Below are positions 1 to 64,000 of a stretch of DNA of 64,000 nt, piece by piece. The notes below the pieces were generated by a model. That model saw only the letters and a program-made list of their open reading frames with translations. It ran no database searches and was not told the DNA's origin. The DNA comes from a virus. Its lineage: Duplodnaviria; Heunggongvirae; Uroviricota; Caudoviricetes. A program made the translations under genes and the position numbers. The first letter of the stretch is position 1. Every line of letters starts with the position of its first letter. Location of the stretch: the IMG/VR virus record IMGVR_UViG_3300021963_008171, positions 10,995 to 74,994 of that record; one strand, given 5' to 3'.

Positions 1-2
1 CA

Positions 3-146
3 AAGATATACGATAGACTTCCTGTTCATATAAAAAATAGAGTAATCAAGGAAATATCAGAGAGAAAGAAGGATCCAGAGGCATTTGAAAGATCTGTTCA
101 GAATGTTTCGGATCTAATGCAATCTGGCATATTTGATGATATATAA
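3..146 (+). CDS. 3' end of upstream gene (partial, hypothetical)
   Basis: Frame 3 is open from the window edge to TAA at 144-146 (...SDLMQSGIFDDI*). Confidence 0.35.
   Translation, partial: KIYDRLPVHIKNRVIKEISERKKDPEAFERSVQNVSDLMQSGIFDDI
137..146 (+). promoter_or_regulatory. GATATATAAA (TATAAAT-containing) promoter-like motif upstream of the ATG at 151
   Basis: Same decamer recurs 0-150 nt upstream of ATGs at 3680, 11676, 28500, 29442, 30800, 42934; variants at 22733, 26359, 61206, 2531, 29182. Confidence 0.45.
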
Positions 147-150
147 ATCA

Positions 151-777
151 ATGAAATATCTAAAGAATTTTAAATCCTTATTTGAAAGTGATGATCCTGG
201 ACATTCCGCCAGGGATATCTTTGATATCTGGGAGGTCTACAAGGTACGAGGACCCGGAATAGGCCACACCAGCGAAGAATACTTGAAAAAAATAGATTGG
301 GAGATGGGAGATCATCTAGACACTCCCGACCATCATGTTAAGGTGTATTCAGCAGATGGGTTTCATGAAGACGGCACGGAATTTCAAGCAGAGTATATGG
401 TAATAGATGACAACATTACAGAACTGGATTTGGATAATTTAGAAATTGTTAATTCCGAACGTTTCGAGCAAACGATCTATGATAAAATAGAATCTGATGG
501 ACATATTGTTAAACGCGCAAAAAACTTCAACACGTTAGAGACCTCTGCAGAATGGGACGATATTATTGGGATGTTTAAAAAAGCTTCTGATAATGGATCA
601 AGAACAGATGGAAAAATAACCATCGATGATAAAGAATACGAAACGGACCTAATTCTGTCTTGGGGTATTGTTAAATTGAAAGACGATAAAAAGGAATATT
701 GGTGGAACCCTAATACGAAAATATTATACATTAAATCCAAGCAGGGAGAGGAAATTTGGGCAATCTACAATCGTTGA
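151..777 (+). CDS. hypothetical protein, MK(H/Y)LxxF N-terminal family
   Basis: ORF 133..777; the ATG at 151 directly follows the motif (tgatgatatataaatcaATG), as at 28512. The N-terminus MKYLKNFKSL resembles paralogs at 22746, 28512 and 29463. Confidence 0.5.
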   Translation: MKYLKNFKSLFESDDPGHSARDIFDIWEVYKVRGPGIGHTSEEYLKKIDWEMGDHLDTPDHHVKVYSADGFHEDGTEFQAEYMVIDDNITELDLDNLEIVNSERFEQTIYDKIESDGHIVKRAKNFNTLETSAEWDDIIGMFKKASDNGSRTDGKITIDDKEYETDLILSWGIVKLKDDKKEYWWNPNTKILYIKSKQGEEIWAIYNR

Positions 778-965
778 TTCTCTATCAAATTACTTATCTC
801 TAACATCTTGGATTCATCCATAACAATTTCCTCGTTATCGTCAAAGGCATCTATCGAAAAATGTCCTGAATAAAAATCCTCGGTTAACATAACGGTGTAT
901 GAATTGCCATCATCAGTGGTAACATTATAGGTTAGATCTGTTTGCATTAATAATACTGTTGCCAT
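765..965 (-). CDS. hypothetical small acidic protein
   Basis: 66-aa ORF converging on the 151..777 gene. Only ORF evidence. Confidence 0.3.
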   Translation of the reverse strand: MATVLLMQTDLTYNVTTDDGNSYTVMLTEDFYSGHFSIDAFDDNEEIVMDESKMLEISNLIENQRL

Positions 966-976
966 AGTTCATAAAA

Positions 977-1002
977 AAAGCGACTGGATATCCAATCGCT
1001 TT
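977..1002. terminator. hairpin (AAAGCGA ... GGATATCC ... TCGCTTT) downstream of the 1025..1312 (-) gene
   Basis: 7-bp outer stem plus an inner 8-nt palindrome, followed by a T-rich run. Confidence 0.3.
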
Positions 1003-1024
1003 ATTTCATTTTAGTAGATTTCCA

Positions 1025-1312
1025 CTACTTTTTAGCTTTTTTAGCTTTAGTTGTTTCAGCCTTCGCCGGTGCCTTTTTAGCAGCTGGTTTTTTTGCTGGT
1101 GCTTTTTTGGTAGCTGGTTTTTTAGCAGCCGGTTTTACCTTTTCGATAACAGCTGGTGCTGCTTCTACTGATACAACGGGTTCTTCTGCCTTTACCTCTA
1201 CAACAGGATCAGCTTTAACTGGCTCAGCCTCTTGGTTTTTTGGTTTTTTGCTAATCTTTGTGTAAGCAAAATAAGCTCCCAAAACTAAAATCGCTAGAAA
1301 TAATACTTGCAT
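1025..1312 (-). CDS. membrane-anchored lysine/alanine-rich repeat protein (histone H1-like tail)
   Basis: N-terminal TM segment MQVLFLAILVLGAYFAY, then PAAKKPATKKAPAKKPAAKKAPAK repeats. The DNA carries roughly 18-nt tandem repeats at about 1060-1150. Confidence 0.55.
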   Translation of the reverse strand: MQVLFLAILVLGAYFAYTKISKKPKNQEAEPVKADPVVEVKAEEPVVSVEAAPAVIEKVKPAAKKPATKKAPAKKPAAKKAPAKAETTKAKKAKK

Positions 1313-1419
1313 ATTTTTGGTTATTTGATTTATATATCACTTAATTCTTTCGTTTTTGCATTTTTAATGGGGTCCTGAATCTTTTCAATACATTTGTGAT
1401 AGAATGAAAAAACATTTTT

Positions 1420-2100
1420 ATGAAGATAAAACACCCACTTGTTAAGGGAAAGGTTGAAATGATAAAACCGTTCATTTATTGTGTGGAGGTAAAGGATGAC
1501 TATGATAGAGCAATGCTTTTTTGTAGATACCAAGAATTTTACGAATCTCCTTATAAAAACATCAGGGGTAAGTATTTTAGCTGGGAAACATTTATGAGAA
1601 CATATACAAAAGAAAGGTTATCCGATTTCTTTACGTATCCTTTTGATTGGTCTGGTTATAATATACCATCTAATGTTTTAGAAAAAGGCATAGATACCTT
1701 TTATAAACAGAGCGAGTATGATAAGATAATGAGTGACATTTACTTTTATTGCTCAATAGATTCTCAAAATAAAAACAAAGGGACAAGAACAAAGTGGTAT
1801 TTAATAGGAGCTGATTCTAAAAAATCACAAACTATGAATCACGAAATAGCACATGGACTTTATTATACCAATAAAGAATATAAAAAAAGAATGGATCGGA
1901 TAATATCCGATATGAAGAAATCCAATTTTAAATTTATGAAAAAAGCATTAGTTAAAATGGGATATGCTGATGACGATAAAATTATATTTGATGAGATACA
2001 GGCATTTATGTCAACTGGTTTATATAAAACACTCGATAATGAAGATACAAGATCCTATCAGGACAGCTTCAAGGAGGTCTATAACGAATTTAATATATAA
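1420..2100 (+). CDS. putative zinc metallopeptidase (HExxH)
   Basis: HEIAHGL motif in a 226-aa ORF. The start could be downstream. Confidence 0.45.
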   Translation: MKIKHPLVKGKVEMIKPFIYCVEVKDDYDRAMLFCRYQEFYESPYKNIRGKYFSWETFMRTYTKERLSDFFTYPFDWSGYNIPSNVLEKGIDTFYKQSEYDKIMSDIYFYCSIDSQNKNKGTRTKWYLIGADSKKSQTMNHEIAHGLYYTNKEYKKRMDRIISDMKKSNFKFMKKALVKMGYADDDKIIFDEIQAFMSTGLYKTLDNEDTRSYQDSFKEVYNEFNI

Positions 2101-2103
2101 GGA

Positions 2104-2322
2104 ATGATCCCAAACAAAGAATATCTAGATCAGATAGCAAAAAAATTAGATTCGTTTAATAAGATAAACGGTGTTGATCCAGGAATGCGCAGGGATTTAT
2201 ACAACGATAACTTTGATTTTATGGATCATGCAGGAAAGGCTGCGATTGAATACATGAACAGGAGAAAAGAAGAACCCCAAAATTTTATAGATCCTCTATT
2301 CACGGATCACAATAAATACTAA
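2104..2322 (+). CDS. hypothetical protein
   Basis: 72-aa ORF, tightly packed and co-directional. Confidence 0.35.
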   Translation: MIPNKEYLDQIAKKLDSFNKINGVDPGMRRDLYNDNFDFMDHAGKAAIEYMNRRKEEPQNFIDPLFTDHNKY

Positions 2323-2324
2323 TT

Positions 2325-2531
2325 ATGGATTTAAAAAAACTAGATCAAAAAACATTAAAAAAAGGCATAGCTGATAAGGGATGGAACATTCATCTACCAA
2401 ATCCATTAAAGCCTCAAGAAACCGTTTGGATTCATCAGGATCAAACCGGAATAGACACAAGGCAATACGTTAGAATAATACACTCAGAACCTAATGTTGT
2501 CTCAGTTTTTAGTAAAAGATATTTTGAATAA
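2325..2531 (+). CDS. hypothetical protein
   Basis: 68-aa ORF starting 3 nt after the previous stop. Confidence 0.35.
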   Translation: MDLKKLDQKTLKKGIADKGWNIHLPNPLKPQETVWIHQDQTGIDTRQYVRIIHSEPNVVSVFSKRYFE

Positions 2532-2544
2532 AAATATATAGAGC

Positions 2545-2994
2545 ATGGGATATGAAATTAAGTTAATAGCAGGGGAGATAGGGGCAACTAAGACCTTTAT
2601 TGAGATTGCAAGCGTGGATCTATCCAAGATAGGAAACGGTCCATTAGCTAAGCTCGTTGCATATTCTAAAGGTAAGGAAACACCAGATTTTAGTGATTGG
2701 AAATTTTTAAAGGACGTCAAAGGGTCACATCTAGGAATAGATCCATCCGCCTCTGAGATATTTGACATTGGAATGAATTATAACAACGTTGAGATTTGGG
2801 ACGGTGATGAAAAAATAGGCGAAGATCTTTATGGAGATCCGCTCCCGGCAATCCCGGTTAAGCAGGTACTCGCTGCACTTCATGAGGAATTAAAATCTGA
2901 AAGATATAGAAGATTTGAACTTGCAAAACAGCTTCTCGAAGAACTCTCTACATCCAAATGGGATAACATTTTCGTAGTTCCCTACGGTCACTAG
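2545..2994 (+). CDS. hypothetical protein
   Basis: 149-aa ORF preceded by AAAATATATAGAGCATGG, an 18-mer identical to the one at 29182. Confidence 0.5.
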   Translation: MGYEIKLIAGEIGATKTFIEIASVDLSKIGNGPLAKLVAYSKGKETPDFSDWKFLKDVKGSHLGIDPSASEIFDIGMNYNNVEIWDGDEKIGEDLYGDPLPAIPVKQVLAALHEELKSERYRRFELAKQLLEELSTSKWDNIFVVPYGH

Positions 2995-3035
2995 AAATTT
3001 TGCAAACGGGGAATATATAGAAAAAAACCCCGATT

Positions 3036-3164
3036 ATGGCAAAGGCAAAAGGAGCATCAAGCAGCCAAAAAATTACTTTTGGTAAAAGAAGAAACGGCAA
3101 GGCTAAGAAAACCCACAATAAACACGACCGCAAGGAAAGAAACTACAGAGGTCAAGGCAGATAG
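3036..3164 (+). CDS. small basic protein (42 aa; MAKAKGASSSQKITFGKRRNGKAKKTHNKHDRKERNYRGQGR)
   Basis: Codon-by-codon read. Preceded by gaatatatag and absent from the ORF track (<60 aa). The antisense ORF 2948..3133 is likely spurious. Confidence 0.3.
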   Translation: MAKAKGASSSQKITFGKRRNGKAKKTHNKHDRKERNYRGQGR

Positions 3165-3218
3165 TCTCATTTTAGTTTTACGTAAAATAGTATTACCTTT
3201 ATATTCAAAAATAAAGGT

Positions 3219-3632
3219 ATGAATAAAACGTTGACTATAGTTAGGGGTTTACCCGGATCTGGTAAATCTACATTTGCAAATTTTATCTGGAATGATTACG
3301 CTATTTGTGAGGCTGATAAGTTCTTCTATGATAGCGAGGGACATTATCTTTTTGATCCATCTAAGCTAAAGGAAGCTCACAAGTGGTGCCAGGAAGAAGT
3401 TGAGAAAAGAATGCAGGAGAATCAAAACAATCCCCAATATTATCCAGAAATAGTTGTTTCTAATACATTCACACAGGAATGGGAAATGCAAGCATATTTC
3501 GATCTAGCAAAGAAGTACGATTACAAAGTATTTTCGATAATAGTTGAGAATAGGCACGGAAACACTAATATACACGGGGTACCTGACGATACACTCAAAA
3601 AAATGAGGGACCGATTTCACATATCATTATAA
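3219..3632 (+). CDS. P-loop NTPase/kinase (AAA_33 / polynucleotide-kinase-like)
   Basis: Walker A motif GLPGSGKST near the N-terminus; 137 aa. Confidence 0.55.
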   Translation: MNKTLTIVRGLPGSGKSTFANFIWNDYAICEADKFFYDSEGHYLFDPSKLKEAHKWCQEEVEKRMQENQNNPQYYPEIVVSNTFTQEWEMQAYFDLAKKYDYKVFSIIVENRHGNTNIHGVPDDTLKKMRDRFHISL

Positions 3633-3679
3633 ATTAATATTTAATATTTTTATCAGGGGGGATTTTTGTCTTTCAGTCG

Positions 3680-3710
3680 GATATATAAACTGAAAAAATC
3701 CTCATTCCGT
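3680..3710 (+). repeat. conserved leader element GATATATAAAC-TGAAAAAATCCTCATTCCGT (copy 1)
   Basis: The 20-mer TGAAAAAATCCTCATTCCGT is identical to 11688-11707. Hairpins follow: CGTGAAAAAAG/CTTTTTACACG at 3708-3738 and AGTCTTTC/GAAAGACT at 3748-3790. Confidence 0.6.
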
Positions 3711-3837
3711 GAAAAAAGATACGACCTTTTTACACGAAGATAGTTACAGTCTTTCAGGACAGGGAAACACGAAGCCCTATCAGAAAGACTTTATATTTGT
3801 CCCTCTCCTGGGATAGTGTGGATTTTTTCCAATTTAA

Positions 3838-4353
3838 TTGGAAAAAATGACAAAGACACTTAAAATCCTATTTATAGCAATTTTTGCTATGGCATTTTCC
3901 TTTCAATCTTTCGGACAAGGAAAATCTGTTCTCATAGGGGAAATCACTAACAAAATTCAAATTGGAAATCTAGCAGGATCTAGGCCATTAACTTTTGGCT
4001 TTAGAAATCTATTGGAGGAATACCTTCAAGAAAACGATTTTGACATCGTAGAAGACGAGACTAAATTTGATTACAAGGTCAACATAGATCTTCTTTTCTT
4101 TGATGTTGAGACCACAAAGTCTAGCGTTGCAATATTCCACAAAAACAATGCAGAGACAGTACTAAAAATAAAGGCATATCTTTTAGATAATAAGGGGAAG
4201 AAAATAAAAGAATGTTTAATAACAGAAAAAGCTTCCGAGATTTCAACATCAACTTTAATAGTTGACGAGGGCGGAAAAATGAATCAACAATCGGTTTCTA
4301 CAGTTATTAAAAAGGTGTGCGGAACAGCAATAAAACAATTATTAACACAATGA
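3838..4353 (+). CDS. secreted protein (signal peptide)
   Basis: N-terminal hydrophobic segment ending ...QSFGQG; 171 aa. Confidence 0.5.
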   Translation: MEKMTKTLKILFIAIFAMAFSFQSFGQGKSVLIGEITNKIQIGNLAGSRPLTFGFRNLLEEYLQENDFDIVEDETKFDYKVNIDLLFFDVETTKSSVAIFHKNNAETVLKIKAYLLDNKGKKIKECLITEKASEISTSTLIVDEGGKMNQQSVSTVIKKVCGTAIKQLLTQ

Positions 4354-6005
4354 AAAAACTAATTTTATTATCAGTATTTTTTCTCCTGTTTGGATTCTCA
4401 GGATTTGCACAATTGACGATTAGTCAATCCCTAACACCTACCTCGGGTTTAAAGGTTGGTGACACGATTACAGTTAGATATAATTTAACGAAAGGAACAG
4501 TGATTAAGAATCCTCGTTATCTTTGGTTTAGATATCAGTTTAACAACAAAGCTCTGACTTATGTTTCAACTGCTTTCAATCAAGGATCATCTTCTCAAAC
4601 ATTCTATACAGGTTGGAGCAATTATAAGTTTACGCCAAACGGCGGAGCAAGTGACAATGATCTGGATGTCCAGTATGGTTTAACCCCTTGGAACTACGCA
4701 GTTAATTCTGATTGGAATGTTGGTCAATTAGCGGTTCAAAGAGCAGACCAATCTATTAATGGGTTAATCGCAACACAAAAGTACATTTTGAAGGATCAAA
4801 ATACCTACAACAATATCTTTAAAATAGATTTAGCATCAGGTACGGATACAACAGGTGCAAATGTTGGAACTATTTACGGCGGGGGTTGGTCTTCTATATC
4901 CGGTGTAACTGGTAACACTTCACAATTCAAGGTGAAAGTACTATTCCCTCAGGGATATGCAATCTCTGACCATAATGTTCAATTAATGAAATTAAAATCA
5001 GACGGTAGCGGAGATATCGATTGGTCACAACAGCCTATTGCTCAATTACCTCTAGATGCTACTGGAGAGGCTCTTTTCACAACGCAGGTTAAAGTTGGTG
5101 ATAGCGTTGGTGTGTTTGTATCACCAGCATCCCAAAAATCTTGGATGAATAATGTGATCACGGTTTCTGATGCTTATAAGGCATTTTTAGGACACACACA
5201 AACTGATATCGGCGGAACTGCAAACTTTTTCACTTATCCAGTTTTGGAGAAAAAGGTAGGAAATGTTACTAAAAACGATGCAACGTTTAACGAAGCGGAT
5301 TCTTATAATTTATTCGCTTATGTAATGGGACAAGACGTGTCAGCAAACGCATTCATTCCTACAAGCACTGTGACATCTTGGAGATGGTATAGCGGTTTAT
5401 TAAATCAAAGTTGGTTAGACGGAGTTATTAAGAATAGGGTATTAATTGATACACCTATCAAAGAGGTTTATGCTGTATATGCTTGGGGAGGTGATTTAAA
5501 CTGGTCTCACTCATCAGATCCTGCAGTGATTGCAAGTAGAATATCAGCTGGACAGTATACGAATTCTGTAAATTCAATTCAGACAAACTCTGTTAAATCA
5601 ATGAGTAGTGTTTCCATGGCTTACAGAACAGAAGCAGTTGAAACTGCTAAGCTAAGCGTAACATCAACTTTAGAAAATGGCAAGGTTATTTTAACAACAA
5701 CTTTAACTAAAGCAGAACTAGCAGGTTTACAAGTTGTTATGAACTATGACGAAAGCAAATTAACATTGGATAACGTGGTGTTCGATGCAGGTTCTACTAT
5801 AACGAACTTCTCAACCCACGATGGTGGTAGATTAACATTTGGTTCTATAGATCAATTAAAAACAGCAAGAATTAAAACTGGTACACCTTATAAATTAATC
5901 TTCACACCAAAGGTAGCATTATCAAACACTGCGGGATTATTCTACTTTGTACTATCAGACGCAGTTGACGGCAAAGGAAATAAAATCGACCTAATAGTTG
6001 AATAA
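4350..6005 (+). CDS. secreted large protein with shared C-terminal domain
   Basis: Signal peptide MKKLILLSVFFLLFGFSGFAQ (ATG at 4350, in frame with the 4317 ORF). The C-terminal ~100 aa are homologous to the C-terminus of the 6007..8301 protein. Confidence 0.6.
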   Translation: MKKLILLSVFFLLFGFSGFAQLTISQSLTPTSGLKVGDTITVRYNLTKGTVIKNPRYLWFRYQFNNKALTYVSTAFNQGSSSQTFYTGWSNYKFTPNGGASDNDLDVQYGLTPWNYAVNSDWNVGQLAVQRADQSINGLIATQKYILKDQNTYNNIFKIDLASGTDTTGANVGTIYGGGWSSISGVTGNTSQFKVKVLFPQGYAISDHNVQLMKLKSDGSGDIDWSQQPIAQLPLDATGEALFTTQVKVGDSVGVFVSPASQKSWMNNVITVSDAYKAFLGHTQTDIGGTANFFTYPVLEKKVGNVTKNDATFNEADSYNLFAYVMGQDVSANAFIPTSTVTSWRWYSGLLNQSWLDGVIKNRVLIDTPIKEVYAVYAWGGDLNWSHSSDPAVIASRISAGQYTNSVNSIQTNSVKSMSSVSMAYRTEAVETAKLSVTSTLENGKVILTTTLTKAELAGLQVVMNYDESKLTLDNVVFDAGSTITNFSTHDGGRLTFGSIDQLKTARIKTGTPYKLIFTPKVALSNTAGLFYFVLSDAVDGKGNKIDLIVE

Positions 6006-6006
6006 T

Positions 6007-8301
6007 ATGAGATTTTTATTATTTATATTATTTTCTCTAATATCATTTTTAGGGTTCGGACAGAGTGTATCTGCTCCGGACTCTAAATCGTTTATACCAT
6101 CCACAACCGGCCAAGATGGGAGTGGATTCCAATTAAGTGGATTTAGTGCAACATCTACTTTATTAGCATCAATCAGTTTAATCAATCCATCAACAAATAC
6201 TACATTTTACCTTAACGATACACGAGGATTAATTGCCGCAAGTGGATTTACTTTAACGGGTAATAAAACTCGTTTAGTGGTATTGGGAACAATGTCAGAT
6301 ATTAATACTGCATTGGTATCTTTAAAAGTTAATACAGGTTCTGTAGTTGGTAATGTTCAATTATCGGTAGCGGCAACTGTAAACCCTGTTGGATTCTTTT
6401 ACAATGGAGTTAATGGACATTTTTACAAACCCATAACCGCAACCAATGAAAGAACTTCATACACACTTGCAAGAAGTAGGTCATTGCTAACTACATTCAA
6501 AGGACAGACAGGCTATTTGGTAACAATAACATCGGCTTCCGAAGATGCATTTATATTCGCAAATGTTCCTGCAACTAATGTATGGTTTGCTGCAACAGAT
6601 GAAATAAAAGATGGAACTTGGGTAATTGATGCTGGTCCTGAAAAAGGTACTGTGATGAAAACCTCAAATGGACAAACTAATGGAAACATTCCTGGCGTAT
6701 ATAACAACTGGGCACAAGGTGAACCAAATGGTAGTAATGGTAGTGAGAACTATGCAGTGGCAAAGTGGAATGGTGCTGCAAATTGGAACGATTTATCAAA
6801 CAATTGGAGTAATCCTTATGTAATTGAATACGGAACTTGGACTAACCCTGATGATGCAACATTTACTGAATTCTATACTAATAGTGTAACTCACTCAAAT
6901 GGGGAAGTATTGAGAGCAGCATTCAATGTTGATTTCGGAACTAATGTAGATGAAACAAAATTTTCAGCAAAAGCAAATACGTATGTAAATAATTTATGGG
7001 GTACAACAACTAACACATCAAGATCAATTAGTGGATTAGGTAAAGTAGATGTTACAAATGATTTGGATACTGTAAAGATTCAAAACGGAGGATACGTGGG
7101 TTCAATAGTAGGAGGGCAGGTAGAATGGTCTTATGTTAATTTTTATAACGGAGCAACCACACTTTACATTGACATGAGAAAGTTTGGTGCGATCGGTGCA
7201 AATTCTGTATCACACATTACACTCTTAGATGTATACAGTGGACCTGTTACCTTTTTAGGAAATGATGCAACCTGGGCAAGATATACGATACCCTCGACCC
7301 TTCCGAAAGTAACAAACGGAACGTCAACAAATTCACAATATATTCGCAACGCTGGATACGGAGATTATGCATTTATGTGTGAGATTTCATTTGAACTTAA
7401 TCGTGAATATAAACAACACGGAATAGAATTATCGTATACTAATCAAACAGATTTGAACACCCTGTATAATAGTATCGTTACTGTATCTGATGTGTTTATA
7501 GCATTTAAAGAATTATCAAATGGCGGGATATTTGGGGATCAAAGCGGATTGGAATTTACCAACGGTATTCAATTTATGAACGCAGATGTGGACGGTAATG
7601 GATTATTCAATGAATCCGACACGTATAAATTATTACAGCACCTAACTGGAGTTCAGCCATTAACACAAAATCCATTATTAACATTCTTGATGAAGCTTTA
7701 TAGCAAATCTGATTATGATGCAATTACAAAATCAAATTGGAACACAAGATTTAATTCTACGAGAAGTCTATTTCCATTTAGTTTAAATACGGGTACCCTT
7801 AATAACACATACAATGTGAACGTAACCTGGATAGGTGACGTAAACCTTTCTCATTCGGCACAACAAACTGCAAGCGGTGTTGCAACCAATTCATATAGAA
7901 GCATGAGCCTAATGACTAATACAACCACTAATGAAATAAATGCATCAATCATGGGTGAAAATGTTGGAGGTAAGGTTATAGTAACGATATCAGTAGACCC
8001 ATTACAGCAAGAATTAGTAGGAACCCAATTCCAGTTGAATTATGATAATACCTCGTTGGAATTTCAAAAAGTAGATTTTATAACAAAAGGTAATCCAACA
8101 AATTTTGGAACAGATAAAGGATCTTATATCACATTGGGATCATTAATCACTGATGGATCAACAATATTAGACAAAACAACAGAATATAAAATAACATTCG
8201 TACCAAAAATTGGATTAACTGGAACATTAGGGTTAACTTCTGTTTCAGCAACAGATGCTGTTAATAAAGCAGGAACTCAATTAAAAGTAAAATTAAACTA
8301 A
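6007..8301 (+). CDS. secreted C-type lectin domain protein (EPN/WND motifs)
   Basis: Signal peptide ending FGQ. The CRD-like segment has NWAQGEPNGSNGSENYAV and NWNDLSNNWSNPYVIEYG. C-terminal domain is shared with the previous gene. Confidence 0.6.
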   Translation: MRFLLFILFSLISFLGFGQSVSAPDSKSFIPSTTGQDGSGFQLSGFSATSTLLASISLINPSTNTTFYLNDTRGLIAASGFTLTGNKTRLVVLGTMSDINTALVSLKVNTGSVVGNVQLSVAATVNPVGFFYNGVNGHFYKPITATNERTSYTLARSRSLLTTFKGQTGYLVTITSASEDAFIFANVPATNVWFAATDEIKDGTWVIDAGPEKGTVMKTSNGQTNGNIPGVYNNWAQGEPNGSNGSENYAVAKWNGAANWNDLSNNWSNPYVIEYGTWTNPDDATFTEFYTNSVTHSNGEVLRAAFNVDFGTNVDETKFSAKANTYVNNLWGTTTNTSRSISGLGKVDVTNDLDTVKIQNGGYVGSIVGGQVEWSYVNFYNGATTLYIDMRKFGAIGANSVSHITLLDVYSGPVTFLGNDATWARYTIPSTLPKVTNGTSTNSQYIRNAGYGDYAFMCEISFELNREYKQHGIELSYTNQTDLNTLYNSIVTVSDVFIAFKELSNGGIFGDQSGLEFTNGIQFMNADVDGNGLFNESDTYKLLQHLTGVQPLTQNPLLTFLMKLYSKSDYDAITKSNWNTRFNSTRSLFPFSLNTGTLNNTYNVNVTWIGDVNLSHSAQQTASGVATNSYRSMSLMTNTTTNEINASIMGENVGGKVIVTISVDPLQQELVGTQFQLNYDNTSLEFQKVDFITKGNPTNFGTDKGSYITLGSLITDGSTILDKTTEYKITFVPKIGLTGTLGLTSVSATDAVNKAGTQLKVKLN

Positions 8302-9194
8302 TGAAAAGGATAACAATCATATTAATCTTACTTTTCATAGGGGTTTATTCTAAAGCACAAATTGTAAAACCTGATACGTTACAGCTTTCACCTAAAGAAT
8401 TGTTTGGTGAGAGTGATGATTGGAATGATATAGGTATATTACAATCCTATATTGATTTTTCAAAAGACGTTCTTTCATCCTCAAATCTATCTGTTGGTAT
8501 AATCGGAAAACAGGTGTCAAGTACTTTAAATCTGGGATACAGTAAATGGTCTAATAATGGAGTATGGGGACACTCATTTTCCACATCAATAAATCCGATA
8601 TGGAATTATTATGGTGTTGGTTATGGATTTAGTAGAAATACTGATAAGAGAACAACAACATTACAAACATTCTATTCAACTGATTTTGATTTTCAAAAAG
8701 ATATCAGTATTTCATTTATAGATGTTTTCAGGACAAAAAAGTTTGGGACATTTGGGTATAGCTTAATTGCATCAAAAACATTTTGGGGAACATATGAAGG
8801 AGCATGGGAAGGAAAATACACAGTTGATGCGAATGGTAATTTTTTGGATTTGATTTACCCACAAATGCCGGCATCATCCGAAATGATTTATAAAGGAATG
8901 TTAATGTACACATATACAATCAAAACAAAGAGAGTTAATATATCCCCACAAATATTTGCTATGAGCGACATCTATAAAGATTTTAAGGATGGTACCTCTT
9001 CGGATTTAGCATATCTTGATGATTTCAATTTGGATTTATATTATGGTACATCATTCGATTGGAAAATAACTAAAAGATTTGTTTTAAACACTAATATTAG
9101 ATTCAACAAAACGTGGGATAAATTAAGCGAGTCTGTTGGATATAAAAAAAGTAATCCAATAATGTTTATGATAGGAACAAACTTTCAATTTTAA
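8301..9194 (+). CDS. outer-membrane beta-barrel protein
   Basis: Signal peptide ending ...SKAQ and an alternating amphipathic pattern. The C-terminus ...MFMIGTNFQF ends in Phe. Confidence 0.5.
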   Translation: MKRITIILILLFIGVYSKAQIVKPDTLQLSPKELFGESDDWNDIGILQSYIDFSKDVLSSSNLSVGIIGKQVSSTLNLGYSKWSNNGVWGHSFSTSINPIWNYYGVGYGFSRNTDKRTTTLQTFYSTDFDFQKDISISFIDVFRTKKFGTFGYSLIASKTFWGTYEGAWEGKYTVDANGNFLDLIYPQMPASSEMIYKGMLMYTYTIKTKRVNISPQIFAMSDIYKDFKDGTSSDLAYLDDFNLDLYYGTSFDWKITKRFVLNTNIRFNKTWDKLSESVGYKKSNPIMFMIGTNFQF

Positions 9195-9197
9195 AAG

Positions 9198-9455
9198 ATG
9201 AAAAAAATATTAATTATATCATTTTTATTCTTAACAATATCATCTTGTACTAGTTACAAGATTAGGGTAATACAGTATGATGGAACTGGATATTCGTTGT
9301 ATTTGCCAATGAAAAAACACGGATTGGATAAATGGTACGATGATAACATTGTGTACTATTCTGAAGAGATGGCAAGGTTTAAAATTAAAAAATGGAAGAG
9401 TGAGGAATATCATTCGGATCCGTGGAAAAAACCAAAATACATTAAAATAAATTAA
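9198..9455 (+). CDS. small lipoprotein
   Basis: Lipobox LTISSC. Confidence 0.5.
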   Translation: MKKILIISFLFLTISSCTSYKIRVIQYDGTGYSLYLPMKKHGLDKWYDDNIVYYSEEMARFKIKKWKSEEYHSDPWKKPKYIKIN

Positions 9456-9799
9456 TGAAAAAGATATTATTCATATTTCTGATTTTACTGTATGGATGTA
9501 CTAAACCGGAGTTACCAACACCGGCACCGCCAGTCGAAAAAATATTTGATGTTGGGGAGAGTAGTGTTACCAATGGACAATCTTTGTATTTTGATTTACC
9601 ATCACCTGGAGTTTATATTTTATCCTTAATTGATAAAGAGACAAACCAAGTAATAAGCAGAGAAAAATTCGTGGGTCAGATTGGGGAGAATTCAAGAAAG
9701 ATCTATACCAATTCTATAAAATCACAAACGCTATATCTATTGTTGTCAGATTCTTCTAAAAACGAGATGAAAAGAACAACTATATTAATAAGAAAATAA
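9455..9799 (+). CDS. small lipoprotein
   Basis: Lipobox LLYGC; start overlaps the previous stop. Confidence 0.5.
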   Translation: MKKILFIFLILLYGCTKPELPTPAPPVEKIFDVGESSVTNGQSLYFDLPSPGVYILSLIDKETNQVISREKFVGQIGENSRKIYTNSIKSQTLYLLLSDSSKNEMKRTTILIRK

Positions 9800-9810
9800 A
9801 ATAAAAAGAA

Positions 9811-10185
9811 ATGAAAAAATCACTAATCTTCTCAATCTGCGTTATTCTATTTGCAGGATGTACAAAAGACGACATGCTAATTCCTATGCAGGAACAAATT
9901 AAACCAGAGCTTGCTATTCAAAACAGCGTGGGTATTAAATTAGAAACCCCATTTGTTTCCAAGGAAGTTTCAATGAACGTAAAATTGGAAAAGGAAGGTA
10001 CTGTAGTTATTAAAATAACTGACATATCAAATAGAGTTGTATCTAAGGAACAGGTTAATGTAAAGGCTGGAGATAATCTATTGAAAGTTTATACCTCTGC
10101 TTTACCATCTTCTTCATATAGAATTGGTATCTACGACTCTAGTAACAATCTTCTAGGAATAACAGACTTTAATAAGATAAACTAA
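9811..10185 (+). CDS. small lipoprotein
   Basis: Lipobox LFAGC. Confidence 0.5.
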   Translation: MKKSLIFSICVILFAGCTKDDMLIPMQEQIKPELAIQNSVGIKLETPFVSKEVSMNVKLEKEGTVVIKITDISNRVVSKEQVNVKAGDNLLKVYTSALPSSSYRIGIYDSSNNLLGITDFNKIN

Positions 10186-10223
10186 AAGATTATCTTAAAA
10201 TATTTGAGGCGGAGAAAAATTGA

Positions 10224-11669
10224 ATGAAGAAATTATTATTGTTCCTTTTATTGGTAGTAGCATCCTTTGCTGCTAGTGCACAGACCTTCACCCAGACCTA
10301 TGTGGATAAATGTACTGGGGAGCTCAAAGTTGTGGTGTCTGCTCCTATGCCCAATGGTGGAGTAATGATTTCTTTTTATAATCAAATGAAGATATTCACG
10401 AATGCGCAGGTCAATGACGGAACGGTTCAAAAATGGCTGAATCAAGTTTATACTGATTATAATACAAGACCTTGTCCAGTAAGTACTGTTGCTGTACAAA
10501 CAGTTCAACAAACTGTTGCACAAGCGGCATCAGCTGCTGCATCTGCTGCAGCTTCTTCCGCAGCAAGTAATGCAGCTTCATCTGCAGCTAGTTCTTCGGC
10601 ATCAGCTGCTGCTTCATCGTCTGCAAGTAGCGCTGCAAGTTCTTCTGCATCATCTTCTGCTAGTGCTTCTGCTGGTTCATCCGCGGGTGCTTCTGCTGGT
10701 TCATCAGGAGGTCCTTCTTCTCAAAGCTCAGGCGGATCTTCAGGTTCATCTAGCTCTAACGGGGAAAGTAAAAGTAGTGGATCATCATCAGGAGAATCAA
10801 AATCTGAAAGTAAAGCTGAATCAAAATCTGAAAGTAAATCAGAATCAAAATCCGAAAGTAAAAGTGAGGAGAAGAAAGAGGAAAGCAAATCTGAGAGTAA
10901 AAAAGAGGAGAAGAAAGAGGAGAATAAAAAAGAAGAAGAGAAGAAAAAAGAGGAGGAGAAAAAGAAAGAAGAGGAAAAGAAGAAGAAAGAAGAGGAAAAG
11001 AAGAAGAAACAATCCGTTAGTAATCCCACACTAGTTGCTTCCGATCTTGCAGTAACACAAGGAAATGACGGTAGATATTCTGCTATGATATCAACAGGTA
11101 TAAGCAAATCTTCCATGACGGGAACGGAAAGTTGGGGATTAACATCCATGATATGGACAACATTTGATCAATTTGCTTTGAATGGCGGATACACTAAAAT
11201 GAATTTCGAAAAAGGCAAATTAAAGAACATAGATTCATATTCTATGACATTAGCATACCTTCAGGGAAATATCATGATTATGCAGGGTTATACGCACATT
11301 AAACCGGATCCTAAGATAGGTACTTATGGATTTAACGTAGGAGTTGTTAGCTTATTATTAAAGGATGGAAATAAGTATACCTATTCTGCTTCTTTTTCGT
11401 CCATCGGATTTTGGACAAAGATTTATCAGGTAAATAAAAAAACATCAATAGCTCCTCAGGTTTTCGTAACAAGCTCCCCGATATCATGGAATCCAAACAC
11501 CAATCAAACCTTGGTAAACAGACATTACGGATATATGACAGGGTTTTCGTATGACTACAAATTAACTGGAAGATTCGGGCTTAATCTAAATTATAGATTT
11601 TCTGGATCAACCCAAGCGGGAACACCGATATTGCATAATTTTATGATAGGATCGAGGATTATGCTGTAG
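10224..11669 (+). CDS. secreted protein with long low-complexity linker and beta-barrel-like C-terminal domain
   Basis: Signal peptide ...ASAQ. The linker has an Ala/Ser-rich stretch, (SESK)n and (EEKKK)n tracts. The C-terminal ~200 aa resemble the 8301 protein (…FMIGSRIML versus …FMIGTNFQF). Confidence 0.55.
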   Translation: MKKLLLFLLLVVASFAASAQTFTQTYVDKCTGELKVVVSAPMPNGGVMISFYNQMKIFTNAQVNDGTVQKWLNQVYTDYNTRPCPVSTVAVQTVQQTVAQAASAAASAAASSAASNAASSAASSSASAAASSSASSAASSSASSSASASAGSSAGASAGSSGGPSSQSSGGSSGSSSSNGESKSSGSSSGESKSESKAESKSESKSESKSESKSEEKKEESKSESKKEEKKEENKKEEEKKKEEEKKKEEEKKKKEEEKKKKQSVSNPTLVASDLAVTQGNDGRYSAMISTGISKSSMTGTESWGLTSMIWTTFDQFALNGGYTKMNFEKGKLKNIDSYSMTLAYLQGNIMIMQGYTHIKPDPKIGTYGFNVGVVSLLLKDGNKYTYSASFSSIGFWTKIYQVNKKTSIAPQVFVTSSPISWNPNTNQTLVNRHYGYMTGFSYDYKLTGRFGLNLNYRFSGSTQAGTPILHNFMIGSRIML

Positions 11670-11675
11670 AAAAAA

Positions 11676-11707
11676 GATATATAAAGTTGAAAAAATCCTC
11701 ATTCCGT
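11676..11707 (+). repeat. conserved leader element (copy 2)
   Basis: GATATATAAAGTTGAAAAAATCCTCATTCCGT followed by the AGAAAT/ATTTCT hairpin. About 135 nt upstream of the ATG at 11844. Confidence 0.6.
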
Positions 11708-11843
11708 TAGCAAGAAATCTACATTTCTTCGTACGTCTTTTCAAAACTAGCTGGCTTATTGCCGGAAACCTGTATGAAAGGCGGGTCTCAACTTTGAGTA
11801 TTTTTTCTAGGTATTAAAAAAAACCGAATATAAAATAAACAAA

Positions 11844-12158
11844 ATGAGCGAAGAAACAGAAAACGACGGAACCTGGTCAGGTTTAAAAAAGACAATCGTA
11901 GGAGTACTTGGTACAGTAGTAACTGCAGGTGGAGTATTTTTAACTACACTATTAGGAGGCGGAGATAAAGACGAAGCCCCAGCACCAGCAGCCCCAGTAA
12001 TTAACATCACAAACTCAAATCAACAGCAACAAGCAGCAGGAAAAACCGTGATTATTCAGGGTGGCAACAATGGCGGAACAGGCAAACCAGCAGCTCCAGC
12101 TCCAGCACCTAAGAAGAAAGAAGGTGATGAGTTTAAAGAGGAAGCACCAAAATGGTAA
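11844..12158 (+). CDS. hypothetical protein (Gly/Ala/Pro-rich, one TM)
   Basis: 104-aa ORF. Confidence 0.4.
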   Translation: MSEETENDGTWSGLKKTIVGVLGTVVTAGGVFLTTLLGGGDKDEAPAPAAPVINITNSNQQQQAAGKTVIIQGGNNGGTGKPAAPAPAPKKKEGDEFKEEAPKW

Positions 12159-12334
12159 ATATGGAACAAGGGCTAAGTTTCATAGCAGTAGTTGCAGTAT
12201 GTTCAATAGCTATGTTTGTATTTAATTCACCAATAATGTTTTTAACATCTTTTATAATTGGATGTAGCTACTTGGTATTAAGAGGGAGAAAAAAGGGGTG
12301 GAGATTACCCAAAGATATAAAAAATACACATTAA
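12152..12334 (+). CDS. small membrane protein
   Basis: 60 aa with two hydrophobic segments. Confidence 0.35.
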   Translation: MVNMEQGLSFIAVVAVCSIAMFVFNSPIMFLTSFIIGCSYLVLRGRKKGWRLPKDIKNTH

Positions 12335-12348
12335 TAGAATAAATTAAA

Positions 12349-12918
12349 ATGGCAGAAAAAAATCAACAACCAAGTGGATTTAAAGACCTATTAAACTCGA
12401 TGATGACCCGCAGATGGTACATCACCGCATTAGTGTTAGGCGGATTTATGCTAATACTAGCAGGAATGTTTGCAGCTATAGGAATAGGAACCAAAATGGC
12501 AGGAGAATGGAAAGAGCTTCTTCTTTTATTATTAGGGGCTTTTATTGGCTCTTATGGTAAGATTATAGACTACTGGTTCTCAGATACCGACAAAGACAAG
12601 ATGCTAGTTCAGAAGATGGACGAAGAAGATGGAACTACTTTATCTCATACTAATGACATGAAGGAAACTAACAAGCCATACGCACCAACTATCCCTGATG
12701 CATTTGTTGCAGGAGCACAAGCTGCTAGAGAATTAGCAGTGGTTGAAAATCAGCAAAATTTTGAATTGGCTAAGGATCAACAAGAGCACGAGCAGGAAAT
12801 GGAAAAGCTTGAATATGAATCTCATAGACAATGCGAGCATGAATGGGGTGATTCCGATAATGATGGAGAACTTGAATGTCAAAAATGCGGATTGTTAAAA
12901 GACAATTTCGAGGGTTAA
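12349..12918 (+). CDS. membrane protein with C-terminal Cys-x-Cys zinc-ribbon-like tail
   Basis: Two TM segments and ...ECQKCGLLKDNFEG. Confidence 0.4.
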   Translation: MAEKNQQPSGFKDLLNSMMTRRWYITALVLGGFMLILAGMFAAIGIGTKMAGEWKELLLLLLGAFIGSYGKIIDYWFSDTDKDKMLVQKMDEEDGTTLSHTNDMKETNKPYAPTIPDAFVAGAQAARELAVVENQQNFELAKDQQEHEQEMEKLEYESHRQCEHEWGDSDNDGELECQKCGLLKDNFEG

Positions 12919-12942
12919 TCCCAAACAATATAAAATAATAAC

Positions 12943-13197
12943 ATGACTTTTAAAGAATGGATCATAGATCTTTTTAAAGACGAAAGAGGAGCAATTTCAG
13001 TAAAACCTGTGATTGCATTTGTTGGATCATTATTCCTTTGCGGAACGATGTTAGCTAACTCTTTCAGTGAAGAGCATTTTAAACCAGCAGCAGAATTGGT
13101 GAATGCAGTAATGGTAATAACAGCAATCGGTATGGGCGCTGATACATTAGATAAATTCACTAAGAAAGCACCTGCGGACAAGCAAGAAGAAGCTTAA
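12943..13197 (+). CDS. hypothetical small membrane protein
   Basis: 84-aa ORF. Confidence 0.35.
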   Translation: MTFKEWIIDLFKDERGAISVKPVIAFVGSLFLCGTMLANSFSEEHFKPAAELVNAVMVITAIGMGADTLDKFTKKAPADKQEEA

Positions 13198-13203
13198 AGT
13201 TGA

Positions 13204-13225
13204 GGAACGGGTTAATCCCCGTTCC
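13204..13225. terminator. hairpin GGAACGGG-ttaatc-CCCGTTCC
   Basis: Perfect 8-bp stem just after the stop at 13197. No strong T-run. Confidence 0.3.
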
Positions 13226-13258
13226 CTTCAAATACAAATAAAACACGACTAAACCCCC

Positions 13259-13492
13259 ATGAAAAATCAATTAACAAAAGCAAGTGAATTTCTATTTCAC
13301 GTATACCTAAGACTTTGTCTGTGCTGGGTATTTTTTGCACTAGGAATACAGGTATTCTTTGTGTATTTACAAGTTAGCGATCAACAAGAAAGAATGCGTC
13401 AATATTCAAACGAATTCGAATGGAAATTTGACGGAAGATTTAAAAACAATCCAGAAAACATTATGTACGAAGGACCGACATCTGAAAAATAA
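13259..13492 (+). CDS. hypothetical membrane protein
   Basis: 77-aa ORF. Confidence 0.35.
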   Translation: MKNQLTKASEFLFHVYLRLCLCWVFFALGIQVFFVYLQVSDQQERMRQYSNEFEWKFDGRFKNNPENIMYEGPTSEK

Positions 13493-13502
13493 TTAGGAAA
13501 GA

Positions 13503-14240
13503 ATGAAAAAGCAAATATACAACATCTCAATACTGGTCATCGTTTTTATGATTGGTTTTGTTCTGACTACAAAAGCTCAGACTATAGGTAAAACGAAAAC
13601 TGAAGATTTTAAAGCGGACTTCGAAAAGAAGAAGGATATTTCAGCATATCTTGATTACGAGGGTCCAAAGAAAAATATTCAATTGTTAAAGTGCGGAATC
13701 AATGATGAAACGTACGAGGCATATCCAGAATTAAAAGAAAAAAGAGTAGGACTTGGTGTTACTAACATCGTATTAGAATATCTTGATAACCTAAATAGAT
13801 TCGAATTCACTGAGGATAAAACCGAGATTAAAAACAGAATGGTGAAGCAATTCCAAGCATCACAATCTGGAATTTCTGAAAACAAATTAGACGGTAGAGG
13901 AAAGATAAAGCTAGCACACTATTTTGTTGAAATTGAAGTCTATGATTATTCAGTATCTGAAGACGAGTCAATTAGTCTAAAGGATGGCATCAAAGATAAT
14001 CTTGTAACAAGATTGGGTCTTCAGGTTAGATTTACTAATGCAGAGACTGGAGCAATAATAGCAGCATCTGGATTAGGTGAGGCTAAAACAACTAGGGAAT
14101 TAACTCTTGTTGCTGATGCTTCTGTTGACCCTATTAAATTCAATCAATCTACAATTAGTATTTCAACCAAAAAAGCATTGGATATAGCATGTGCAAACAT
14201 TCTAGATAAGATGATTAGAAAGGGAGTATTCCCTCAATAA
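13503..14240 (+). CDS. secreted protein
   Basis: Signal peptide ...TKAQ; 245 aa. Confidence 0.45.
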   Translation: MKKQIYNISILVIVFMIGFVLTTKAQTIGKTKTEDFKADFEKKKDISAYLDYEGPKKNIQLLKCGINDETYEAYPELKEKRVGLGVTNIVLEYLDNLNRFEFTEDKTEIKNRMVKQFQASQSGISENKLDGRGKIKLAHYFVEIEVYDYSVSEDESISLKDGIKDNLVTRLGLQVRFTNAETGAIIAASGLGEAKTTRELTLVADASVDPIKFNQSTISISTKKALDIACANILDKMIRKGVFPQ

Positions 14241-14293
14241 ATTTAGGTATAGCTTAAAACACTATGCTTTAGTTACACGACCTAAAGTATAAA

Positions 14294-14941
14294 ATGAACT
14301 TAAAACACGACAATTCCTCACTTAACACCATAGTAGTGGTGTTCTTTCTAGCAATCTCACAACTATTCTACAGCTGTAAGAATAACAGTTCCCCTAGGAA
14401 AGTATCCGATAAAGATAAAGCATCAATAAGTAAAGGATTGTCAGATACAACATTTATTCACGACACCGTGTATGTGGATAATTTAATTCCGTTCGAAGTT
14501 TTAAGGGACACCATAATTTATAGAGATGTCCCGGCTATCGTTGACACTGCTGCGATATTGGGAATGTATAATGTTAAAAAAGTTAAAATCGATACACTCA
14601 AGCTTGATTATGGCTATATCACAGTGGTTGATACTGTTTCTGGAGGTAATATCCTATCTAGAAAATATTTCTCTAAGATTAAGGTACCTGTTAAAGAGAG
14701 GATCGAAAAGATAAAAGAAGAACCTAGGGGTAATCTGTATTTAGGCCTGAATGGGGGTTTAGATAAACCTAACTATGTTTACTCCCTGGGGACTTCTTTT
14801 CTCTATAAAACACCTAAGGATAAAATTTACGAACTTGGTATAGGGGTTTGGAATATGACATCTAATGGAATAGATGGCCAATTCATTCCGTATGTAAAAG
14901 GAGGGGTTTACTGGAAGGTTAACCTCAAAGGGAAGAAATAA
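14294..14941 (+). CDS. secreted/lipoprotein-like protein
   Basis: N-terminal hydrophobic segment with ...FYSC; 215 aa. Confidence 0.4.
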   Translation: MNLKHDNSSLNTIVVVFFLAISQLFYSCKNNSSPRKVSDKDKASISKGLSDTTFIHDTVYVDNLIPFEVLRDTIIYRDVPAIVDTAAILGMYNVKKVKIDTLKLDYGYITVVDTVSGGNILSRKYFSKIKVPVKERIEKIKEEPRGNLYLGLNGGLDKPNYVYSLGTSFLYKTPKDKIYELGIGVWNMTSNGIDGQFIPYVKGGVYWKVNLKGKK

Positions 14942-15000
14942 TTTGCCATATTTAAATCGAATTATTTCCTGCATAATGATCTATAATCACTAAAAAATGT

Positions 15001-15237
15001 ATGGAAATTAAATCAAGTCCCCTTAATTGCACATTAGTTTTTGATTTTTCCGTGAACGATAAGAGCTTTAATGTTTCTCTTTATCAGGATCTAATCACCA
15101 ACGACAAATCCGTAATAGTCTTAAATCCTGATGGAACAGATGTTGATGATGTTGCATTATGCGATCTTATTGCTAAATATGCTATAGATAAATATAGTAT
15201 CACTTATGATCCGGGTACTGAGGATAACGAGGATTAA
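15001..15237 (+). CDS. hypothetical acidic protein
   Basis: 78-aa ORF. Confidence 0.35.
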   Translation: MEIKSSPLNCTLVFDFSVNDKSFNVSLYQDLITNDKSVIVLNPDGTDVDDVALCDLIAKYAIDKYSITYDPGTEDNED

Positions 15238-15255
15238 TCAATTTAAAAATAGGTT

Positions 15256-15810
15256 ATGATTTTAGAACAAGAAGATTTCTTATCGGAGCAGGATTGCGAT
15301 AAATTAATAGAATTAGCTCGACCCCAACTTTTCAAAACAACAACTTTGGGAAAACCTGTCGATGGATACAGAGTAGCAGAGGGAGCATGGCTTATGTCGA
15401 CAGAAGAAACTGTGTGCAAATTTAGATGCTTAGTATCAGATCTTGTTGGAATTCCAGAGGAGAACATGGAGGGAACACACATAGTTAAATATGAAATAGG
15501 AGGAGAGTATAAGGTTCATCACGATTTTTTCCATCCCAATGAAGGATATTATGATAGGGAAGTAACACAGAGAGGTGGACAGAGAACTAAAACCGCTCTG
15601 GTTTATCTTAATGACGATTTCAAGGGCGGGTCCACTGAATTTCCACAAAAAGAAAGAATTATCACACCAAGGAAAGGAAAATTAGTAGTCTGGTCAAATC
15701 TTAACGAAGATGGAACTTTAGATTTTACAAGTCTTCATGCGGGACTTCCTGTCGAAGAAGGAACAAAATATATTGCAGTAATCTGGATCAGGGAAAATAA
15801 ATTCAGATAA
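15256..15810 (+). CDS. prolyl 4-hydroxylase-like 2OG-Fe(II) oxygenase
   Basis: HHDFF...ALVYLNDDFKGGSTEF...LHAG pattern of the P4Hc family (His-x-Asp...His). Confidence 0.7.
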   Translation: MILEQEDFLSEQDCDKLIELARPQLFKTTTLGKPVDGYRVAEGAWLMSTEETVCKFRCLVSDLVGIPEENMEGTHIVKYEIGGEYKVHHDFFHPNEGYYDREVTQRGGQRTKTALVYLNDDFKGGSTEFPQKERIITPRKGKLVVWSNLNEDGTLDFTSLHAGLPVEEGTKYIAVIWIRENKFR

Positions 15811-15862
15811 ACATTTTTTTACTGACTGTACTATTTTTACATTTGTAGAAAATCATTATACC

Positions 15863-16285
15863 TTGGGGCACGACATAACAGCAACATCGAAAAAATCTGG
15901 AGAAAGACTTTCATATATTAGTATAAGTGCATTCAACCAGTGTAAATCCTGGATCTTATATGAATCCCTAAATTGTAATGAATTCAATTCCGGGGTTTCC
16001 GGTAATGGAGGATCTAAGATTATTCAAGAGAATGATATAAAAATCTCACTATCGAAGTTTAAATATTTGGCAACTGAGCCTATCCAAGAAATGGAATCTG
16101 CCGTTGTTTCTTCCAAGCCATGTAAATCAGCATCTGGGGTTTTAAAAAAAGTTCTGAGTGCCCTTGGATCTAAACCCGATCGGGGAGATATTAAAACTAA
16201 CCTCGACACAGAATCTTTGAAGGACGTCGAGAGATTCCTAACAGAAATACAGGATTCCGGGGAAATAGTCATAGATTTCCTCTAA
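15863..16285 (+). CDS. hypothetical protein
   Basis: 140-aa ORF with a TAcaTTTG box upstream at about 15838. The antisense ORF 16024..16272 is likely spurious. Confidence 0.4.
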   Translation: MGHDITATSKKSGERLSYISISAFNQCKSWILYESLNCNEFNSGVSGNGGSKIIQENDIKISLSKFKYLATEPIQEMESAVVSSKPCKSASGVLKKVLSALGSKPDRGDIKTNLDTESLKDVERFLTEIQDSGEIVIDFL

Positions 16286-16368
16286 ACCCTCATTTTTACC
16301 CCATTTTTGAAACCTTTTTGTTTGCCTGTACTATAATATGTATATTTTAACAAACTAAATTTAAAAAA

Positions 16369-16569
16369 ATGGCAAACACAAAAAAGGCGGTAAAACGCAA
16401 AAACATGGTCCCAGTGGTACAAATGACTCCGGGTGGAAGAAAGTTAAAGAAGTATTCTTCTATTCGTGAGGCAGCAACATCAACAGGCACAGACGCAAGT
16501 AATATCTCAAAAGTTACTAGAGGCGTTTATAAAACTGCTGGTGGATTCCGTTGGCAAACCTCAAAGTAG
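16369..16569 (+). CDS. small DNA-binding protein, NUMOD1-like HTH (homing-endonuclease-type)
   Basis: ...SSIREAATSTGTDASNISKVTRGVYKTAGGFRWQ resembles the C-terminal HTH of GIY-YIG/HNH homing endonucleases. Confidence 0.5.
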   Translation: MANTKKAVKRKNMVPVVQMTPGGRKLKKYSSIREAATSTGTDASNISKVTRGVYKTAGGFRWQTSK

Positions 16570-16580
16570 TTTAAAACTAA

Positions 16581-16616
16581 ATACGGGACTTCATCATTTT
16601 TTTTGGAGTCCCGTAT
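16581..16616. terminator. 10-bp perfect hairpin ATACGGGACT ... AGTCCCGTAT with a T-rich loop
   Basis: Sits immediately after the stop at 16569. Confidence 0.4.
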
Positions 16617-16634
16617 TGTTTATCCCTATCCCAG

Positions 16635-17333
16635 ATGATATACGATTTTCATGGAAATTTTTCTGAGATCTATCCGATACCAAAGGATTCTTTAAAAAGA
16701 CCAGACAGGGAAAGATGGGGGTATTATTGGGATTTTGAAGATTATATAATAGAGCATGAGCCCGGCAGGGGATTATCAATACAGGGAATTCTTTTGACCG
16801 ATCCTGATGATTTTAAACTGTTCTCTGGTTTATTTCAAAGAGCATTTAGGATGTCAACGATAAATGCAAAGCTGAAAAATTTTCACATTGTAAATTTCAC
16901 GGATTTTGATGATTCTCCAGAATTTGAATCATCCTATATAAGCAACTCCGTATCTGGTCTGAGCTCTGAGATAGATGAAAAGATAGAAAGAATGGGAAAT
17001 CTCTTTGAAGAGATCAGGAATTCAATTAAAAGAAGGGATGGGGTTTGGATATCCCTTTGTCCATATTGGACTGATTTAATCCACGAGGAGACCCAAAGAT
17101 TCTGGGGGGACGACATAAAGGTTTTTAGACTTCCAGTAGAGTATTCCCCTATGAATTTCAAAGAGCTTTGGGAAGAGCTTGATGTTATGGGAGGTCTTAG
17201 ATTTGAAAAAGATATGATGTGGGAGGATTTCTCATTCATGTACCCACAATTTGTCAAATACTTAGATCCGGAGATTAGACAGAGGATAGACACAGATTTT
17301 CTGGGAACAAGCTCAGAATACGGACTCCTGTAG
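16635..17333 (+). CDS. hypothetical protein
   Basis: 232-aa ORF. Confidence 0.45.
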   Translation: MIYDFHGNFSEIYPIPKDSLKRPDRERWGYYWDFEDYIIEHEPGRGLSIQGILLTDPDDFKLFSGLFQRAFRMSTINAKLKNFHIVNFTDFDDSPEFESSYISNSVSGLSSEIDEKIERMGNLFEEIRNSIKRRDGVWISLCPYWTDLIHEETQRFWGDDIKVFRLPVEYSPMNFKELWEELDVMGGLRFEKDMMWEDFSFMYPQFVKYLDPEIRQRIDTDFLGTSSEYGLL

Positions 17334-17528
17334 AAGAAAGGATAGATACAGCAAGATGGAAAGGATATAGCATTAATTAAACAGCCATTTAACAATTAGT
17401 TAGGTGATTTTTAATAAATCTTCTATCCCAAAATTCCATCCTCCCCAATTTATCGGCACATAAAACGGCAATCCAGAGAAATCCAGATTGCTACAAATGA
17501 TGACCTTGGGGATCATATAAAACAATAG

Positions 17529-17966
17529 ATGGAAGAGAAAGAATTGAGTGGGAAGGTAGTAACTACCACAGAAACAGACGAAAGTGTGGAATCAACACAC
17601 GAAACTACCTCGAGCAAAGGTAAAATGACAGACTTAGATGTTGCTAAGAAAATGATCAATTTAAAACAAAGCGCAGATGCTAGAAACATTAAATTTGATT
17701 TATCCTTCACAACATTAAAGAAACTGATGGAGCAGAAAAAATGCTTCTATACAGGAAGGGTTTTAGATCCAAGAGGGGATTATGCATTAAGCATAGACAG
17801 AATCGATAACAAATTAGGATATGTGGAAGGTAACGTCGTTTCCTGTACTGTTGAAATAAACAGAAAGAAAACCGACATTACATTGGATGAAATTGAAATG
17901 ATCTATAAGGCTATAAAAAAAGCCAAAAAAGGAATTTTTGAATCTGATGAAAACGGAGATAACTAG
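17529..17966 (+). CDS. HNH_3-type endonuclease-like protein
   Basis: ...LSIDRIDNKLGYVEGNVVSCTVEINRKK matches the HNH_3 pattern. Confidence 0.5.
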   Translation: MEEKELSGKVVTTTETDESVESTHETTSSKGKMTDLDVAKKMINLKQSADARNIKFDLSFTTLKKLMEQKKCFYTGRVLDPRGDYALSIDRIDNKLGYVEGNVVSCTVEINRKKTDITLDEIEMIYKAIKKAKKGIFESDENGDN

Positions 17967-18375
17967 GGAGAACGTTGAAAAATCGTTTTTAAGTATGCTC
18001 GGATTAGAGTCCGGAGAGATTCTTTTTGAATCTCTCTGGAATCATTTTGTTGACCGGGGAGATTTTATTAATGTTGTTCTTTTAGACGGAAGTCCTCTTT
18101 ATAATAGCGAGGGATATCATTTAAAGCCAGTCTATTTGGATCCTGAAACCAGCGATAGCACGTATGATATATTTTATACGCCTTCGGAAATACCTGAGAA
18201 ATTCAGGGGCAAGATTGGTAATTACTACTATATCACAGGGAAAATAAGATTTATGGACGATGGTGGTCCCGCTTCAGATCTTATAGTATACGCAAGGAGA
18301 AAGAATAAAAACGGGGAATGGAAAAAATCCCACAATCAATTAATAGTCTATAAAATAAGACAAAAAGAAGAATAG
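17938..18375 (+). CDS. hypothetical protein
   Basis: 145-aa ORF overlapping the previous stop. Confidence 0.4.
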   Translation: MNLMKTEITRENVEKSFLSMLGLESGEILFESLWNHFVDRGDFINVVLLDGSPLYNSEGYHLKPVYLDPETSDSTYDIFYTPSEIPEKFRGKIGNYYYITGKIRFMDDGGPASDLIVYARRKNKNGEWKKSHNQLIVYKIRQKEE

Positions 18376-18394
18376 AAATCTAAAGAAAAAGAAT

Positions 18395-18766
18395 ATGAAT
18401 ATTTCAGACATTAATTTAAAAAATGCCAGGATTATTCTAGATTGGTGCTACCAAAATCTGGGTAGATCAAAGTACAGACCATATTCCAAATTAAAGATTT
18501 CAATGTCAAGAAGCATAAATTGTAAGGGAATGTACGAGGAGGAAGGCGATTCAAGTACCATATACATTAATCCCAAAAGACACAGGAGCTTTAATGAATT
18601 CATAGACACCATGATTCACGAGTATATCCATTTCTTGCAAAGCCTAAGATACTACGATCAAATCATGGAGATAACTGGATACGACAAGCATCCGATGGAG
18701 CATTCCTCAAATCTGGTAGCGGACATTCTTAAGCACAGATGCAGAAAAGAGCTTTTCAGCCGCTAA
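18395..18766 (+). CDS. putative HExxH zinc-dependent protein (SprT-like)
   Basis: TMIHEYIHF motif. Confidence 0.4.
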   Translation: MNISDINLKNARIILDWCYQNLGRSKYRPYSKLKISMSRSINCKGMYEEEGDSSTIYINPKRHRSFNEFIDTMIHEYIHFLQSLRYYDQIMEITGYDKHPMEHSSNLVADILKHRCRKELFSR

Positions 18767-18819
18767 TTTTTTTATACCGGGATATTCCCCTATATTTACA
18801 TTCTAAATGGAAATATTTT

Positions 18820-19230
18820 ATGGATTCAAAAGGTAAACAATGGTCTTCTGAGGAGATCGATTTTCTGAAGAAAAATTACGAAGCGATGAAATTTAAGGAT
18901 CTTTCAGAAAGCCTCGAAAGAAGCATAGAAAGCATCAGATCTAAGTTAAAAAGAATGGGCCTTTCAAAGGAGGCAAAAACACCTGGACCTAAGAATACTA
19001 TTATAGTTAAGGGTCTGATAGGAAAGGCTGCTAAACCAGATCCCAAGAATGGAAGAATCCCGAGAAGTAGAAAACAGTTTGAAACACTAACTAACGATAA
19101 GAAAATGATTCCAGTTTATATAGATTCAAAAACCACGATCTATATAAAAGAAGGGGAGGATCCACAGGCTGCTAGGGAGAAGTACTTTGCTAGAATGGCA
19201 GAAAGAACAGCTCCAATAGTGCATTTTTAA
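18820..19230 (+). CDS. hypothetical protein (possible DNA-binding)
   Basis: ORF 18739..19230. The internal ATG at 18820 (MDSKGKQW...) avoids overlap with the previous gene. Confidence 0.4.
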   Translation: MDSKGKQWSSEEIDFLKKNYEAMKFKDLSESLERSIESIRSKLKRMGLSKEAKTPGPKNTIIVKGLIGKAAKPDPKNGRIPRSRKQFETLTNDKKMIPVYIDSKTTIYIKEGEDPQAAREKYFARMAERTAPIVHF

Positions 19231-19264
19231 TTATGAGTATCCTACCTTATCTTTGCATTAACAT

Positions 19265-19606
19265 ATGAAGGTATACCACATTTCGCCTAAAAGATTAAGA
19301 AAAAACATTTTACAAGAGGGATTAAAACCAACACTGGGACCTAGATCTAAAAGATTGGGAGAAAAAGAAGCTAAGCTTTTTTTCACCAAAGAATTAAATC
19401 ACTCTGTGGAATTGAGCAACAATAAAAGATTCAACAGACATCCGGATTTTTCTAACGGAATTGATATTTGGGAGATTAAGCTATCTGACAAAGTTAAAAT
19501 AGAAAATGATATGAAATTTAATGATGGATTCTACACTAGAGAAATAGTAGGTGTTCTTGATATAGAACTTGTGAAATCTTTCGAATGGATGGACAAACAA
19601 AACTAG
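19265..19606 (+). CDS. hypothetical protein
   Basis: 113-aa ORF. Confidence 0.4.
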   Translation: MKVYHISPKRLRKNILQEGLKPTLGPRSKRLGEKEAKLFFTKELNHSVELSNNKRFNRHPDFSNGIDIWEIKLSDKVKIENDMKFNDGFYTREIVGVLDIELVKSFEWMDKQN

Positions 19607-19610
19607 AATT

Positions 19611-19859
19611 ATGAAAAATTGGATAAAACATAAAAACAAAACGATAAATCTCAATAATGTTTTCTCGTACAGTAGTGGTTTATTCGAGAGATTAACAGAT
19701 TTTCAGAGCAATAAATCCGAGACTGTTTATTACATACAATTCGATTCAACTGGGAAAGAAAGTCAGCGATTCGAATTTGAATCTGCACAAGAAAGGGATG
19801 AATTCCTTACCCTCCTAGAAGATAAAATCAATGAAACTTCGGGTGATTCTGTGATATAA
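19611..19859 (+). CDS. hypothetical protein
   Basis: 82-aa ORF. Confidence 0.35.
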   Translation: MKNWIKHKNKTINLNNVFSYSSGLFERLTDFQSNKSETVYYIQFDSTGKESQRFEFESAQERDEFLTLLEDKINETSGDSVI

Positions 19860-19879
19860 TAAGCATATAACATGCTGTA

Positions 19880-20245
19880 TTGAAAAGGTCAGAGCACTAC
19901 GAGGATTATCCTAAACCGGTTTCAGAATTGACAGAAAAGCTATTAGATGGCTTAGAAGAAGAGAATTTTTTCGAAACTGAACACGCAGATTACAACATCA
20001 CTTTTAGAAGATTCGCAGATTCCGCTTTAAAGAAGTGGATCAAGGGCGATGATATGGATGATTTTACAGAGGAGGAATTTTCTCAAATCCTCCGATTCTC
20101 CATGGTAGAAACAGATCTATTAAGAATGAGTGAAAGGGGATTGCTTGACTCTATAGAAGATTCCAATGGCGAAGCTATGTATTTCTTAACCGACAAGGGT
20201 AAGAAAGAGATAGAAACACTAGTGGAAAAGGAAAAATCCAAATAA
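19880..20245 (+). CDS. hypothetical acidic protein
   Basis: 121-aa ORF. Confidence 0.4.
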   Translation: MKRSEHYEDYPKPVSELTEKLLDGLEEENFFETEHADYNITFRRFADSALKKWIKGDDMDDFTEEEFSQILRFSMVETDLLRMSERGLLDSIEDSNGEAMYFLTDKGKKEIETLVEKEKSK

Positions 20246-20308
20246 ATTAATCTGGGCATTTACTGAAATAAAATTCATTTCTCCTACTAATATAGAGAAA
20301 GGTAAAGA

Positions 20309-20536
20309 ATGAATAATTTATCATGGTCTTCCGAAGATTCTGCTTCAAAAAAAGCTCAGACAAAGAAGGAGGAAGTAAAGAAAAAGAGGATAGATTACAA
20401 GAAGGAAATAGAGGATCTAGAAAAGATCCATAAGAGAATTCTAGATAAGTACGAACTTCATGCACACAACAAGGTGTCCAATGCTATGATTGATATAAAA
20501 GGAGCCATTGAGAATCTGAAAAAATTTGAGCAATAG
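20309..20536 (+). CDS. hypothetical coiled-coil protein
   Basis: 75-aa ORF. Confidence 0.35.
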   Translation: MNNLSWSSEDSASKKAQTKKEEVKKKRIDYKKEIEDLEKIHKRILDKYELHAHNKVSNAMIDIKGAIENLKKFEQ

Positions 20537-20753
20537 CATGAACCTTCCCGATAAGATAACTCAGAGTGACATCAAGGCAGCCTCCCTGAAATTCGTAAAA
20601 GAGAGGTTTGGTTTTGTGAACTTGAGATCTGCAGAATCTTATGATATAAATCTTAAATCACATAGGGTATCATACGAGGTTGGTATGATACAAACCCTGG
20701 AAAAAATGGGATACAGAAAGAAGGGGAATTCTTACCTGTACGGAGGAGAGTAA
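20526..20753 (+). CDS. hypothetical protein
   Basis: 75-aa ORF. Confidence 0.35.
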   Translation: MSNSMNLPDKITQSDIKAASLKFVKERFGFVNLRSAESYDINLKSHRVSYEVGMIQTLEKMGYRKKGNSYLYGGE

Positions 20754-20781
20754 AATCCCTCCACAATATAACGTATTTTAA

Positions 20782-21189
20782 ATGAGCGAATCGAAGTTCA
20801 GAGTTCTTTCAAAAGAAAAATTACTTTCCTACAAAGAAAGCCATTATCTAACTGTCGGAAGACTTTTAGAATTTATTAAGGAAAATAACATTCCTGAGGA
20901 TGCATTAGTTGTATCCCAAAGGGTGGAAGATATCTACTACGAAACTCACAATTGGGGCGTATATGTCAAAGAAGGATATCATTCACATTGGATGAAAGAT
21001 ATGAATCGAAAAATAGACGAAGGTGTATTTGATGACAAGGAAGAATTTCCTATGATCACAGAGGAGATGAAAAGGAAATTTACAGAAGATGAAATAGCTG
21101 AAGCACACGAGCAATATCATCCGGTTTGGTGTCCTGTATTATACAAGGACGACAAAGACGATATACTTTTTTTAGATCTACATTATTAG
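20782..21189 (+). CDS. hypothetical protein
   Basis: 135-aa ORF. Confidence 0.4.
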   Translation: MSESKFRVLSKEKLLSYKESHYLTVGRLLEFIKENNIPEDALVVSQRVEDIYYETHNWGVYVKEGYHSHWMKDMNRKIDEGVFDDKEEFPMITEEMKRKFTEDEIAEAHEQYHPVWCPVLYKDDKDDILFLDLHY

Positions 21190-21192
21190 CAT

Positions 21193-21915
21193 ATGTCAAA
21201 AAGAAAAGTCTGTATAATCATTCCATCCAGAATGAATAGTTCTAGATTTCCCAATAAACCACTGGTTGATATTGATGGCAAATCCATGATAAGGAGAGTA
21301 TACGAAAAATGCTCTGCATCCATAGCAGATTCAGTGGCGGTTGCAACCGAGGATAAATCCATATACAATCACGTAACCGAATTTGGAAACTGTCACTTAA
21401 CCGATAAATTTGATAACGGAACATTAAGGGTTTGTCAGGTTGCTCAGATGCTGGAAGACTTCGATTATATTATCAACGTTCAGGGTGACGAGCCTTTCTT
21501 AGATTTGTCCTTTCTGAATAGATTTATTTCAGATTTATCCTGGATCAAAAGCGGAGAAATTTTAACAGGTGCAGAGGATAATTCCCTAATGACAGAAGAA
21601 CAAATGATCAATCCAAATGCAGTTAAATTCATAGCATCCGATGGCCTTGTTTCAGGATTCACAAGAAGCCCGATATTCAAGCCAACCAAGAACATATTTA
21701 AGCACATAGGAATATACGGATTCTGCTCTTCCGATATTAAATTGATAGCATCAATGGAGCCTAGTGATCTTTCAAAAAGAGATTCGCTAGAACAAATAAC
21801 CTGGATGGAAAGGGGCTTTAATTTTAAGTATACGGTGTGTTACAATAAAGCCATATCTATAGATACCCCTGAGGATTTAAGCTTAGCTATGAGCGTCTTT
21901 TTGCCCTCTAAATAG
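21193..21915 (+). CDS. CMP-sugar synthetase (CMP-Kdo / acylneuraminate cytidylyltransferase family)
   Basis: The N-terminus IIIPSRMNSSRFPNKPLVDIDGKSMIRRV matches the KdsB/NeuA signature (IPAR..S.R.PgKpL..i.Gk.Mi). Confidence 0.65.
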   Translation: MSKRKVCIIIPSRMNSSRFPNKPLVDIDGKSMIRRVYEKCSASIADSVAVATEDKSIYNHVTEFGNCHLTDKFDNGTLRVCQVAQMLEDFDYIINVQGDEPFLDLSFLNRFISDLSWIKSGEILTGAEDNSLMTEEQMINPNAVKFIASDGLVSGFTRSPIFKPTKNIFKHIGIYGFCSSDIKLIASMEPSDLSKRDSLEQITWMERGFNFKYTVCYNKAISIDTPEDLSLAMSVFLPSK

Positions 21916-21943
21916 AGAAAAATCCATTACATTTAGGATAAAT

Positions 21944-22426
21944 ATGGAAGTGAGAATTTACATAGATCTTGACGGCACAGTGTGCGATCTTAAATCTGCA
22001 GTTAATAAATACAGGGAGCAGAATTCGAACGACATCGAATCGATCAACTACAAATATCCGTGGTCTATACCCGGATTTTTTCTTGATCTGCAACCACTTC
22101 CTCTAGCAATAGAATCCGTTAATTTTCTAAAGAAAAATCACGATGTTTGGTTCTTGAGTAGACCATCTTTTAAAAACACAAACTCTTATACGGAAAAGGC
22201 AGAATGGGTCAAAAAACATTTTGGCTATGAGATGCAGAGAAAATTAATATTATGTGGGGATAAATCTCTACTAAAAGGAAAGATCCTAATCGACGATGCA
22301 GAAAATGCTAAGCAAGATATGTTTGACGGAGTGTGGTTAAAGATAGGATCCGAGCAATATCCTGATTGGGAAAGCATTCTCCCGAGGATCCAAGAAATAT
22401 CAGAATTGGGGATAAATAGCTTATAA
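21944..22426 (+). CDS. 5'(3')-deoxyribonucleotidase (NT5C-like HAD hydrolase)
   Basis: IYIDLDGTVCDL (HAD motif I) close to the N-terminus; 160 aa, typical NT5C size. Confidence 0.55.
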   Translation: MEVRIYIDLDGTVCDLKSAVNKYREQNSNDIESINYKYPWSIPGFFLDLQPLPLAIESVNFLKKNHDVWFLSRPSFKNTNSYTEKAEWVKKHFGYEMQRKLILCGDKSLLKGKILIDDAENAKQDMFDGVWLKIGSEQYPDWESILPRIQEISELGINSL

Positions 22427-22435
22427 GATTTTCTT

Positions 22436-22741
22436 ATGGCTAGAATGATTAGAAGATTCAGTTTCGACTCTGGTGATGTTACACTAGACACCCTAGTTGG
22501 CACTAACGACAGAGAAATAGTATATGAGATACTGAGAGGAATATTTTATGGGATTGCATCGGGGCATGAATCAGTAGAACTCTTTGAAATCAAAACAGTT
22601 TGCGGTAATCAGGTTTTTGCAATAAACAGAAAGCAATGGGGTAAAGCTCTGGAGAGATGTTTGGAATCCATGATAGAGGAGGAGGATTATGAGACGTGCT
22701 CTGAAATACAAAAAGCTTTAGATATAGTTAAGAATATATAA
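22436..22741 (+). CDS. hypothetical protein
   Basis: 101-aa ORF. Confidence 0.35.
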   Translation: MARMIRRFSFDSGDVTLDTLVGTNDREIVYEILRGIFYGIASGHESVELFEIKTVCGNQVFAINRKQWGKALERCLESMIEEEDYETCSEIQKALDIVKNI

Positions 22742-22745
22742 GGTA

Positions 22746-22988
22746 ATGAAGCATATTAGAATTTTTGAAGAGTACGATCCTAATTACAATCCTTATCCTT
22801 ATAAGGTTCTTAATCCTGGGCAGATCCAGCACTATCGTCAAGTTTTTAGACTTAGACCTGCCAAAGATGTAGACTATGCCTGGAAAATACTTGATACGGT
22901 CGAGAAAAACGAAGGTAAGGTTTCACTTAAGCAGTGGAATGTAATCCAAAGAACATATCACGGAGGAAATTATCCGGTTAATTATTAA
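22746..22988 (+). CDS. hypothetical protein, MKHxxxF family
   Basis: MKHIRIFEEY...; preceded by GAATATATAAGG at 22733-22744. Confidence 0.45.
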   Translation: MKHIRIFEEYDPNYNPYPYKVLNPGQIQHYRQVFRLRPAKDVDYAWKILDTVEKNEGKVSLKQWNVIQRTYHGGNYPVNY

Positions 22989-23629
22989 TGAAGCACCTAT
23001 TAGAATATCTTGATTTCAGTGAGCTTTCCCCGGAAGCAGCAAACAATGCCATAGAAAAGGTCAGACAGGAAAGATACGAAGATTATGATATTTGTGATTG
23101 GGTAGTTGATGATTCTGAATTATTCGAGCCGCCACATAAAGAAATGTCACAGCTTTTTGGGGAGGATTATTATGAATCCAATGGAGATCGATTCATGATC
23201 GAGAATGAATCACCCAAAAAAATCAGCTTTGTTGGAAAACAGGATCAGAACCACTACCTCCACTGCTCAAAGGCGATGGAAGTAAGTAATGACAATCTTT
23301 TTTTAAGATGGCTAGGTATACCCCCAAAATTTTTTAAATATATTTATTATTCATTTATAGACGGGGGACTTGGATATTCTGGCTCAAATACTGCAATAGC
23401 TTTTGAAATCGAAGACCATCAAGAGTTTGAAGAAAGATTCGGGTCACAAGGAGAAACAATCCTCGCAGAGTATTTTGAAAAAGCAGAAAAGAAATTTGAT
23501 TCACACATGGATTATGTTCTGACCAAGATCTCATCTTGCATAGATTCCCAATACGAAGACGATGCAATAATAGACCACATAGAATCCAATGAGATTACCT
23601 TTGACGAAGAAGGCAATCCAATAAGATAG
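22988..23629 (+). CDS. hypothetical acidic protein, MKHL family
   Basis: MKHLLEYLDFSEL...; 213 aa. Confidence 0.45.
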   Translation: MKHLLEYLDFSELSPEAANNAIEKVRQERYEDYDICDWVVDDSELFEPPHKEMSQLFGEDYYESNGDRFMIENESPKKISFVGKQDQNHYLHCSKAMEVSNDNLFLRWLGIPPKFFKYIYYSFIDGGLGYSGSNTAIAFEIEDHQEFEERFGSQGETILAEYFEKAEKKFDSHMDYVLTKISSCIDSQYEDDAIIDHIESNEITFDEEGNPIR

Positions 23630-23693
23630 TTACATTTTAAAGTTCGGGGAAATTATTTTATATTTGTAGATATAATATGTTAAACCCGAAGAA

Positions 23694-24431
23694 TTGAGCC
23701 AGAAAGATATAAATTTTGATAGATTAAAATTAGATCCGTCTGATGGAATTCTAAAGATAACAAAATCCAAACAATTTAAGGAAATACCATATATTGATGT
23801 TAATCAACACATCGAGGAATCTGTCATTTGGGCTGTTAAGAACGAATTTCAAAGAAACGGAAGGGTTCTTGATAAAGTGATAAAAAATTCAATCATCGGA
23901 AAACTTGGTGAATTTGCAGTCTATCATTTTTTAGATAGAATGGGATATCTTCCTGGATATCCAGATCTTAGAATAATAGAAAAAGGCGAAAGCAAGAATG
24001 ACGGTGGATACGATCTAAAAATTCTTAATAAGTATTACATCAACGTAAAAACATCAACAGGAGGATCCAATACACTTCTCTTAAAAAAAAGTCATTTCGA
24101 TTCCTTGGGAAATTGTGTATATAGAAAATCACCAGAAGATCCTCCGTGCCAATATTTTTTTCTATGCAGGATAAATCCAGATCTAAAAAAAATTAATCTG
24201 GATGATTGGACTGATATCGATTCCGTTGCTAGAGAACTATCACAATTAAGATTTAGGTGTGACATACCTGGATTTTTGACAATAGATGATTTTAGAAAAA
24301 TCATCTTAGAGAAGGTCACAATAAATACTGGACAAATGTTAGCAGTGAAGGATTTTAAATTCGACGAGGATAACTATTATTGTCAGACTGGAAATCTTAG
24401 AGATATAGAACAAATTAAAAAATATGGTTGA
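23694..24431 (+). CDS. hypothetical protein
   Basis: 245-aa ORF with a TATATTTG -7-like box at about 23665. Confidence 0.45.
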   Translation: MSQKDINFDRLKLDPSDGILKITKSKQFKEIPYIDVNQHIEESVIWAVKNEFQRNGRVLDKVIKNSIIGKLGEFAVYHFLDRMGYLPGYPDLRIIEKGESKNDGGYDLKILNKYYINVKTSTGGSNTLLLKKSHFDSLGNCVYRKSPEDPPCQYFFLCRINPDLKKINLDDWTDIDSVARELSQLRFRCDIPGFLTIDDFRKIILEKVTINTGQMLAVKDFKFDEDNYYCQTGNLRDIEQIKKYG

Positions 24432-25134
24432 TATAGTAATACTTAGTTGCTCTGCAAATGATGAATTAAAAAAGCAAACTACCGATTGCCTCGATTCCCT
24501 ATTTTTATCAGAGAACGATTCGGAAAATTTATTCAACGTCATAGTATTGGAATCCGAAGATTCCGTTAATTGGAATTCTTATCCAAACACCAAAACATAT
24601 AAATCTCCAGAGCCATATGGATACCACAAGTACATGAACTATGGCAGAAAACTTGGAATCAATGAATATGTCTGCTTATGTAATAATGATCTCATATTTT
24701 ATAAGGGATGGGCTTCTCATATTCTAGAATTATCTAAGGCACACCCAGGTATACTTTCATTTTCCCCAATATGTCCGAGAACCCAGCCTCTGTACGGAAT
24801 ACAACCAAATTCTGAAAATTATCTTGGATATGAAATAAGAAAGCATATTTCTGGTTGGTGCATATTTCAGAAAAGAGAAATTTATGAAATTATTGGGGAT
24901 CTTGACGAGAGCTTTACCCACTGGTTCTCTGATAATGATTATGCTTTAACCCTGTACACAAAAGGCATTCAGCACTGTTTAGTTACGCATTCCATAGTGG
25001 AACATCACGACAAAAATGTCGGAAAAACTGGACCTGCAGTATTATCAGACTCCGAGATGTATAATATGACAAGCGGAAGCCAAGATTTATTCACTAGGAA
25101 ATGGGATTCCTATTTCTCACAAATCGGTAAATAA
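24424..25134 (+). CDS. putative glycosyltransferase (GT-A / GT2-like)
   Basis: N-terminal DIVILSCSANDEL and downstream NNDL; weak motif-level call. Confidence 0.4.
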   Translation: MVDIVILSCSANDELKKQTTDCLDSLFLSENDSENLFNVIVLESEDSVNWNSYPNTKTYKSPEPYGYHKYMNYGRKLGINEYVCLCNNDLIFYKGWASHILELSKAHPGILSFSPICPRTQPLYGIQPNSENYLGYEIRKHISGWCIFQKREIYEIIGDLDESFTHWFSDNDYALTLYTKGIQHCLVTHSIVEHHDKNVGKTGPAVLSDSEMYNMTSGSQDLFTRKWDSYFSQIGK

Positions 25135-25193
25135 TTCAGATTTATTTGAAAATCCAAACAGGTTTTGATCTATAGTAATGAATATGGATTTTA

Positions 25194-25682
25194 ATGTTTA
25201 GGATATCCTTTAGAATTTCACCATTCCAAGAATTTAACGTTGGATCCCTGGTTGCTTACCGGGACGAAAATCTAGTGGATTACATAAGGGAAACCCTTTA
25301 TTCTAGATCCAATTTTTTCTACATTGAATCAGTTGATTGGCAAAAATATGAATGCAAAATATCTAATGGTATAGACTCTATCATGTCAACCCCAGACCAA
25401 CTCATAGAGGTGGTTTCTTATATAGAAAAGATCGAGATGAACGGAATAAGATCTATGAAATTTTCAGAGAATACCGTTGAAAATGTTGCTAGATGGCAAG
25501 ATGATTTTGACAATAGAGAATCCTATATTTTGGAGGATCAAAAAATGGGAGTATTTCTCGAAAATGTTGAAATACCGAGGGATTATTTTTCCTTAGCGAA
25601 TAAAATAATTAATGTCAATTCCAAGATTAAAAATTATATAGTTGCCCGGTTTGACGACGAGGTAATTCATAGTCTCCTTTGA
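25194..25682 (+). CDS. hypothetical protein
   Basis: 162-aa ORF. Confidence 0.4.
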   Translation: MFRISFRISPFQEFNVGSLVAYRDENLVDYIRETLYSRSNFFYIESVDWQKYECKISNGIDSIMSTPDQLIEVVSYIEKIEMNGIRSMKFSENTVENVARWQDDFDNRESYILEDQKMGVFLENVEIPRDYFSLANKIINVNSKIKNYIVARFDDEVIHSLL

Positions 25683-25725
25683 GATAGATACAAGAATCAA
25701 TCAGATAAAATATAAATTTAGAAAA

Positions 25726-26025
25726 ATGACAGAATTGCAAGGTGACAATTTCGAAAGTGCTGTTTCTTCAGCCAAAAAATGTTTAGTAGATTTTTATGCA
25801 ACTTGGTGTGGGCCGTGCAGAGCTATGAATCCGGTTTTAGAAAGTGTAGAGAGTGAATTGGGTGCAGATATTATTTTTAAAATTGACGTTGATAAAAATA
25901 GAGAATTGGTTGAAAAATACGGAATTAGATCCGTTCCAACTTTTATATTTTTTGAAGATGGGGAAGAAAAGGAAAGAAAAAGCGGAGCGATCCCTAAAGG
26001 ATATTTAATAGAATCTTTATCATAA
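25726..26025 (+). CDS. trx: thioredoxin
   Basis: WCGPC active site and ...RSVPTFIFF...; 99 aa. Confidence 0.8.
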   Translation: MTELQGDNFESAVSSAKKCLVDFYATWCGPCRAMNPVLESVESELGADIIFKIDVDKNRELVEKYGIRSVPTFIFFEDGEEKERKSGAIPKGYLIESLS

Positions 26026-26315
26026 TGGAAAAAATTAAATCATTTAATTCATTTCTTAGCGAGGGAAATAAATCAGGAGAGATGACACCTGATGAGGTAT
26101 ACCAAAGAGCCTCTTCACACAAAAAGTGGTATCATCTTGAAGATTTTGAAAAAGAATTAAAGGCAGGAATAGCAGTGGAAATGGAACACACCAATGACCA
26201 AGAAACCGCTAGAAGAATTGCATTGGATCATCTTTATGAAGATCCCGAATACTATGAAAAATTAGCTAAAGCTGGTTTAATCGATGAACCAGACGCATTG
26301 AAAAATTTGGAATAA
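26025..26315 (+). CDS. hypothetical protein (MEKIKSFNSF.., related to the MKHL family)
   Basis: 96-aa ORF; ATG overlaps the thioredoxin stop. Confidence 0.4.
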   Translation: MEKIKSFNSFLSEGNKSGEMTPDEVYQRASSHKKWYHLEDFEKELKAGIAVEMEHTNDQETARRIALDHLYEDPEYYEKLAKAGLIDEPDALKNLE

Positions 26316-26399
26316 TTTTTCAAAACATTTTTATTTCTCAGGAAACTATCATAGATTTGCATATATAAACATCTAAAGAAAAAGTTCTTTAAAATATTG

Positions 26400-26760
26400 G
26401 TTGTTAAAGTTGAAGCGGCAGAATTGGATACATCAAAATCAATTATGCAAGGAACGAATTTGATCTCGTATCAAATTTATCCAAACACCATCTTATCCGG
26501 TCTAATAGGATGAGATACGTCAGACACTAGCTGGATGACGGTAAATTTAGATATTTCTGAATAGAAATTCGGGGCGGCTAACAGGCCTTAGGGGTTAGAG
26601 AATCGTTCACTTAATGGACAACCTCCAGATCTGGAGATTCTCATCTTTACAATAACCAATTAATAAAATACTATCCGACGCGGGATAGGGAGTTACTTCA
26701 CTGCAAACGAAACAACACTCCCTTTCAATATTCTCGGTAAGTTATTCTTATTAAATACAT
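26400..26760 (+). ncRNA. candidate structured ncRNA (Y-RNA-like?) upstream of the Ro60/TROVE gene
   Basis: The 26316-26844 interval has no ORF in a window that is otherwise about 95% coding. It holds a 14-nt perfect palindrome CTCCAGATCTGGAG flanked by AGAATC/GATTCT, a GGGAGT...ACTCCC stem, and gcATATATAAAc at 26359. Bacterial rsr genes are usually adjacent to Y RNAs. Confidence 0.3.
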
Positions 26761-26844
26761 TAAATTGTGTTTGCTTAAATATAGGAAGGCTTATCGACTC
26801 ACGTTGGTAAGCTTTTTTTTTTGCCAAAAATTTAAAACAAACAT

Positions 26845-28470
26845 ATGAGCAAGTTATCAGAGTACGCGGTTAAGTCCAAAACAGAAATTAGAAAATACGA
26901 GGATCTAGTTGTTGAGAATTTTATGGGGGGTAATTCCTATAAATTGTCACCGCTACAAACACTTAAAATAGTAGCTGCTAGCTCGATCTTCGGGGAGCCA
27001 CAGTACTATAGAGATGGGATAAAGAAGCAGGCTTCGATAAAGAACCATGATACCCTATTGAAATACTCAATATTTGCTGGCCTTATAGAAGGCTGTACCT
27101 CCGCAGCGGACGTTTTTACGAACGCTATTGATGCAGCCTTAGATTATGACTTCAAGGGAACTTTAGACTTAGCTACGGAGCTAAGAATGGTGTTTTTTAT
27201 GAGATTAAACCCAGCCGTCATATTTATACGTGCTTCTATCCATCCAAAAAGAGCAGAATTCAATGGATCCAACCCAGGATACATGAAAACTGTGGGCAAA
27301 TCCATAGCACTTAGACCCGATGATTTAACAAATCAGCTTGAATATTTCATGTACGTGAACAAGACAAAAAGCAAATTAAGCTCCATTGTTAAAAGAACCT
27401 GGGCAGAAAGACTTGGAGAGTATTCAAGATATCAACTAAACAAATACAAAGGCAAAAGTCTAATTGATCTTGTTAGAATTTCACACGCTTGGAATAATGA
27501 TATAGATGAGCTAATGAAGACCGGATCTATCAAGGTTGAAGAATCTGAAAGAACATGGGAAAATTTAAGGTCGGAGGGCAAGACATGGAAGGAGATTCTA
27601 GAAGCAATCGAAATCCCTCACATGGCTCTTTTGAGAAATCTGAGGGGAATCTTCAAAGAAATAGAGGATTTGGAGATTGCTAAATCCGTCATGACAAAAT
27701 TATCGGCTGGTGTTACTAAGGGAAATCAATTTCCATTTAGATATTGGTCTGCATATAAAGCGGTAGAGAAAGAAGAAATAAATCATAAAGGAGTCATTCT
27801 TGATGGATTAGAGGAGTGCATGGACATTTCAGTACTGAATATGCCAAAGCTTGATGGAAAAACTATATGTCTTTCCGATAATTCAGGATCTGCCTGGGGT
27901 CAGTTATCATCAGAATATGGAACGGTTTATGCAGCAGAGATAGCAAATCTTTCTTCACTGATTACTGGAAAACAATCCGACGAAGGCGAAATAGGTTTAT
28001 TCGGAGATCGCCTTATTGTAGAGTCAGTTTCTAAAAGAAATGGACTTCTATCTCAGTTAAAAGCTATCAATGAGGTGGAGAGAGATCATGGTAAATTGGG
28101 GGGAGGCACAGAGAATGGGATTTGGTTGTTCTTCGATGATGCAATCAAGAGTAAAAAACATTACGATAACATTTTTATCTATTCTGATATGCAAGCTGGA
28201 CATGGTGGGTTATATGGAACAGATTCTTCAGAATATAAAGATTTCTTACATGGAGATTGGAGGCATATAGATGTTCTAGCTCTTGTTTCTAAATATAGGA
28301 AAGACGTGAATCCCAAGGTGAATCTATTTTCCGTTCAAGTTGCTGGATATGACAATACAGTATTGCCGGAGAATCTTTATAGGGGAGCTATTTTAGCAGG
28401 ATGGACGGGTAAAGAGCCAGTTTTTGCTAAGGCGTTAATCGACACCTGGAACGAAATAGAAAATCGATAA
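26845..28470 (+). CDS. rsr: Ro60-like ribonucleoprotein (TROVE domain + vWA with MIDAS)
   Basis: The N-terminus ...ENFMGGNSYKLSPLQTLK...FGEPQYY fits the TROVE start. The C-terminal ...CLSDNSGSAWG is a DxSxS MIDAS. 541 aa, Ro60 size. Confidence 0.6.
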   Translation: MSKLSEYAVKSKTEIRKYEDLVVENFMGGNSYKLSPLQTLKIVAASSIFGEPQYYRDGIKKQASIKNHDTLLKYSIFAGLIEGCTSAADVFTNAIDAALDYDFKGTLDLATELRMVFFMRLNPAVIFIRASIHPKRAEFNGSNPGYMKTVGKSIALRPDDLTNQLEYFMYVNKTKSKLSSIVKRTWAERLGEYSRYQLNKYKGKSLIDLVRISHAWNNDIDELMKTGSIKVEESERTWENLRSEGKTWKEILEAIEIPHMALLRNLRGIFKEIEDLEIAKSVMTKLSAGVTKGNQFPFRYWSAYKAVEKEEINHKGVILDGLEECMDISVLNMPKLDGKTICLSDNSGSAWGQLSSEYGTVYAAEIANLSSLITGKQSDEGEIGLFGDRLIVESVSKRNGLLSQLKAINEVERDHGKLGGGTENGIWLFFDDAIKSKKHYDNIFIYSDMQAGHGGLYGTDSSEYKDFLHGDWRHIDVLALVSKYRKDVNPKVNLFSVQVAGYDNTVLPENLYRGAILAGWTGKEPVFAKALIDTWNEIENR

Positions 28471-28474
28471 TTAG

Positions 28475-28499
28475 TGGGATCTTACGATCCCATTTTTCT
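28475..28499 (+). terminator. rho-independent-like hairpin GGGATC-ttac-GATCCC followed by TTTTTCT
   Basis: Immediately 3' of the rsr stop; a promoter motif follows. Coordinates +/-1. Confidence 0.5.
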
Positions 28500-28509
28500 G
28501 ATATATAAA
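28500..28509 (+). promoter_or_regulatory. GATATATAAA motif abutting the ATG at 28512
   Basis: See motif family. Confidence 0.45.
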
Positions 28510-28511
28510 TC

Positions 28512-29192
28512 ATGAAGCACCTGAATACGTTCAATGAATCAATGAGATCCAACAACATTATTGTGGGTGGATCAAGTTTCAAAGATCCAAGAGACGGAAG
28601 AGAATATCAAACTGTTATACTTGATAACGGAAAAGAGAAAGTAGAATGGTTTGCGGAAAACTTAGATTATGATGACACTGATGACTTTGGTGGAAAATCT
28701 GCATTAGACATATTCTTTACTAATAATGATCTGCCATCGATCAAGGAGGATACAAACAGAAACACCTGCGGTAGATATTATAGATTCAATTCGTTGGTGA
28801 ACGCATGTCCAGAAGGATGGGAGATACCAGAAAGAAGTGAATTTATAGATCTTTTTAAAAAAATCACGGGAAAAGATCCACATTTATGGAGGGATCACGA
28901 TAGAACTGAAATATTTAAATCAGTTTGCGGGTTTAGATCCTCATTAGAATTGACAATGTGCGGAAGCTATGAAAAACCAAGATATATGGGAACATCTTCT
29001 TTTGCAGGACAAAGACCGGATTCTAACGGATTTAATTTTAGCGGTAATAGGGATGGATATTATTGGTCAAGTACACCAGGTTCTATGAATAATGGAGGCG
29101 CAGTCTTTATATTCAGGGAGGATGAAAAAAAGTACCTAGAGGATGTTGGCTATGGTTATTACGCGGTTAGACCGATAAGAAAAAATATATAG
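28512..29192 (+). CDS. FISUMP-domain protein (Fibrobacter succinogenes major paralogous domain), MKHL N-terminus
   Basis: ...GYYWSSTPGSMNNGGAVFIFREDEKKYLEDVGYGYYAVRPIRK is the FISUMP signature. Confidence 0.55.
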   Translation: MKHLNTFNESMRSNNIIVGGSSFKDPRDGREYQTVILDNGKEKVEWFAENLDYDDTDDFGGKSALDIFFTNNDLPSIKEDTNRNTCGRYYRFNSLVNACPEGWEIPERSEFIDLFKKITGKDPHLWRDHDRTEIFKSVCGFRSSLELTMCGSYEKPRYMGTSSFAGQRPDSNGFNFSGNRDGYYWSSTPGSMNNGGAVFIFREDEKKYLEDVGYGYYAVRPIRKNI

Positions 29193-29195
29193 AGC

Positions 29196-29438
29196 ATGGA
29201 AATTAAAAGATTTGGCACATTTCTTAACGAAATGAAAAAAGAATACGGACAGGATTTCTCTCTTAGAGATATTAAACCTGGTGATAAAGTGACCTACATG
29301 GGGACTAAATACCACGTGATAGATTCTAATGAGGTTGTTTTAGAGCTTTCTAAAAATGACAAAGCAAAGCAGGGTGACAAGGGAAACTTCTTTGTGAACA
29401 GAAATATGTTCAAACAAAACGGGGCTATTCCTGACTAA
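29196..29438 (+). CDS. hypothetical protein (MEIKRFGTFLNEM..)
   Basis: Preceded by the 18-mer AAAATATATAGAGCATGG shared with 2531. Confidence 0.45.
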   Translation: MEIKRFGTFLNEMKKEYGQDFSLRDIKPGDKVTYMGTKYHVIDSNEVVLELSKNDKAKQGDKGNFFVNRNMFKQNGAIPD

Positions 29439-29441
29439 TCC

Positions 29442-29451
29442 GATATATAAA
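29442..29451 (+). promoter_or_regulatory. GATATATAAATA motif (contains TATAAATA)
   Basis: 12 nt upstream of the ATG at 29463. Confidence 0.45.
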
Positions 29452-29462
29452 TAAACAAAAAT

Positions 29463-29849
29463 ATGAAGCACTTAAAAGACTTTGATTCTATAGTAGAAAA
29501 TTTGGAAGAATCTGATGTTATGGATACATCTGGCGATTCCCCAGTGATGGAACCGGTTGAAAATAAATCATTAATCAACGCAGATTCTTGGATACCATCC
29601 CAACACGAAGAGGGTGATTACGATGTCACATGGACAGATGAAAATGGTGAAAAAGTGACCGCGGCATTTAAAGACGCTGGAGGTCCAATTCAATCTATGG
29701 AAAATGGAACCGGGTTTTCAGATCTAGAATCCATTGAAGGAACGGCAACCGACGGTAAAGAATATGTTGGAGAGATCAGATATAAAGAAGGAAAGGGCAA
29801 TTCTGAGGATGTTTTCTTAGTTACCAATATATCAATTAGCCATAAATAG
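29463..29849 (+). CDS. hypothetical acidic protein, MKHL family
   Basis: MKHLKDFDSIVENL... Confidence 0.45.
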   Translation: MKHLKDFDSIVENLEESDVMDTSGDSPVMEPVENKSLINADSWIPSQHEEGDYDVTWTDENGEKVTAAFKDAGGPIQSMENGTGFSDLESIEGTATDGKEYVGEIRYKEGKGNSEDVFLVTNISISHK

Positions 29850-29893
29850 CTGAAACATTTTTTCGAAACAAATATTTTTAATACATTTGAAGG

Positions 29894-30403
29894 ATGAAAC
29901 ACATCCTTCTTTTTTTGCTCCTGATTTCAGGTATTTCGGGATATTCGCAAACATCGGTTCCGTTCGGATCTGATGGTGATAAGGTTAATAGAGCATGCTC
30001 ACTTGTTAAAGAATATGCCCCGGATGTATATAATCACATAACATCCAGATCCAGGATCCAATCCTTCCTTGATTCCAATGGTGATAAATTTTCAAGCACA
30101 AATAGAATAGAAGGAGGAAATGAAAAAACTTATTGGATATTGGCGGGATTTGGATCAATCAGAGAAAGAAGCCAATATCACCTTGCAGGACTTATATTCC
30201 ACGAATCCATGCACATGTTGATAGCTGAGCAAAGAATGGCAAACGGAAGATCTGGGTATTTTTCTCATTTATCTCCGAAACAACAGAAACAAGAAGAATT
30301 TTTGATCTATAAAATGCAGATAGATCTTCTCGTAAGAATGAATGCACCACGTAGGGAAATTCAAGAAATGAGGGAGTGGATGCAACCCTACGTATCTAGA
30401 TAA
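29894..30403 (+). CDS. secreted HExxH protein (putative zincin-like)
   Basis: Signal peptide MKHILLFLLLISGISGYSQ; HESMHML motif. Confidence 0.45.
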   Translation: MKHILLFLLLISGISGYSQTSVPFGSDGDKVNRACSLVKEYAPDVYNHITSRSRIQSFLDSNGDKFSSTNRIEGGNEKTYWILAGFGSIRERSQYHLAGLIFHESMHMLIAEQRMANGRSGYFSHLSPKQQKQEEFLIYKMQIDLLVRMNAPRREIQEMREWMQPYVSR

Positions 30404-30453
30404 AAAACATCTTTTTTTACTGAGATAGATAGCGGCAATATAAGTAATTAGAA

Positions 30454-30780
30454 ATGGCTCTAGTTGTCTACAGTAAGTTAAAGGAATTACAAATCCAAGA
30501 AAAAGAAATATACGAATTTGGTAATTGGCTAAGAAGCTTTGCCAATGAATCAGCGTGGGACGGTGACGATGAGTATGAGGATTCATATGAGGAAGAAACC
30601 GAGGTACCTACCAATCATGACGGTGATGTCATGGAATACCCATGGGATGATTTCAGCTATATAGTGGTACCGGATTCAGCGGACGAGGTTAATGATGCAT
30701 TAGACGTTTCAAGAATGCTTGGTGTGTCATCAAGATTTGACGTTTATGACATGGGTAGGGTATTTTTTGTCGTTAAGTAG
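30454..30780 (+). CDS. hypothetical acidic protein
   Basis: 108-aa ORF. Confidence 0.4.
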   Translation: MALVVYSKLKELQIQEKEIYEFGNWLRSFANESAWDGDDEYEDSYEEETEVPTNHDGDVMEYPWDDFSYIVVPDSADEVNDALDVSRMLGVSSRFDVYDMGRVFFVVK

Positions 30781-30799
30781 AGGACCCGGCGGTCTTTTA

Positions 30800-30809
30800 G
30801 ATATATAAA
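30800..30809 (+). promoter_or_regulatory. GATATATAAA motif
   Basis: 14 nt upstream of the ATG at 30824; preceded by a small GACC/GGTC hairpin plus TTTT. Confidence 0.4.
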
Positions 30810-30823
30810 AAAAAGAGATTAAA

Positions 30824-31375
30824 ATGGCTTTACAAATTAATCAAGAAATTGAGACAATTAATAAGGGAATAGTGACTAATCCGTATTTAAGGATAGAATC
30901 ATACAGAATAGATAAGGTTTTAGGATATTTTATAGTTGCAACTGCTATGTTCAGGGACAAAGCAGACGCAGACTCTAATAAATTTGTCTATCACGAGGAT
31001 TATACACAGCCTATAGATAGAGCACCACAAACTGGGCCGATAGCAACAATGATCACATACGAGGATAACTCTTTCGAATATCCAGTAATTGTTGAATTCC
31101 CATTAACTGTTTCAGAAGAAGTTACCGAAGACATTTACGAGGATCAGGAGGTAACTAGAACCATAACATACAATGACTTTGACGAAAACGGAGATATCGT
31201 AGAGAAAACAAGAACAGAAACCACGATAGAAAAAGTTAAGACAGGGACACACGAAGTAACCAAATCAAGAATAGATCTTTCCGTAGTAGGAGCAGATCCT
31301 TATGGATGGGCTTACTCAAGATTAAAGACGCACTACGAAGGAATCTTCGGGGCTGGAAATGTAACTGATTGTTAA
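30824..31375 (+). CDS. hypothetical protein
   Basis: 183-aa ORF. Confidence 0.45.
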   Translation: MALQINQEIETINKGIVTNPYLRIESYRIDKVLGYFIVATAMFRDKADADSNKFVYHEDYTQPIDRAPQTGPIATMITYEDNSFEYPVIVEFPLTVSEEVTEDIYEDQEVTRTITYNDFDENGDIVEKTRTETTIEKVKTGTHEVTKSRIDLSVVGADPYGWAYSRLKTHYEGIFGAGNVTDC

Positions 31376-31378
31376 GAT

Positions 31379-31858
31379 ATGAGTGTAGTTGCGTTTACTT
31401 CTAGTAATATTAGATTTGGTAATCAGGGTACCTTCGGAGGAACTACCCAATTATCCAATCTATGGATGGGAACAACCAACGTTTCCTTGCAAACAATATA
31501 CACGTCAAAAATATACCCAAGGGGTCCTGCATTAGGAGCGAATCTTGCAACTTTCAGATCCTCGAAATGGAGAGTTATTAGACTCGTGAGCAATGATTAC
31601 ACAAAGGGTAACGTTGCATTTTCTTATCCGGTATTAACATTGGGTGCAGGTGGCCCGGTTGGAGATGGATATGCCTGGAGTTATCTTGATTATAGTTACA
31701 TTACTATAGCAGCAACCGCCGTATATCCATACACATTCCAAAGATGGGAAACTTTAAATCCTGCGCCGGCAGGAACGACACTTAGCACATCATCAGCAGT
31801 ATCTCTTTACAACACAGATTGGACTGGATACTATGAGGTTAGAGCAGTATTTGCATAA
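31379..31858 (+). CDS. hypothetical protein
   Basis: 159-aa ORF. Confidence 0.45.
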   Translation: MSVVAFTSSNIRFGNQGTFGGTTQLSNLWMGTTNVSLQTIYTSKIYPRGPALGANLATFRSSKWRVIRLVSNDYTKGNVAFSYPVLTLGAGGPVGDGYAWSYLDYSYITIAATAVYPYTFQRWETLNPAPAGTTLSTSSAVSLYNTDWTGYYEVRAVFA

Positions 31859-31861
31859 TTT

Positions 31862-32764
31862 ATGAAAGTAATTTGGGTCCTAGAAAATATCAGGAAAGAC
31901 CATAAATTTTTTTTACCAGAAATAGAACTTCTTGGATTGATCGCTTCTATTTCTAATTGGAAATTACTGTATCCAGAAACAAACACGCATCTTTATTGTG
32001 ATTCCACAGTACTCGAATATCTAACCAAGATAGAAATATTAGATCTCTGGGATAACGTACACACAGAAGAACTTTGCACAGAGGACAAAATAAACAGAAG
32101 GGCTTTCTGGGCAGCTTCAAAAATTAAAATTCTAAGAAATATAGAGGCTCCTTTTATAATAATGGACTGTGATCTTTATTTTAAAAAAAGATCTCTAGAT
32201 CTTGATTCTTTTCAAAAATTTGACATAGTAACAAATCAGATAGAAGATGGATTGGGATACTATCCAACAAAGAGAGATCCTATTATAAAAGAAATGAATG
32301 ATCCTTTTAAATACAGATCCTCACACGCATTCAATGTTGCCTTTCTTTATATAGGCTGTGAAAAAATTAGAAGGGAATACACAAATTTAGCATATTCATG
32401 GATGGAAGATTTATCTTCAAAAAATCCAGACATTGGGATTTTAACCGGAAAGCATATGATTTTCTGTGAACAAAAGATGCTAAAGGAATTTTCAGATCTT
32501 TATGATTCTAAGGTAATATCCCTAGCAGATCATATGATAAAAGGAGCGGAAGAAAGAATACCTATGATGGATGGATATGAATCTTTAAATCTTAGAGATT
32601 CAGATTATGTGCATCTGCACAGATTAAAAAGCAGAGTTAAATTCAATTCCGGGCTGTTTATTGATACCAGAAGTGATATCATTAAATCTATATACAATCT
32701 AAGTCCAGAGAGATCTAAGAAAGCATTCTCAGCATTAAAGCTCTCTAATCAGGATCTATTCTAA
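31862..32764 (+). CDS. putative glycosyltransferase (Gly_transf_sug / DxD-type)
   Basis: ...AASKIKILRNIEAPFIIMDCDLYF resembles the sugar-binding DxD region of the OCH1/alpha-GalT family; weak. Confidence 0.35.
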   Translation: MKVIWVLENIRKDHKFFLPEIELLGLIASISNWKLLYPETNTHLYCDSTVLEYLTKIEILDLWDNVHTEELCTEDKINRRAFWAASKIKILRNIEAPFIIMDCDLYFKKRSLDLDSFQKFDIVTNQIEDGLGYYPTKRDPIIKEMNDPFKYRSSHAFNVAFLYIGCEKIRREYTNLAYSWMEDLSSKNPDIGILTGKHMIFCEQKMLKEFSDLYDSKVISLADHMIKGAEERIPMMDGYESLNLRDSDYVHLHRLKSRVKFNSGLFIDTRSDIIKSIYNLSPERSKKAFSALKLSNQDLF

Positions 32765-33380
32765 CCTTTCTTTTATCCGAAATGATGTAATCGTAAATTA
32801 CATCATTTTCTATTTCTACTCCAATATATTCTAGCATCCTTGCAATTTCTGAAATGTTATGGCCGACAAAAAGATCTTCATAATAAAATATAGGCCACGA
32901 ATTTTGTTCTGCTATTGAGGTCATTTTATAGGAAAAATATTTGAAAGATTCGATTTCATTCTTTAGTCTTTCCCGATCTATTTTATTTACATCATATATC
33001 TTAGGAATATCCCACCCAATCTTAGAATCTAGATTTATTAAAAGACTTTCTGCCTGTAATCCTTTATCTCTTCTATCCAAAACTATAACCTTATCAAAGA
33101 ATTCTTTCATCCAATCAGTAAATCTTCTTTCATCGTTTCCTGTCGATTTTTTGGGATGCTGGCTACATCCAAAAAGGGTTTTAGTTAATACCTGATCGTA
33201 TTTAAAAAAAGGATCTATATAATCAAAATCAAAACCTTCTTTATAATATGTAACGTAATTTTTTGGATTATATGGTTCATAGAAACATTGAAATCCCTTT
33301 GGATGTAAATGCGATTCCAACATTCTATATAAGGAGGTTGAACCTGTTCTTGGCCTAGCTAATATTGCTATTTTACTCAT
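32745..33380 (-). CDS. sulfotransferase
   Basis: N-terminal 5'-PSB-like ILARPRTGSTSL; 211 aa. Confidence 0.6.
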   Translation of the reverse strand: MSKIAILARPRTGSTSLYRMLESHLHPKGFQCFYEPYNPKNYVTYYKEGFDFDYIDPFFKYDQVLTKTLFGCSQHPKKSTGNDERRFTDWMKEFFDKVIVLDRRDKGLQAESLLINLDSKIGWDIPKIYDVNKIDRERLKNEIESFKYFSYKMTSIAEQNSWPIFYYEDLFVGHNISEIARMLEYIGVEIENDVIYDYIISDKRKVRIDPD

Positions 33381-33407
33381 TACATATCTATCCTAATGGT
33401 TTGGATA

Positions 33408-33989
33408 TCAAATTAATCTCTTTCCTGATTTCCCTCCTCTTAATTTATTCTGAGGATTTACTATGTTAATTTTAGGGGTAAACCCTAGATAAGATGCTAT
33501 TTTTTCACCTCCCGTGTTATTGAAATATAGATCTTCGTATGTTACCTGTATACAGTCCTTTAGTGATTTAAAATATTTATTTCTTATTACTATTGATTCG
33601 TGAACGGATCTTATCCTTTCCTCGTTATCCAATAGAAATTCGTTATTTATTTCATAATATGAAACGTCCCACTTATCATTAACTAAATTATTATGCCACC
33701 TATTATGAACGTTTGCCCAAACTACGCTTTCTGCTTGAGCCATAGAATCATTCCTTGTTAAAACTATTCTTTTATCAAAGAAATCCTTACCATTATCATA
33801 ACTCCATCTATTATCAGTTGATATCTTAACTATACACTCATTCATCTTTTCCAATTTAATTCCTTTAAAAAATTCCTCATGTTTAGGATTTAGCAACTCG
33901 TGATAATACGTTATACCGGTCTCAAGTTCTAACCATTCCCCCAGAGATCTTGATCCAGTCCTGTAGTCGGTGTATATTAATATTCTCAT
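33408..33989 (-). CDS. sulfotransferase
   Basis: ILIYTDYRTGSRSL; paralog of the neighbours. Confidence 0.6.
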   Translation of the reverse strand: MRILIYTDYRTGSRSLGEWLELETGITYYHELLNPKHEEFFKGIKLEKMNECIVKISTDNRWSYDNGKDFFDKRIVLTRNDSMAQAESVVWANVHNRWHNNLVNDKWDVSYYEINNEFLLDNEERIRSVHESIVIRNKYFKSLKDCIQVTYEDLYFNNTGGEKIASYLGFTPKINIVNPQNKLRGGKSGKRLI

Positions 33990-33992
33990 CTG

Positions 33993-34523
33993 CTATATCA
34001 ATTGTTTTTTCATATTTCTATATCTTTTAGATCCTATTTCGAATTTTGATTCAAATTCTAAATAATCCTCAATTTTCTTAAGACCCTCTTTTGAATAAAA
34101 TAATTCCTCATATGTTAAATGAAGACATTCTATTAATTTTTTAAATTCCACATTTTCAGAAATTATTTTATTTTCTATTTCTTTAATTTCTTGCTTGTTT
34201 GAATTTAAAAAATCATCCGATATAGAATATGCTGAAAATTTCTTTTCTTCTATTTCAGAATATAATCTACTTTCAGCTTGTTCCCTAGTATTTTCCCTTA
34301 CGAGAACTATTTTTTTATCGAACATATGTTTGATTCTATCATAAGAATCTTCGTCCGGGCAAACCTTGTATATTCCGAATGTGTGCGAATTCACAGCTTG
34401 GTCAAACTCATCGTTTGTTTTATAATGAAATCTTCTATAATAATCACAGCTATATTCTATCATCAAAAAGTTAGCTAATGATGTGGATCCTGTTCTATGG
34501 CTTGTGTATATTAATATTTTCAT
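33993..34523 (-). CDS. sulfotransferase
   Basis: ILIYTSHRTGSTSL; paralog. Confidence 0.6.
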   Translation of the reverse strand: MKILIYTSHRTGSTSLANFLMIEYSCDYYRRFHYKTNDEFDQAVNSHTFGIYKVCPDEDSYDRIKHMFDKKIVLVRENTREQAESRLYSEIEEKKFSAYSISDDFLNSNKQEIKEIENKIISENVEFKKLIECLHLTYEELFYSKEGLKKIEDYLEFESKFEIGSKRYRNMKKQLI

Positions 34524-35346
34524 TGATGTGCTTTAATATATTATTTGCAATCTCCTCATGCCCACTATAGCTTGGATGATAATCAACAATTTTACCATTT
34601 GTATCGTGCATAATAGTGTGCTTATCTTTGCGTATTTTATATGATATTCCATTATCGCCATCGGAAATTAAATTTTTTGGCTTCTCGCAACATTTAGGCC
34701 AGTAGTCTTCGTGTAGGATAAAAACATTAAATCCTATATTTAAGAGAATTTCATTTATTTGTATAAATCTCCAAACCTCCCTCTCGTAATATTTTTTGGT
34801 TGATATGAATTCTAAAAAAAAGTCTTGCATTAAATCATACTTTTTTTTAGATAATTTTAAATTTTCATTACGTAAATATTGCCCGGTGTTTGTATAGAGT
34901 AAGGTGTCTTCTCCCCCGTCCTCATAACTCTTGATTATATTATTAATAAAGACGGTTTTTAAGAAATATGGAGATTGATTATCGGGATCATATAAAAAAT
35001 CTCTAGGCTCAATGCACCACCCACCCAGGAGCTTTTGCTGTTTAACTAAGGGGAAGTCATATCTAGCGCTAGTCGATATTTGAATTATGATAATATCGTC
35101 TTTTTTAAAATTATTAAACTCCTTTAATATTCTATCTAAAATAGAATCGTTTGTTGACCCATTTACGCCATAGTTTAAAATATCAAATCCGATTTTTTCT
35201 GCTACATGTTCCGCCCATATTTTTTTTGTTGGATCGATATAATCAAGATATTTTGAATTGTAAAATGATTTAGGATCGCCCGACTTATCCTCTTTGCATC
35301 CGTGTCCCCACGTAAAACTGTCACCAAAAGCCCAGAGTTTACTCAT
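34495..35346 (-). CDS. SGNH/GDSL hydrolase
   Basis: N-terminal LWAFGDSFTWGHG (GDS(x) block I). Confidence 0.6.
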   Translation of the reverse strand: MSKLWAFGDSFTWGHGCKEDKSGDPKSFYNSKYLDYIDPTKKIWAEHVAEKIGFDILNYGVNGSTNDSILDRILKEFNNFKKDDIIIIQISTSARYDFPLVKQQKLLGGWCIEPRDFLYDPDNQSPYFLKTVFINNIIKSYEDGGEDTLLYTNTGQYLRNENLKLSKKKYDLMQDFFLEFISTKKYYEREVWRFIQINEILLNIGFNVFILHEDYWPKCCEKPKNLISDGDNGISYKIRKDKHTIMHDTNGKIVDYHPSYSGHEEIANNILKHINENINIHKP

Positions 35347-35930
35347 ATTAATTTTTTTTCAAAATTTAAAAAAGAAAACATATTATAATATTTTCTATCC
35401 TCTTTAATCATATTCATCATAATACCATATTGGTCGGGATAAGTACTTTTAATATAATTTTTAATATAATTAGGGCTCCTCCATATATTAAATTCTTTAA
35501 AATTATATCTATCTTTATCGTATGGTTTCATTTTTCCCTCGAGAGATAAAAACAAAGTTAGATCTTTCAGTCTTAAAGCAATCGGCTTTTTATCCTTGGA
35601 TAAATAGGCCTCAAAAATAGTTCTATTCAGAATCCCACACCAGTGTGTTGACCCTAATTCAGAAACAAACAGGTTAATTAATTCTTCCTCCGTAATTCCT
35701 TCCCAGTTACTATGATTGTTCCACAAGCTTAAAATCTCTGTGTGTAGAGCACTATTTAGATGATCCTCAGGGTCTCTTAATATTATAACCCCCCAATTCA
35801 AATTCTTAAATTCGTCCCATCCGGCATCGAGCATAATTACTCCTTTTGTTTCTCCCCCGAAGGATCTTAAATATCTCGTTCCACACTTTAACGGTGTTAT
35901 AAATCTATTATCGATTTGTATTATCGTCAT
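35343..35930 (-). CDS. sulfotransferase-like protein
   Basis: TPLKCGTRYL resembles the PAPS 5'-phosphosulfate-binding loop. Confidence 0.4.
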   Translation of the reverse strand: MTIIQIDNRFITPLKCGTRYLRSFGGETKGVIMLDAGWDEFKNLNWGVIILRDPEDHLNSALHTEILSLWNNHSNWEGITEEELINLFVSELGSTHWCGILNRTIFEAYLSKDKKPIALRLKDLTLFLSLEGKMKPYDKDRYNFKEFNIWRSPNYIKNYIKSTYPDQYGIMMNMIKEDRKYYNMFSFLNFEKKLI

Positions 35931-36596
35931 TTAAATACTTTAAAAAATATTCACATTGAACTAATTGGCCTATCTCACCGAATTGATCGTCATTTAGCTC
36001 GTTTTTTGTTTCTTCCTTAATAGTCTGAGCACCAATTTTTTTAAGATGATTGTACAGATCTGTTACATCCCCTCCTATGTAATATGGCTTGTGTATTTTT
36101 TTATCAAACGTCCAATAATAAACTTTAAACCCTATAGATCTAGATAATAGATTAATTAGATTTTCCCAGCTAAATATTTCATCGAGCCACGACTCGTTGA
36201 TCCTATTATCGTGCAATTCCTTTATTGTTGTTAAATTAATACCGCTCAAAAACTCTGGGGTATTCACATGTTTTAATACATACGGTCTAGATGTAACAAC
36301 TCCCCATTATATTGATTAACTATTCTAAAATTTTGAATATCGGACCAACCAATAATGACAATATCTTCTTTCTTAATCGATGCAGAGAGTTTACAGAACC
36401 ACTCAAATATATCATAGTTAGATTGTCCTCCTATAGCATAATTTTTTAAACCAAGATTTAATTTTTCAGAAAGAAGCTCTGACCACGACTTAGGAAATTT
36501 TCCGGACCTGTATTGATTGTAATAATGATATCGACGCTCTTTCGTCTTTCCGAATATAGCGGAAGAATTATCTCCGAATATCCATAAATCGCTCAT
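35908..36596 (-). pseudogene. SGNH/GDSL hydrolase split by a frameshift (ORFs 36273..36596 and 35908..36267)
   Basis: The N-terminal part MSDLWIFGDNSS matches the neighbours. The two ORFs abut in different frames and sum to the neighbour size (232 aa). Confidence 0.35.
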
Positions 36597-37291
36597 AGTA
36601 ATTTTACTTTTTTGGTATTATCATAGGATTTAATTAGATCATAAAGATATTCAGACATTTGTCTATTTCCATTTTCACTGAAATGCATATCATAGATTTC
36701 GCCGTTTGTTTCTTCGAATATGGTTTCTATTTTTTGCTTTATCGGCGTAACAAACAATCCTCCTTCTTCCTGTTTAAATGGAGACCAATTAATTATAATA
36801 TTATCCGGATATATGTGATTGATTAATTTAATATATCTATTAATCTCGTCAACATATGGAAGTTCGCACCTATTAACAATTATTTCATTTAATGCGTCCA
36901 CACTAATGTCAGTTAAATAACTTGTATCAGATATTGTGGATATCAACTGCGAATCTTTGTCTTTGTTATTTAAATTATCTGGCCTAATTGTTAAAAAACT
37001 GCCATTCCTTGAAGCTACTCTAAATCTAATCGTAGACGACCATCCGATAATTATGATGTCTTCCCTATCGATTTTATTTAAACTATCAATTATAGAATCC
37101 ATGATGGTATAATTGTCTGCTCCGCCTATTCCCAGGTTTCTAGAAGGCATTCCCAGTTTTGCAGACAAAAAATCAGAAAATACCTTCGGAACATATTTTT
37201 TCCAATTGATATAATCCCTCCTCCATTTTACTAAAAATCGTCCTTCGTTTGTTTCTGAGAACGAATCACCAAAGATCCATAGTTTTGGCAT
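36593..37291 (-). CDS. SGNH/GDSL hydrolase
   Basis: MPKLWIFGDSFSETNEG. Confidence 0.55.
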   Translation of the reverse strand: MPKLWIFGDSFSETNEGRFLVKWRRDYINWKKYVPKVFSDFLSAKLGMPSRNLGIGGADNYTIMDSIIDSLNKIDREDIIIIGWSSTIRFRVASRNGSFLTIRPDNLNNKDKDSQLISTISDTSYLTDISVDALNEIIVNRCELPYVDEINRYIKLINHIYPDNIIINWSPFKQEEGGLFVTPIKQKIETIFEETNGEIYDMHFSENGNRQMSEYLYDLIKSYDNTKKVKLL

Positions 37292-37424
37292 AAAATTACC
37301 AGTTAGGAATGCTTATTTCTTATTGCTGTAAATATTGTGCTTAGTATAGCTAAGCAGACAGTTTTGTCTGAAGCCTGTACTTGAGTTGGTGTGGATTTGT
37401 CTAATAATTTTGCCATTTTTTTTA

Positions 37425-38825
37425 TTATTTTTCTGGGACGAAGTTGTGTGTTATTACGCTACCTAGTAGATTAACCCCGGTAATTCCGTTTAAATCTGTA
37501 CCTGCTACAAATACGTCATCAGGCTCTATGTTTATTGTTGTGATATTACCGTTGTACCATTCTAAATTTATTGAATTTATGTCAGCAACAATTTCATCTG
37601 AGATTACAATTGAATCTGTGTCCTCTATATCACTTGCTATTTTGAATTTAACGATGCCTGTGTTTTTTTCCCTAATTAATAGTTTTTCGTTTGGAGTTAC
37701 CAGTGTACTTCCGTTTAATGATCCATTGGAATATTCTATTCTTGGAAGCCAACCCTGAAATGTTGAGGTTAATTTATTAATAACAGATGCTGAAGAATAC
37801 GTGATTAACTCAGATATTGATAAAGATGATGACCAATTTAAACTCTCTGTTGAAAGTTCGTCTTTATTTAAACCTGATATAGAAATAGATTTAATTACAT
37901 CTCCTATATCAATGGAGTTTAAATCAATGGAAATTTCCTGATCTTCTACAATTTTAATAACCTCGTATTCGCTGGGTGTTCCCGTAGAATTCATGGGATT
38001 TGAGAAATACATAGACCTCCATTTATTGTCTAATTTATTATCTGTATATGTTATTTCAGTTTCCGCTAGTGGTACTGTGTTAGAATAAACACATCCCCCC
38101 ATATCAATAATGGTTTCAGCATCCTCTAATAATAGCGTCCATGTTCTGATCACGTTTGAAATTTTCCCATTTTCTAACGTATTTTCGTCAAATCTATATT
38201 CCTGCAGCATACTTGTACCATCTAGTGTAGATTTTAAATTTGACAGATTCGTTTCATTGTCTATTTTATAAAATGCGGGATATTCATTTTTTTCAAAATC
38301 TGGCAGTATTTTTTTAGCTATAACGTTAGGATTTAAACCGTTATCTATTAATTCGTTTAGATTATCAAATGTAACATTATCATCTGGGTGTAAAAGACAC
38401 GTTTTGGGTAAAATTCCCTCATTGTTTGATTCAAATAGCAATTTTACCATTTCAGACTTATCCCTGCAATAAAGATCGTCTATGATGGCAGTTAAATCAT
38501 ATGCGCATCTCAGATAAAATGTACTTTCGTCTACAACTATAGAAGGTGTAGTCAAGCTATTATTTGGAACTACAATTAACTCCAGTATTATGCTGTTATT
38601 GTCACAAAAATCTTGAAACTTAGAAATAGCAGACTGTGAAATGTGCTTTTTTTTGTAAACTAGTATTAGCTTAGTATACGAATTAGACGTCAAATATGTC
38701 ATTAAATTATCCAATTCTAGAAATTCGATAGTTGTGTGAAAAAGATCAACATCTGTGTTTGTTTCTAAGAATTTTATGTCGTTTTCCAATTTTAAAAAAT
38801 CGGATCCTATTAATACTGCTTTCAT
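37425..38825 (-). CDS. hypothetical protein (466 aa)
   Basis: Long ORF with no recognised motif. Confidence 0.5.
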   Translation of the reverse strand: MKAVLIGSDFLKLENDIKFLETNTDVDLFHTTIEFLELDNLMTYLTSNSYTKLILVYKKKHISQSAISKFQDFCDNNSIILELIVVPNNSLTTPSIVVDESTFYLRCAYDLTAIIDDLYCRDKSEMVKLLFESNNEGILPKTCLLHPDDNVTFDNLNELIDNGLNPNVIAKKILPDFEKNEYPAFYKIDNETNLSNLKSTLDGTSMLQEYRFDENTLENGKISNVIRTWTLLLEDAETIIDMGGCVYSNTVPLAETEITYTDNKLDNKWRSMYFSNPMNSTGTPSEYEVIKIVEDQEISIDLNSIDIGDVIKSISISGLNKDELSTESLNWSSSLSISELITYSSASVINKLTSTFQGWLPRIEYSNGSLNGSTLVTPNEKLLIREKNTGIVKFKIASDIEDTDSIVISDEIVADINSINLEWYNGNITTINIEPDDVFVAGTDLNGITGVNLLGSVITHNFVPEK

Positions 38826-38835
38826 ATATTGTTTT

Positions 38836-39417
38836 TTATAAATATTTATTTTTTCTCTCCATTATTTTTTCTTTCAATAAAAATGGAATCTTTTCTTCGA
38901 TACTAAAGGTTTCGTCGTTATATAATAGATGAAAATCGTCTAAAAACTCAGTTTTAAAATTGGTAATATTTCCGTACGATAAATACCAGCTATCAATTGT
39001 AACAGATTCATCGTATGTTCTATCCCTATTTTTAACCCTATTAATACACACGTCCAGCGGCGCATATAGCATAAACATTATGGTTTTGTATCCATTAATA
39101 TTCAACTTTTTGCGCTGTTTCCTTATAGAATCTATATATCTACCAACTGTATCGATGACTATATTATCCCCATGGGCTATAGCTTCTAAAAATGTATTAT
39201 AACTAATATCCTTTGCACTCTCGAAAAACTTAGAAGCCTGTCCTGCCTGATCCTCGCTGAAATCTGTTATTTTAACCCCCATCCCCGAGCCTTTTAATAG
39301 TTTTTCGTATGGGATGTCAACATTAATCTTCTTAAAAGAACTAAAATATCTATCGGAAAATGTAGTTTTACCACTTCCCCCAGAGCCACAAACAAAGACT
39401 GCTATCTTATCTTTCAT
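38836..39417 (-). CDS. P-loop kinase/NTPase
   Basis: FVCGSGGSGKTTFS Walker A. Confidence 0.5.
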   Translation of the reverse strand: MKDKIAVFVCGSGGSGKTTFSDRYFSSFKKINVDIPYEKLLKGSGMGVKITDFSEDQAGQASKFFESAKDISYNTFLEAIAHGDNIVIDTVGRYIDSIRKQRKKLNINGYKTIMFMLYAPLDVCINRVKNRDRTYDESVTIDSWYLSYGNITNFKTEFLDDFHLLYNDETFSIEEKIPFLLKEKIMERKNKYL

Positions 39418-39874
39418 TTACCCATTTTTTTATTGATTCAATATCCTCATTGTGTTTAATTAGTTCTGGCTCTGTTTCTAGTATCCATAATTTATCCTTT
39501 AGAATAAATTCAGGCTTTAAAACCCTTATTGAGTAACCCCCGGATGATATCGTGTTAAAAATGTTTTCTACGTAATTAACAAACAAGTGAAATTCCCCGC
39601 ATTTGTTTTTATTAAATCCGGTGTATACCTCAAAATTAAATCCAAGATCCTGGTTGACTATTAAATCACCCCGATACAATCTAAATTTCCTTTGTAAAAT
39701 ATTTTCGTAAATGTCCCAATCTTTTTTTAAAATATTAAGATCTATATCAGAAATATCTCTACTTATTACCCCTTGTAGATTTAAGCTTAAAGATCCTCCG
39801 ACAATTATATTACCCTCTGTGATACTGTAAATTTCTTTGAATATCTCCTCGTAGGGTCCGTGTAGTTTAATCAT
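39407..39874 (-). CDS. minimal nucleotidyltransferase (NTase fold)
   Basis: VGGSLSLNLQGVISRDISDIDLNI fits hG[GS]-x(9-13)-DhD. Confidence 0.45.
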   Translation of the reverse strand: MIKLHGPYEEIFKEIYSITEGNIIVGGSLSLNLQGVISRDISDIDLNILKKDWDIYENILQRKFRLYRGDLIVNQDLGFNFEVYTGFNKNKCGEFHLFVNYVENIFNTISSGGYSIRVLKPEFILKDKLWILETEPELIKHNEDIESIKKWVNER

Positions 39875-40422
39875 ATTAATGTCTTTTTAAATCCACCAGA
39901 TCCTTTAAGAGAAACCCAATTGACCAAAGAATATCTGATCCCGCTAATAACAGGGGTTACCCTGTGTGGTGTGTCGGAATAAAAGATCAATAAGGTTCCT
40001 GTGTTAACATTTGGAGTTGTTAAATTACCATTATCGTCTTTGAATTGTAGATATCCCCCGTCATAATCATTATTGAGTACGATTACAACCGAACAATATC
40101 TTTCTCTGTAGACATCGTCTGAAGAATCTGTATGCCAATTATAATATTCATCGGGTTTGTATTCAGTAAATTGATATCTACCTAGATTTGTTAATTCGTG
40201 TCCCTTAACATTCATGGTTTTTCTTAGAATTTCCTTTAATCTATCATCTAAACCATCAATCTTATCTATAAATCCCACTGATGATTTTCTAGCGTTAGAA
40301 ATACCAGAATTTGCCACTTTTGCTGCGGTTAGATTCAATTCAGTTTTATACTTTATTATACATTCGAAACATTCATCCTCTGTTAAAAATCCACAAAAAA
40401 CTTGAACGTTCCTATTCATCAT
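39871..40422 (-). CDS. 2OG-Fe(II) oxygenase (prolyl 4-hydroxylase-like)
   Basis: ...WHTDSSDD...HRVTPVISGIRYSLVNW (HxD...H...R). Confidence 0.6.
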   Translation of the reverse strand: MMNRNVQVFCGFLTEDECFECIIKYKTELNLTAAKVANSGISNARKSSVGFIDKIDGLDDRLKEILRKTMNVKGHELTNLGRYQFTEYKPDEYYNWHTDSSDDVYRERYCSVVIVLNNDYDGGYLQFKDDNGNLTTPNVNTGTLLIFYSDTPHRVTPVISGIRYSLVNWVSLKGSGGFKKTLI

Positions 40423-40633
40423 TCATCTTTTTTAGTCCGTATTTAATACATTTGTACCATATTCTTTCGTGCAAATAGTATTGAATGGGTTTCCACAGGA
40501 GCTCTGCAACACCAAAGGCTGCCCCAATCTTTATTGATCCGGTTACTATCCACATTGTTAAAAATCCAATCGTAGTACTAAGCACCCTATAGCTAATTGT
40601 TTTTGCTATGTGTCTCTTTTTCTCTACTATCAT
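40412..40633 (-). CDS. small membrane protein (DUF2061-like)
   Basis: 73 aa with two TM segments. DUF2061 is found fused to or next to APS kinases; from memory. Confidence 0.35.
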   Translation of the reverse strand: MIVEKKRHIAKTISYRVLSTTIGFLTMWIVTGSIKIGAAFGVAELLWKPIQYYLHERIWYKCIKYGLKKMNDE

Positions 40634-40653
40634 ATATTATATGTGTATAAAAA

Positions 40654-41031
40654 CTATCCTTTGCTTACGTCATATTTTATAGACCCATCAGCTGACATAT
40701 GACCAGTTCTTATAGCAGTACCGCTTATTGCTCCTACCTCTGCTGGCGGTTCATGGTAAATCACATCATATCCTACTCCCCTTCCATAATTAACACTTTC
40801 TATATCAGGTATAACGGAGATAAAAAGTCTCCCGGTTTGTAAATAATCGTTCAGTTCGATTTTTAATTCATCAAAAACTTGCAATGCAGATTTTGGATTG
40901 TTTTCGTCTTGCGGTACGTCTCTAATTGCGACCCAGACATTCTTCCCCTGACTAAATTGCTGATCTATTAACCACTGGTGTCCTTTGTGCCAGTTTTGCC
41001 ATCTTCCGATGTATAACGCGTATTTTTTCAT
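40654..41031 (-). CDS. minimal HxGH nucleotidyltransferase (cytidylyl/adenylyl-transferase fold); candidate sulfate adenylyltransferase
   Basis: YIGRWQNWHKGHQWL ((H/T)xGH motif) and C-terminal ISGTAIR (ISxTxIR motif). The start overlaps the APS kinase stop (ATGA). Confidence 0.5.
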   Translation of the reverse strand: MKKYALYIGRWQNWHKGHQWLIDQQFSQGKNVWVAIRDVPQDENNPKSALQVFDELKIELNDYLQTGRLFISVIPDIESVNYGRGVGYDVIYHEPPAEVGAISGTAIRTGHMSADGSIKYDVSKG

Positions 41032-41465
41032 ATAGATTCTAGACCCAAAATACTGATAAGTTCCTCGAACGATTCATTCAGATCATCACCATTTACAAAT
41101 GCCTTATAATTATCAACGGGCAGCTCAAATGCTTGTACATGGAGTTTATCCTTTCCTGAGAAATGCGGCCTATTAAACAGTATCTCAGTGACCTCGTTAT
41201 TCGCTTTTAAATCCTCCCTAATTGCACGATAAGGACAAACCATACTTATCACTACATCATATCCTTTTTGGCTCATAAAACGAGCTATTGTAAAGGATCT
41301 TTCTATGTTTCTAATTCTCCCCGAATATGAATAATCAGTATTTGGAAATATCTCTCTTAAATCGTCGCCGTCTATCCAAATTGTTTTTTCGCCCAATCTT
41401 TCTACGAGCATACTAGACATTTGGGTTTTTCCTGTGCCAGGCTGCCCGATAAACAAATAAATCAT
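41028..41465 (-). CDS. cysC: adenylyl-sulfate kinase (APS kinase)
   Basis: FIGQPGTGKTQ P-loop followed by WIDGDDLR (the LDGDNxR APS-binding motif); 145 aa. Confidence 0.65.
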   Translation of the reverse strand: MIYLFIGQPGTGKTQMSSMLVERLGEKTIWIDGDDLREIFPNTDYSYSGRIRNIERSFTIARFMSQKGYDVVISMVCPYRAIREDLKANNEVTEILFNRPHFSGKDKLHVQAFELPVDNYKAFVNGDDLNESFEELISILGLESI

Positions 41466-41694
41466 ATATTTTTAAATTAATGGTTATATGTGAACGGATC
41501 TCTTTTTCTGATCTCCTCTATTTTCTTCATGAACTCCTTCTTTTTCCTTCTTTTTTCGAAGTAATCCTTGATCCAGTTTAGTATCTTTTTCATCTTAATA
41601 GTTATATTGATTATATATTTTAAGTTTCCCCCTTCCTGGCGGTAACTATTTCGGAATTTTATCCAATTTTACTCTAAAATATTAAAATAGAAAT

Positions 41695-42918
41695 ATGGTT
41701 TGGAATTACCAAGATACAGTGCTAGTTCATGTGGAACTTTCCAATCTTTGCAATGCTGCTTGTCCCCTTTGCCCAAGATATGTAAACAATTCGTTAAGGG
41801 TCAATCCAGAATTGGACTTGGGCAGCGTTTCTTTTGAGGATTTTAAAAAATGGTTCCCTCTAGAATTTGTACAAAAAAGTAAAGGATGGATATTCTGCGG
41901 TACTAATGGCGACCCCATGATGGCTAGAGACGTGTATGAGATATTAGAATATGTTCTCAGAAATTCGACTGCTAAGGTCCAGGTCAACACTAACGGTTCC
42001 ATAAGAGACGGGGAATTTTGGGAAAAAATAGGATCTTTATTTGCCGAGCCCTGTGAAAATAGCAGATATGTTGTTTTCTCTGTTGATGGACTGGAGGACA
42101 CGAACCACATCTACAGAAGAAACGTGAAATGGGAGAGGGTGATGGAAAATATGAGAGCCTATGCAAAATCAGGATCTACTGGTATTTGGGACTTTCTAAT
42201 ATTCAAGCACAATGAGCATCAGCTAGAGGAGGCTGAGCTTCTCTGCAAAGAAATAGGTCTAGCATTTTCTCCAAAAAGACCCTTTGGGTTTGAAACGGGA
42301 AATCCTGATGAATACCAGGACTTAATGGTTTATGACATGGAAGGAAATTTTTTATACAAGATAGAGCCGGCCAGCGAGGAGTGGAGATTAAATAGATCCA
42401 TGAATAAATTTGAGAGAGGAGAGGAAAAAATATGGATTCCGGGAAAGGGGAAAAGAACAGATGATGAAATCAAAGAAAAGTGGAATGGACTGATCGAGAG
42501 GGATCTTCCTAAATATAAATTCCCGGAAAGATTCAAAGAAAAATCAGTTAGTTGCAAATCTTGCCATCCTATCGGGAAGGAAATTTATGTTGATTGTAAG
42601 GGAAATGTTATGCCTTGCTGCTTTGTTGGAACAATGTACAACAGTGACTTTCAACACCACGAGGCATTACAGATAAAAAAACATTTATGGGACTGGGGAT
42701 TGGATAAAATAAATCTGAATAATCATTCTCTCAAAGATATACTAGATAGCAAATATCTAGATGAGGTTTTTGCCAACCGCTGGGAAGGAGCTAAGGATGA
42801 GGATAAAATGGGATATTGCTTTAACACATGCTCGGTTGATCACATGAAAGATCTTTTTGTCAGAAAGGAAAATCTACCAATTTCTTCAGAAAAATCAGGC
42901 AAAAAAAGTCTTATCTAG
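41695..42918 (+). CDS. radical SAM / SPASM-domain enzyme
   Basis: CNAACPLC (Cx3Cx2C) near the N-terminus; C-terminal Cys cluster CKSCHP...CKGNVMPCC. Confidence 0.65.
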   Translation: MVWNYQDTVLVHVELSNLCNAACPLCPRYVNNSLRVNPELDLGSVSFEDFKKWFPLEFVQKSKGWIFCGTNGDPMMARDVYEILEYVLRNSTAKVQVNTNGSIRDGEFWEKIGSLFAEPCENSRYVVFSVDGLEDTNHIYRRNVKWERVMENMRAYAKSGSTGIWDFLIFKHNEHQLEEAELLCKEIGLAFSPKRPFGFETGNPDEYQDLMVYDMEGNFLYKIEPASEEWRLNRSMNKFERGEEKIWIPGKGKRTDDEIKEKWNGLIERDLPKYKFPERFKEKSVSCKSCHPIGKEIYVDCKGNVMPCCFVGTMYNSDFQHHEALQIKKHLWDWGLDKINLNNHSLKDILDSKYLDEVFANRWEGAKDEDKMGYCFNTCSVDHMKDLFVRKENLPISSEKSGKKSLI

Positions 42919-42933
42919 GGACATTTTTTGGGC

Positions 42934-42943
42934 GATATATAAA
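42934..42943 (+). promoter_or_regulatory. GATATATAAA motif 2 nt before the ATG at 42946
   Basis: See motif family. Confidence 0.4.
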
Positions 42944-42945
42944 AT

Positions 42946-45441
42946 ATGAACGATAAGATAAATTTAGTCTATGACGATTGGCCTCTTGATCAGGAAAGGC
43001 CGAATCCCAATGGAGATAAATATTTTCCAGAAGCAAATGCCTGGATGACTGGTGATGGTCCGATGGAGACTCTTCGATACTGCAATTACGTCAACCGAAG
43101 AATGGAAGATGTCGACAAGTACCAGGAGGAAAATTTCTTTTATGTTGTTTGGCATCGACATTCTCTCTATGACAGATTTTTGTATTTTGACAGACTTCCA
43201 ATAGGTGATGATATGATAGGGGCTTTCCAAAGAAAGCCAAATCTTTATCTTCTTTTAATAAACGATCAAGAGATAGAGCCTATAGAAACTATAAGCAAAC
43301 TTGATCTCGCTCTAGAAAGAAATAATATAGATCCAAGAAAGGTTTTTGTAGTTAACAACAATTCTAGAAATTGGGAATATAAAAAAGAATTGGGGAGTAA
43401 TATTAATGTTCATAGTACGAGGGCAATGCCTCTAGCATTGGCTAAAATTCCCAGAAGTAATTTCGTAGAGAATAAAGAAGGGCATTTTTTCATGTCACAC
43501 AACCATTCTTTAAGAGAAAGCAGATCCGCGTTTGTGTGTCTCTTAAAAAAATATGGACTGATCGATGATTTTGATTGGTCTTATTTGAAGCTCTGGAGAC
43601 TACCTGGTGAGGATTGGATAACTATCTATAGAAGAATATTCAACGATTCCGATATGGAATTCATGATGCCAGAAATAGAATATTTTAATTCTTATGGTAT
43701 TAAGAAAAGCAATTACGAGTCACATTTTCCGTGGCTTGATGAAATGACAACTAATAGTCCTTCTTGGTGGGAAACATTTAATTCACAGCAGTACGAGAAT
43801 ACCTATTTTAATGTAACTGTGGAAACACAATATTTTGGAAGGGACCTTCACATAACAGAAAAGTCATTTAAACCCTTTATCCATCTGCAGTTTCCTATGA
43901 TTCTTGCCTCCAGACATCATATAAAACATATGCGGGAGTATTACGGGTATGATTTTTTCGATGATGTGATTAACCACGATTATGATAACGTCGTAAGTGA
44001 TAGAGATAGAATCTTTAGGTTCATAGAAGAACTAAAAAGAATTCAGGAGAATAAAGAATTCTTTATCGATTTTTATAAAAATAACAAGGAAAGATTTCGG
44101 AGGAATCAAGAAATGGTTTATCAATTCACCAATGAATATGATGCTAGCTATTTCAGGGCATTGACAAAATTTGATCACCCAAAGAAAACCCTTAATCTTG
44201 TTTATGATAATTGGGATACCCAAACTAATCGCCCATTAAGAGGCAATTCTGAAGATCTTTACCTAAGTACATTCCACATGAATGTTGACAGTGTAGTTGG
44301 ATCCTTACAATTTGATAGAAGATTAATCAGAAGATATAGATTGGAAGATGTTCCTAAGATAAAAAATGAGACATTCTTTTATTTTGTCACCTTAATTCCT
44401 GGCATCCTAGCGGAGAATTTAAGATCTGGAAAACTACCAATAAATAGAGATGCTATCAACATGCTCAAGAATTATTCAAACTTTAATGTGATAATAATGA
44501 ATGAGCAGGAAGCAGAAAGAAAAGAAACACTGGTTCTTCTTGATAAATGGTCCAAAGAATCCGGCTTAAATCAGCAACAAATTTGGTTTTCTAATAACAA
44601 CCCAAGACTACAAGAATTCAAAGAGGAAATAGGAACTGATATAAATGTTCATTCGACAGTTAGACTTGCTAATTTCACAGCAAATTCTGTTATACATTCA
44701 GTGGGAAGGGTGGAGTTCAAGTCTGAGAAAGACGGGGAATTTTTCATGTGTCACAATAGAAGGCCAAGACCGCATAGATATGGTTTACTATGCTTGCTTA
44801 AAAAGAGCGGGGTTTTAGATGATGTTGATTGGTCTTTAGTTCAAGGGTTTCAGTTCAAGGGAAATAAGCACCCTGAATCCTTCTTTAGAACAATATTTAA
44901 CGATGAAGATATAGAAAACATGAGAGAAGAAATTGAGTACTTCTCTAACATAGAACAAAAGAAAAGTAGATACGAGGAAGAAAGAACATGGTTCGATGAT
45001 AGGGAAAATGAAAATAATGTTCCTTGGAATGAAACCTATGATAAAAATCAGTTGGAAAATTCATATTTCAATATCACAACAGAAACTGAATTTTCATCAG
45101 ATCTGACACACATATCAGAAAAATCTTTCAAAGCTTTCTGTGCAATGCAGTTTCCCATGATTCTTGCATCTGCTCACCACATCAGAGAAATTAAAAAGAA
45201 ATATGATTTTGATTTTTTTGATGATGTGATCAATCACGATTATGACGACGAAGAGAATCACAGAGACAGACTTTTTAAATTTGTAAAAGAGATAAAAAGA
45301 ATAAACGACAACAAGGAGTTCTTCATAGAATTTTATAAGAACAACAAATTTAGATTCGAGGAAAATCTTAGAAAAATAGAGGAGAAAGTAAAGGATCAAT
45401 CAGATTCTGACTTTTTAAAAAGAATATCTGGTATAATATGA
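42946..45441 (+). CDS. internally duplicated protein (two ~400-aa homologous halves), possible glycosyltransferase
   Basis: FPMILASRHHIKHMREYYGYDFFDDVINHDYDN (half 1) versus FPMILASAHHIREIKKKYDFDFFDDVINHDYDD (half 2). Also KINLVYDDWPLDQERPN versus LNLVYDNWDTQTNRPL. Confidence 0.55.
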   Translation: MNDKINLVYDDWPLDQERPNPNGDKYFPEANAWMTGDGPMETLRYCNYVNRRMEDVDKYQEENFFYVVWHRHSLYDRFLYFDRLPIGDDMIGAFQRKPNLYLLLINDQEIEPIETISKLDLALERNNIDPRKVFVVNNNSRNWEYKKELGSNINVHSTRAMPLALAKIPRSNFVENKEGHFFMSHNHSLRESRSAFVCLLKKYGLIDDFDWSYLKLWRLPGEDWITIYRRIFNDSDMEFMMPEIEYFNSYGIKKSNYESHFPWLDEMTTNSPSWWETFNSQQYENTYFNVTVETQYFGRDLHITEKSFKPFIHLQFPMILASRHHIKHMREYYGYDFFDDVINHDYDNVVSDRDRIFRFIEELKRIQENKEFFIDFYKNNKERFRRNQEMVYQFTNEYDASYFRALTKFDHPKKTLNLVYDNWDTQTNRPLRGNSEDLYLSTFHMNVDSVVGSLQFDRRLIRRYRLEDVPKIKNETFFYFVTLIPGILAENLRSGKLPINRDAINMLKNYSNFNVIIMNEQEAERKETLVLLDKWSKESGLNQQQIWFSNNNPRLQEFKEEIGTDINVHSTVRLANFTANSVIHSVGRVEFKSEKDGEFFMCHNRRPRPHRYGLLCLLKKSGVLDDVDWSLVQGFQFKGNKHPESFFRTIFNDEDIENMREEIEYFSNIEQKKSRYEEERTWFDDRENENNVPWNETYDKNQLENSYFNITTETEFSSDLTHISEKSFKAFCAMQFPMILASAHHIREIKKKYDFDFFDDVINHDYDDEENHRDRLFKFVKEIKRINDNKEFFIEFYKNNKFRFEENLRKIEEKVKDQSDSDFLKRISGII

Positions 45442-47105
45442 AAAAGGTACTAATTACAGGATGCAATGGTTTAGTTGGAAGCTATCTAAGAGATCTTTGT
45501 TTAGATAATGGATGGAAAGTTACTGGTGTAGATAGAAACGCAACAAAGAGAATTACCAGAGATTTTAATTACAAATTTAAAAAACTAGACTTATTAATAG
45601 AACAAAATATAATAGATCTTTTTAAAGATGAAAAATATGATGTAGTATTTAATTGTTTTGGAATTAAAGGATCTCCAGTAAGGGCAAAAAATAATCCTGT
45701 TGATTTTCTGTACCCGTCTTTTAAAATAAACACTGAGATAATAAATCAATGTTATTTAAACGACACGTGGTTGGTTTTTGTTAGCTCTGTTGGTGTTTAT
45801 AGCCCAGCAGAAAAATTCTCAGAAGATGATGTTTGGAAAACACTACCATCAGAATCCGATTGGTTTCCGTCTTGGTCTAAAAGAATGGGAGAATTGCTAT
45901 TGGAATCATATCGGGTTCAATATGGATACAACAAATGGACGATAGTAAGACCAGCAAATATATTTGGTGAATACGACGACTTTAGTGGTAGTGGAACATT
46001 GATATCAACCATGGTAAAAAAGGTCTACGAATCTTCTGGAGAGATTGAAGCATGGGGAGACGGCACACCTATCAGGGATTTTGTTTACGGAAAAGACGTT
46101 GCTTTGTCTTTAATAAAACTTTATGAAGAAGAAATAAACGATATAGTTAATTGCGGGTCAGGAATAGAGGTATCAATAAAAGATGTTGTTGAAGAAATTA
46201 TAAAAGCAAGCGGGAAGGAAATCTCAGTAAAATGGGATTCTTCTAAACCTAATGGAGATCTTAGAAGACTAATGGATACCACAAGACAGGAAATTCACGG
46301 GATAATGCCAAAAACCAATTTTTCCGATGCTATACTTAATGTTTATAAATATTACTCAGGTCTTTTCGAAGAGGAGTTACCAGTAATATCTAAAGACGAT
46401 TTGCTCGTCGAAGGTGCATATGTTGGAAAAATATCTGATTTCCTAGAGGAGGATGAATTAGAGCTTTTCAAAGAAATGATAGAGGATGTTAAAGAGTACT
46501 CCTCCGAAGATATTGAAAATAGACTTTCGTGCAAATATAATTATGACGATATAGTAAATGAATATGACCATAATATTCCACCCAGTAAAGTTGCGGAGAG
46601 AGATGCATTTATTCGAAAGAATAAATATCACGTTTGGCAAAAATGGTGGGATTTTAGGTATCCTAAAGAGTCATATTTCAGCGAGATAGCCACAAAAATA
46701 TTAAAGGATCTTTACCCACAGGCTGCCGCTGCTTTGAATGAGGCTAAGATATCAGGATCTATGGCACTTTTTGAAGATGGACATTTCATAGACATTCACA
46801 ACGATGGAGCTAATGTAGGAAGACTTTGTGTAATTATATTCTATCTCTCCGACCCTTCTGCTCATAATAACGGGGGAGGGGAATTAAGAATAATTACCAG
46901 CACAGGAAAAGAATTTATAATAGATCCAGTTTTTGATAATTTCTGCGTGATGGATTTTGCAAAGAATAACATAAAACATGAAGTAAAGATGGTTAATAAC
47001 GGATTTAAAAGATATACCTATATAAATTTTATATCACTCAAAGATGGGATTTTAGAATCAATTTTCCCGAACGAAATAAAAATAGAAAAGAAAAAAATAA
47101 TATGA
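45438..47105 (+). CDS. NAD-dependent epimerase/reductase (GDP-fucose-synthase-like) fused to a C-terminal 2OG-Fe(II) oxygenase domain
   Basis: Rossmann motif LITGCNGLVGS at the N-terminus; ...IDIHNDGAN...GGGELRI...IKHEV at the C-terminus. Confidence 0.6.
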   Translation: MKKVLITGCNGLVGSYLRDLCLDNGWKVTGVDRNATKRITRDFNYKFKKLDLLIEQNIIDLFKDEKYDVVFNCFGIKGSPVRAKNNPVDFLYPSFKINTEIINQCYLNDTWLVFVSSVGVYSPAEKFSEDDVWKTLPSESDWFPSWSKRMGELLLESYRVQYGYNKWTIVRPANIFGEYDDFSGSGTLISTMVKKVYESSGEIEAWGDGTPIRDFVYGKDVALSLIKLYEEEINDIVNCGSGIEVSIKDVVEEIIKASGKEISVKWDSSKPNGDLRRLMDTTRQEIHGIMPKTNFSDAILNVYKYYSGLFEEELPVISKDDLLVEGAYVGKISDFLEEDELELFKEMIEDVKEYSSEDIENRLSCKYNYDDIVNEYDHNIPPSKVAERDAFIRKNKYHVWQKWWDFRYPKESYFSEIATKILKDLYPQAAAALNEAKISGSMALFEDGHFIDIHNDGANVGRLCVIIFYLSDPSAHNNGGGELRIITSTGKEFIIDPVFDNFCVMDFAKNNIKHEVKMVNNGFKRYTYINFISLKDGILESIFPNEIKIEKKKII

Positions 47106-48076
47106 TAAACAAGAATTCAAGAATTTTAATTACCGGTGGATCTGGATTGGTTGGACAAAATTTAACTGAAAGACTAGTCAGAGAGGGATATACAGATTTA
47201 AGAGTAAATCTTCATAGAAGAGGAGTTAGAAAGGTTCATGACGGTGTTAATTACACATATCATGATCTACAAACATACGAAGGGTGTAAAATCGCAACAG
47301 TGGACGTTGATGTTGTTTTTCATGCCGCTGCTTCAACCTCAAATGCAGTTGATACTGTAGTAGATCCTTTAGCACACGTTACACCAAATGTTGCTATGAA
47401 TAATTTTCTTATAGATGCAGCTTGGAGGAATAATGTACAGCACTATATTTTCATTTCTTCCAATACCGTTTATCCACCAAAGGGTGATGAGCCTGTGGTA
47501 GAAACAGATTTTCTATTTGATGAACCTTATCCAGTATATTTTCCAGTTGGCTGGATGAAAAGATACGCAGAGGTTCAGTGCGAACTTTACGGAAAATATC
47601 TCCCAAGAAAGATGAAATCAACTGTGATAAGACCAGCCAATTTGTTTGGTCCTCATGATAAGTACGATTTCAATAAATGTCACGTTACCCCAGCAACAAT
47701 AAGAAAGGTAGCAGACAAAATGAACCCGATTCCTGTTTGGGGTGACGGATCGGAATTAAGGGATCTCCTTTTCGTAGAAGATTTTGTAGAAGCTCTACAG
47801 ACGGTAATGGAAAAAGAAACTGAAATGTTCGAGGTGTATAATGTTGGATCTAATAAAGTATATTCAGTTCTTGATGTTCTTGAGAAGATGAAAAAGATTG
47901 CAGACTATGATGCACCGACAGAGTTCATTAGTGGAAAGCCTTCTATGATACCAACTAGAAAAATAGATTCTAATAAAATCAAAGAAAAATTAGGATGGGA
48001 GGCAAAAACCCCCCTAGAAGATGGATTGGCTATAGCTTATAATTGGTATCTTGAGAATAATAAAGAATTCAAATAA
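47102..48076 (+). CDS. NAD-dependent sugar epimerase/dehydratase (GDP-L-fucose synthase-like)
   Basis: ILITGGSGLVGQNL; 324 aa. Confidence 0.65.
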   Translation: MINKNSRILITGGSGLVGQNLTERLVREGYTDLRVNLHRRGVRKVHDGVNYTYHDLQTYEGCKIATVDVDVVFHAAASTSNAVDTVVDPLAHVTPNVAMNNFLIDAAWRNNVQHYIFISSNTVYPPKGDEPVVETDFLFDEPYPVYFPVGWMKRYAEVQCELYGKYLPRKMKSTVIRPANLFGPHDKYDFNKCHVTPATIRKVADKMNPIPVWGDGSELRDLLFVEDFVEALQTVMEKETEMFEVYNVGSNKVYSVLDVLEKMKKIADYDAPTEFISGKPSMIPTRKIDSNKIKEKLGWEAKTPLEDGLAIAYNWYLENNKEFK

Positions 48077-48983
48077 TATGAAGGGATTGATTTTTGCTGG
48101 TTGTTCTTTTACCTGGGGTCAGGGATTATATTACTATTCGGGATTGAATACTTTAGTCGAGCCTGAACCAGATTGTTATGATGCTAGTCTTATCACAGAT
48201 GCCCATAAAAGATATATGGAAACACTGAGATATCCCAGGATAGTTGCAAATCATTTCAACACGTTTGAGTTGGTGTCTAAGCAAAATGGAGGATCTGAAG
48301 AAAGTTCGATTGATTTTATTAATTCAGCATTTGGAATTGGGGAAAAATTTGGATTTTTAACAGATCAGGAATTTTCTTTTAGCGAAATAGAATATGTTAT
48401 AATACAAACATCCCAACCGAATAGAAATGGATTTTACTTCCAATACGAGGGAGAGGAACATAAATTCTTGATTCACGAAAAATCATCAAAAGGTAAATTT
48501 TACGAATGGCTTATAGAAGAAAGAAAATTAACTATCGATGAGTGGTTTGAAGAGCACAAGGAAACATACATTGAGAAAATAAAAAGATTGATGAAGTTCC
48601 TTGAATCCAATGGAATTAAAACGAAAATACTCTGCTGGGAGAACGATTATTTAAATCTAATCAGATCTGATATTTTTATGTACAACAGATTTATCCCGTT
48701 GGAATACAGAGGGGATCAATTTTCGTCCATAAGAGATTTAATGTCCAAACACTCGCATCTTACCATAAATTCAGATTATGATAACTTTCAGGATCCTCCG
48801 AAGGATCACCATCCATCTAAAGAATGTCACCAGGTTCTAGCAGAATCTGTTATAAAATCTATAGAAAGTGATCTGAAGAATTTAAGCGAAACCCATATTT
48901 TTGATGATCACAGGGAGTTTATGAAAACTCTTCCTTGTCCAGCAAAAGAGCCAATTATAAAAAAGGCTAAAACCCTTATATAG
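48051..48983 (+). CDS. SGNH-like hydrolase homolog (GCS variant of the GDS block)
   Basis: LIFAGCSFTWGQG parallels FGDSFTWGHG of the 34495 gene. Confidence 0.4.
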   Translation: MRIIKNSNNMKGLIFAGCSFTWGQGLYYYSGLNTLVEPEPDCYDASLITDAHKRYMETLRYPRIVANHFNTFELVSKQNGGSEESSIDFINSAFGIGEKFGFLTDQEFSFSEIEYVIIQTSQPNRNGFYFQYEGEEHKFLIHEKSSKGKFYEWLIEERKLTIDEWFEEHKETYIEKIKRLMKFLESNGIKTKILCWENDYLNLIRSDIFMYNRFIPLEYRGDQFSSIRDLMSKHSHLTINSDYDNFQDPPKDHHPSKECHQVLAESVIKSIESDLKNLSETHIFDDHREFMKTLPCPAKEPIIKKAKTLI

Positions 48984-50421
48984 GTTTTTCTGGTGGATAT
49001 GGATAAGTACCTGTTTCGAAGTGCGTTATTCTTCCATCGTTAAGATTAACTACTGGAATGGATTGATCAACTTTTATAGCCCCATACCATTCAGCTAATT
49101 CTGGAAAAGTCTCTTTGAAGTTCTTACCCCTTCTACTATCATATTGTACATAGAAGCTTTTGAAATCATGGTGTAGTATCGATTTATCGTCTTCTGTTGT
49201 ATTGTGCCCTTTCTCTACAACCTGTATGTAATCCAATAATCTTTGAACCTGAGCAAATTCTCCAACACTGAATAAATTGGGTGTCATTTTTTCGTTGAAC
49301 CATTTACTCAATTTTGCATGAAGCTCAGCTTTGATTTCATCAGGAAGAACTAATGGTGACATAAATGCCGGCCATCTTAGAATATTAAGATCAACGTTTG
49401 GTTTATTTGCACCATATTTCTTTTTTAGTTCTATCATATCATCCAAGAAATCAGTGATGCTAAATAGACATAAACTGTTGATTGTCATCATTATGGTTAA
49501 AGATCTTAATTTAGCTCTTTCGATTAAGCTAACAAGATTGCTTCTCCATGTTTCGTAAACTAATCCGTCTCTAATATATTCTGCATGTCTTCCATAGGAT
49601 TCGTTGCTAGTATAGATGTCCATTTCTTTAATGTCCATCGTGTGTGACATTGCTATCATCTTCTCTAATGTTTGTTCTGTCATTCCGAGATTTGAATTAA
49701 CAGCAAGTCTTAGATTAGGAGAAGGGTTGGATTTTAATATGTCTATGAAATCCCAAAAATTGTGGCTCAAAGAAGGCTCTCCCCCTGTAATTCTGATCTC
49801 CTCTAATGTTTGAGATAACTCTGGCCACCATTCGAAAAAAGCCTGTACGAATGGATTCCTTTCGTTATACTTTCCAAATATTTCTGACCAAGAACCGTCA
49901 CTTCGGTATGCACCCGCTGAATCTGTTCTCATCTTTTGATATGGACCAAATTGCTGAATTTCCTTTCCCCACGTGGTACTGTATCCTGCATTACAATAGC
50001 TACACGCAAAATTACAAGTTCTATCAAAGCTTATTTCTAATGTCTTTAAAAGAATATCATCTCTGTAATCGGTCTCTTCTATTTTAGCTATGTCTTCCTC
50101 GTTATAGATGATGCTTTTGTAAACCCTGTCAGATACATTGTTTCTCCCTATGTCCTCTATTTTCCAGCAATAAGAGCATTCTGCAGGTCTAATGCCACTA
50201 AGCATCATTTTTCGCATTTGCTTTTTATGCCTTGTGTTGTGAATTGCAGAAGGATTTGTTTTTATTTCTTCCAAGTCTATAGGATGCGGAAGGGGTAAAT
50301 GGCAGGATCCGGTGTATCCATGTCCAAGATGTATACTTGCATTGTACCATTTCGCTGCACAAAAGCTTTTGCTTATCTTATTAAGGTTTTTTTCTCTCCA
50401 GTCTATCAGTTCTTTTGACAT
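48976..50421 (-). CDS. radical SAM/SPASM enzyme with N-terminal Cys/His-rich extension
   Basis: CNFACSYC (Cx3Cx2C) and a GGEPSL glycine-rich motif. N-terminal CAAKW...HLGHGYTGSCHLPLPHP. Paralog of 50989..52383. Confidence 0.65.
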   Translation of the reverse strand: MSKELIDWREKNLNKISKSFCAAKWYNASIHLGHGYTGSCHLPLPHPIDLEEIKTNPSAIHNTRHKKQMRKMMLSGIRPAECSYCWKIEDIGRNNVSDRVYKSIIYNEEDIAKIEETDYRDDILLKTLEISFDRTCNFACSYCNAGYSTTWGKEIQQFGPYQKMRTDSAGAYRSDGSWSEIFGKYNERNPFVQAFFEWWPELSQTLEEIRITGGEPSLSHNFWDFIDILKSNPSPNLRLAVNSNLGMTEQTLEKMIAMSHTMDIKEMDIYTSNESYGRHAEYIRDGLVYETWRSNLVSLIERAKLRSLTIMMTINSLCLFSITDFLDDMIELKKKYGANKPNVDLNILRWPAFMSPLVLPDEIKAELHAKLSKWFNEKMTPNLFSVGEFAQVQRLLDYIQVVEKGHNTTEDDKSILHHDFKSFYVQYDSRRGKNFKETFPELAEWYGAIKVDQSIPVVNLNDGRITHFETGTYPYPPEKPI

Positions 50422-50429
50422 AGTCTAAA

Positions 50430-51011
50430 TTATATTTGGTGTAGAAAATTGCAGTTATCTGTTAGATCGTAGCTTTTTCCGTGGATGAATTCTTCGAATA
50501 CATGCTTACTTATAGTTTCTTCGTCTCTTATTATTTCCAGTTCATGAAGAATTACCTCAAGATAATTGAGATTAAATTCATTTTTCGGGAAATTCCCAGC
50601 TCCAAATATTATATGTGAATTTGTGTCTGCTGCTAATTTGTCGTTTATAAAATAAAGGGTTAATGCATTTCCGTCTATATAAACAGTTATTACACCATTT
50701 CCTTTTGTTACCAACAATTCATATTTTCTGTTTGGCTCCCATTCAAAGTTACAAGAAAGATATTCAGTTTTTCCTTTACCGTCAGTAACAATTAATAGCA
50801 TGCCATATTCCTCCAGATCTATTCCAAGGTAGCTGGGAAGTTTAGCAAATAGAGTTGATTTTCTAGTTATTTCTTTCTCTAGTTCAAAGACTAGCTTAAA
50901 ACTAAAATCCCCTTCATAATCAAATATGTGATTTGCTGGATCTTTTATGAATTTTTGTCCTAATATATTAGGCCACATTATCCAGGGTTCACCCTCTTTT
51001 ATTTTTAACAT
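50430..51011 (-). CDS. ConA-like lectin / LamG-like jelly-roll protein (tentative)
   Basis: 193-aa ORF between the two radical-SAM paralogs with a beta-sandwich-like pattern; weak. Confidence 0.35.
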   Translation of the reverse strand: MLKIKEGEPWIMWPNILGQKFIKDPANHIFDYEGDFSFKLVFELEKEITRKSTLFAKLPSYLGIDLEEYGMLLIVTDGKGKTEYLSCNFEWEPNRKYELLVTKGNGVITVYIDGNALTLYFINDKLAADTNSHIIFGAGNFPKNEFNLNYLEVILHELEIIRDEETISKHVFEEFIHGKSYDLTDNCNFLHQI

Positions 51012-52383
51012 CTTCGTAGAATTTTTTTAGTTCAGGAAAGGTTTTTATAAAATCTGTACCTCTTCTTTTATCGTGTTCATCAACAAACAATACAAAATCT
51101 TTTCTATTTTTTTCAACGTCGAATCCATCCTCTGATATAGCATAGTCATAGATTCTTTTTATCTTTTGAATCTCAACATCGGAAAATCCATAATTATCGT
51201 GTGTGAATTCAGGTGTTGCGTAATAGAATGCTTTTTGAGCAGCTTTGAATATGAGCTCTTTGTGTTCGTCGTTAAGTATTTTAACCGACTGATGCTCTGG
51301 CCATCTTAGATAGGATGTATCTAGCTGTATGGCAGATATCCAATACCTTTCTTTGTTTTGGTATTTCTTTTTTAGCTGGAATATCTTTTCTATTAACTTA
51401 GAATACCCAAACACCGACATTGCGTTAAACGTTGCCATAACGTTCACTGTGACCTTCGGAAGTTCGGTTAGGATAGTTTCTACATTTTCGAAGAAGTGGT
51501 CAAAATTGAGCCCGAAACGGATGTATTCGGCTTGTTCTTTCCATGCTTCACACGAGGTAAATACTATTAGCTCGTTTACCCTGTTTTCCTCAATTATTTT
51601 TTTACACAATTTCACAAATTTTTCTACCAGATTTTTAGGAACACCAAGATTGGTATTGATTGAAAGATTTAATTTTCTATTAGGTTCCTCGGTTTCTGCT
51701 ATGAATTCTAATAACTTCCACGTGTCTTTTGAAAGAAGTGGTTCACCACCAGTTATTCTAAATGTGTGTAAGTCGTTGTAAAGATCTGGCCACCATTCCC
51801 AAAATGCTTCAACGTATGGATTTTCTTCTGAATGCTTGTATGGTATTTGTCCGGTTTCCCTGGGCCATTTAAGATCATTAAAATTTGTTGATGTTGGATA
51901 TCCCCCATGATTTTCTATTTCTTCCATCCATTTGGAAGAAAACATAGGGCTACAATAGGAGCATTTGAAATTACACGTGTTTGAAAAATTAACCTCAACA
52001 TATTTTGGATTGTAATCTGAGCTCCATCTTAGATTTTTAATTTCGTCCATGTGTGGAAATGACCATGGCTCTGAGCTTTTGAAAACCCTATCAGAAAAAG
52101 ATTCTGAACTATCTTCCACCTTCCAACAATAATTACATTCCTCGGGTCTTTGCCCATTTAACATTTCCCTTCTCACCTTCTTTTTGTGCTTGGTGTTGTG
52201 AAGAGCCGATGGATTATTTTCCAGTTCGCTCAAAGGAATTTTATGTGGAATCGGGTGATGACATGAATGCGTCATTCCATTATGAAGATGCATAGTAACT
52301 TGTGTCCACTTAGCGAGACACATCCCACATCCAGTTGAATTTAATTCTTTTCTTGTTTCCTCAAAAATTCTTTGATCGCTCAT
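50989..52383 (-). CDS. radical SAM/SPASM enzyme (paralog)
   Basis: CNFKCSYC and GGEPLL; N-terminal CGMCLAKW...HLHNGMTHSCHHPIPH. Confidence 0.65.
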   Translation of the reverse strand: MSDQRIFEETRKELNSTGCGMCLAKWTQVTMHLHNGMTHSCHHPIPHKIPLSELENNPSALHNTKHKKKVRREMLNGQRPEECNYCWKVEDSSESFSDRVFKSSEPWSFPHMDEIKNLRWSSDYNPKYVEVNFSNTCNFKCSYCSPMFSSKWMEEIENHGGYPTSTNFNDLKWPRETGQIPYKHSEENPYVEAFWEWWPDLYNDLHTFRITGGEPLLSKDTWKLLEFIAETEEPNRKLNLSINTNLGVPKNLVEKFVKLCKKIIEENRVNELIVFTSCEAWKEQAEYIRFGLNFDHFFENVETILTELPKVTVNVMATFNAMSVFGYSKLIEKIFQLKKKYQNKERYWISAIQLDTSYLRWPEHQSVKILNDEHKELIFKAAQKAFYYATPEFTHDNYGFSDVEIQKIKRIYDYAISEDGFDVEKNRKDFVLFVDEHDKRRGTDFIKTFPELKKFYEDVKNKRG

Positions 52384-53843
52384 TATGCTTTACAATTTAT
52401 TAAAAGTACGTTATTGCCAAGATCCTTCGCCGTGATTAATTCATATTGCATATTATTAATCCCGTCGCTCTTGTAATCTATGGATCTTCTTTGCATTTCT
52501 GTAACAAATCTTCTTTCGTTTCTGGCTGTTGTTTCTCCCTTAGCCCATTTATTGTTTACTAATCCTTCGTCAACATGTGGCATGCATTCAAAATCTCCTT
52601 CTCTTCTAAATGGTATTGGCATATCAGTAACCGAAAAATCCTTCTTCTCAAATTCCACATTTTTATGATCTGCTCTTACTCCTTTTATTAAATCTGGTAT
52701 TTTTTCTGCTGATATATTTTCAAAATCATAATGCAAGACAGGATCTATTTTCTTTGAATGAAAATCCGATATTTGACTAGCATTATCTACGAATTTATCA
52801 AATATAAGTAATTCTGCTATCTCTCCCCTGAAATTTATAGGATTTCCTTTATCTGCATTGGTTCCTAAATACATCGGACTTTTATCTTCGTAATTGAACA
52901 TACCTCCAAATATGTAAGTGGATTTTTCCTCCTTGATGCCCTTTTCGTTAGATTTTCCAAGCTCGTCATTAAGAAAAAAGTTAAATCTGGACTCAGATTC
53001 TTTATACGAAGTTGTCACCCATGTCCATTCTTCGTCACTTCTTTTGAGCCAATTGTAAAACATAGTTTTGTCCTGGTTGTAAACCATGCTTGTTACTGCT
53101 CTTGAATTATTGAAAGAGATTGAATATGGACAATAGCTTTGCTTTCTAAAAACTGGAAATTCTATAAATTGTTTATCTTCCTCCCCTATTAACCATTCGT
53201 TATACTTTTCATTCTGTTGCTGAGCCCGGAATAAAACCGCTATGGTGTGATCTTTGGTTAACAGGTGATTCATTTCTTTTTTGTGAGGAATCTTTATCCA
53301 TGAATCCTCCCCATTAAAAATTGCAACATTCTTCTGATCGTACTTTTTATACACCCTGCAGTTAGAGTATCCCTCGAAATGAGCACGGAAAAAAAGATCA
53401 TCGTCTTCCATTCCCCAATCCCAATAGTTATTAGAATATCCATTTGTTCTCTCCACCTGCTCCTTGGTAAAAAGAACCACCCCGCCAAAGTATTGTTCGT
53501 AATTTAATTTGTAATCATACTTTGATAGTTTGGTTGCTATATGAACAGGATTTTCTCCTGGGTAGGAATAATCACAGTCTTCTGACACTGGTATCATATC
53601 AATATCGTGCCATGCTATGTAATCACATCCGTCATCAAAAGCAAACTTGGCTGCAATGTTCTTCATTAAACCCCGGTTAAAGAGTTTATCGTCCATTTGA
53701 TTTGCAACATAGAATTTATGTTCTATTCCTCTCTTGTTCAGAAATTCTGTCAAGTGCGGAACTAGTTTTTGTAAATGTTCGTATCTATTTCTGTATGGGA
53801 TACAGATTCCAAGTTTATGTTTCATATGCCTACGTCTACCCAA
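52383..53843 (-). CDS. GT7 beta-1,4-galactosyltransferase-like glycosyltransferase + C-terminal ConA-like domain
   Basis: FNRGLMKNIAAKF, DIDMIPV and YWDWGMEDDD all match B4GALT motifs (FNRAKLLNVGF / DVDLIP / WGWGGEDDD). Confidence 0.7.
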   Translation of the reverse strand: MGRRRHMKHKLGICIPYRNRYEHLQKLVPHLTEFLNKRGIEHKFYVANQMDDKLFNRGLMKNIAAKFAFDDGCDYIAWHDIDMIPVSEDCDYSYPGENPVHIATKLSKYDYKLNYEQYFGGVVLFTKEQVERTNGYSNNYWDWGMEDDDLFFRAHFEGYSNCRVYKKYDQKNVAIFNGEDSWIKIPHKKEMNHLLTKDHTIAVLFRAQQQNEKYNEWLIGEEDKQFIEFPVFRKQSYCPYSISFNNSRAVTSMVYNQDKTMFYNWLKRSDEEWTWVTTSYKESESRFNFFLNDELGKSNEKGIKEEKSTYIFGGMFNYEDKSPMYLGTNADKGNPINFRGEIAELLIFDKFVDNASQISDFHSKKIDPVLHYDFENISAEKIPDLIKGVRADHKNVEFEKKDFSVTDMPIPFRREGDFECMPHVDEGLVNNKWAKGETTARNERRFVTEMQRRSIDYKSDGINNMQYELITAKDLGNNVLLINCKA

Positions 53844-55234
53844 GTTATATTCTTGTCTTTTTTTATTCCGTGTTCTGTGAATTTGATTCTGAATACACCA
53901 TCATCTTCATCTGATGATGACATACTATAATTTTTAGAAACCTCGTTGATGAACCTCAATTGATTCCATCTAGTTGCCTGATCCTTCCATTTATTTTCAA
54001 AGAATCCATTCTCACTGTGACCAAGTGCTTTGAATAATCCCTTCCTCCTTCTGGGAATTTCTAATTTTTTGTGTGATGGAATTTCCATTTCCCTGATATC
54101 ACAATTGAATATTCTAGCATGATTCCTATTTCCGGATTGATCTACCAATCGATAATTTCTGATACTTTTTGCATTGTAAAGAAGATGTAGCTCGTTAGAA
54201 ATTTTATATTTTCTAAATTTTTGATTTTTAGTTAATTCCTCTACCTCTTCTTTGGATAAACATTTCTTGACAACTGCAAATGAGTCTATCAGTCCTTTAA
54301 ACATATTAGGATCTCCTATTCTGTGTGGATTTCCTGCTCCTAGATAAAACAAATCAACATCATCATATGACCTTAAAGATTCGAATCCCTCAGATTCTCC
54401 TATTAATTCACCATCCTGATAGAATTTGATTTTCTTTTCTCCTAATGATATTGTCACACAAACTGTAGTTTGATAGTTTGTTTTAATATCGGAATTCACG
54501 TAAAAAGCTTTTTCTTCCTTATCGAATGTTACAAAATTGTATCTCTGAAAAGAATTATAAGAAACTGCAGTGTCATATCCAGGTAAGCTAAATGCTGTAA
54601 AAACGTCCGAATCCTTTGTGTGATCACACTCGATATCTTCTGGATAAAAAGAAACAAAAAATGTTAGATCCGTATCAAGATCAAAATTGTTTTTAATCTC
54701 GACGTAAGAATTAATTCCATTAAAATATAATGCTGTGAATTTCTTTTTTGAATTCTTAACAAATCCAAAATCAGTCTCACATCCGTTTCTAACGCATCTT
54801 AATAATAGATCATCGTCTTCGAATCCCCATCCCCAATATCTGTTTGAGTAACCATTTATTCTTCTAAATTCATCTGCTGGAAAAATAGTAACACCACCAA
54901 AATATTGATCGAAAGTCTTTTTTGTATTTCCAGATTCTACCTCCACTATATTTTTAGCCAAGTGAACTGGGAATGGTGAATAACTATAATCAACATCAAC
55001 AGGAAGAAGATCTATGTCATGAAATACCACATAATTACATCCAAGTCTTTTTGCGTATTTGAATCCAATATTTAAGAGCATCCCACGGTTAAATTGCTTA
55101 GCATCATCTTGGTTGATAATGATAAGCTCGAATGAGATCCTTTTCTCGTCAAGATAATTTATTAGATGTCTCTTGAATGCTAGAAGATGCTCCCATCTGT
55201 GCCGATGAGGTACTATTACTCCTAGTTTATTCAT
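53822..55234 (-). CDS. GT7 beta-1,4-galactosyltransferase-like glycosyltransferase (paralog)
   Basis: FNRGMLLNIGFKY, DIDLLPV, YWGWGFEDDD. Confidence 0.7.
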   Translation of the reverse strand: MNKLGVIVPHRHRWEHLLAFKRHLINYLDEKRISFELIIINQDDAKQFNRGMLLNIGFKYAKRLGCNYVVFHDIDLLPVDVDYSYSPFPVHLAKNIVEVESGNTKKTFDQYFGGVTIFPADEFRRINGYSNRYWGWGFEDDDLLLRCVRNGCETDFGFVKNSKKKFTALYFNGINSYVEIKNNFDLDTDLTFFVSFYPEDIECDHTKDSDVFTAFSLPGYDTAVSYNSFQRYNFVTFDKEEKAFYVNSDIKTNYQTTVCVTISLGEKKIKFYQDGELIGESEGFESLRSYDDVDLFYLGAGNPHRIGDPNMFKGLIDSFAVVKKCLSKEEVEELTKNQKFRKYKISNELHLLYNAKSIRNYRLVDQSGNRNHARIFNCDIREMEIPSHKKLEIPRRRKGLFKALGHSENGFFENKWKDQATRWNQLRFINEVSKNYSMSSSDEDDGVFRIKFTEHGIKKDKNITWVDVGI

Positions 55235-55430
55235 TCAAATTATCGTTTTCTTCTACGAATTTAGTGTGGAATTCAGACAGATAGAATTGGATTCGGTTGC
55301 TCCATTCGTTTTTGTCTATCTCCTCTACCCAAGCTGTTAGGTCTTCCATACAGTTTGCAATCTTTTCTAATGCTTTAACCTTTCTGATTTCCAGGTCTTG
55401 TGGATTTTCTGTTTTTTTAGATACTGACAT
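55227..55430 (-). CDS. hypothetical small protein
   Basis: 67-aa ORF coupled to its neighbours. Confidence 0.35.
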   Translation of the reverse strand: MSVSKKTENPQDLEIRKVKALEKIANCMEDLTAWVEEIDKNEWSNRIQFYLSEFHTKFVEENDNLNE

Positions 55431-55441
55431 GATTTCTGTTT

Positions 55442-56287
55442 TTATATGGATGTGATAATTTTTATTAATTTTTTCCAGGAAGTGTATCCATCATAGCTGT
55501 TTACATTCTGCTCGAACATAAATGAAGGATCGCTTACGTCTAGTTTATTCTCTATTATAGCATCATACATCTTTTTATATTCGGATGAAAATGCATATTG
55601 TGAATTTACGTCCGCCACAGCCTTGATCCTTTCTAGACACGTTGAATCCCATTTGAAGTGATGAACTTGGACCGAGTATTTTTCAACTGGAGCAATTAAT
55701 GGATGATTCCACCCCTGCCATTTCCATGTTGTATAGCCATCTATCTTTGCATAGTGCTGGCCAGAAGTTATTTGAACGTGCCCCTTTACCAAACAAACTT
55801 TATTTGGGCAGGCATTACTTAGTGGATATCTAAAAAACCCAGCAAGTGGAAATTGAGAAAATATGTCTTTTCCTGATCTTATTCTGGGGAATTCACCATC
55901 TTCTCCTAATCTATCAACAAATCCACCTCTAACCAAATCCCACCCATTTTTTTCGCAGTCGTCTGCTATTCTTCTTGGATGATCGTTGTAAAGATGAAAT
56001 TCATCAATATCAGCAACCATCCACCAATCGTTAGGATGCTCATATTTACAAGAATTATAAATTGTGGTTACCTCTTCCCAGTCAAAACCCCTACTTTTTC
56101 TGGATCCGCAGATTTTTACATTCTTGTGATCCTTTATCTTTTCCTCTACCTGTTTTTTTAAATCTGGATAAAGATCCGATTCATAGACGTAAAACAAAAT
56201 TTCATCCACATTAAATTTACTATAATGTTGAATGAAGTGGGGTATAAGATTAACCCCGTGTCCTATTACTGATACGACTCTAAGCAT
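55442..56287 (-). CDS. putative GT-A fold glycosyltransferase (GT92/DUF23-like?)
   Basis: ...WWMVADIDEF (DxD-like); 281 aa. Confidence 0.4.
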   Translation of the reverse strand: MLRVVSVIGHGVNLIPHFIQHYSKFNVDEILFYVYESDLYPDLKKQVEEKIKDHKNVKICGSRKSRGFDWEEVTTIYNSCKYEHPNDWWMVADIDEFHLYNDHPRRIADDCEKNGWDLVRGGFVDRLGEDGEFPRIRSGKDIFSQFPLAGFFRYPLSNACPNKVCLVKGHVQITSGQHYAKIDGYTTWKWQGWNHPLIAPVEKYSVQVHHFKWDSTCLERIKAVADVNSQYAFSSEYKKMYDAIIENKLDVSDPSFMFEQNVNSYDGYTSWKKLIKIITSI

Positions 56288-57011
56288 TTTTTCTTTTTAA
56301 TATAGTTATACCGCTCGAAGCTGGTTTTTCTTTTAATCTTCCATAATTGAATAAATTAAAAATTTCCCATTCATCGTTATTAAAATCCTTTACGAATTGG
56401 GAAGGACCTGAGAAATCATGGAAATCCTTTTTCTGGTCCTCTGTTACTATATAATTTTCTGAAAAGCTTGGATCTGTGTCGTGTATAGCGATTATCCCAT
56501 TCTTTTCCATTATCGTGCTGTACATATTAAAATCCTTGGAAACCCCTTCATATGAATGATCGCCGTCTATAAATAAGAAATCTATTTTGATGTCTTGCAT
56601 TATAAAGAAATCATAGAATGCTTTCTCTGATGTTTCTTTTATAAATCTTGGGTGGAAATTAGATCTATAGAATCCAGATTCGTCCATCATATTGGATTGT
56701 CCCCCGATTCCATTGCAAGGATCTACCACGTAGGTAGCTCCGATATCTCCCCAATTGTAATCGGGATTTCCTTCGAATATTCCCGAACCGTGTAAATCTA
56801 TTCTTGCCTGTGTCATTATCCTAGGAATAAAACCTCCCCCGCTCCCAATACACACGCAATTTTTAGATCTTGTAAACTGGATAAGCGAGTATATTAATAG
56901 TCCATCGCCTAGATCAGAATCCGTTGCACCATGTGACCAGCGGAAAGGTACAGGAATTTCCCCGTCGTTTGTTATCTTTTCCCTGATATAATCTAAATTC
57001 AATACCATCAT
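56280..57011 (-). CDS. class I SAM-dependent methyltransferase (TylF/MycF-like O-methyltransferase)
   Basis: ...CVCIGSGGGFIPR Gly-rich motif and the acidic ...AIHDTD. Confidence 0.45.
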   Translation of the reverse strand: MMVLNLDYIREKITNDGEIPVPFRWSHGATDSDLGDGLLIYSLIQFTRSKNCVCIGSGGGFIPRIMTQARIDLHGSGIFEGNPDYNWGDIGATYVVDPCNGIGGQSNMMDESGFYRSNFHPRFIKETSEKAFYDFFIMQDIKIDFLFIDGDHSYEGVSKDFNMYSTIMEKNGIIAIHDTDPSFSENYIVTEDQKKDFHDFSGPSQFVKDFNNDEWEIFNLFNYGRLKEKPASSGITILKRKNA

Positions 57012-57116
57012 TTTATTTTATCAATTAAGGATGAAAGATTTCACCAAAACGAAACTTAATAGTAAACAAATAGTATTACATTTTATATTCGGAAGGATTT
57101 ATATTATATTTACACC

Positions 57117-57899
57117 ATGGGACAAAAAATAATGACAATAGGGGACGTTCACGGGAGGGATACCTGGAAGTTTCTGACCCATGGGAGTAGTTATGAATTC
57201 GAGCAATGGTCTATTATGGTCGAAAATGGTGCGGATCCCAGTGATGAAATGTTCAAGGATGATTATCCATATTTCGGGGTAGATAAGATTGTTTTTATCG
57301 GTGACTATGTTGATAGCTTCACGGTATCAAATGTTGAGATTAAGAGAAATCTGGAAGACATTATTATGTTTAAAAAGAAAATGCCGGATAAAGTGATTCT
57401 TCTTTGGGGAAATCATGATGTTCAGTATTTTATCCCAAATCAAATTTGCAGCGGGTTTAGACCAGAGGCTAAATGGGACTTACAAATTCTATTTGATCAC
57501 AACAAAGAGCTTTTTCAAATGGCGTATCAGGAGGGAGAATATCTTTGGACCCATGCTGGTTTATTGAAACCGGTTCTTTCGGATATGCTAAAAATGTACC
57601 CAGATTTGAAAGAATTTAAAACTGAGATGGATATTTTGAATCATGCTTTTGAAATGGAAATTCCACAGATATTTCAGGTCGATGGAGCAAGTGGGGGATG
57701 GAGTATGTATGGAGGACCTTTATGGGTAAGACCTAAACAGCTCGAGCAGTACGGATGTAGATTGAATCAAATAGTAGGTCACACCCCGCAGAAAAAATTA
57801 GTTGAAATTGAAACAGGTCATGGTTATAAAATCTGGCTAACGGATTACATCGAATATAATGAAGAATCGGAGATCATTCCATTTATACTAGAGATATGA
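57117..57899 (+). CDS. calcineurin-like metallophosphoesterase (Ser/Thr phosphatase family)
   Basis: GDVHG, FIGDYVD and WGNHD motifs in order. Confidence 0.7.
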   Translation: MGQKIMTIGDVHGRDTWKFLTHGSSYEFEQWSIMVENGADPSDEMFKDDYPYFGVDKIVFIGDYVDSFTVSNVEIKRNLEDIIMFKKKMPDKVILLWGNHDVQYFIPNQICSGFRPEAKWDLQILFDHNKELFQMAYQEGEYLWTHAGLLKPVLSDMLKMYPDLKEFKTEMDILNHAFEMEIPQIFQVDGASGGWSMYGGPLWVRPKQLEQYGCRLNQIVGHTPQKKLVEIETGHGYKIWLTDYIEYNEESEIIPFILEI

Positions 57900-58180
57900 T
57901 ATCAAAAAAGACAAAAGAAAGAGCGAAACAAATTATGAATGGAACATATACTCCGCCGGAGCCTGAAAAAATTGCTGTTAAATTCGAGGTCACAGAAAAA
58001 CAGTATAAAAAATATAAGAGATGGAGAAATGCTAAAACTAAAAAAGACGGGGAGCTTTATGTCGGAACAATCGGAGGAGCATATACTTTTTGCTTTACTG
58101 CAACCGGAATAGGAGAAATAGTAACGGTGAGAGCAGCAGACGGAGACGAGTTAGATTTAACAGATTATAATACTTGGTAA
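57896..58180 (+). CDS. hypothetical protein
   Basis: 94-aa ORF overlapping the previous stop. Confidence 0.4.
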   Translation: MISKKTKERAKQIMNGTYTPPEPEKIAVKFEVTEKQYKKYKRWRNAKTKKDGELYVGTIGGAYTFCFTATGIGEIVTVRAADGDELDLTDYNTW

Positions 58181-58782
58181 TGAAGGTAATATTTTTAGAT
58201 CACGATGGAGTGATATGTCTTTCTAATAATTGGGGAGGTAGAATGAAGAAGCAGAAAGAGTATGGCAGAAAGATGAGCCAATCTGTTAATGAACTTCCTG
58301 TGGAGGTTAGATTCGATAATTTTGACAAAAAAGCAATTGACACATTAAATGAAATACTGGAAGAAACTGGTGCTGAAATTGTTGTCTCATCTGATTGGAA
58401 AAGATGGGCCACTGTTGAGGAGATGGGTGAATATTACGAGTCACAGGGGATCAAAAAGAAACCCATAGATTGTACTCCATATTTCAGAGATCTCATGAAA
58501 GACGGAAAGGCTCCTAAAATAGGAGAATTTCACTATCAAAGATTTGAAGATCTTGAACAGGAGAGGCATTTTGAAATCCTGGATTATTTAAGAGATCATC
58601 CAGAGATAACACATTGGGTTGCTATTGATGATTTAAATATGGGTATCGACATTGTTTATACCGACGGACAGGAGGATCAAAGATATTGGGGACTTACAAA
58701 TTTTGTTTGGACGCCAAGAGAAGATGAAGGAATTAAACAATCAGGTATCAAAGAAAAGATTTTAAAATTTTTAAAACAATAA
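58174..58782 (+). CDS. HAD-like hydrolase (tentative)
   Basis: N-terminal IFLDHDGVI (DxDG-like motif I) and ...AIDD near the C-terminus. Confidence 0.4.
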   Translation: MVMKVIFLDHDGVICLSNNWGGRMKKQKEYGRKMSQSVNELPVEVRFDNFDKKAIDTLNEILEETGAEIVVSSDWKRWATVEEMGEYYESQGIKKKPIDCTPYFRDLMKDGKAPKIGEFHYQRFEDLEQERHFEILDYLRDHPEITHWVAIDDLNMGIDIVYTDGQEDQRYWGLTNFVWTPREDEGIKQSGIKEKILKFLKQ

Positions 58783-58787
58783 TAATT

Positions 58788-58973
58788 ATGGAATACGCAC
58801 CGGTTTTTGGATTAATGTTTATAGTAGTTGCTTTCATATCGTGGCAATGGGTTAGAGGTATTGACAACATGAAAAAGAATCATCCTGATTACAAAGGTGA
58901 GGATTTTTTAAACTGGGGAGATGAAGATATCGATGACGAATTTAGCAGGCAAAATAAAAATAATAACAAATGA
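58788..58973 (+). CDS. small membrane protein
   Basis: 61 aa, one TM segment. Confidence 0.35.
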   Translation: MEYAPVFGLMFIVVAFISWQWVRGIDNMKKNHPDYKGEDFLNWGDEDIDDEFSRQNKNNNK

Positions 58974-59329
58974 AAAGAGTATTAAAAAAGATTTTTATCA
59001 ACAAATTCTCGGAGATCCTACTGATTATTTTCGTAGCAGGATTCTCTCTTGATCTTTTAGCGTTCCCACTAATGAGCGCACCGAGTTCAATAAAGAATAT
59101 AATAGGAGGTGCAATTCTGGTTTTCTTTGTCATGTTCATCGTTATGTATGCAAGTGAAATGCTATCAGACGGAAAAAAAGAAGCCGAAGATTCTGAGGAT
59201 CCGGGAGAAACTGAATTGGATTATATCCCGAAGGATAAGCTACCAAAAAAGAAGAAAAATTCCAAGCAATTTCCCGAAATTAAGAGCGATGAACCCTTTG
59301 TAAAAACAAGAAAGAAAGCAAAAAAATAG
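58970..59329 (+). CDS. membrane protein with Lys-rich tail
   Basis: Two TM segments; 119 aa. Confidence 0.4.
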   Translation: MKRVLKKIFINKFSEILLIIFVAGFSLDLLAFPLMSAPSSIKNIIGGAILVFFVMFIVMYASEMLSDGKKEAEDSEDPGETELDYIPKDKLPKKKKNSKQFPEIKSDEPFVKTRKKAKK

Positions 59330-59333
59330 TAAT

Positions 59334-60251
59334 ATGAATTTCGAAGAAAGATATGCTCAACAAATCAAAGAGAGGGAAGAGCAAGCACAACAAGAAAAAT
59401 TAAAAAAACAAATAAAACAAAAACAGATGATGAGAAACATTTTAATTGGGGTTGGGTTATTTTTTACACTAACCTTTTTATTCTTCTCTTGTGAGAGGAT
59501 CGATGCAGGACACGTTGGCGTCAAGGTGAATCAGTACGGGGATAATAAAGGCGTGGATGATGTTGTTGCAGTTACCGGTATGGTATTCTTTAATCCATTC
59601 ACAACTGCAATCTATGAATTTCCAACTTTTATTCAACACAAAGAATATAAAGGAGAGAATTCATTTGTGGTAAATAGCAAAGATGGTTCTGAATTTAGTG
59701 TTTCTCCTATTATGAACTACTCCGTACAGAGAGATAAAGTACCAGCAATCTTTAGTAAGTATCGTAGACCATTAGAAGATATTGAAGAAGGCTTTTTAAA
59801 AACTGCTGTGTATGATGCTTTTAGATTGGCAACTAATAAATATACTGCGGATGAATTAATTTCAAACAGAGCAGTATTTGAAATTGAGGTTCGCAGATTA
59901 CTAGACGGACAACTATTAAAAGAGGGTTTTATCATTAATCAATTCACGTCTAACCTGATCTACCCAGAAACATTTAAGAAATCTATTGAAGCTAAAAATA
60001 ATGCGGTACAAGCAGCTTTAAGAGCTGAGAACGAAGTTAAAACTGCAGAAGCACAAGCTAAGATTAAGGTAGCAACTGCTGAAGGTAATGCACAGGCTAT
60101 GCTAACGTCTGCAAAGGCAGAAGCTGAATCAAATAGAATGAAACAGCAGACATTAACACCACTGTTATTGCAATTGGAGTACATTAATAAATGGGACGGA
60201 AAACTTCCTGTTTATGGAACTGCACCTATGTTATATAAACCGGTTAACTAG
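59334..60251 (+). CDS. SPFH/band-7 (prohibitin/HflK-like) membrane protein
   Basis: TM segment then ...IDAGHVGVKV... band-7 start; Ala/Glu-rich coiled-coil tail. Confidence 0.6.
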   Translation: MNFEERYAQQIKEREEQAQQEKLKKQIKQKQMMRNILIGVGLFFTLTFLFFSCERIDAGHVGVKVNQYGDNKGVDDVVAVTGMVFFNPFTTAIYEFPTFIQHKEYKGENSFVVNSKDGSEFSVSPIMNYSVQRDKVPAIFSKYRRPLEDIEEGFLKTAVYDAFRLATNKYTADELISNRAVFEIEVRRLLDGQLLKEGFIINQFTSNLIYPETFKKSIEAKNNAVQAALRAENEVKTAEAQAKIKVATAEGNAQAMLTSAKAEAESNRMKQQTLTPLLLQLEYINKWDGKLPVYGTAPMLYKPVN

Positions 60252-60313
60252 GATTTACAAGAAACTAAATCTTCCTCCGAATATATAATCCTCAATTAGT
60301 TCTTTTAAATATT

Positions 60314-60725
60314 GGGGATGACATGGCATTTGATCCGGATGTGGATTTTAATACTACACGCAGAGGTATGGTACTCATCCTCTTTAATCTCGGTACAAAC
60401 AAGTAAACGACGTAGAATTATCTACCATGACTTTCGAAGACGCAATGTCTTTCGTAGGTGCTGATTACGCACTAGCTGCCTAATCACTCCCGCACACATC
60501 GTGGGACTTAAAATAGAATGTGTACCAAGGTGTGATTTCTACCCAAAAAGGAATAAGGTCACGTTCAGAGGACTACCTTAATACAAGTGAACTCGACACA
60601 GTTATTGGTAACGATGTCAAAATAGGAACCATTTATTTTGTTAGGCAAGAAAAACTAGCTAAGCGTGTGAGACGTTAGTATTATTATTTCTTTCGGAGAC
60701 CGGGGTTCGAATCCCCGCATCTCCA
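60314..60725 (+). ncRNA. ssrA: tmRNA (ssrA)
   Basis: 5' GGGGATG pairs with 3' CATCCTC(C) and contains a G·U wobble. The 3' T-arm CGGGG-TTCGAAT-CCCCG abuts the acceptor strand, as in tmRNAs. The internal tag ORF ...GGT GCT GAT TAC GCA CTA GCT GCC TAA reads GADYALAA* (60457-60483). Ends are +/-2 nt. Confidence 0.7.
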
Positions 60726-60737
60726 CAAATTTTATAT

Positions 60738-60812
<75 letters not shown>

Positions 60813-60823
60813 AATTTAAAATC

Positions 60824-61207
60824 ATGTCTACCAATTGTAATATCTGCAGCGAAAAATGTTTTGGAAAGGATGGATATGATGGAAGTTGCTGTACAATAGA
60901 AGCACGTGACTATATCATAGGTCCACATAAGGACGCTAAGCAATTCATTCAATCATTATCATTAAAGCTCGGAAGAGAGATCAGCTACGAGTCAATATTC
61001 ATTGATTACGAAGAAGGAAAAAGACTTTTTCCCGACAAATCCGCATGGCAAAGCCCAACTTCATATCCTGCATTCAGAGTTGATCTAAATAATCCAAGAA
61101 ACCCCTGCATCTTTTACAATACAGTAGTTAAATCATGTATGGTATATGATATCAGACCAGAAACATGCGAGACATATCAATGCGATTATCTTAAAAGTAA
61201 TCTCTGA
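60824..61207 (+). CDS. Cys-rich protein (YkgJ/UPF0153-like putative metal-chelating domain)
   Basis: CNICSEKC...GSCC ... CDYL. The ORF-track N-terminus (60752-60823) overlaps the tRNA, so the start is moved to the ATG at 60824. Confidence 0.5.
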   Translation: MSTNCNICSEKCFGKDGYDGSCCTIEARDYIIGPHKDAKQFIQSLSLKLGREISYESIFIDYEEGKRLFPDKSAWQSPTSYPAFRVDLNNPRNPCIFYNTVVKSCMVYDIRPETCETYQCDYLKSNL

Positions 61208-61215
61208 TATATAGA
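61206..61215 (+). promoter_or_regulatory. GATATATAGA motif variant
   Basis: 18 nt upstream of the ATG at 61234. Confidence 0.35.
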
Positions 61216-61233
61216 TGCAAAACACGTGCATCA

Positions 61234-62046
61234 ATGATTAAGAAGTATCTAGATTTTATTAATGAATCCATAAAATATCTTTCAACCCAAGAGTTTTTCA
61301 ATTGGCTAGAGGAAAGAAAGGACCATGTATTCATTGCTCTTGACACAGAAACTACTGGGCTAAAAGGTCCAAGGATAGATCAATTGACTCAAATTGCTGC
61401 TATTGCTTTTTCTTTTGATTATGATTCTCTATCATTCTTGGAAATTAGCAGATACAATAAGAAGATCTCTTTAACTCCAGAAATTAAAGCATTAAAACAA
61501 TTACCGGATTCTGAAATTCAGGGAGCACTTAAATATAACAGATACGGCGTAAGCGGAGGAAAATTCCAAGACGAGCAGGTAGTTATAAACGAATTGGTAG
61601 ATTTTGTTGCACAATTTGATAAAAGCATTTTATTAATTCAAAATTCACCATTTGATATGCCAATGATTAATGTCAGGGCTAAATTTCAAAGACTGAATTC
61701 AGAGGTATTTGATACAAAAGATTTCTTTGCATATTTCTTAATACCAACTCTTCAAAGATTAGCAGATACTGATCCAGAAGCCCAAAGTATATTGGATACT
61801 TTCGGTAAATCATCAAGTGGGAAGCTTTACACATCATCGCTTCCTAAGGTAGCTGCAGGACTTGGTGTTGACCCGAGTGGAGCGCATGATGCATTATACG
61901 ATTGCTCATATATGGTTGAAACCCTGGAAAAAGCGTTTCAAATAGTTAGAAATAATTCAGATTTTGACAGAAAAGATTTAATCAGACAAAGAATACTAAC
62001 AGATCGCTATATGAAAGCGAAGAATAAGGCAGAAGGAAGACTATGA
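61234..62046 (+). CDS. DEDD-family 3'-5' exonuclease (DnaQ/RNase T-like)
   Basis: FIALDTETTGL Exo I motif; ...HDALYDC Exo III-like. Confidence 0.6.
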   Translation: MIKKYLDFINESIKYLSTQEFFNWLEERKDHVFIALDTETTGLKGPRIDQLTQIAAIAFSFDYDSLSFLEISRYNKKISLTPEIKALKQLPDSEIQGALKYNRYGVSGGKFQDEQVVINELVDFVAQFDKSILLIQNSPFDMPMINVRAKFQRLNSEVFDTKDFFAYFLIPTLQRLADTDPEAQSILDTFGKSSSGKLYTSSLPKVAAGLGVDPSGAHDALYDCSYMVETLEKAFQIVRNNSDFDRKDLIRQRILTDRYMKAKNKAEGRL

Positions 62047-62735
62047 TAAAGAACTTTTCATCATACATTAATGAGCAGTATTCCAATCCAAAAGATGTGG
62101 TTAATCTGAAATATGGCACCCCTCAGATGGATCACAAAGAAAAAATGGATCAAGGATCATCCCTATATTCCTCCGTGAAAGACACAGATCTTTGGAAAAA
62201 GTGGACTTCCACCTTTCCTCCGGCGCAGAGTTCAGAAGATGCTATAAAATCCCTAGAAGAATTAATTCTAATTGGATCTTCACAAACCCCAGAGGATAAA
62301 GAATTTGTTAAAGATGCTGAACATGATATGAAAGGCATTTTCGTTAAATTTTTAAAACTCAACGGAGTAGATAATATAACTGTAGAAGATCTTAAAGAGA
62401 TATCCAAAGAATTAGATCCTATAACATTTCATCTGAAATACATTTTTAATTATCCAAGACCTCACCAATTAGCAGGCGAATTGGAAATCCCGTTATACCC
62501 TTCTCAAACAACAGATGCATGCAGTCCTGCATATCCGTCGGGTCATTCTATAGATTCATTCGTTATGGGAGGATTAATAGGTAAAAAAATACCTCAACTC
62601 CGAAACGATGTTCTAAAACTGTCTGAAAAAATTTCCAGATCTAGACTTCAAGGAGGTATACATTTTTCTTTCGATCAGGAGTTTGGGAGACAAATTGCAG
62701 AGGATATTTTAAACCTTGATTTTTTGTCTCTCTAG
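62043..62735 (+). CDS. PAP2-superfamily phosphatase
   Basis: ...YPRPHQ (K/RP), YPSGHS (PSGH), SRSRLQGGIHFSFD (SR...H...D) in canonical order. Confidence 0.6.
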   Translation: MIKNFSSYINEQYSNPKDVVNLKYGTPQMDHKEKMDQGSSLYSSVKDTDLWKKWTSTFPPAQSSEDAIKSLEELILIGSSQTPEDKEFVKDAEHDMKGIFVKFLKLNGVDNITVEDLKEISKELDPITFHLKYIFNYPRPHQLAGELEIPLYPSQTTDACSPAYPSGHSIDSFVMGGLIGKKIPQLRNDVLKLSEKISRSRLQGGIHFSFDQEFGRQIAEDILNLDFLSL

Positions 62736-62838
62736 AGCCATTTTTTCCCTTTCTAAAATAAAATCACCTTCTTTCCTGTTTAATCATATTTCTTGAATAT
62801 ATAAATGAACTCGATAGAGTCAAAATTCAAAGAAATAG

Positions 62839-64000
62839 ATGCCATTAATTTTAAGAAACGTCAAAGGTTCGGCTTTAACCATCAATGAGATGGATGATAA
62901 CCTTGAGTATTTATACAATAGGACATCGGTTGGAACATCAGGTACTGCTGGTACATCAGGTATTCAAGGATCCCAAGGATTTCAAGGTGCTCAGGGTCTA
63001 ACAGGACCTCAAGGTCTTAAAGGTGATACCGGGTCAACCGGAGCACAGGGTAGCACAGGATCAACCGGGGCTCAAGGAGCTCAGGGATTAACTGGTTCAG
63101 GAGCACAGGGAGCAGAAGGTCCAACCGGAGCACAGGGTAGCACAGGATCAACCGGAGCTCAAGGAGCTCAGGGATTAACTGGTTCAGGAGCACAGGGAGC
63201 AGAAGGTCCAACAGGGGCTCAGGGAGACATTGGATCTACAGGATCACAGGGAGCGCCGGGAACAGGAGCACAGGGAGCGCCAGGTCCAACAGGAGCACAG
63301 GGTGATACAGGTTTAACCGGAGCTCAAGGAATTAGCGGAACATCTGGCCAGTCAGGAGCACAAGGTCCAGCAGGTTCAGGAGCGCAAGGGGATCCAGGTC
63401 CAACGGGAGCTCAGGGAGACCCTGGATTAACAGGAGCACAAGGTCCAGCAGGGGCGGGAGCTCAGGGAGAGGCTGGTCCAACGGGAGCTCAGGGAGACAC
63501 TGGATTAACGGGAGCACAAGGAGCACAAGGTCCAGCAGGTTCTGGGGCACAGGGTGATTCAGGTCCAACCGGAGCTCAGGGGGACATCGGATTAACAGGA
63601 GCGCAAGGACCAGCAGGTTCTGGAGCCCAGGGTGCAGAGGGTGCTCAGGGAGCAACAGGAGCAGATGGATCCTCAATTACCTGGATGGGTGGATGGGTTA
63701 ATAATATACCATACGGAGAAAACGATGTAGTACAATATAATGGCAATTCCTACATAGGAACTGTAAATTCGATAACAGTAGGGGTAGCACCTGAAAATAA
63801 TCTAGCGGAATGGGACATATTTGTTCTTTCTGGGGAAGGAGCTCAAGGAGCAGAAGGAGCACAGGGTGCTAACGGAGCAGCTGGAGCACAGGGAGCAGCA
63901 GGTGAAGGAGCTCAGGGAGATGCCGGATCTGCAGGAGCGCAGGGAGCTAAAGGAGATGATGGGTCCGCAGGGGCACAAGGAGCAAAAGGAGACACAGGAG
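62839..64000 (+). CDS. collagen-like triple-helix repeat protein (partial; continues beyond the window)
   Basis: ATG at 62839 (alternative 62890), then more than 100 G-X-Y triplets (GAQGPTGAQGDTGLTG...). An interruption domain ...SSITWMGGWVNNIPYGENDVVQYNGNSYIGT... is followed by more GXY. Open to the window edge. Confidence 0.75.
   Translation, partial: MPLILRNVKGSALTINEMDDNLEYLYNRTSVGTSGTAGTSGIQGSQGFQGAQGLTGPQGLKGDTGSTGAQGSTGSTGAQGAQGLTGSGAQGAEGPTGAQGSTGSTGAQGAQGLTGSGAQGAEGPTGAQGDIGSTGSQGAPGTGAQGAPGPTGAQGDTGLTGAQGISGTSGQSGAQGPAGSGAQGDPGPTGAQGDPGLTGAQGPAGAGAQGEAGPTGAQGDTGLTGAQGAQGPAGSGAQGDSGPTGAQGDIGLTGAQGPAGSGAQGAEGAQGATGADGSSITWMGGWVNNIPYGENDVVQYNGNSYIGTVNSITVGVAPENNLAEWDIFVLSGEGAQGAEGAQGANGAAGAQGAAGEGAQGDAGSAGAQGAKGDDGSAGAQGAKGDTG

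Follow-up and report, generated by a model that had tools for sequence, protein, structure and literature searches.

A conserved eight-gene phage operon of GT7 glycosyltransferases and N-terminal-twitch radical SAM enzymes holds a fixed position beside tail-fiber genes

The minus-strand genes at positions 48976 to 57011 of the window (the whole stretch of 64,000 nucleotides analyzed here) form a conserved eight-gene operon that recurs across phages in a fixed position beside tail-fiber genes. This position, absent from the preliminary description of the region, is the strongest clue to the role of the operon. The best reading of the data, to which we give an even chance, is that the operon serves the cytoplasmic glycosylation of the phage's own fibers.

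All 12 open reading frames (ORFs) listed in the preliminary description proved real and lie where it had placed them, and most of its domain calls were borne out. It had regarded the 15-kb region as a single island; the glycan-building and glycan-tailoring content stood, the unity did not, as the genes are arranged in two convergent blocks, on the plus strand (41695 to 48983) and on the minus strand (48976 to 57011), of which only the latter is conserved. The plus-strand block is a lineage-specific accessory set. The source is a large uncultured aquatic phage.

Relatives of one of the operon's GT7 glycosyltransferases, GT7a, are encoded at 477 IMG/VR loci, and the counts of related loci given here refer to the best 80 of these 477. 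The preliminary description had proposed seeking the synteny of the region in other genomes; the core genes, in their minus-strand order, recur in 71 to 80 of the 80 related viral loci, on one strand and at fixed offsets, with ~50 to 60% identity across phages. In MAG contigs, every full-length homologue was accompanied by the same ordered core. Fiber-like ORFs were recognized among self-called ORFs by a crude criterion of length and composition (Ser/Thr/Gly/Asn rich, ≥600 aa, no more than 10 kb away), and loci were dereplicated at 90% GT7a identity. By this criterion, a fiber-like ORF lies upstream of the core in 48 of 60 loci (32 of 38 after dereplication, the other 6 having none) and downstream in 0 of 64 (0 of 46 dereplicated). 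These ORFs belong to 30 different families. Recurrent upstream families are Collagen, Peptidase_S74, C1q, Laminin_G_3, Phage_tail_APC, and Caudo_TAP, i.e., the transferase genes are genetically linked to structural genes, with tail-assembly chaperones among those upstream. The downstream genes encode variable NDP-sugar enzymes, with Epimerase, RmlC, UGDH, DegT, parts of TPP enzymes, and 2OG oxygenases as the recurrent families.

The related loci include 24 distinct collagen-like ORFs, whose triplets are mostly G-[TS]-S, with Ser or Thr making up about two thirds of the sequence; the fiber of the window itself is mainly GAQ/GDT/GAK. The contig of the window carries two collagen-like fiber genes, beginning 5.8 kb from the operon and on the opposite strand. 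The first, a 742-aa collagen-like tail-fiber gene identified from its translation, starts within the window (62839 to 64000, plus strand) and extends past its end. The next gene on the contig (L169 continuation) encodes a 1,117-aa fiber whose repeats are (GSS/GTS)n and (GAQ/GDT/GAK)n and whose C terminus is Peptidase_S74-like. Both products are proposed acceptors. The 5.8-kb gap is occupied by unrelated genes (Metallophos, HAD, Band_7, tmRNA, tRNA, exonuclease, and PAP2), and this stretch, together with the strand switch, speaks against the fiber reading. Moreover, aquatic T4-like phages gather glycosyltransferases in a plastic region that also holds the fibers (PMC7029224), so the co-location could reflect genome architecture and not function.

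No membrane-spanning segment was detected, at the hydropathy threshold used, in any of the 13 island proteins or the 14 proteins of the left flank, nor did we find any Pfam family for an initiating phosphoglycosyl transferase, a flippase/transporter, or a polymerase, as a Wzx/Wzy or ABC locus would have. The ordinary O-antigen locus of a host lineage, which the preliminary description had considered as a challenge to its own view, is thus not what was found: the genes are phage borne, occur in hundreds of viral contigs, and lack membrane proteins, Wzx, Wzy, and an initiating transferase. The same observations bear on the main rival explanation, which we consider rather unlikely, namely, that the enzymes alter the LPS O-chain, the capsule, or a protein O-glycan of the host during infection and would thereby stop superinfection or change surface recognition. 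Published work on pelagimyophages and cyanomyophages interprets the glycosyltransferase, epimerase, and radical SAM genes of their host-recognition islands in terms of such envelope remodeling (PMC7029224, PMC12801897). Solubility is common among O-antigen glycosyltransferases, which makes the missing membrane segments compatible with this rival; accessory Fcl-like SDRs, RmlC, UGDH, and DegT are typical of O-antigen loci, and bacterial chromosomes carry compact GT7-like genes. However, the core remains similar across phages with 30 unrelated fiber families, whereas strain-specific O-unit enzymes should vary by host; a Gtr-type component is lacking as well; and the fixed polarity between fiber and NDP-sugar genes is unexpected for a free-floating auxiliary set.

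The two GT7 proteins are paralogues with 30% identity, GT7a (53822 to 55234, minus strand) and GT7b (52383 to 53825, minus strand; it begins with the ATG at 53825 rather than with the TTG at 53843). Their assignment as B4GALT-type transferases in the preliminary description is confirmed by Pfam matches above the gathering cutoffs for Glyco_transf_7N and Glyco_transf_7C in both GT7a (71.0 bits versus 27 and 66.2 versus 23, respectively) and GT7b (67.3 and 77.9 bits). In GT7a, the B4GALT-like catalytic domain (approximately residues 1 to 160 and 391 to 470) is interrupted by a LamG β-sandwich insert (approximately residues 165 to 390). GT7a and GT7b could be aligned over their full length in one homologue alignment, which points to the same architecture in GT7b; a GT7b orthologue was found in 76 of the 80 related loci, and that of L004 has a Laminin_G_3 match. 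The motifs noted earlier also hold, with FNRG, HDxDxxP, and YWGWGxEDDD invariant in 33 homologues, as are residues D73, D75, W134, W136, G137, E139, D140, and D142. The DxD metal/UDP and E-D-D catalytic-base motifs align to HDVDLLP and WGWGLEDDE of B4GALT7, the best structural match of GT7a. Absence of a GT-A fold from the predicted structures, which had been named as grounds for abandoning the assignment, was not observed: the fold superimposes on solved B4GALT structures, C-terminal segment included. With a UDP-sugar as the donor, these proteins may transfer Gal or GalNAc in β-1,4 linkage.

Unlike the animal enzymes B4GALT7 and B4GALT1 (CAZy GT7), the phage-encoded proteins have no signal anchor and are predicted to be cytoplasmic; no type II membrane anchor was found, the GT7 protein opening directly with its catalytic domain and hydropathy over 19 residues peaking at 0.74. 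They also differ in the ~225-aa LamG domain, which separates the EDD helix from the C-terminal segment. The term "eukaryote-like" previously applied to them was overstated, since compact GT7-like proteins of bacteria (~260 aa, 36 to 46% identity), including those of Azospirillum isolates and Pelagibacteraceae single-cell genomes, are as close to the phage GT7 as the animal enzymes are. GT7a had no match in 50,697 GenBank phage records. Known GT7 enzymes extend sugars and do not initiate on protein, and a separate initiating enzyme must therefore be assumed.

The operon opens with a 243-aa class I SAM methyltransferase (56280 to 57011, minus strand; Methyltransf_24, 44.4 bits versus 26.3), an orthologue of which lies at a fixed offset in 75 of the 80 related loci. 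The methyltransferase had been called a TylF-like O-methyltransferase, a label that was not upheld beyond the methyltransferase assignment itself, and its profile (A5) retrieved no significant PDB relative. Next is a 281-aa glycosyltransferase of GT-A type (55442 to 56287, minus strand), present in 79 of the 80 loci. Its GT-A identity, already recognized, rests on Glyco_tranf_2_4 (33.8 bits versus 27.5), and an invariant DxDE is part of its invariant residues (D93, D95, E96, and H209-H210 in alignment A4); no PDB relative was found by sequence. Between this gene and GT7a, overlapping the start of the latter, is an ORF for a 67-aa acidic helical protein (55227 to 55430, minus strand), overlooked in the preliminary description, called in public contigs, and present in all 80 related loci. 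It has a conserved core (LExRKVKALEKIANSLDALTxWFEEIDKDEWSxRIQYYL) and a variable tail, and no Ser/Thr/Cys-rich segment was found in it.

The remaining genes encode two radical SAM enzymes and, between them, a LamG/ConA-like protein. rSAMtw1 (50989 to 52383, minus strand) and rSAMtw2 (48976 to 50421, minus strand), the latter being the final gene of the conserved operon, share ~35% identity, in keeping with the paralogy proposed for them, and both carry an N-terminal twitch (auxiliary Fe-S) domain, with matches to NF033640 of 349.7 and 308.4 bits, respectively, versus 170, spanning model positions 1 to 398. Three radical SAM/SPASM enzymes had been claimed for the region; all three are radical SAM enzymes, with SPASM being weak in one (see below) and rejected for these two in view of their family. 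Seven Cys residues are invariant in 87 distinct sequences, the CX3CX2C cluster (C137, C141, and C144) and the N-terminal C22, C41, C83, and C86, and a GGEP motif is also kept. rSAMtw1 has more than 7,381 homologues, the best 120 all being at least 67% identical, and an orthologue in 71 of the 80 related loci; the copies are typically two per locus (151 members at 70 loci by clustering). In the cultured Ralstonia jumbo phage RsoM2USA, a homologue with 43% identity belongs to a gene block that also encodes the tail sheath and an NDP-sugar epimerase.

The 193-aa protein encoded between the radical SAM genes (50430 to 51011, minus strand) is sub-threshold in Pfam (16.8 to 18.5 bits), so its description as ConA-like did not stand at that level; it is related, however, to the LamG insert of GT7a (hhalign, 95%) and to its positional equivalents C10, C12, and C14 (93 to 98%; together ~62 loci). 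Overall, radical SAM-adjacent LamG-like proteins match the GT7a insert at 92 to 98.6%, and in 17 proteins (~914 to 940 aa) a LamG-like domain is fused to the radical SAM enzyme itself.

The plus-strand block begins with a radical SAM enzyme (41695 to 42918; Radical_SAM, 41.1 bits versus 29.5) whose C-terminal Cys-rich domain is weakly SPASM-like, just below the Pfam cutoff (20.0 versus 21.5 bits); no NCBIfam subfamily came near its cutoff, and just 2 weak matches were found among the 80 related loci. The 831-aa protein that follows (42946 to 45441, plus strand) is internally duplicated, as had been noticed (40% identity between halves over 408 aa), and its AF2 model (pLDDT, 85) has a GT-B fold, the duplicated unit being a module of ~410 aa. 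The top PDB matches were SdgB (2.7e-4), T4 BGT, and OtsA, with TM of ~0.4 and 9 to 10% identity for the best of them, and no Pfam family was found at E ≤ 0.01. Its TE..ISEKS motif is one that we take to resemble GT10; a GT10 α-1,3-fucosyltransferase identity was rejected, with no Glyco_transf_10 match and FUT13 at rank 18 (E = 1.5e-2). On sequence and model, this predicted tandem GT-B transferase belongs to no described family. Elsewhere the module is fused to UGDH, an Fcl-like SDR, an SDR plus 2OG domain, or an SGNH-like domain (P0195 and P0196), fusions which, with the GT-B fold, tie the 831-aa protein to nucleotide-sugar chemistry. The module family is a frequent accessory (~41 of the 80 related loci; tandem form, 3 of 80), as is the related C05 family (38 of 80; hhalign, 99.9%).

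Two epimerase/reductase-like enzymes, one of them fused to a 2OG oxygenase, were correctly recognized in this block: an extended Fcl-like SDR with a P4H-type 2OG-Fe(II) oxygenase (45438 to 47105, plus strand; Epimerase, 132 bits; 2OG-FeII_Oxy_3, 30 bits) and a second Fcl-like extended SDR (47102 to 48076, plus strand; Epimerase, 141 bits). GDP-L-fucose synthase (Fcl/GMER, NF047922) is the best NCBIfam match of both, at 124 and 147 bits; with a cutoff of 500, equivalog identity was rejected. A downstream SDR is present in 20 or 21 of the 80 related loci by tblastn (26 loci, including the window, by clustering). The 301-aa product of the last gene (48078 to 48983, plus strand; true start, the ATG at 48078) is a predicted esterase/acyltransferase found in 10 of the 80 loci by tblastn; it has no Pfam match, and its SGNH-like character, as first proposed, is evident from its relationship to the window's Pfam-positive GDSL paralogs (hhalign, 96.8%; E = 2.6e-10) and from conserved blocks I, II, and V (GCSFTWGQG, NGGSE, and DxHPS).

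Next to the region, this phage carries three sulfotransferase-like paralogs and an APS-kinase-like gene, and the preliminary description had joined both sets into a pathway for a sulfated, methylated, glycosaminoglycan (GAG)-like glycan. The adjacency is real, but the sulfotransferase assignment is sub-threshold (22.4 bits versus 27), and of the 80 related loci none has a sulfotransferase-like gene and 2 have the APS-kinase-like gene, placing sulfation outside the conserved system as a link specific to this phage. The likeness of GT7a to the GAG-linker galactosyltransferase B4GALT7 would fit such a product, as would the Ser-Gly-rich fiber repeats and the fusion of UGDH to the GT-B module in relatives; nothing GAG specific was found, neither polymerases nor the polymerase/linker enzymes GT31, GT43, GT47/64, and GT14, and we see only a slim chance of this version being correct. 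Hypermodification of phage DNA, in which the transferases would glycosylate modified bases to evade restriction, is a classical role for glycosyltransferases in phages (see the review PMC12619734) and could claim T4 β-glucosyltransferase among the weak fold matches of the 831-aa protein, but these matches are generic to GT-B, the lectin-type LamG, GT7 fold, and sugar-nucleotide tailoring genes suit glycan acceptors, and the Pfam-nameable recurrent neighbors are fiber and sugar genes, none of them from a family of nucleotide metabolism, making it very improbable. Equally hard to credit is a glycosylated ribosomal peptide or small-molecule product, matured by the radical SAM enzymes (e.g., from the 67-aa ORF) and then glycosylated: three such enzymes, one SPASM-like, and a small conserved ORF within the operon are what it would call for, but the 67-aa protein has no Cys/Ser/Thr-rich core region, we found neither a protease nor a leader-recognition domain nor an exporter, the proteins are soluble throughout, and the twitch enzymes are partnered by a LamG-like domain instead of an element for peptide recognition.

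T4-like pelagimyophages and cyanomyophages have "LPS gene" islands in their host-recognition clusters (PMC7029224, PMC12801897), where glycosyltransferases, NDP-sugar enzymes, and radical SAM cassettes are located with tail-fiber genes, and the locus resembles these islands. It also resembles the moraphages, likewise large aquatic phages, with their four core orthogroups of glycosyltransferases (PMC12619734); their predicted Flavobacteriia hosts agree with Bacteroidota signals at this locus. The reports concern variable gene sets or core glycosyltransferases that are unnamed, for which they either propose no function or invoke the O-chain of the host; new relative to all three reports are the eight-gene order, the GT7-LamG architecture, the N-terminal-twitch radical SAM pair, and the fiber polarity. 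Virus-owned cytoplasmic transferases and sugar-nucleotide enzymes decorate structural proteins, with methylated sugars occurring, in mycobacteriophages, which have glycans on the capsid and the tail tube of their virions (Freeman 2023, cited in PMC12619734), as well as in chloroviruses and mimivirus, where L230 acts on viral collagen (PMC9614988). The system proposed here differs from these in its enzyme families (GT7 with LamG, N-terminal-twitch radical SAM), its bacterial host, and its proposed tail-fiber acceptors. Repetitive Gly-X-Thr/Ser-rich regions are also densely O-glycosylated in the cytoplasm in BclA of Bacillus anthracis, whose collagen-like region bears methylated deoxy-sugar oligosaccharides (Daubenspeck 2004, as reported in PMC9614988), and in other collagen-like or Ser-rich-repeat glycoproteins of bacteria (SdgB, GtfA/B). 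In fold, the phage GT-B module matches SdgB best; in contrast to the SdgB and GtfA/B systems, to which no sequence-level relation was found, there is no accessory Sec system, and the proposed acceptor is a phage fiber.

If the operon indeed glycosylates the phage's own fibers, the GT-A transferase (plus the GT-B enzyme where present) would initiate on Ser/Thr of the collagen-like, Ser/Thr-rich repeats. The two B4GALT-like GT7 proteins would then extend the glycan by inverting β-transfer from UDP-hexose or UDP-HexNAc, the Methyltransf_24 enzyme would methylate a sugar, and the two N-terminal-twitch enzymes would perform radical tailoring, either of the glycan or of its acceptor. We infer the timing of expression along with this order of steps; a search for a T4-type late promoter gave no signal, which counts against the fiber reading. 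The homologous LamG β-sandwich, present in GT7a, by alignment in GT7b, and adjacent or fused to the radical SAM enzymes, could be a shared module for docking onto a common acceptor or the growing glycan. In this phage, the accessory block would supply a 6-deoxyhexose-type NDP-sugar through its two Fcl-like SDRs, one of them 2OG fused, and would add further decoration through the tandem GT-B transferase, the SGNH-like esterase/acyltransferase, and the radical SAM/SPASM enzyme. The operon would thus build and tailor an oligosaccharide on the phage's own tail-fiber proteins in the host cytoplasm.

The 15-kb region (41695-57011) that the preliminary description treated as a single modification island holds together only in part. 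Judged by presence counts and fixed gene order in related loci, it comprises a conserved, predicted eight-gene operon (48976-57011, minus strand) and a distinct, lineage-specific accessory block (41695-48983, plus strand), which are convergent and overlap by 8 bp. Gene presence was scored in the 80 best of 477 IMG/VR loci with a homologue of GT7a (53822-55234, minus strand; 2037 homologous clusters), the first of two paralogous B4GALT-like GT7 glycosyltransferases. GT7a and a 67-aa protein were present in all 80, the GT-A protein in 79, the second GT7 enzyme (GT7b, 52383-53825, minus strand) in 76, the methyltransferase in 75, and the radical SAM (rSAM) enzymes with an N-terminal twitch domain, mostly in two copies, in 71. 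Among the accessory genes, the SDRs were found in 20 to 21 loci, the SGNH-like gene in 10, the tandem GT-B gene in 3, and the rSAM/SPASM gene, weakly, in 2. A search for the synteny in other genomes recovered the core cassette with its genes on one strand throughout and at fixed offsets; MAG contigs with full-length homologues had the identical ordered core every time, and genuine bacterial chromosomes carried the compact GT7 gene only.

Every ORF of the preliminary description was found and most of its domain calls stand. It had overlooked the conserved 67-aa ORF (55227-55430), and two start codons were corrected, that of GT7b to 53825 and that of the SGNH-like gene to 48078. The 67-aa product was considered as a glycosylation acceptor or RiPP precursor, an idea dropped because of its conserved helical core. 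The O-methyltransferase, previously called TylF-like, matched Methyltransf_24 instead, and neither its profile nor that of the GT-A protein gave a significant match among PDB sequences. The T4 late-promoter motif TATAAATA occurred 8 times against 10.5 expected, never upstream of the operon, and sigma-70 and terminator scans yielded fewer sites than shuffled sequence.

The GT7 assignment was borne out by motif and fold. FNRG, HDxDxxP, and YWGWGxEDDD were invariant in a 33-sequence alignment of homologues, the sequence profile matched Drosophila B4GALT7 (E 8e-41), and an AF2 model (pLDDT 91, pTM 0.87) matched B4GALT7 and B4GALT1 in Foldseek (E 2e-14, 34 to 36% identity over ~157 residues), its middle part matching LamG and pentraxin domains. 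Since residues 391 to 470 of GT7a align with the C-terminal part of compact (~260-aa) bacterial homologues, the modeled LamG domain (approximately residues 165 to 390) is predicted to be an insertion within a complete GT7 catalytic domain. The compact homologues, from Azospirillum isolates, Pelagibacteraceae single-cell genomes, a freshwater LD12 genome, and others, share 36 to 46% identity; the B4GALT-type motifs and fold are thus confirmed, but the label “eukaryote-like” mirrors the available solved structures and not necessarily the origin of the genes. Of the 1.84 billion cluster representatives searched, 5535 gave GT7 matches at E ≤ 1e-3, and only roughly 60 to 70 of the best 150 had the full GT7-plus-LamG architecture. 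A tblastn search of GenBank phages with GT7a gave no match.

Three rSAM enzymes are indeed encoded, but only the first, in the accessory block, has a SPASM-like region, just below the Pfam cutoff. The two paralogs in the operon, rSAMtw1 (50989-52383) and rSAMtw2 (48976-50421, both minus strand), had also been described as SPASM proteins and belong instead to NCBIfam NF033640, the N-terminal twitch family (350 and 308 bits, respectively, versus a cutoff of 170), with more than 7000 homologues. Between them lies a 193-aa LamG-like protein (50430-51011, minus strand), earlier called ConA-like; neither this call nor the SGNH-like one has a Pfam signal, and both were upheld by profile-profile comparison (95% and 96.8%, respectively). 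A LamG-like protein occupies the same slot in ~62 loci, as four diverged yet homologous families, and 17 proteins have an rSAMtw enzyme fused to two copies of the domain. Seven loci (L099, L119-L121, L125-L126, and L148; ~12815-15650) encode such products of ~930 to 940 aa, in which two tandem LamG-like domains are joined to the N-twitch rSAM. The partner encoded separately in the window is naturally fused in these proteins. Ralstonia jumbo phage RsoM2USA (L003, MG752970.1 202357-233694) encodes an N-twitch rSAM homologue with 43% identity, and its record contains a second match. The homologue shares strand and gene block with a tail-sheath protein and an NDP-sugar epimerase/dehydratase, and the annotation of each of these genes is hypothetical. 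This gene block from a cultured phage lends modest support to fibre glycosylation.

Within the accessory block, the internal duplication of the 831-aa protein, as first described, is genuine and in tandem, with 40% identity over 408 aa. Its repeat module matches no Pfam family; an AF2 model (pLDDT 85) gave weak PDB matches, the best ranked being GT-B glycosyltransferases (TM ~0.4), with SdgB (2.7e-4), T4 BGT, OtsA, SenB, and a GT10 enzyme among them. At just 1.5e-2, the last match did not place the protein in GT10. Other metagenomic proteins have the module joined to UDP-glucose 6-dehydrogenase (~25 clusters), to an Fcl-like SDR, to an SDR plus a 2OG oxygenase, or to an SGNH-like domain. Such fusions connect the GT-B module with the SDRs, the 2OG domain, and the SGNH-like protein in a single pathway that depends on nucleotide sugars, and they point to UDP-GlcA or 6-deoxyhexoses as candidate donors. 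GDP-fucose synthase is the nearest likeness of both SDRs, though far under the equivalog cutoff. A related single-module GT-B family occurs in 38 loci (hhalign 99.9%). Other accessory genes recur in related loci and are missing from the window: 5 to 11 kb downstream of GT7a there are TPP-dependent E1 alpha- and beta-like pairs (18 and 12 loci) and an RmlC-like epimerase (17 loci), and DUF6071, a PhyH-type dioxygenase, and more rSAM enzymes are also recurrent downstream, a hint that the sugars of some phages are branched or unusual in other ways. Eight recurrent neighbor clusters (C05, C07, C08, C09, C10, C12, C14, and C22) had no Pfam match.

The cassette is also linked to tail fibres. Defining as fibre-like any self-called ORF no shorter than 600 aa and with a Ser+Thr+Gly+Asn content of 38% or more, and scanning 10-kb flanks, we found such a gene upstream on the same strand in 48 of the 60 loci with enough flank (32/38 after dereplication at 90% GT7a identity) and downstream in none of 64 (0/46 dereplicated). 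Half of the upstream cases (24) were collagen-like and 22 had a Peptidase_S74-type chaperone end, and the fibre-like ORFs fell into 30 unrelated families. Recurrent Pfam families upstream were Collagen (5), Peptidase_S74 (4), Laminin_G_3 (3), C1q (2), Phage_tail_APC, Caudo_TAP, and BACON; downstream they were Epimerase, RmlC, UGDH, DegT, E1/TPP enzyme parts, PhyH, 2OG oxygenases, rSAM, DUF6071, and DUF6734. The collagen-like stretches of related loci consist mainly of G-[TS]-S triplets (n = 2356; X is Thr in 54% and Ser in 41%, Y is Ser in 86%). In the window itself, the fibre genes are divergent from the operon and 5.8 kb away. A 742-aa collagen-like fibre gene, with mainly GAQ, GDT, and GAK triplets, starts at 62839 (plus strand), and the next gene of the contig encodes a 1117-aa fibre that has both (GSS/GTS)n and (GAQ/GDT/GAK)n repeats as well as a Peptidase_S74-like C terminus. 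Two more proteins, one of 281 aa and one of 572 aa with a PTPGPTP linker, follow until the contig ends; the stretch corresponds to 62839-64000 of the window together with 10797-18962 of L169. The interposed Metallophos, HAD_SAK_2, and Band_7 genes adjoin the cassette in L006 to L008 too, where the fetched flank ends before the fibre genes. Collagen hydroxylation followed by glycosylation, as for Mimivirus L230, was unsupported: a P4H-type 2OG domain occurred in only 4 of 46 loci with both flanks and never together with a collagen-like fibre.

Core enzymes are conserved, adjoining fibres freely exchanged, and downstream sugar-supply genes variable. This pattern fits a glycan whose inner part is conserved and whose outer sugars vary, on an acceptor that the phage encodes and that is defined by its composition. 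On these grounds we favor cytoplasmic O-glycosylation of Ser/Thr-rich collagen-like fibres, the proposed acceptor. Initiation would fall to the GT-A or GT-B enzymes and extension to the GT7 pair, with tailoring by the methyltransferase and rSAM enzymes; the common LamG module would dock these proteins on either the acceptor or the growing glycan. Remodeling of the host surface is the main alternative: the “host recognition cluster” of pelagimyophages and cyanomyophages, where glycosyltransferase, epimerase, and rSAM genes lie by the tail fibres, has been read, without experiment, as modifying host O-chains (PMC7029224; PMC12801897). Editing of strain-specific host O-antigens fits the pattern less well, no membrane-spanning segment, flippase, polymerase, or initiating transferase was found among 27 proteins of the island and left flank, and we consider this function less likely, though a serious rival. 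A sulfated, glycosaminoglycan-like product, proposed because of the adjoining “sulfation” cluster (32745-41465, minus strand), is very improbable, since the sulfation genes lie outside the conserved system: sulfotransferase-like genes occur in 0 of the 80 related loci, the APS-kinase-like gene in 2, and the remaining cluster genes in 0 to 6. That cluster encodes three paralogous small proteins with a common N-terminal RTGS[TR]SL loop, sulfotransferase-like and below Pfam threshold, plus three GDSL-like paralogs, the APS-kinase-like protein, a small HxGH nucleotidyltransferase-like protein, a P-loop kinase, and a P4H-type 2OG oxygenase. The observation of the preliminary description is thus confirmed and its interpretation partly supported. 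Fibre glycosylation could be carried further, to proteoglycan- or mucin-like fibres in a widespread lineage of large aquatic phages, with dense O-glycans on (Gly-Ser/Thr-Ser)n shafts made by LamG-docked B4GALT7-type enzymes and edited by rSAM enzymes, here also decorated with deoxy-sugars and sulfated; this elaboration is speculative and, as a whole, unlikely.

The source DNA is of phage origin, as matches in a PHROG scan of the 62 ORFs outside the island indicate (Srd anti-sigma factor, sigma-70 decoy, endonucleases V and VII, RNA ligase, and a DNA polymerase exonuclease subunit), despite the absence of a nucleotide-level relative in GenBank: the island and 20 kb of the window had zero megablast matches among 50,697 phage records. 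The Srd, decoy, and endonuclease matches suggest a T4-like type. The window is part of an 85.5-kb ENA metagenome contig (ERZ27296343, k141_1586432) and encodes both a tmRNA (60314-60728, plus strand; Rfam RF00023, 80.4 bits versus 47, unreported by ARAGORN) and, immediately 3′ of it, a tRNA-Met (60738-60812, plus strand). The GTG start of ORF 60752-61207 (plus strand) is doubtful because of its overlap with this tRNA.

Phage-encoded secreted or outer-membrane proteins are unusual, and four adjacent proteins (562, 767, 297, and 481 aa; 4317-11669, plus strand) have Bacteroidota-style signal peptides and no Pfam or PHROG match. The first two resemble each other in a C-terminal segment that may be a T9SS sorting domain; among GenBank phages, tblastn gave the 767-aa protein (5998-8301) only a weak, partial lectin-domain match in Flavobacterium phages and the 481-aa protein (10224-11669) none. 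The latter has a long Ala/Ser-rich tract, then (ESK)n and (KKEEE)n tracts, then a beta-barrel-like end. The Band_7 product is closest to those of crAss-like and Prevotella Lak phages, and MAGs binning related contigs are assigned to Flavobacteriaceae and Flavobacteriales, but to Pelagibacterales too. Together, Band_7 relatives, signal-peptide style, and binning suggest a Bacteroidota host. Cassette-bearing contigs L009 to L013 and L112 sit in MAGs named Pelagibacterales, Flavobacteriaceae (a 248-kb contig), Flavobacteriales, and Anaeromicropila, and one is in an IMG/VR entry labeled giant-virus MAG (GVMAG); such placements are probably mis-binning. The plus strand also encodes a CMP-sugar synthetase-like protein (21193-21915; CTP_transf_3, 98.7 bits), which may feed the glycan pathway, a TROVE/Ro60-like RNA-binding protein (26845-28470; phrog_850), and a Fib_succ_major-domain protein (28512-29192); Rfam detected no Y-RNA-like family at gathering thresholds.

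Experimental knowledge of virion glycosylation in tailed phages comes chiefly from mycobacteriophages. Glycosylation of structural proteins by virus enzymes is established there (Freeman 2023, as cited in PMC12619734) and likewise in chloroviruses and in mimiviruses, whose L230 acts on viral collagen; Bacillus anthracis BclA bears oligosaccharides on its collagen-like region (PMC9614988). The contig may derive from the “moraphages” (2025) or a similar lineage; these are large phages, mostly from freshwater, whose predicted hosts are Flavobacteriia and whose core genes include four glycosyltransferase orthogroups, their role left open, and radical SAM enzymes go unmentioned in that paper (PMC12619734). 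The system described here is a predicted virus-encoded glycosylation system with a putative acceptor. New are the defined cassette, the GT7 architecture with inserted LamG, the pair of N-twitch rSAM enzymes with a LamG partner, the GT-B family that lacks a classification, and the quantitative association of the cassette with Ser/Thr-rich collagen-like fibres.

Three kinds of enzyme are thereby opened to testing: a GT7 with an inserted lectin-like domain, a very large uncharacterized rSAM subfamily (NF033640) tied to a LamG partner, and a GT-B transferase family without a Pfam model. The data also counsel caution over routine “LPS/O-antigen” auxiliary-gene labels for such phage genes. Were the proteoglycan-like elaboration true, it would represent a pathway of protein glycosylation that is new and specific to phages, in which rSAM enzymes perform new chemistry on glycans, and host recognition by phages would gain a glycan layer. 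If fibres are what the cassette decorates, glycosylation of fibres by enzymes of the phage itself would be common among the large phages that abound in freshwater and the sea, with a bearing on host range, protease resistance, resistance to host defenses, and the metagenomic reading of receptor-binding proteins.
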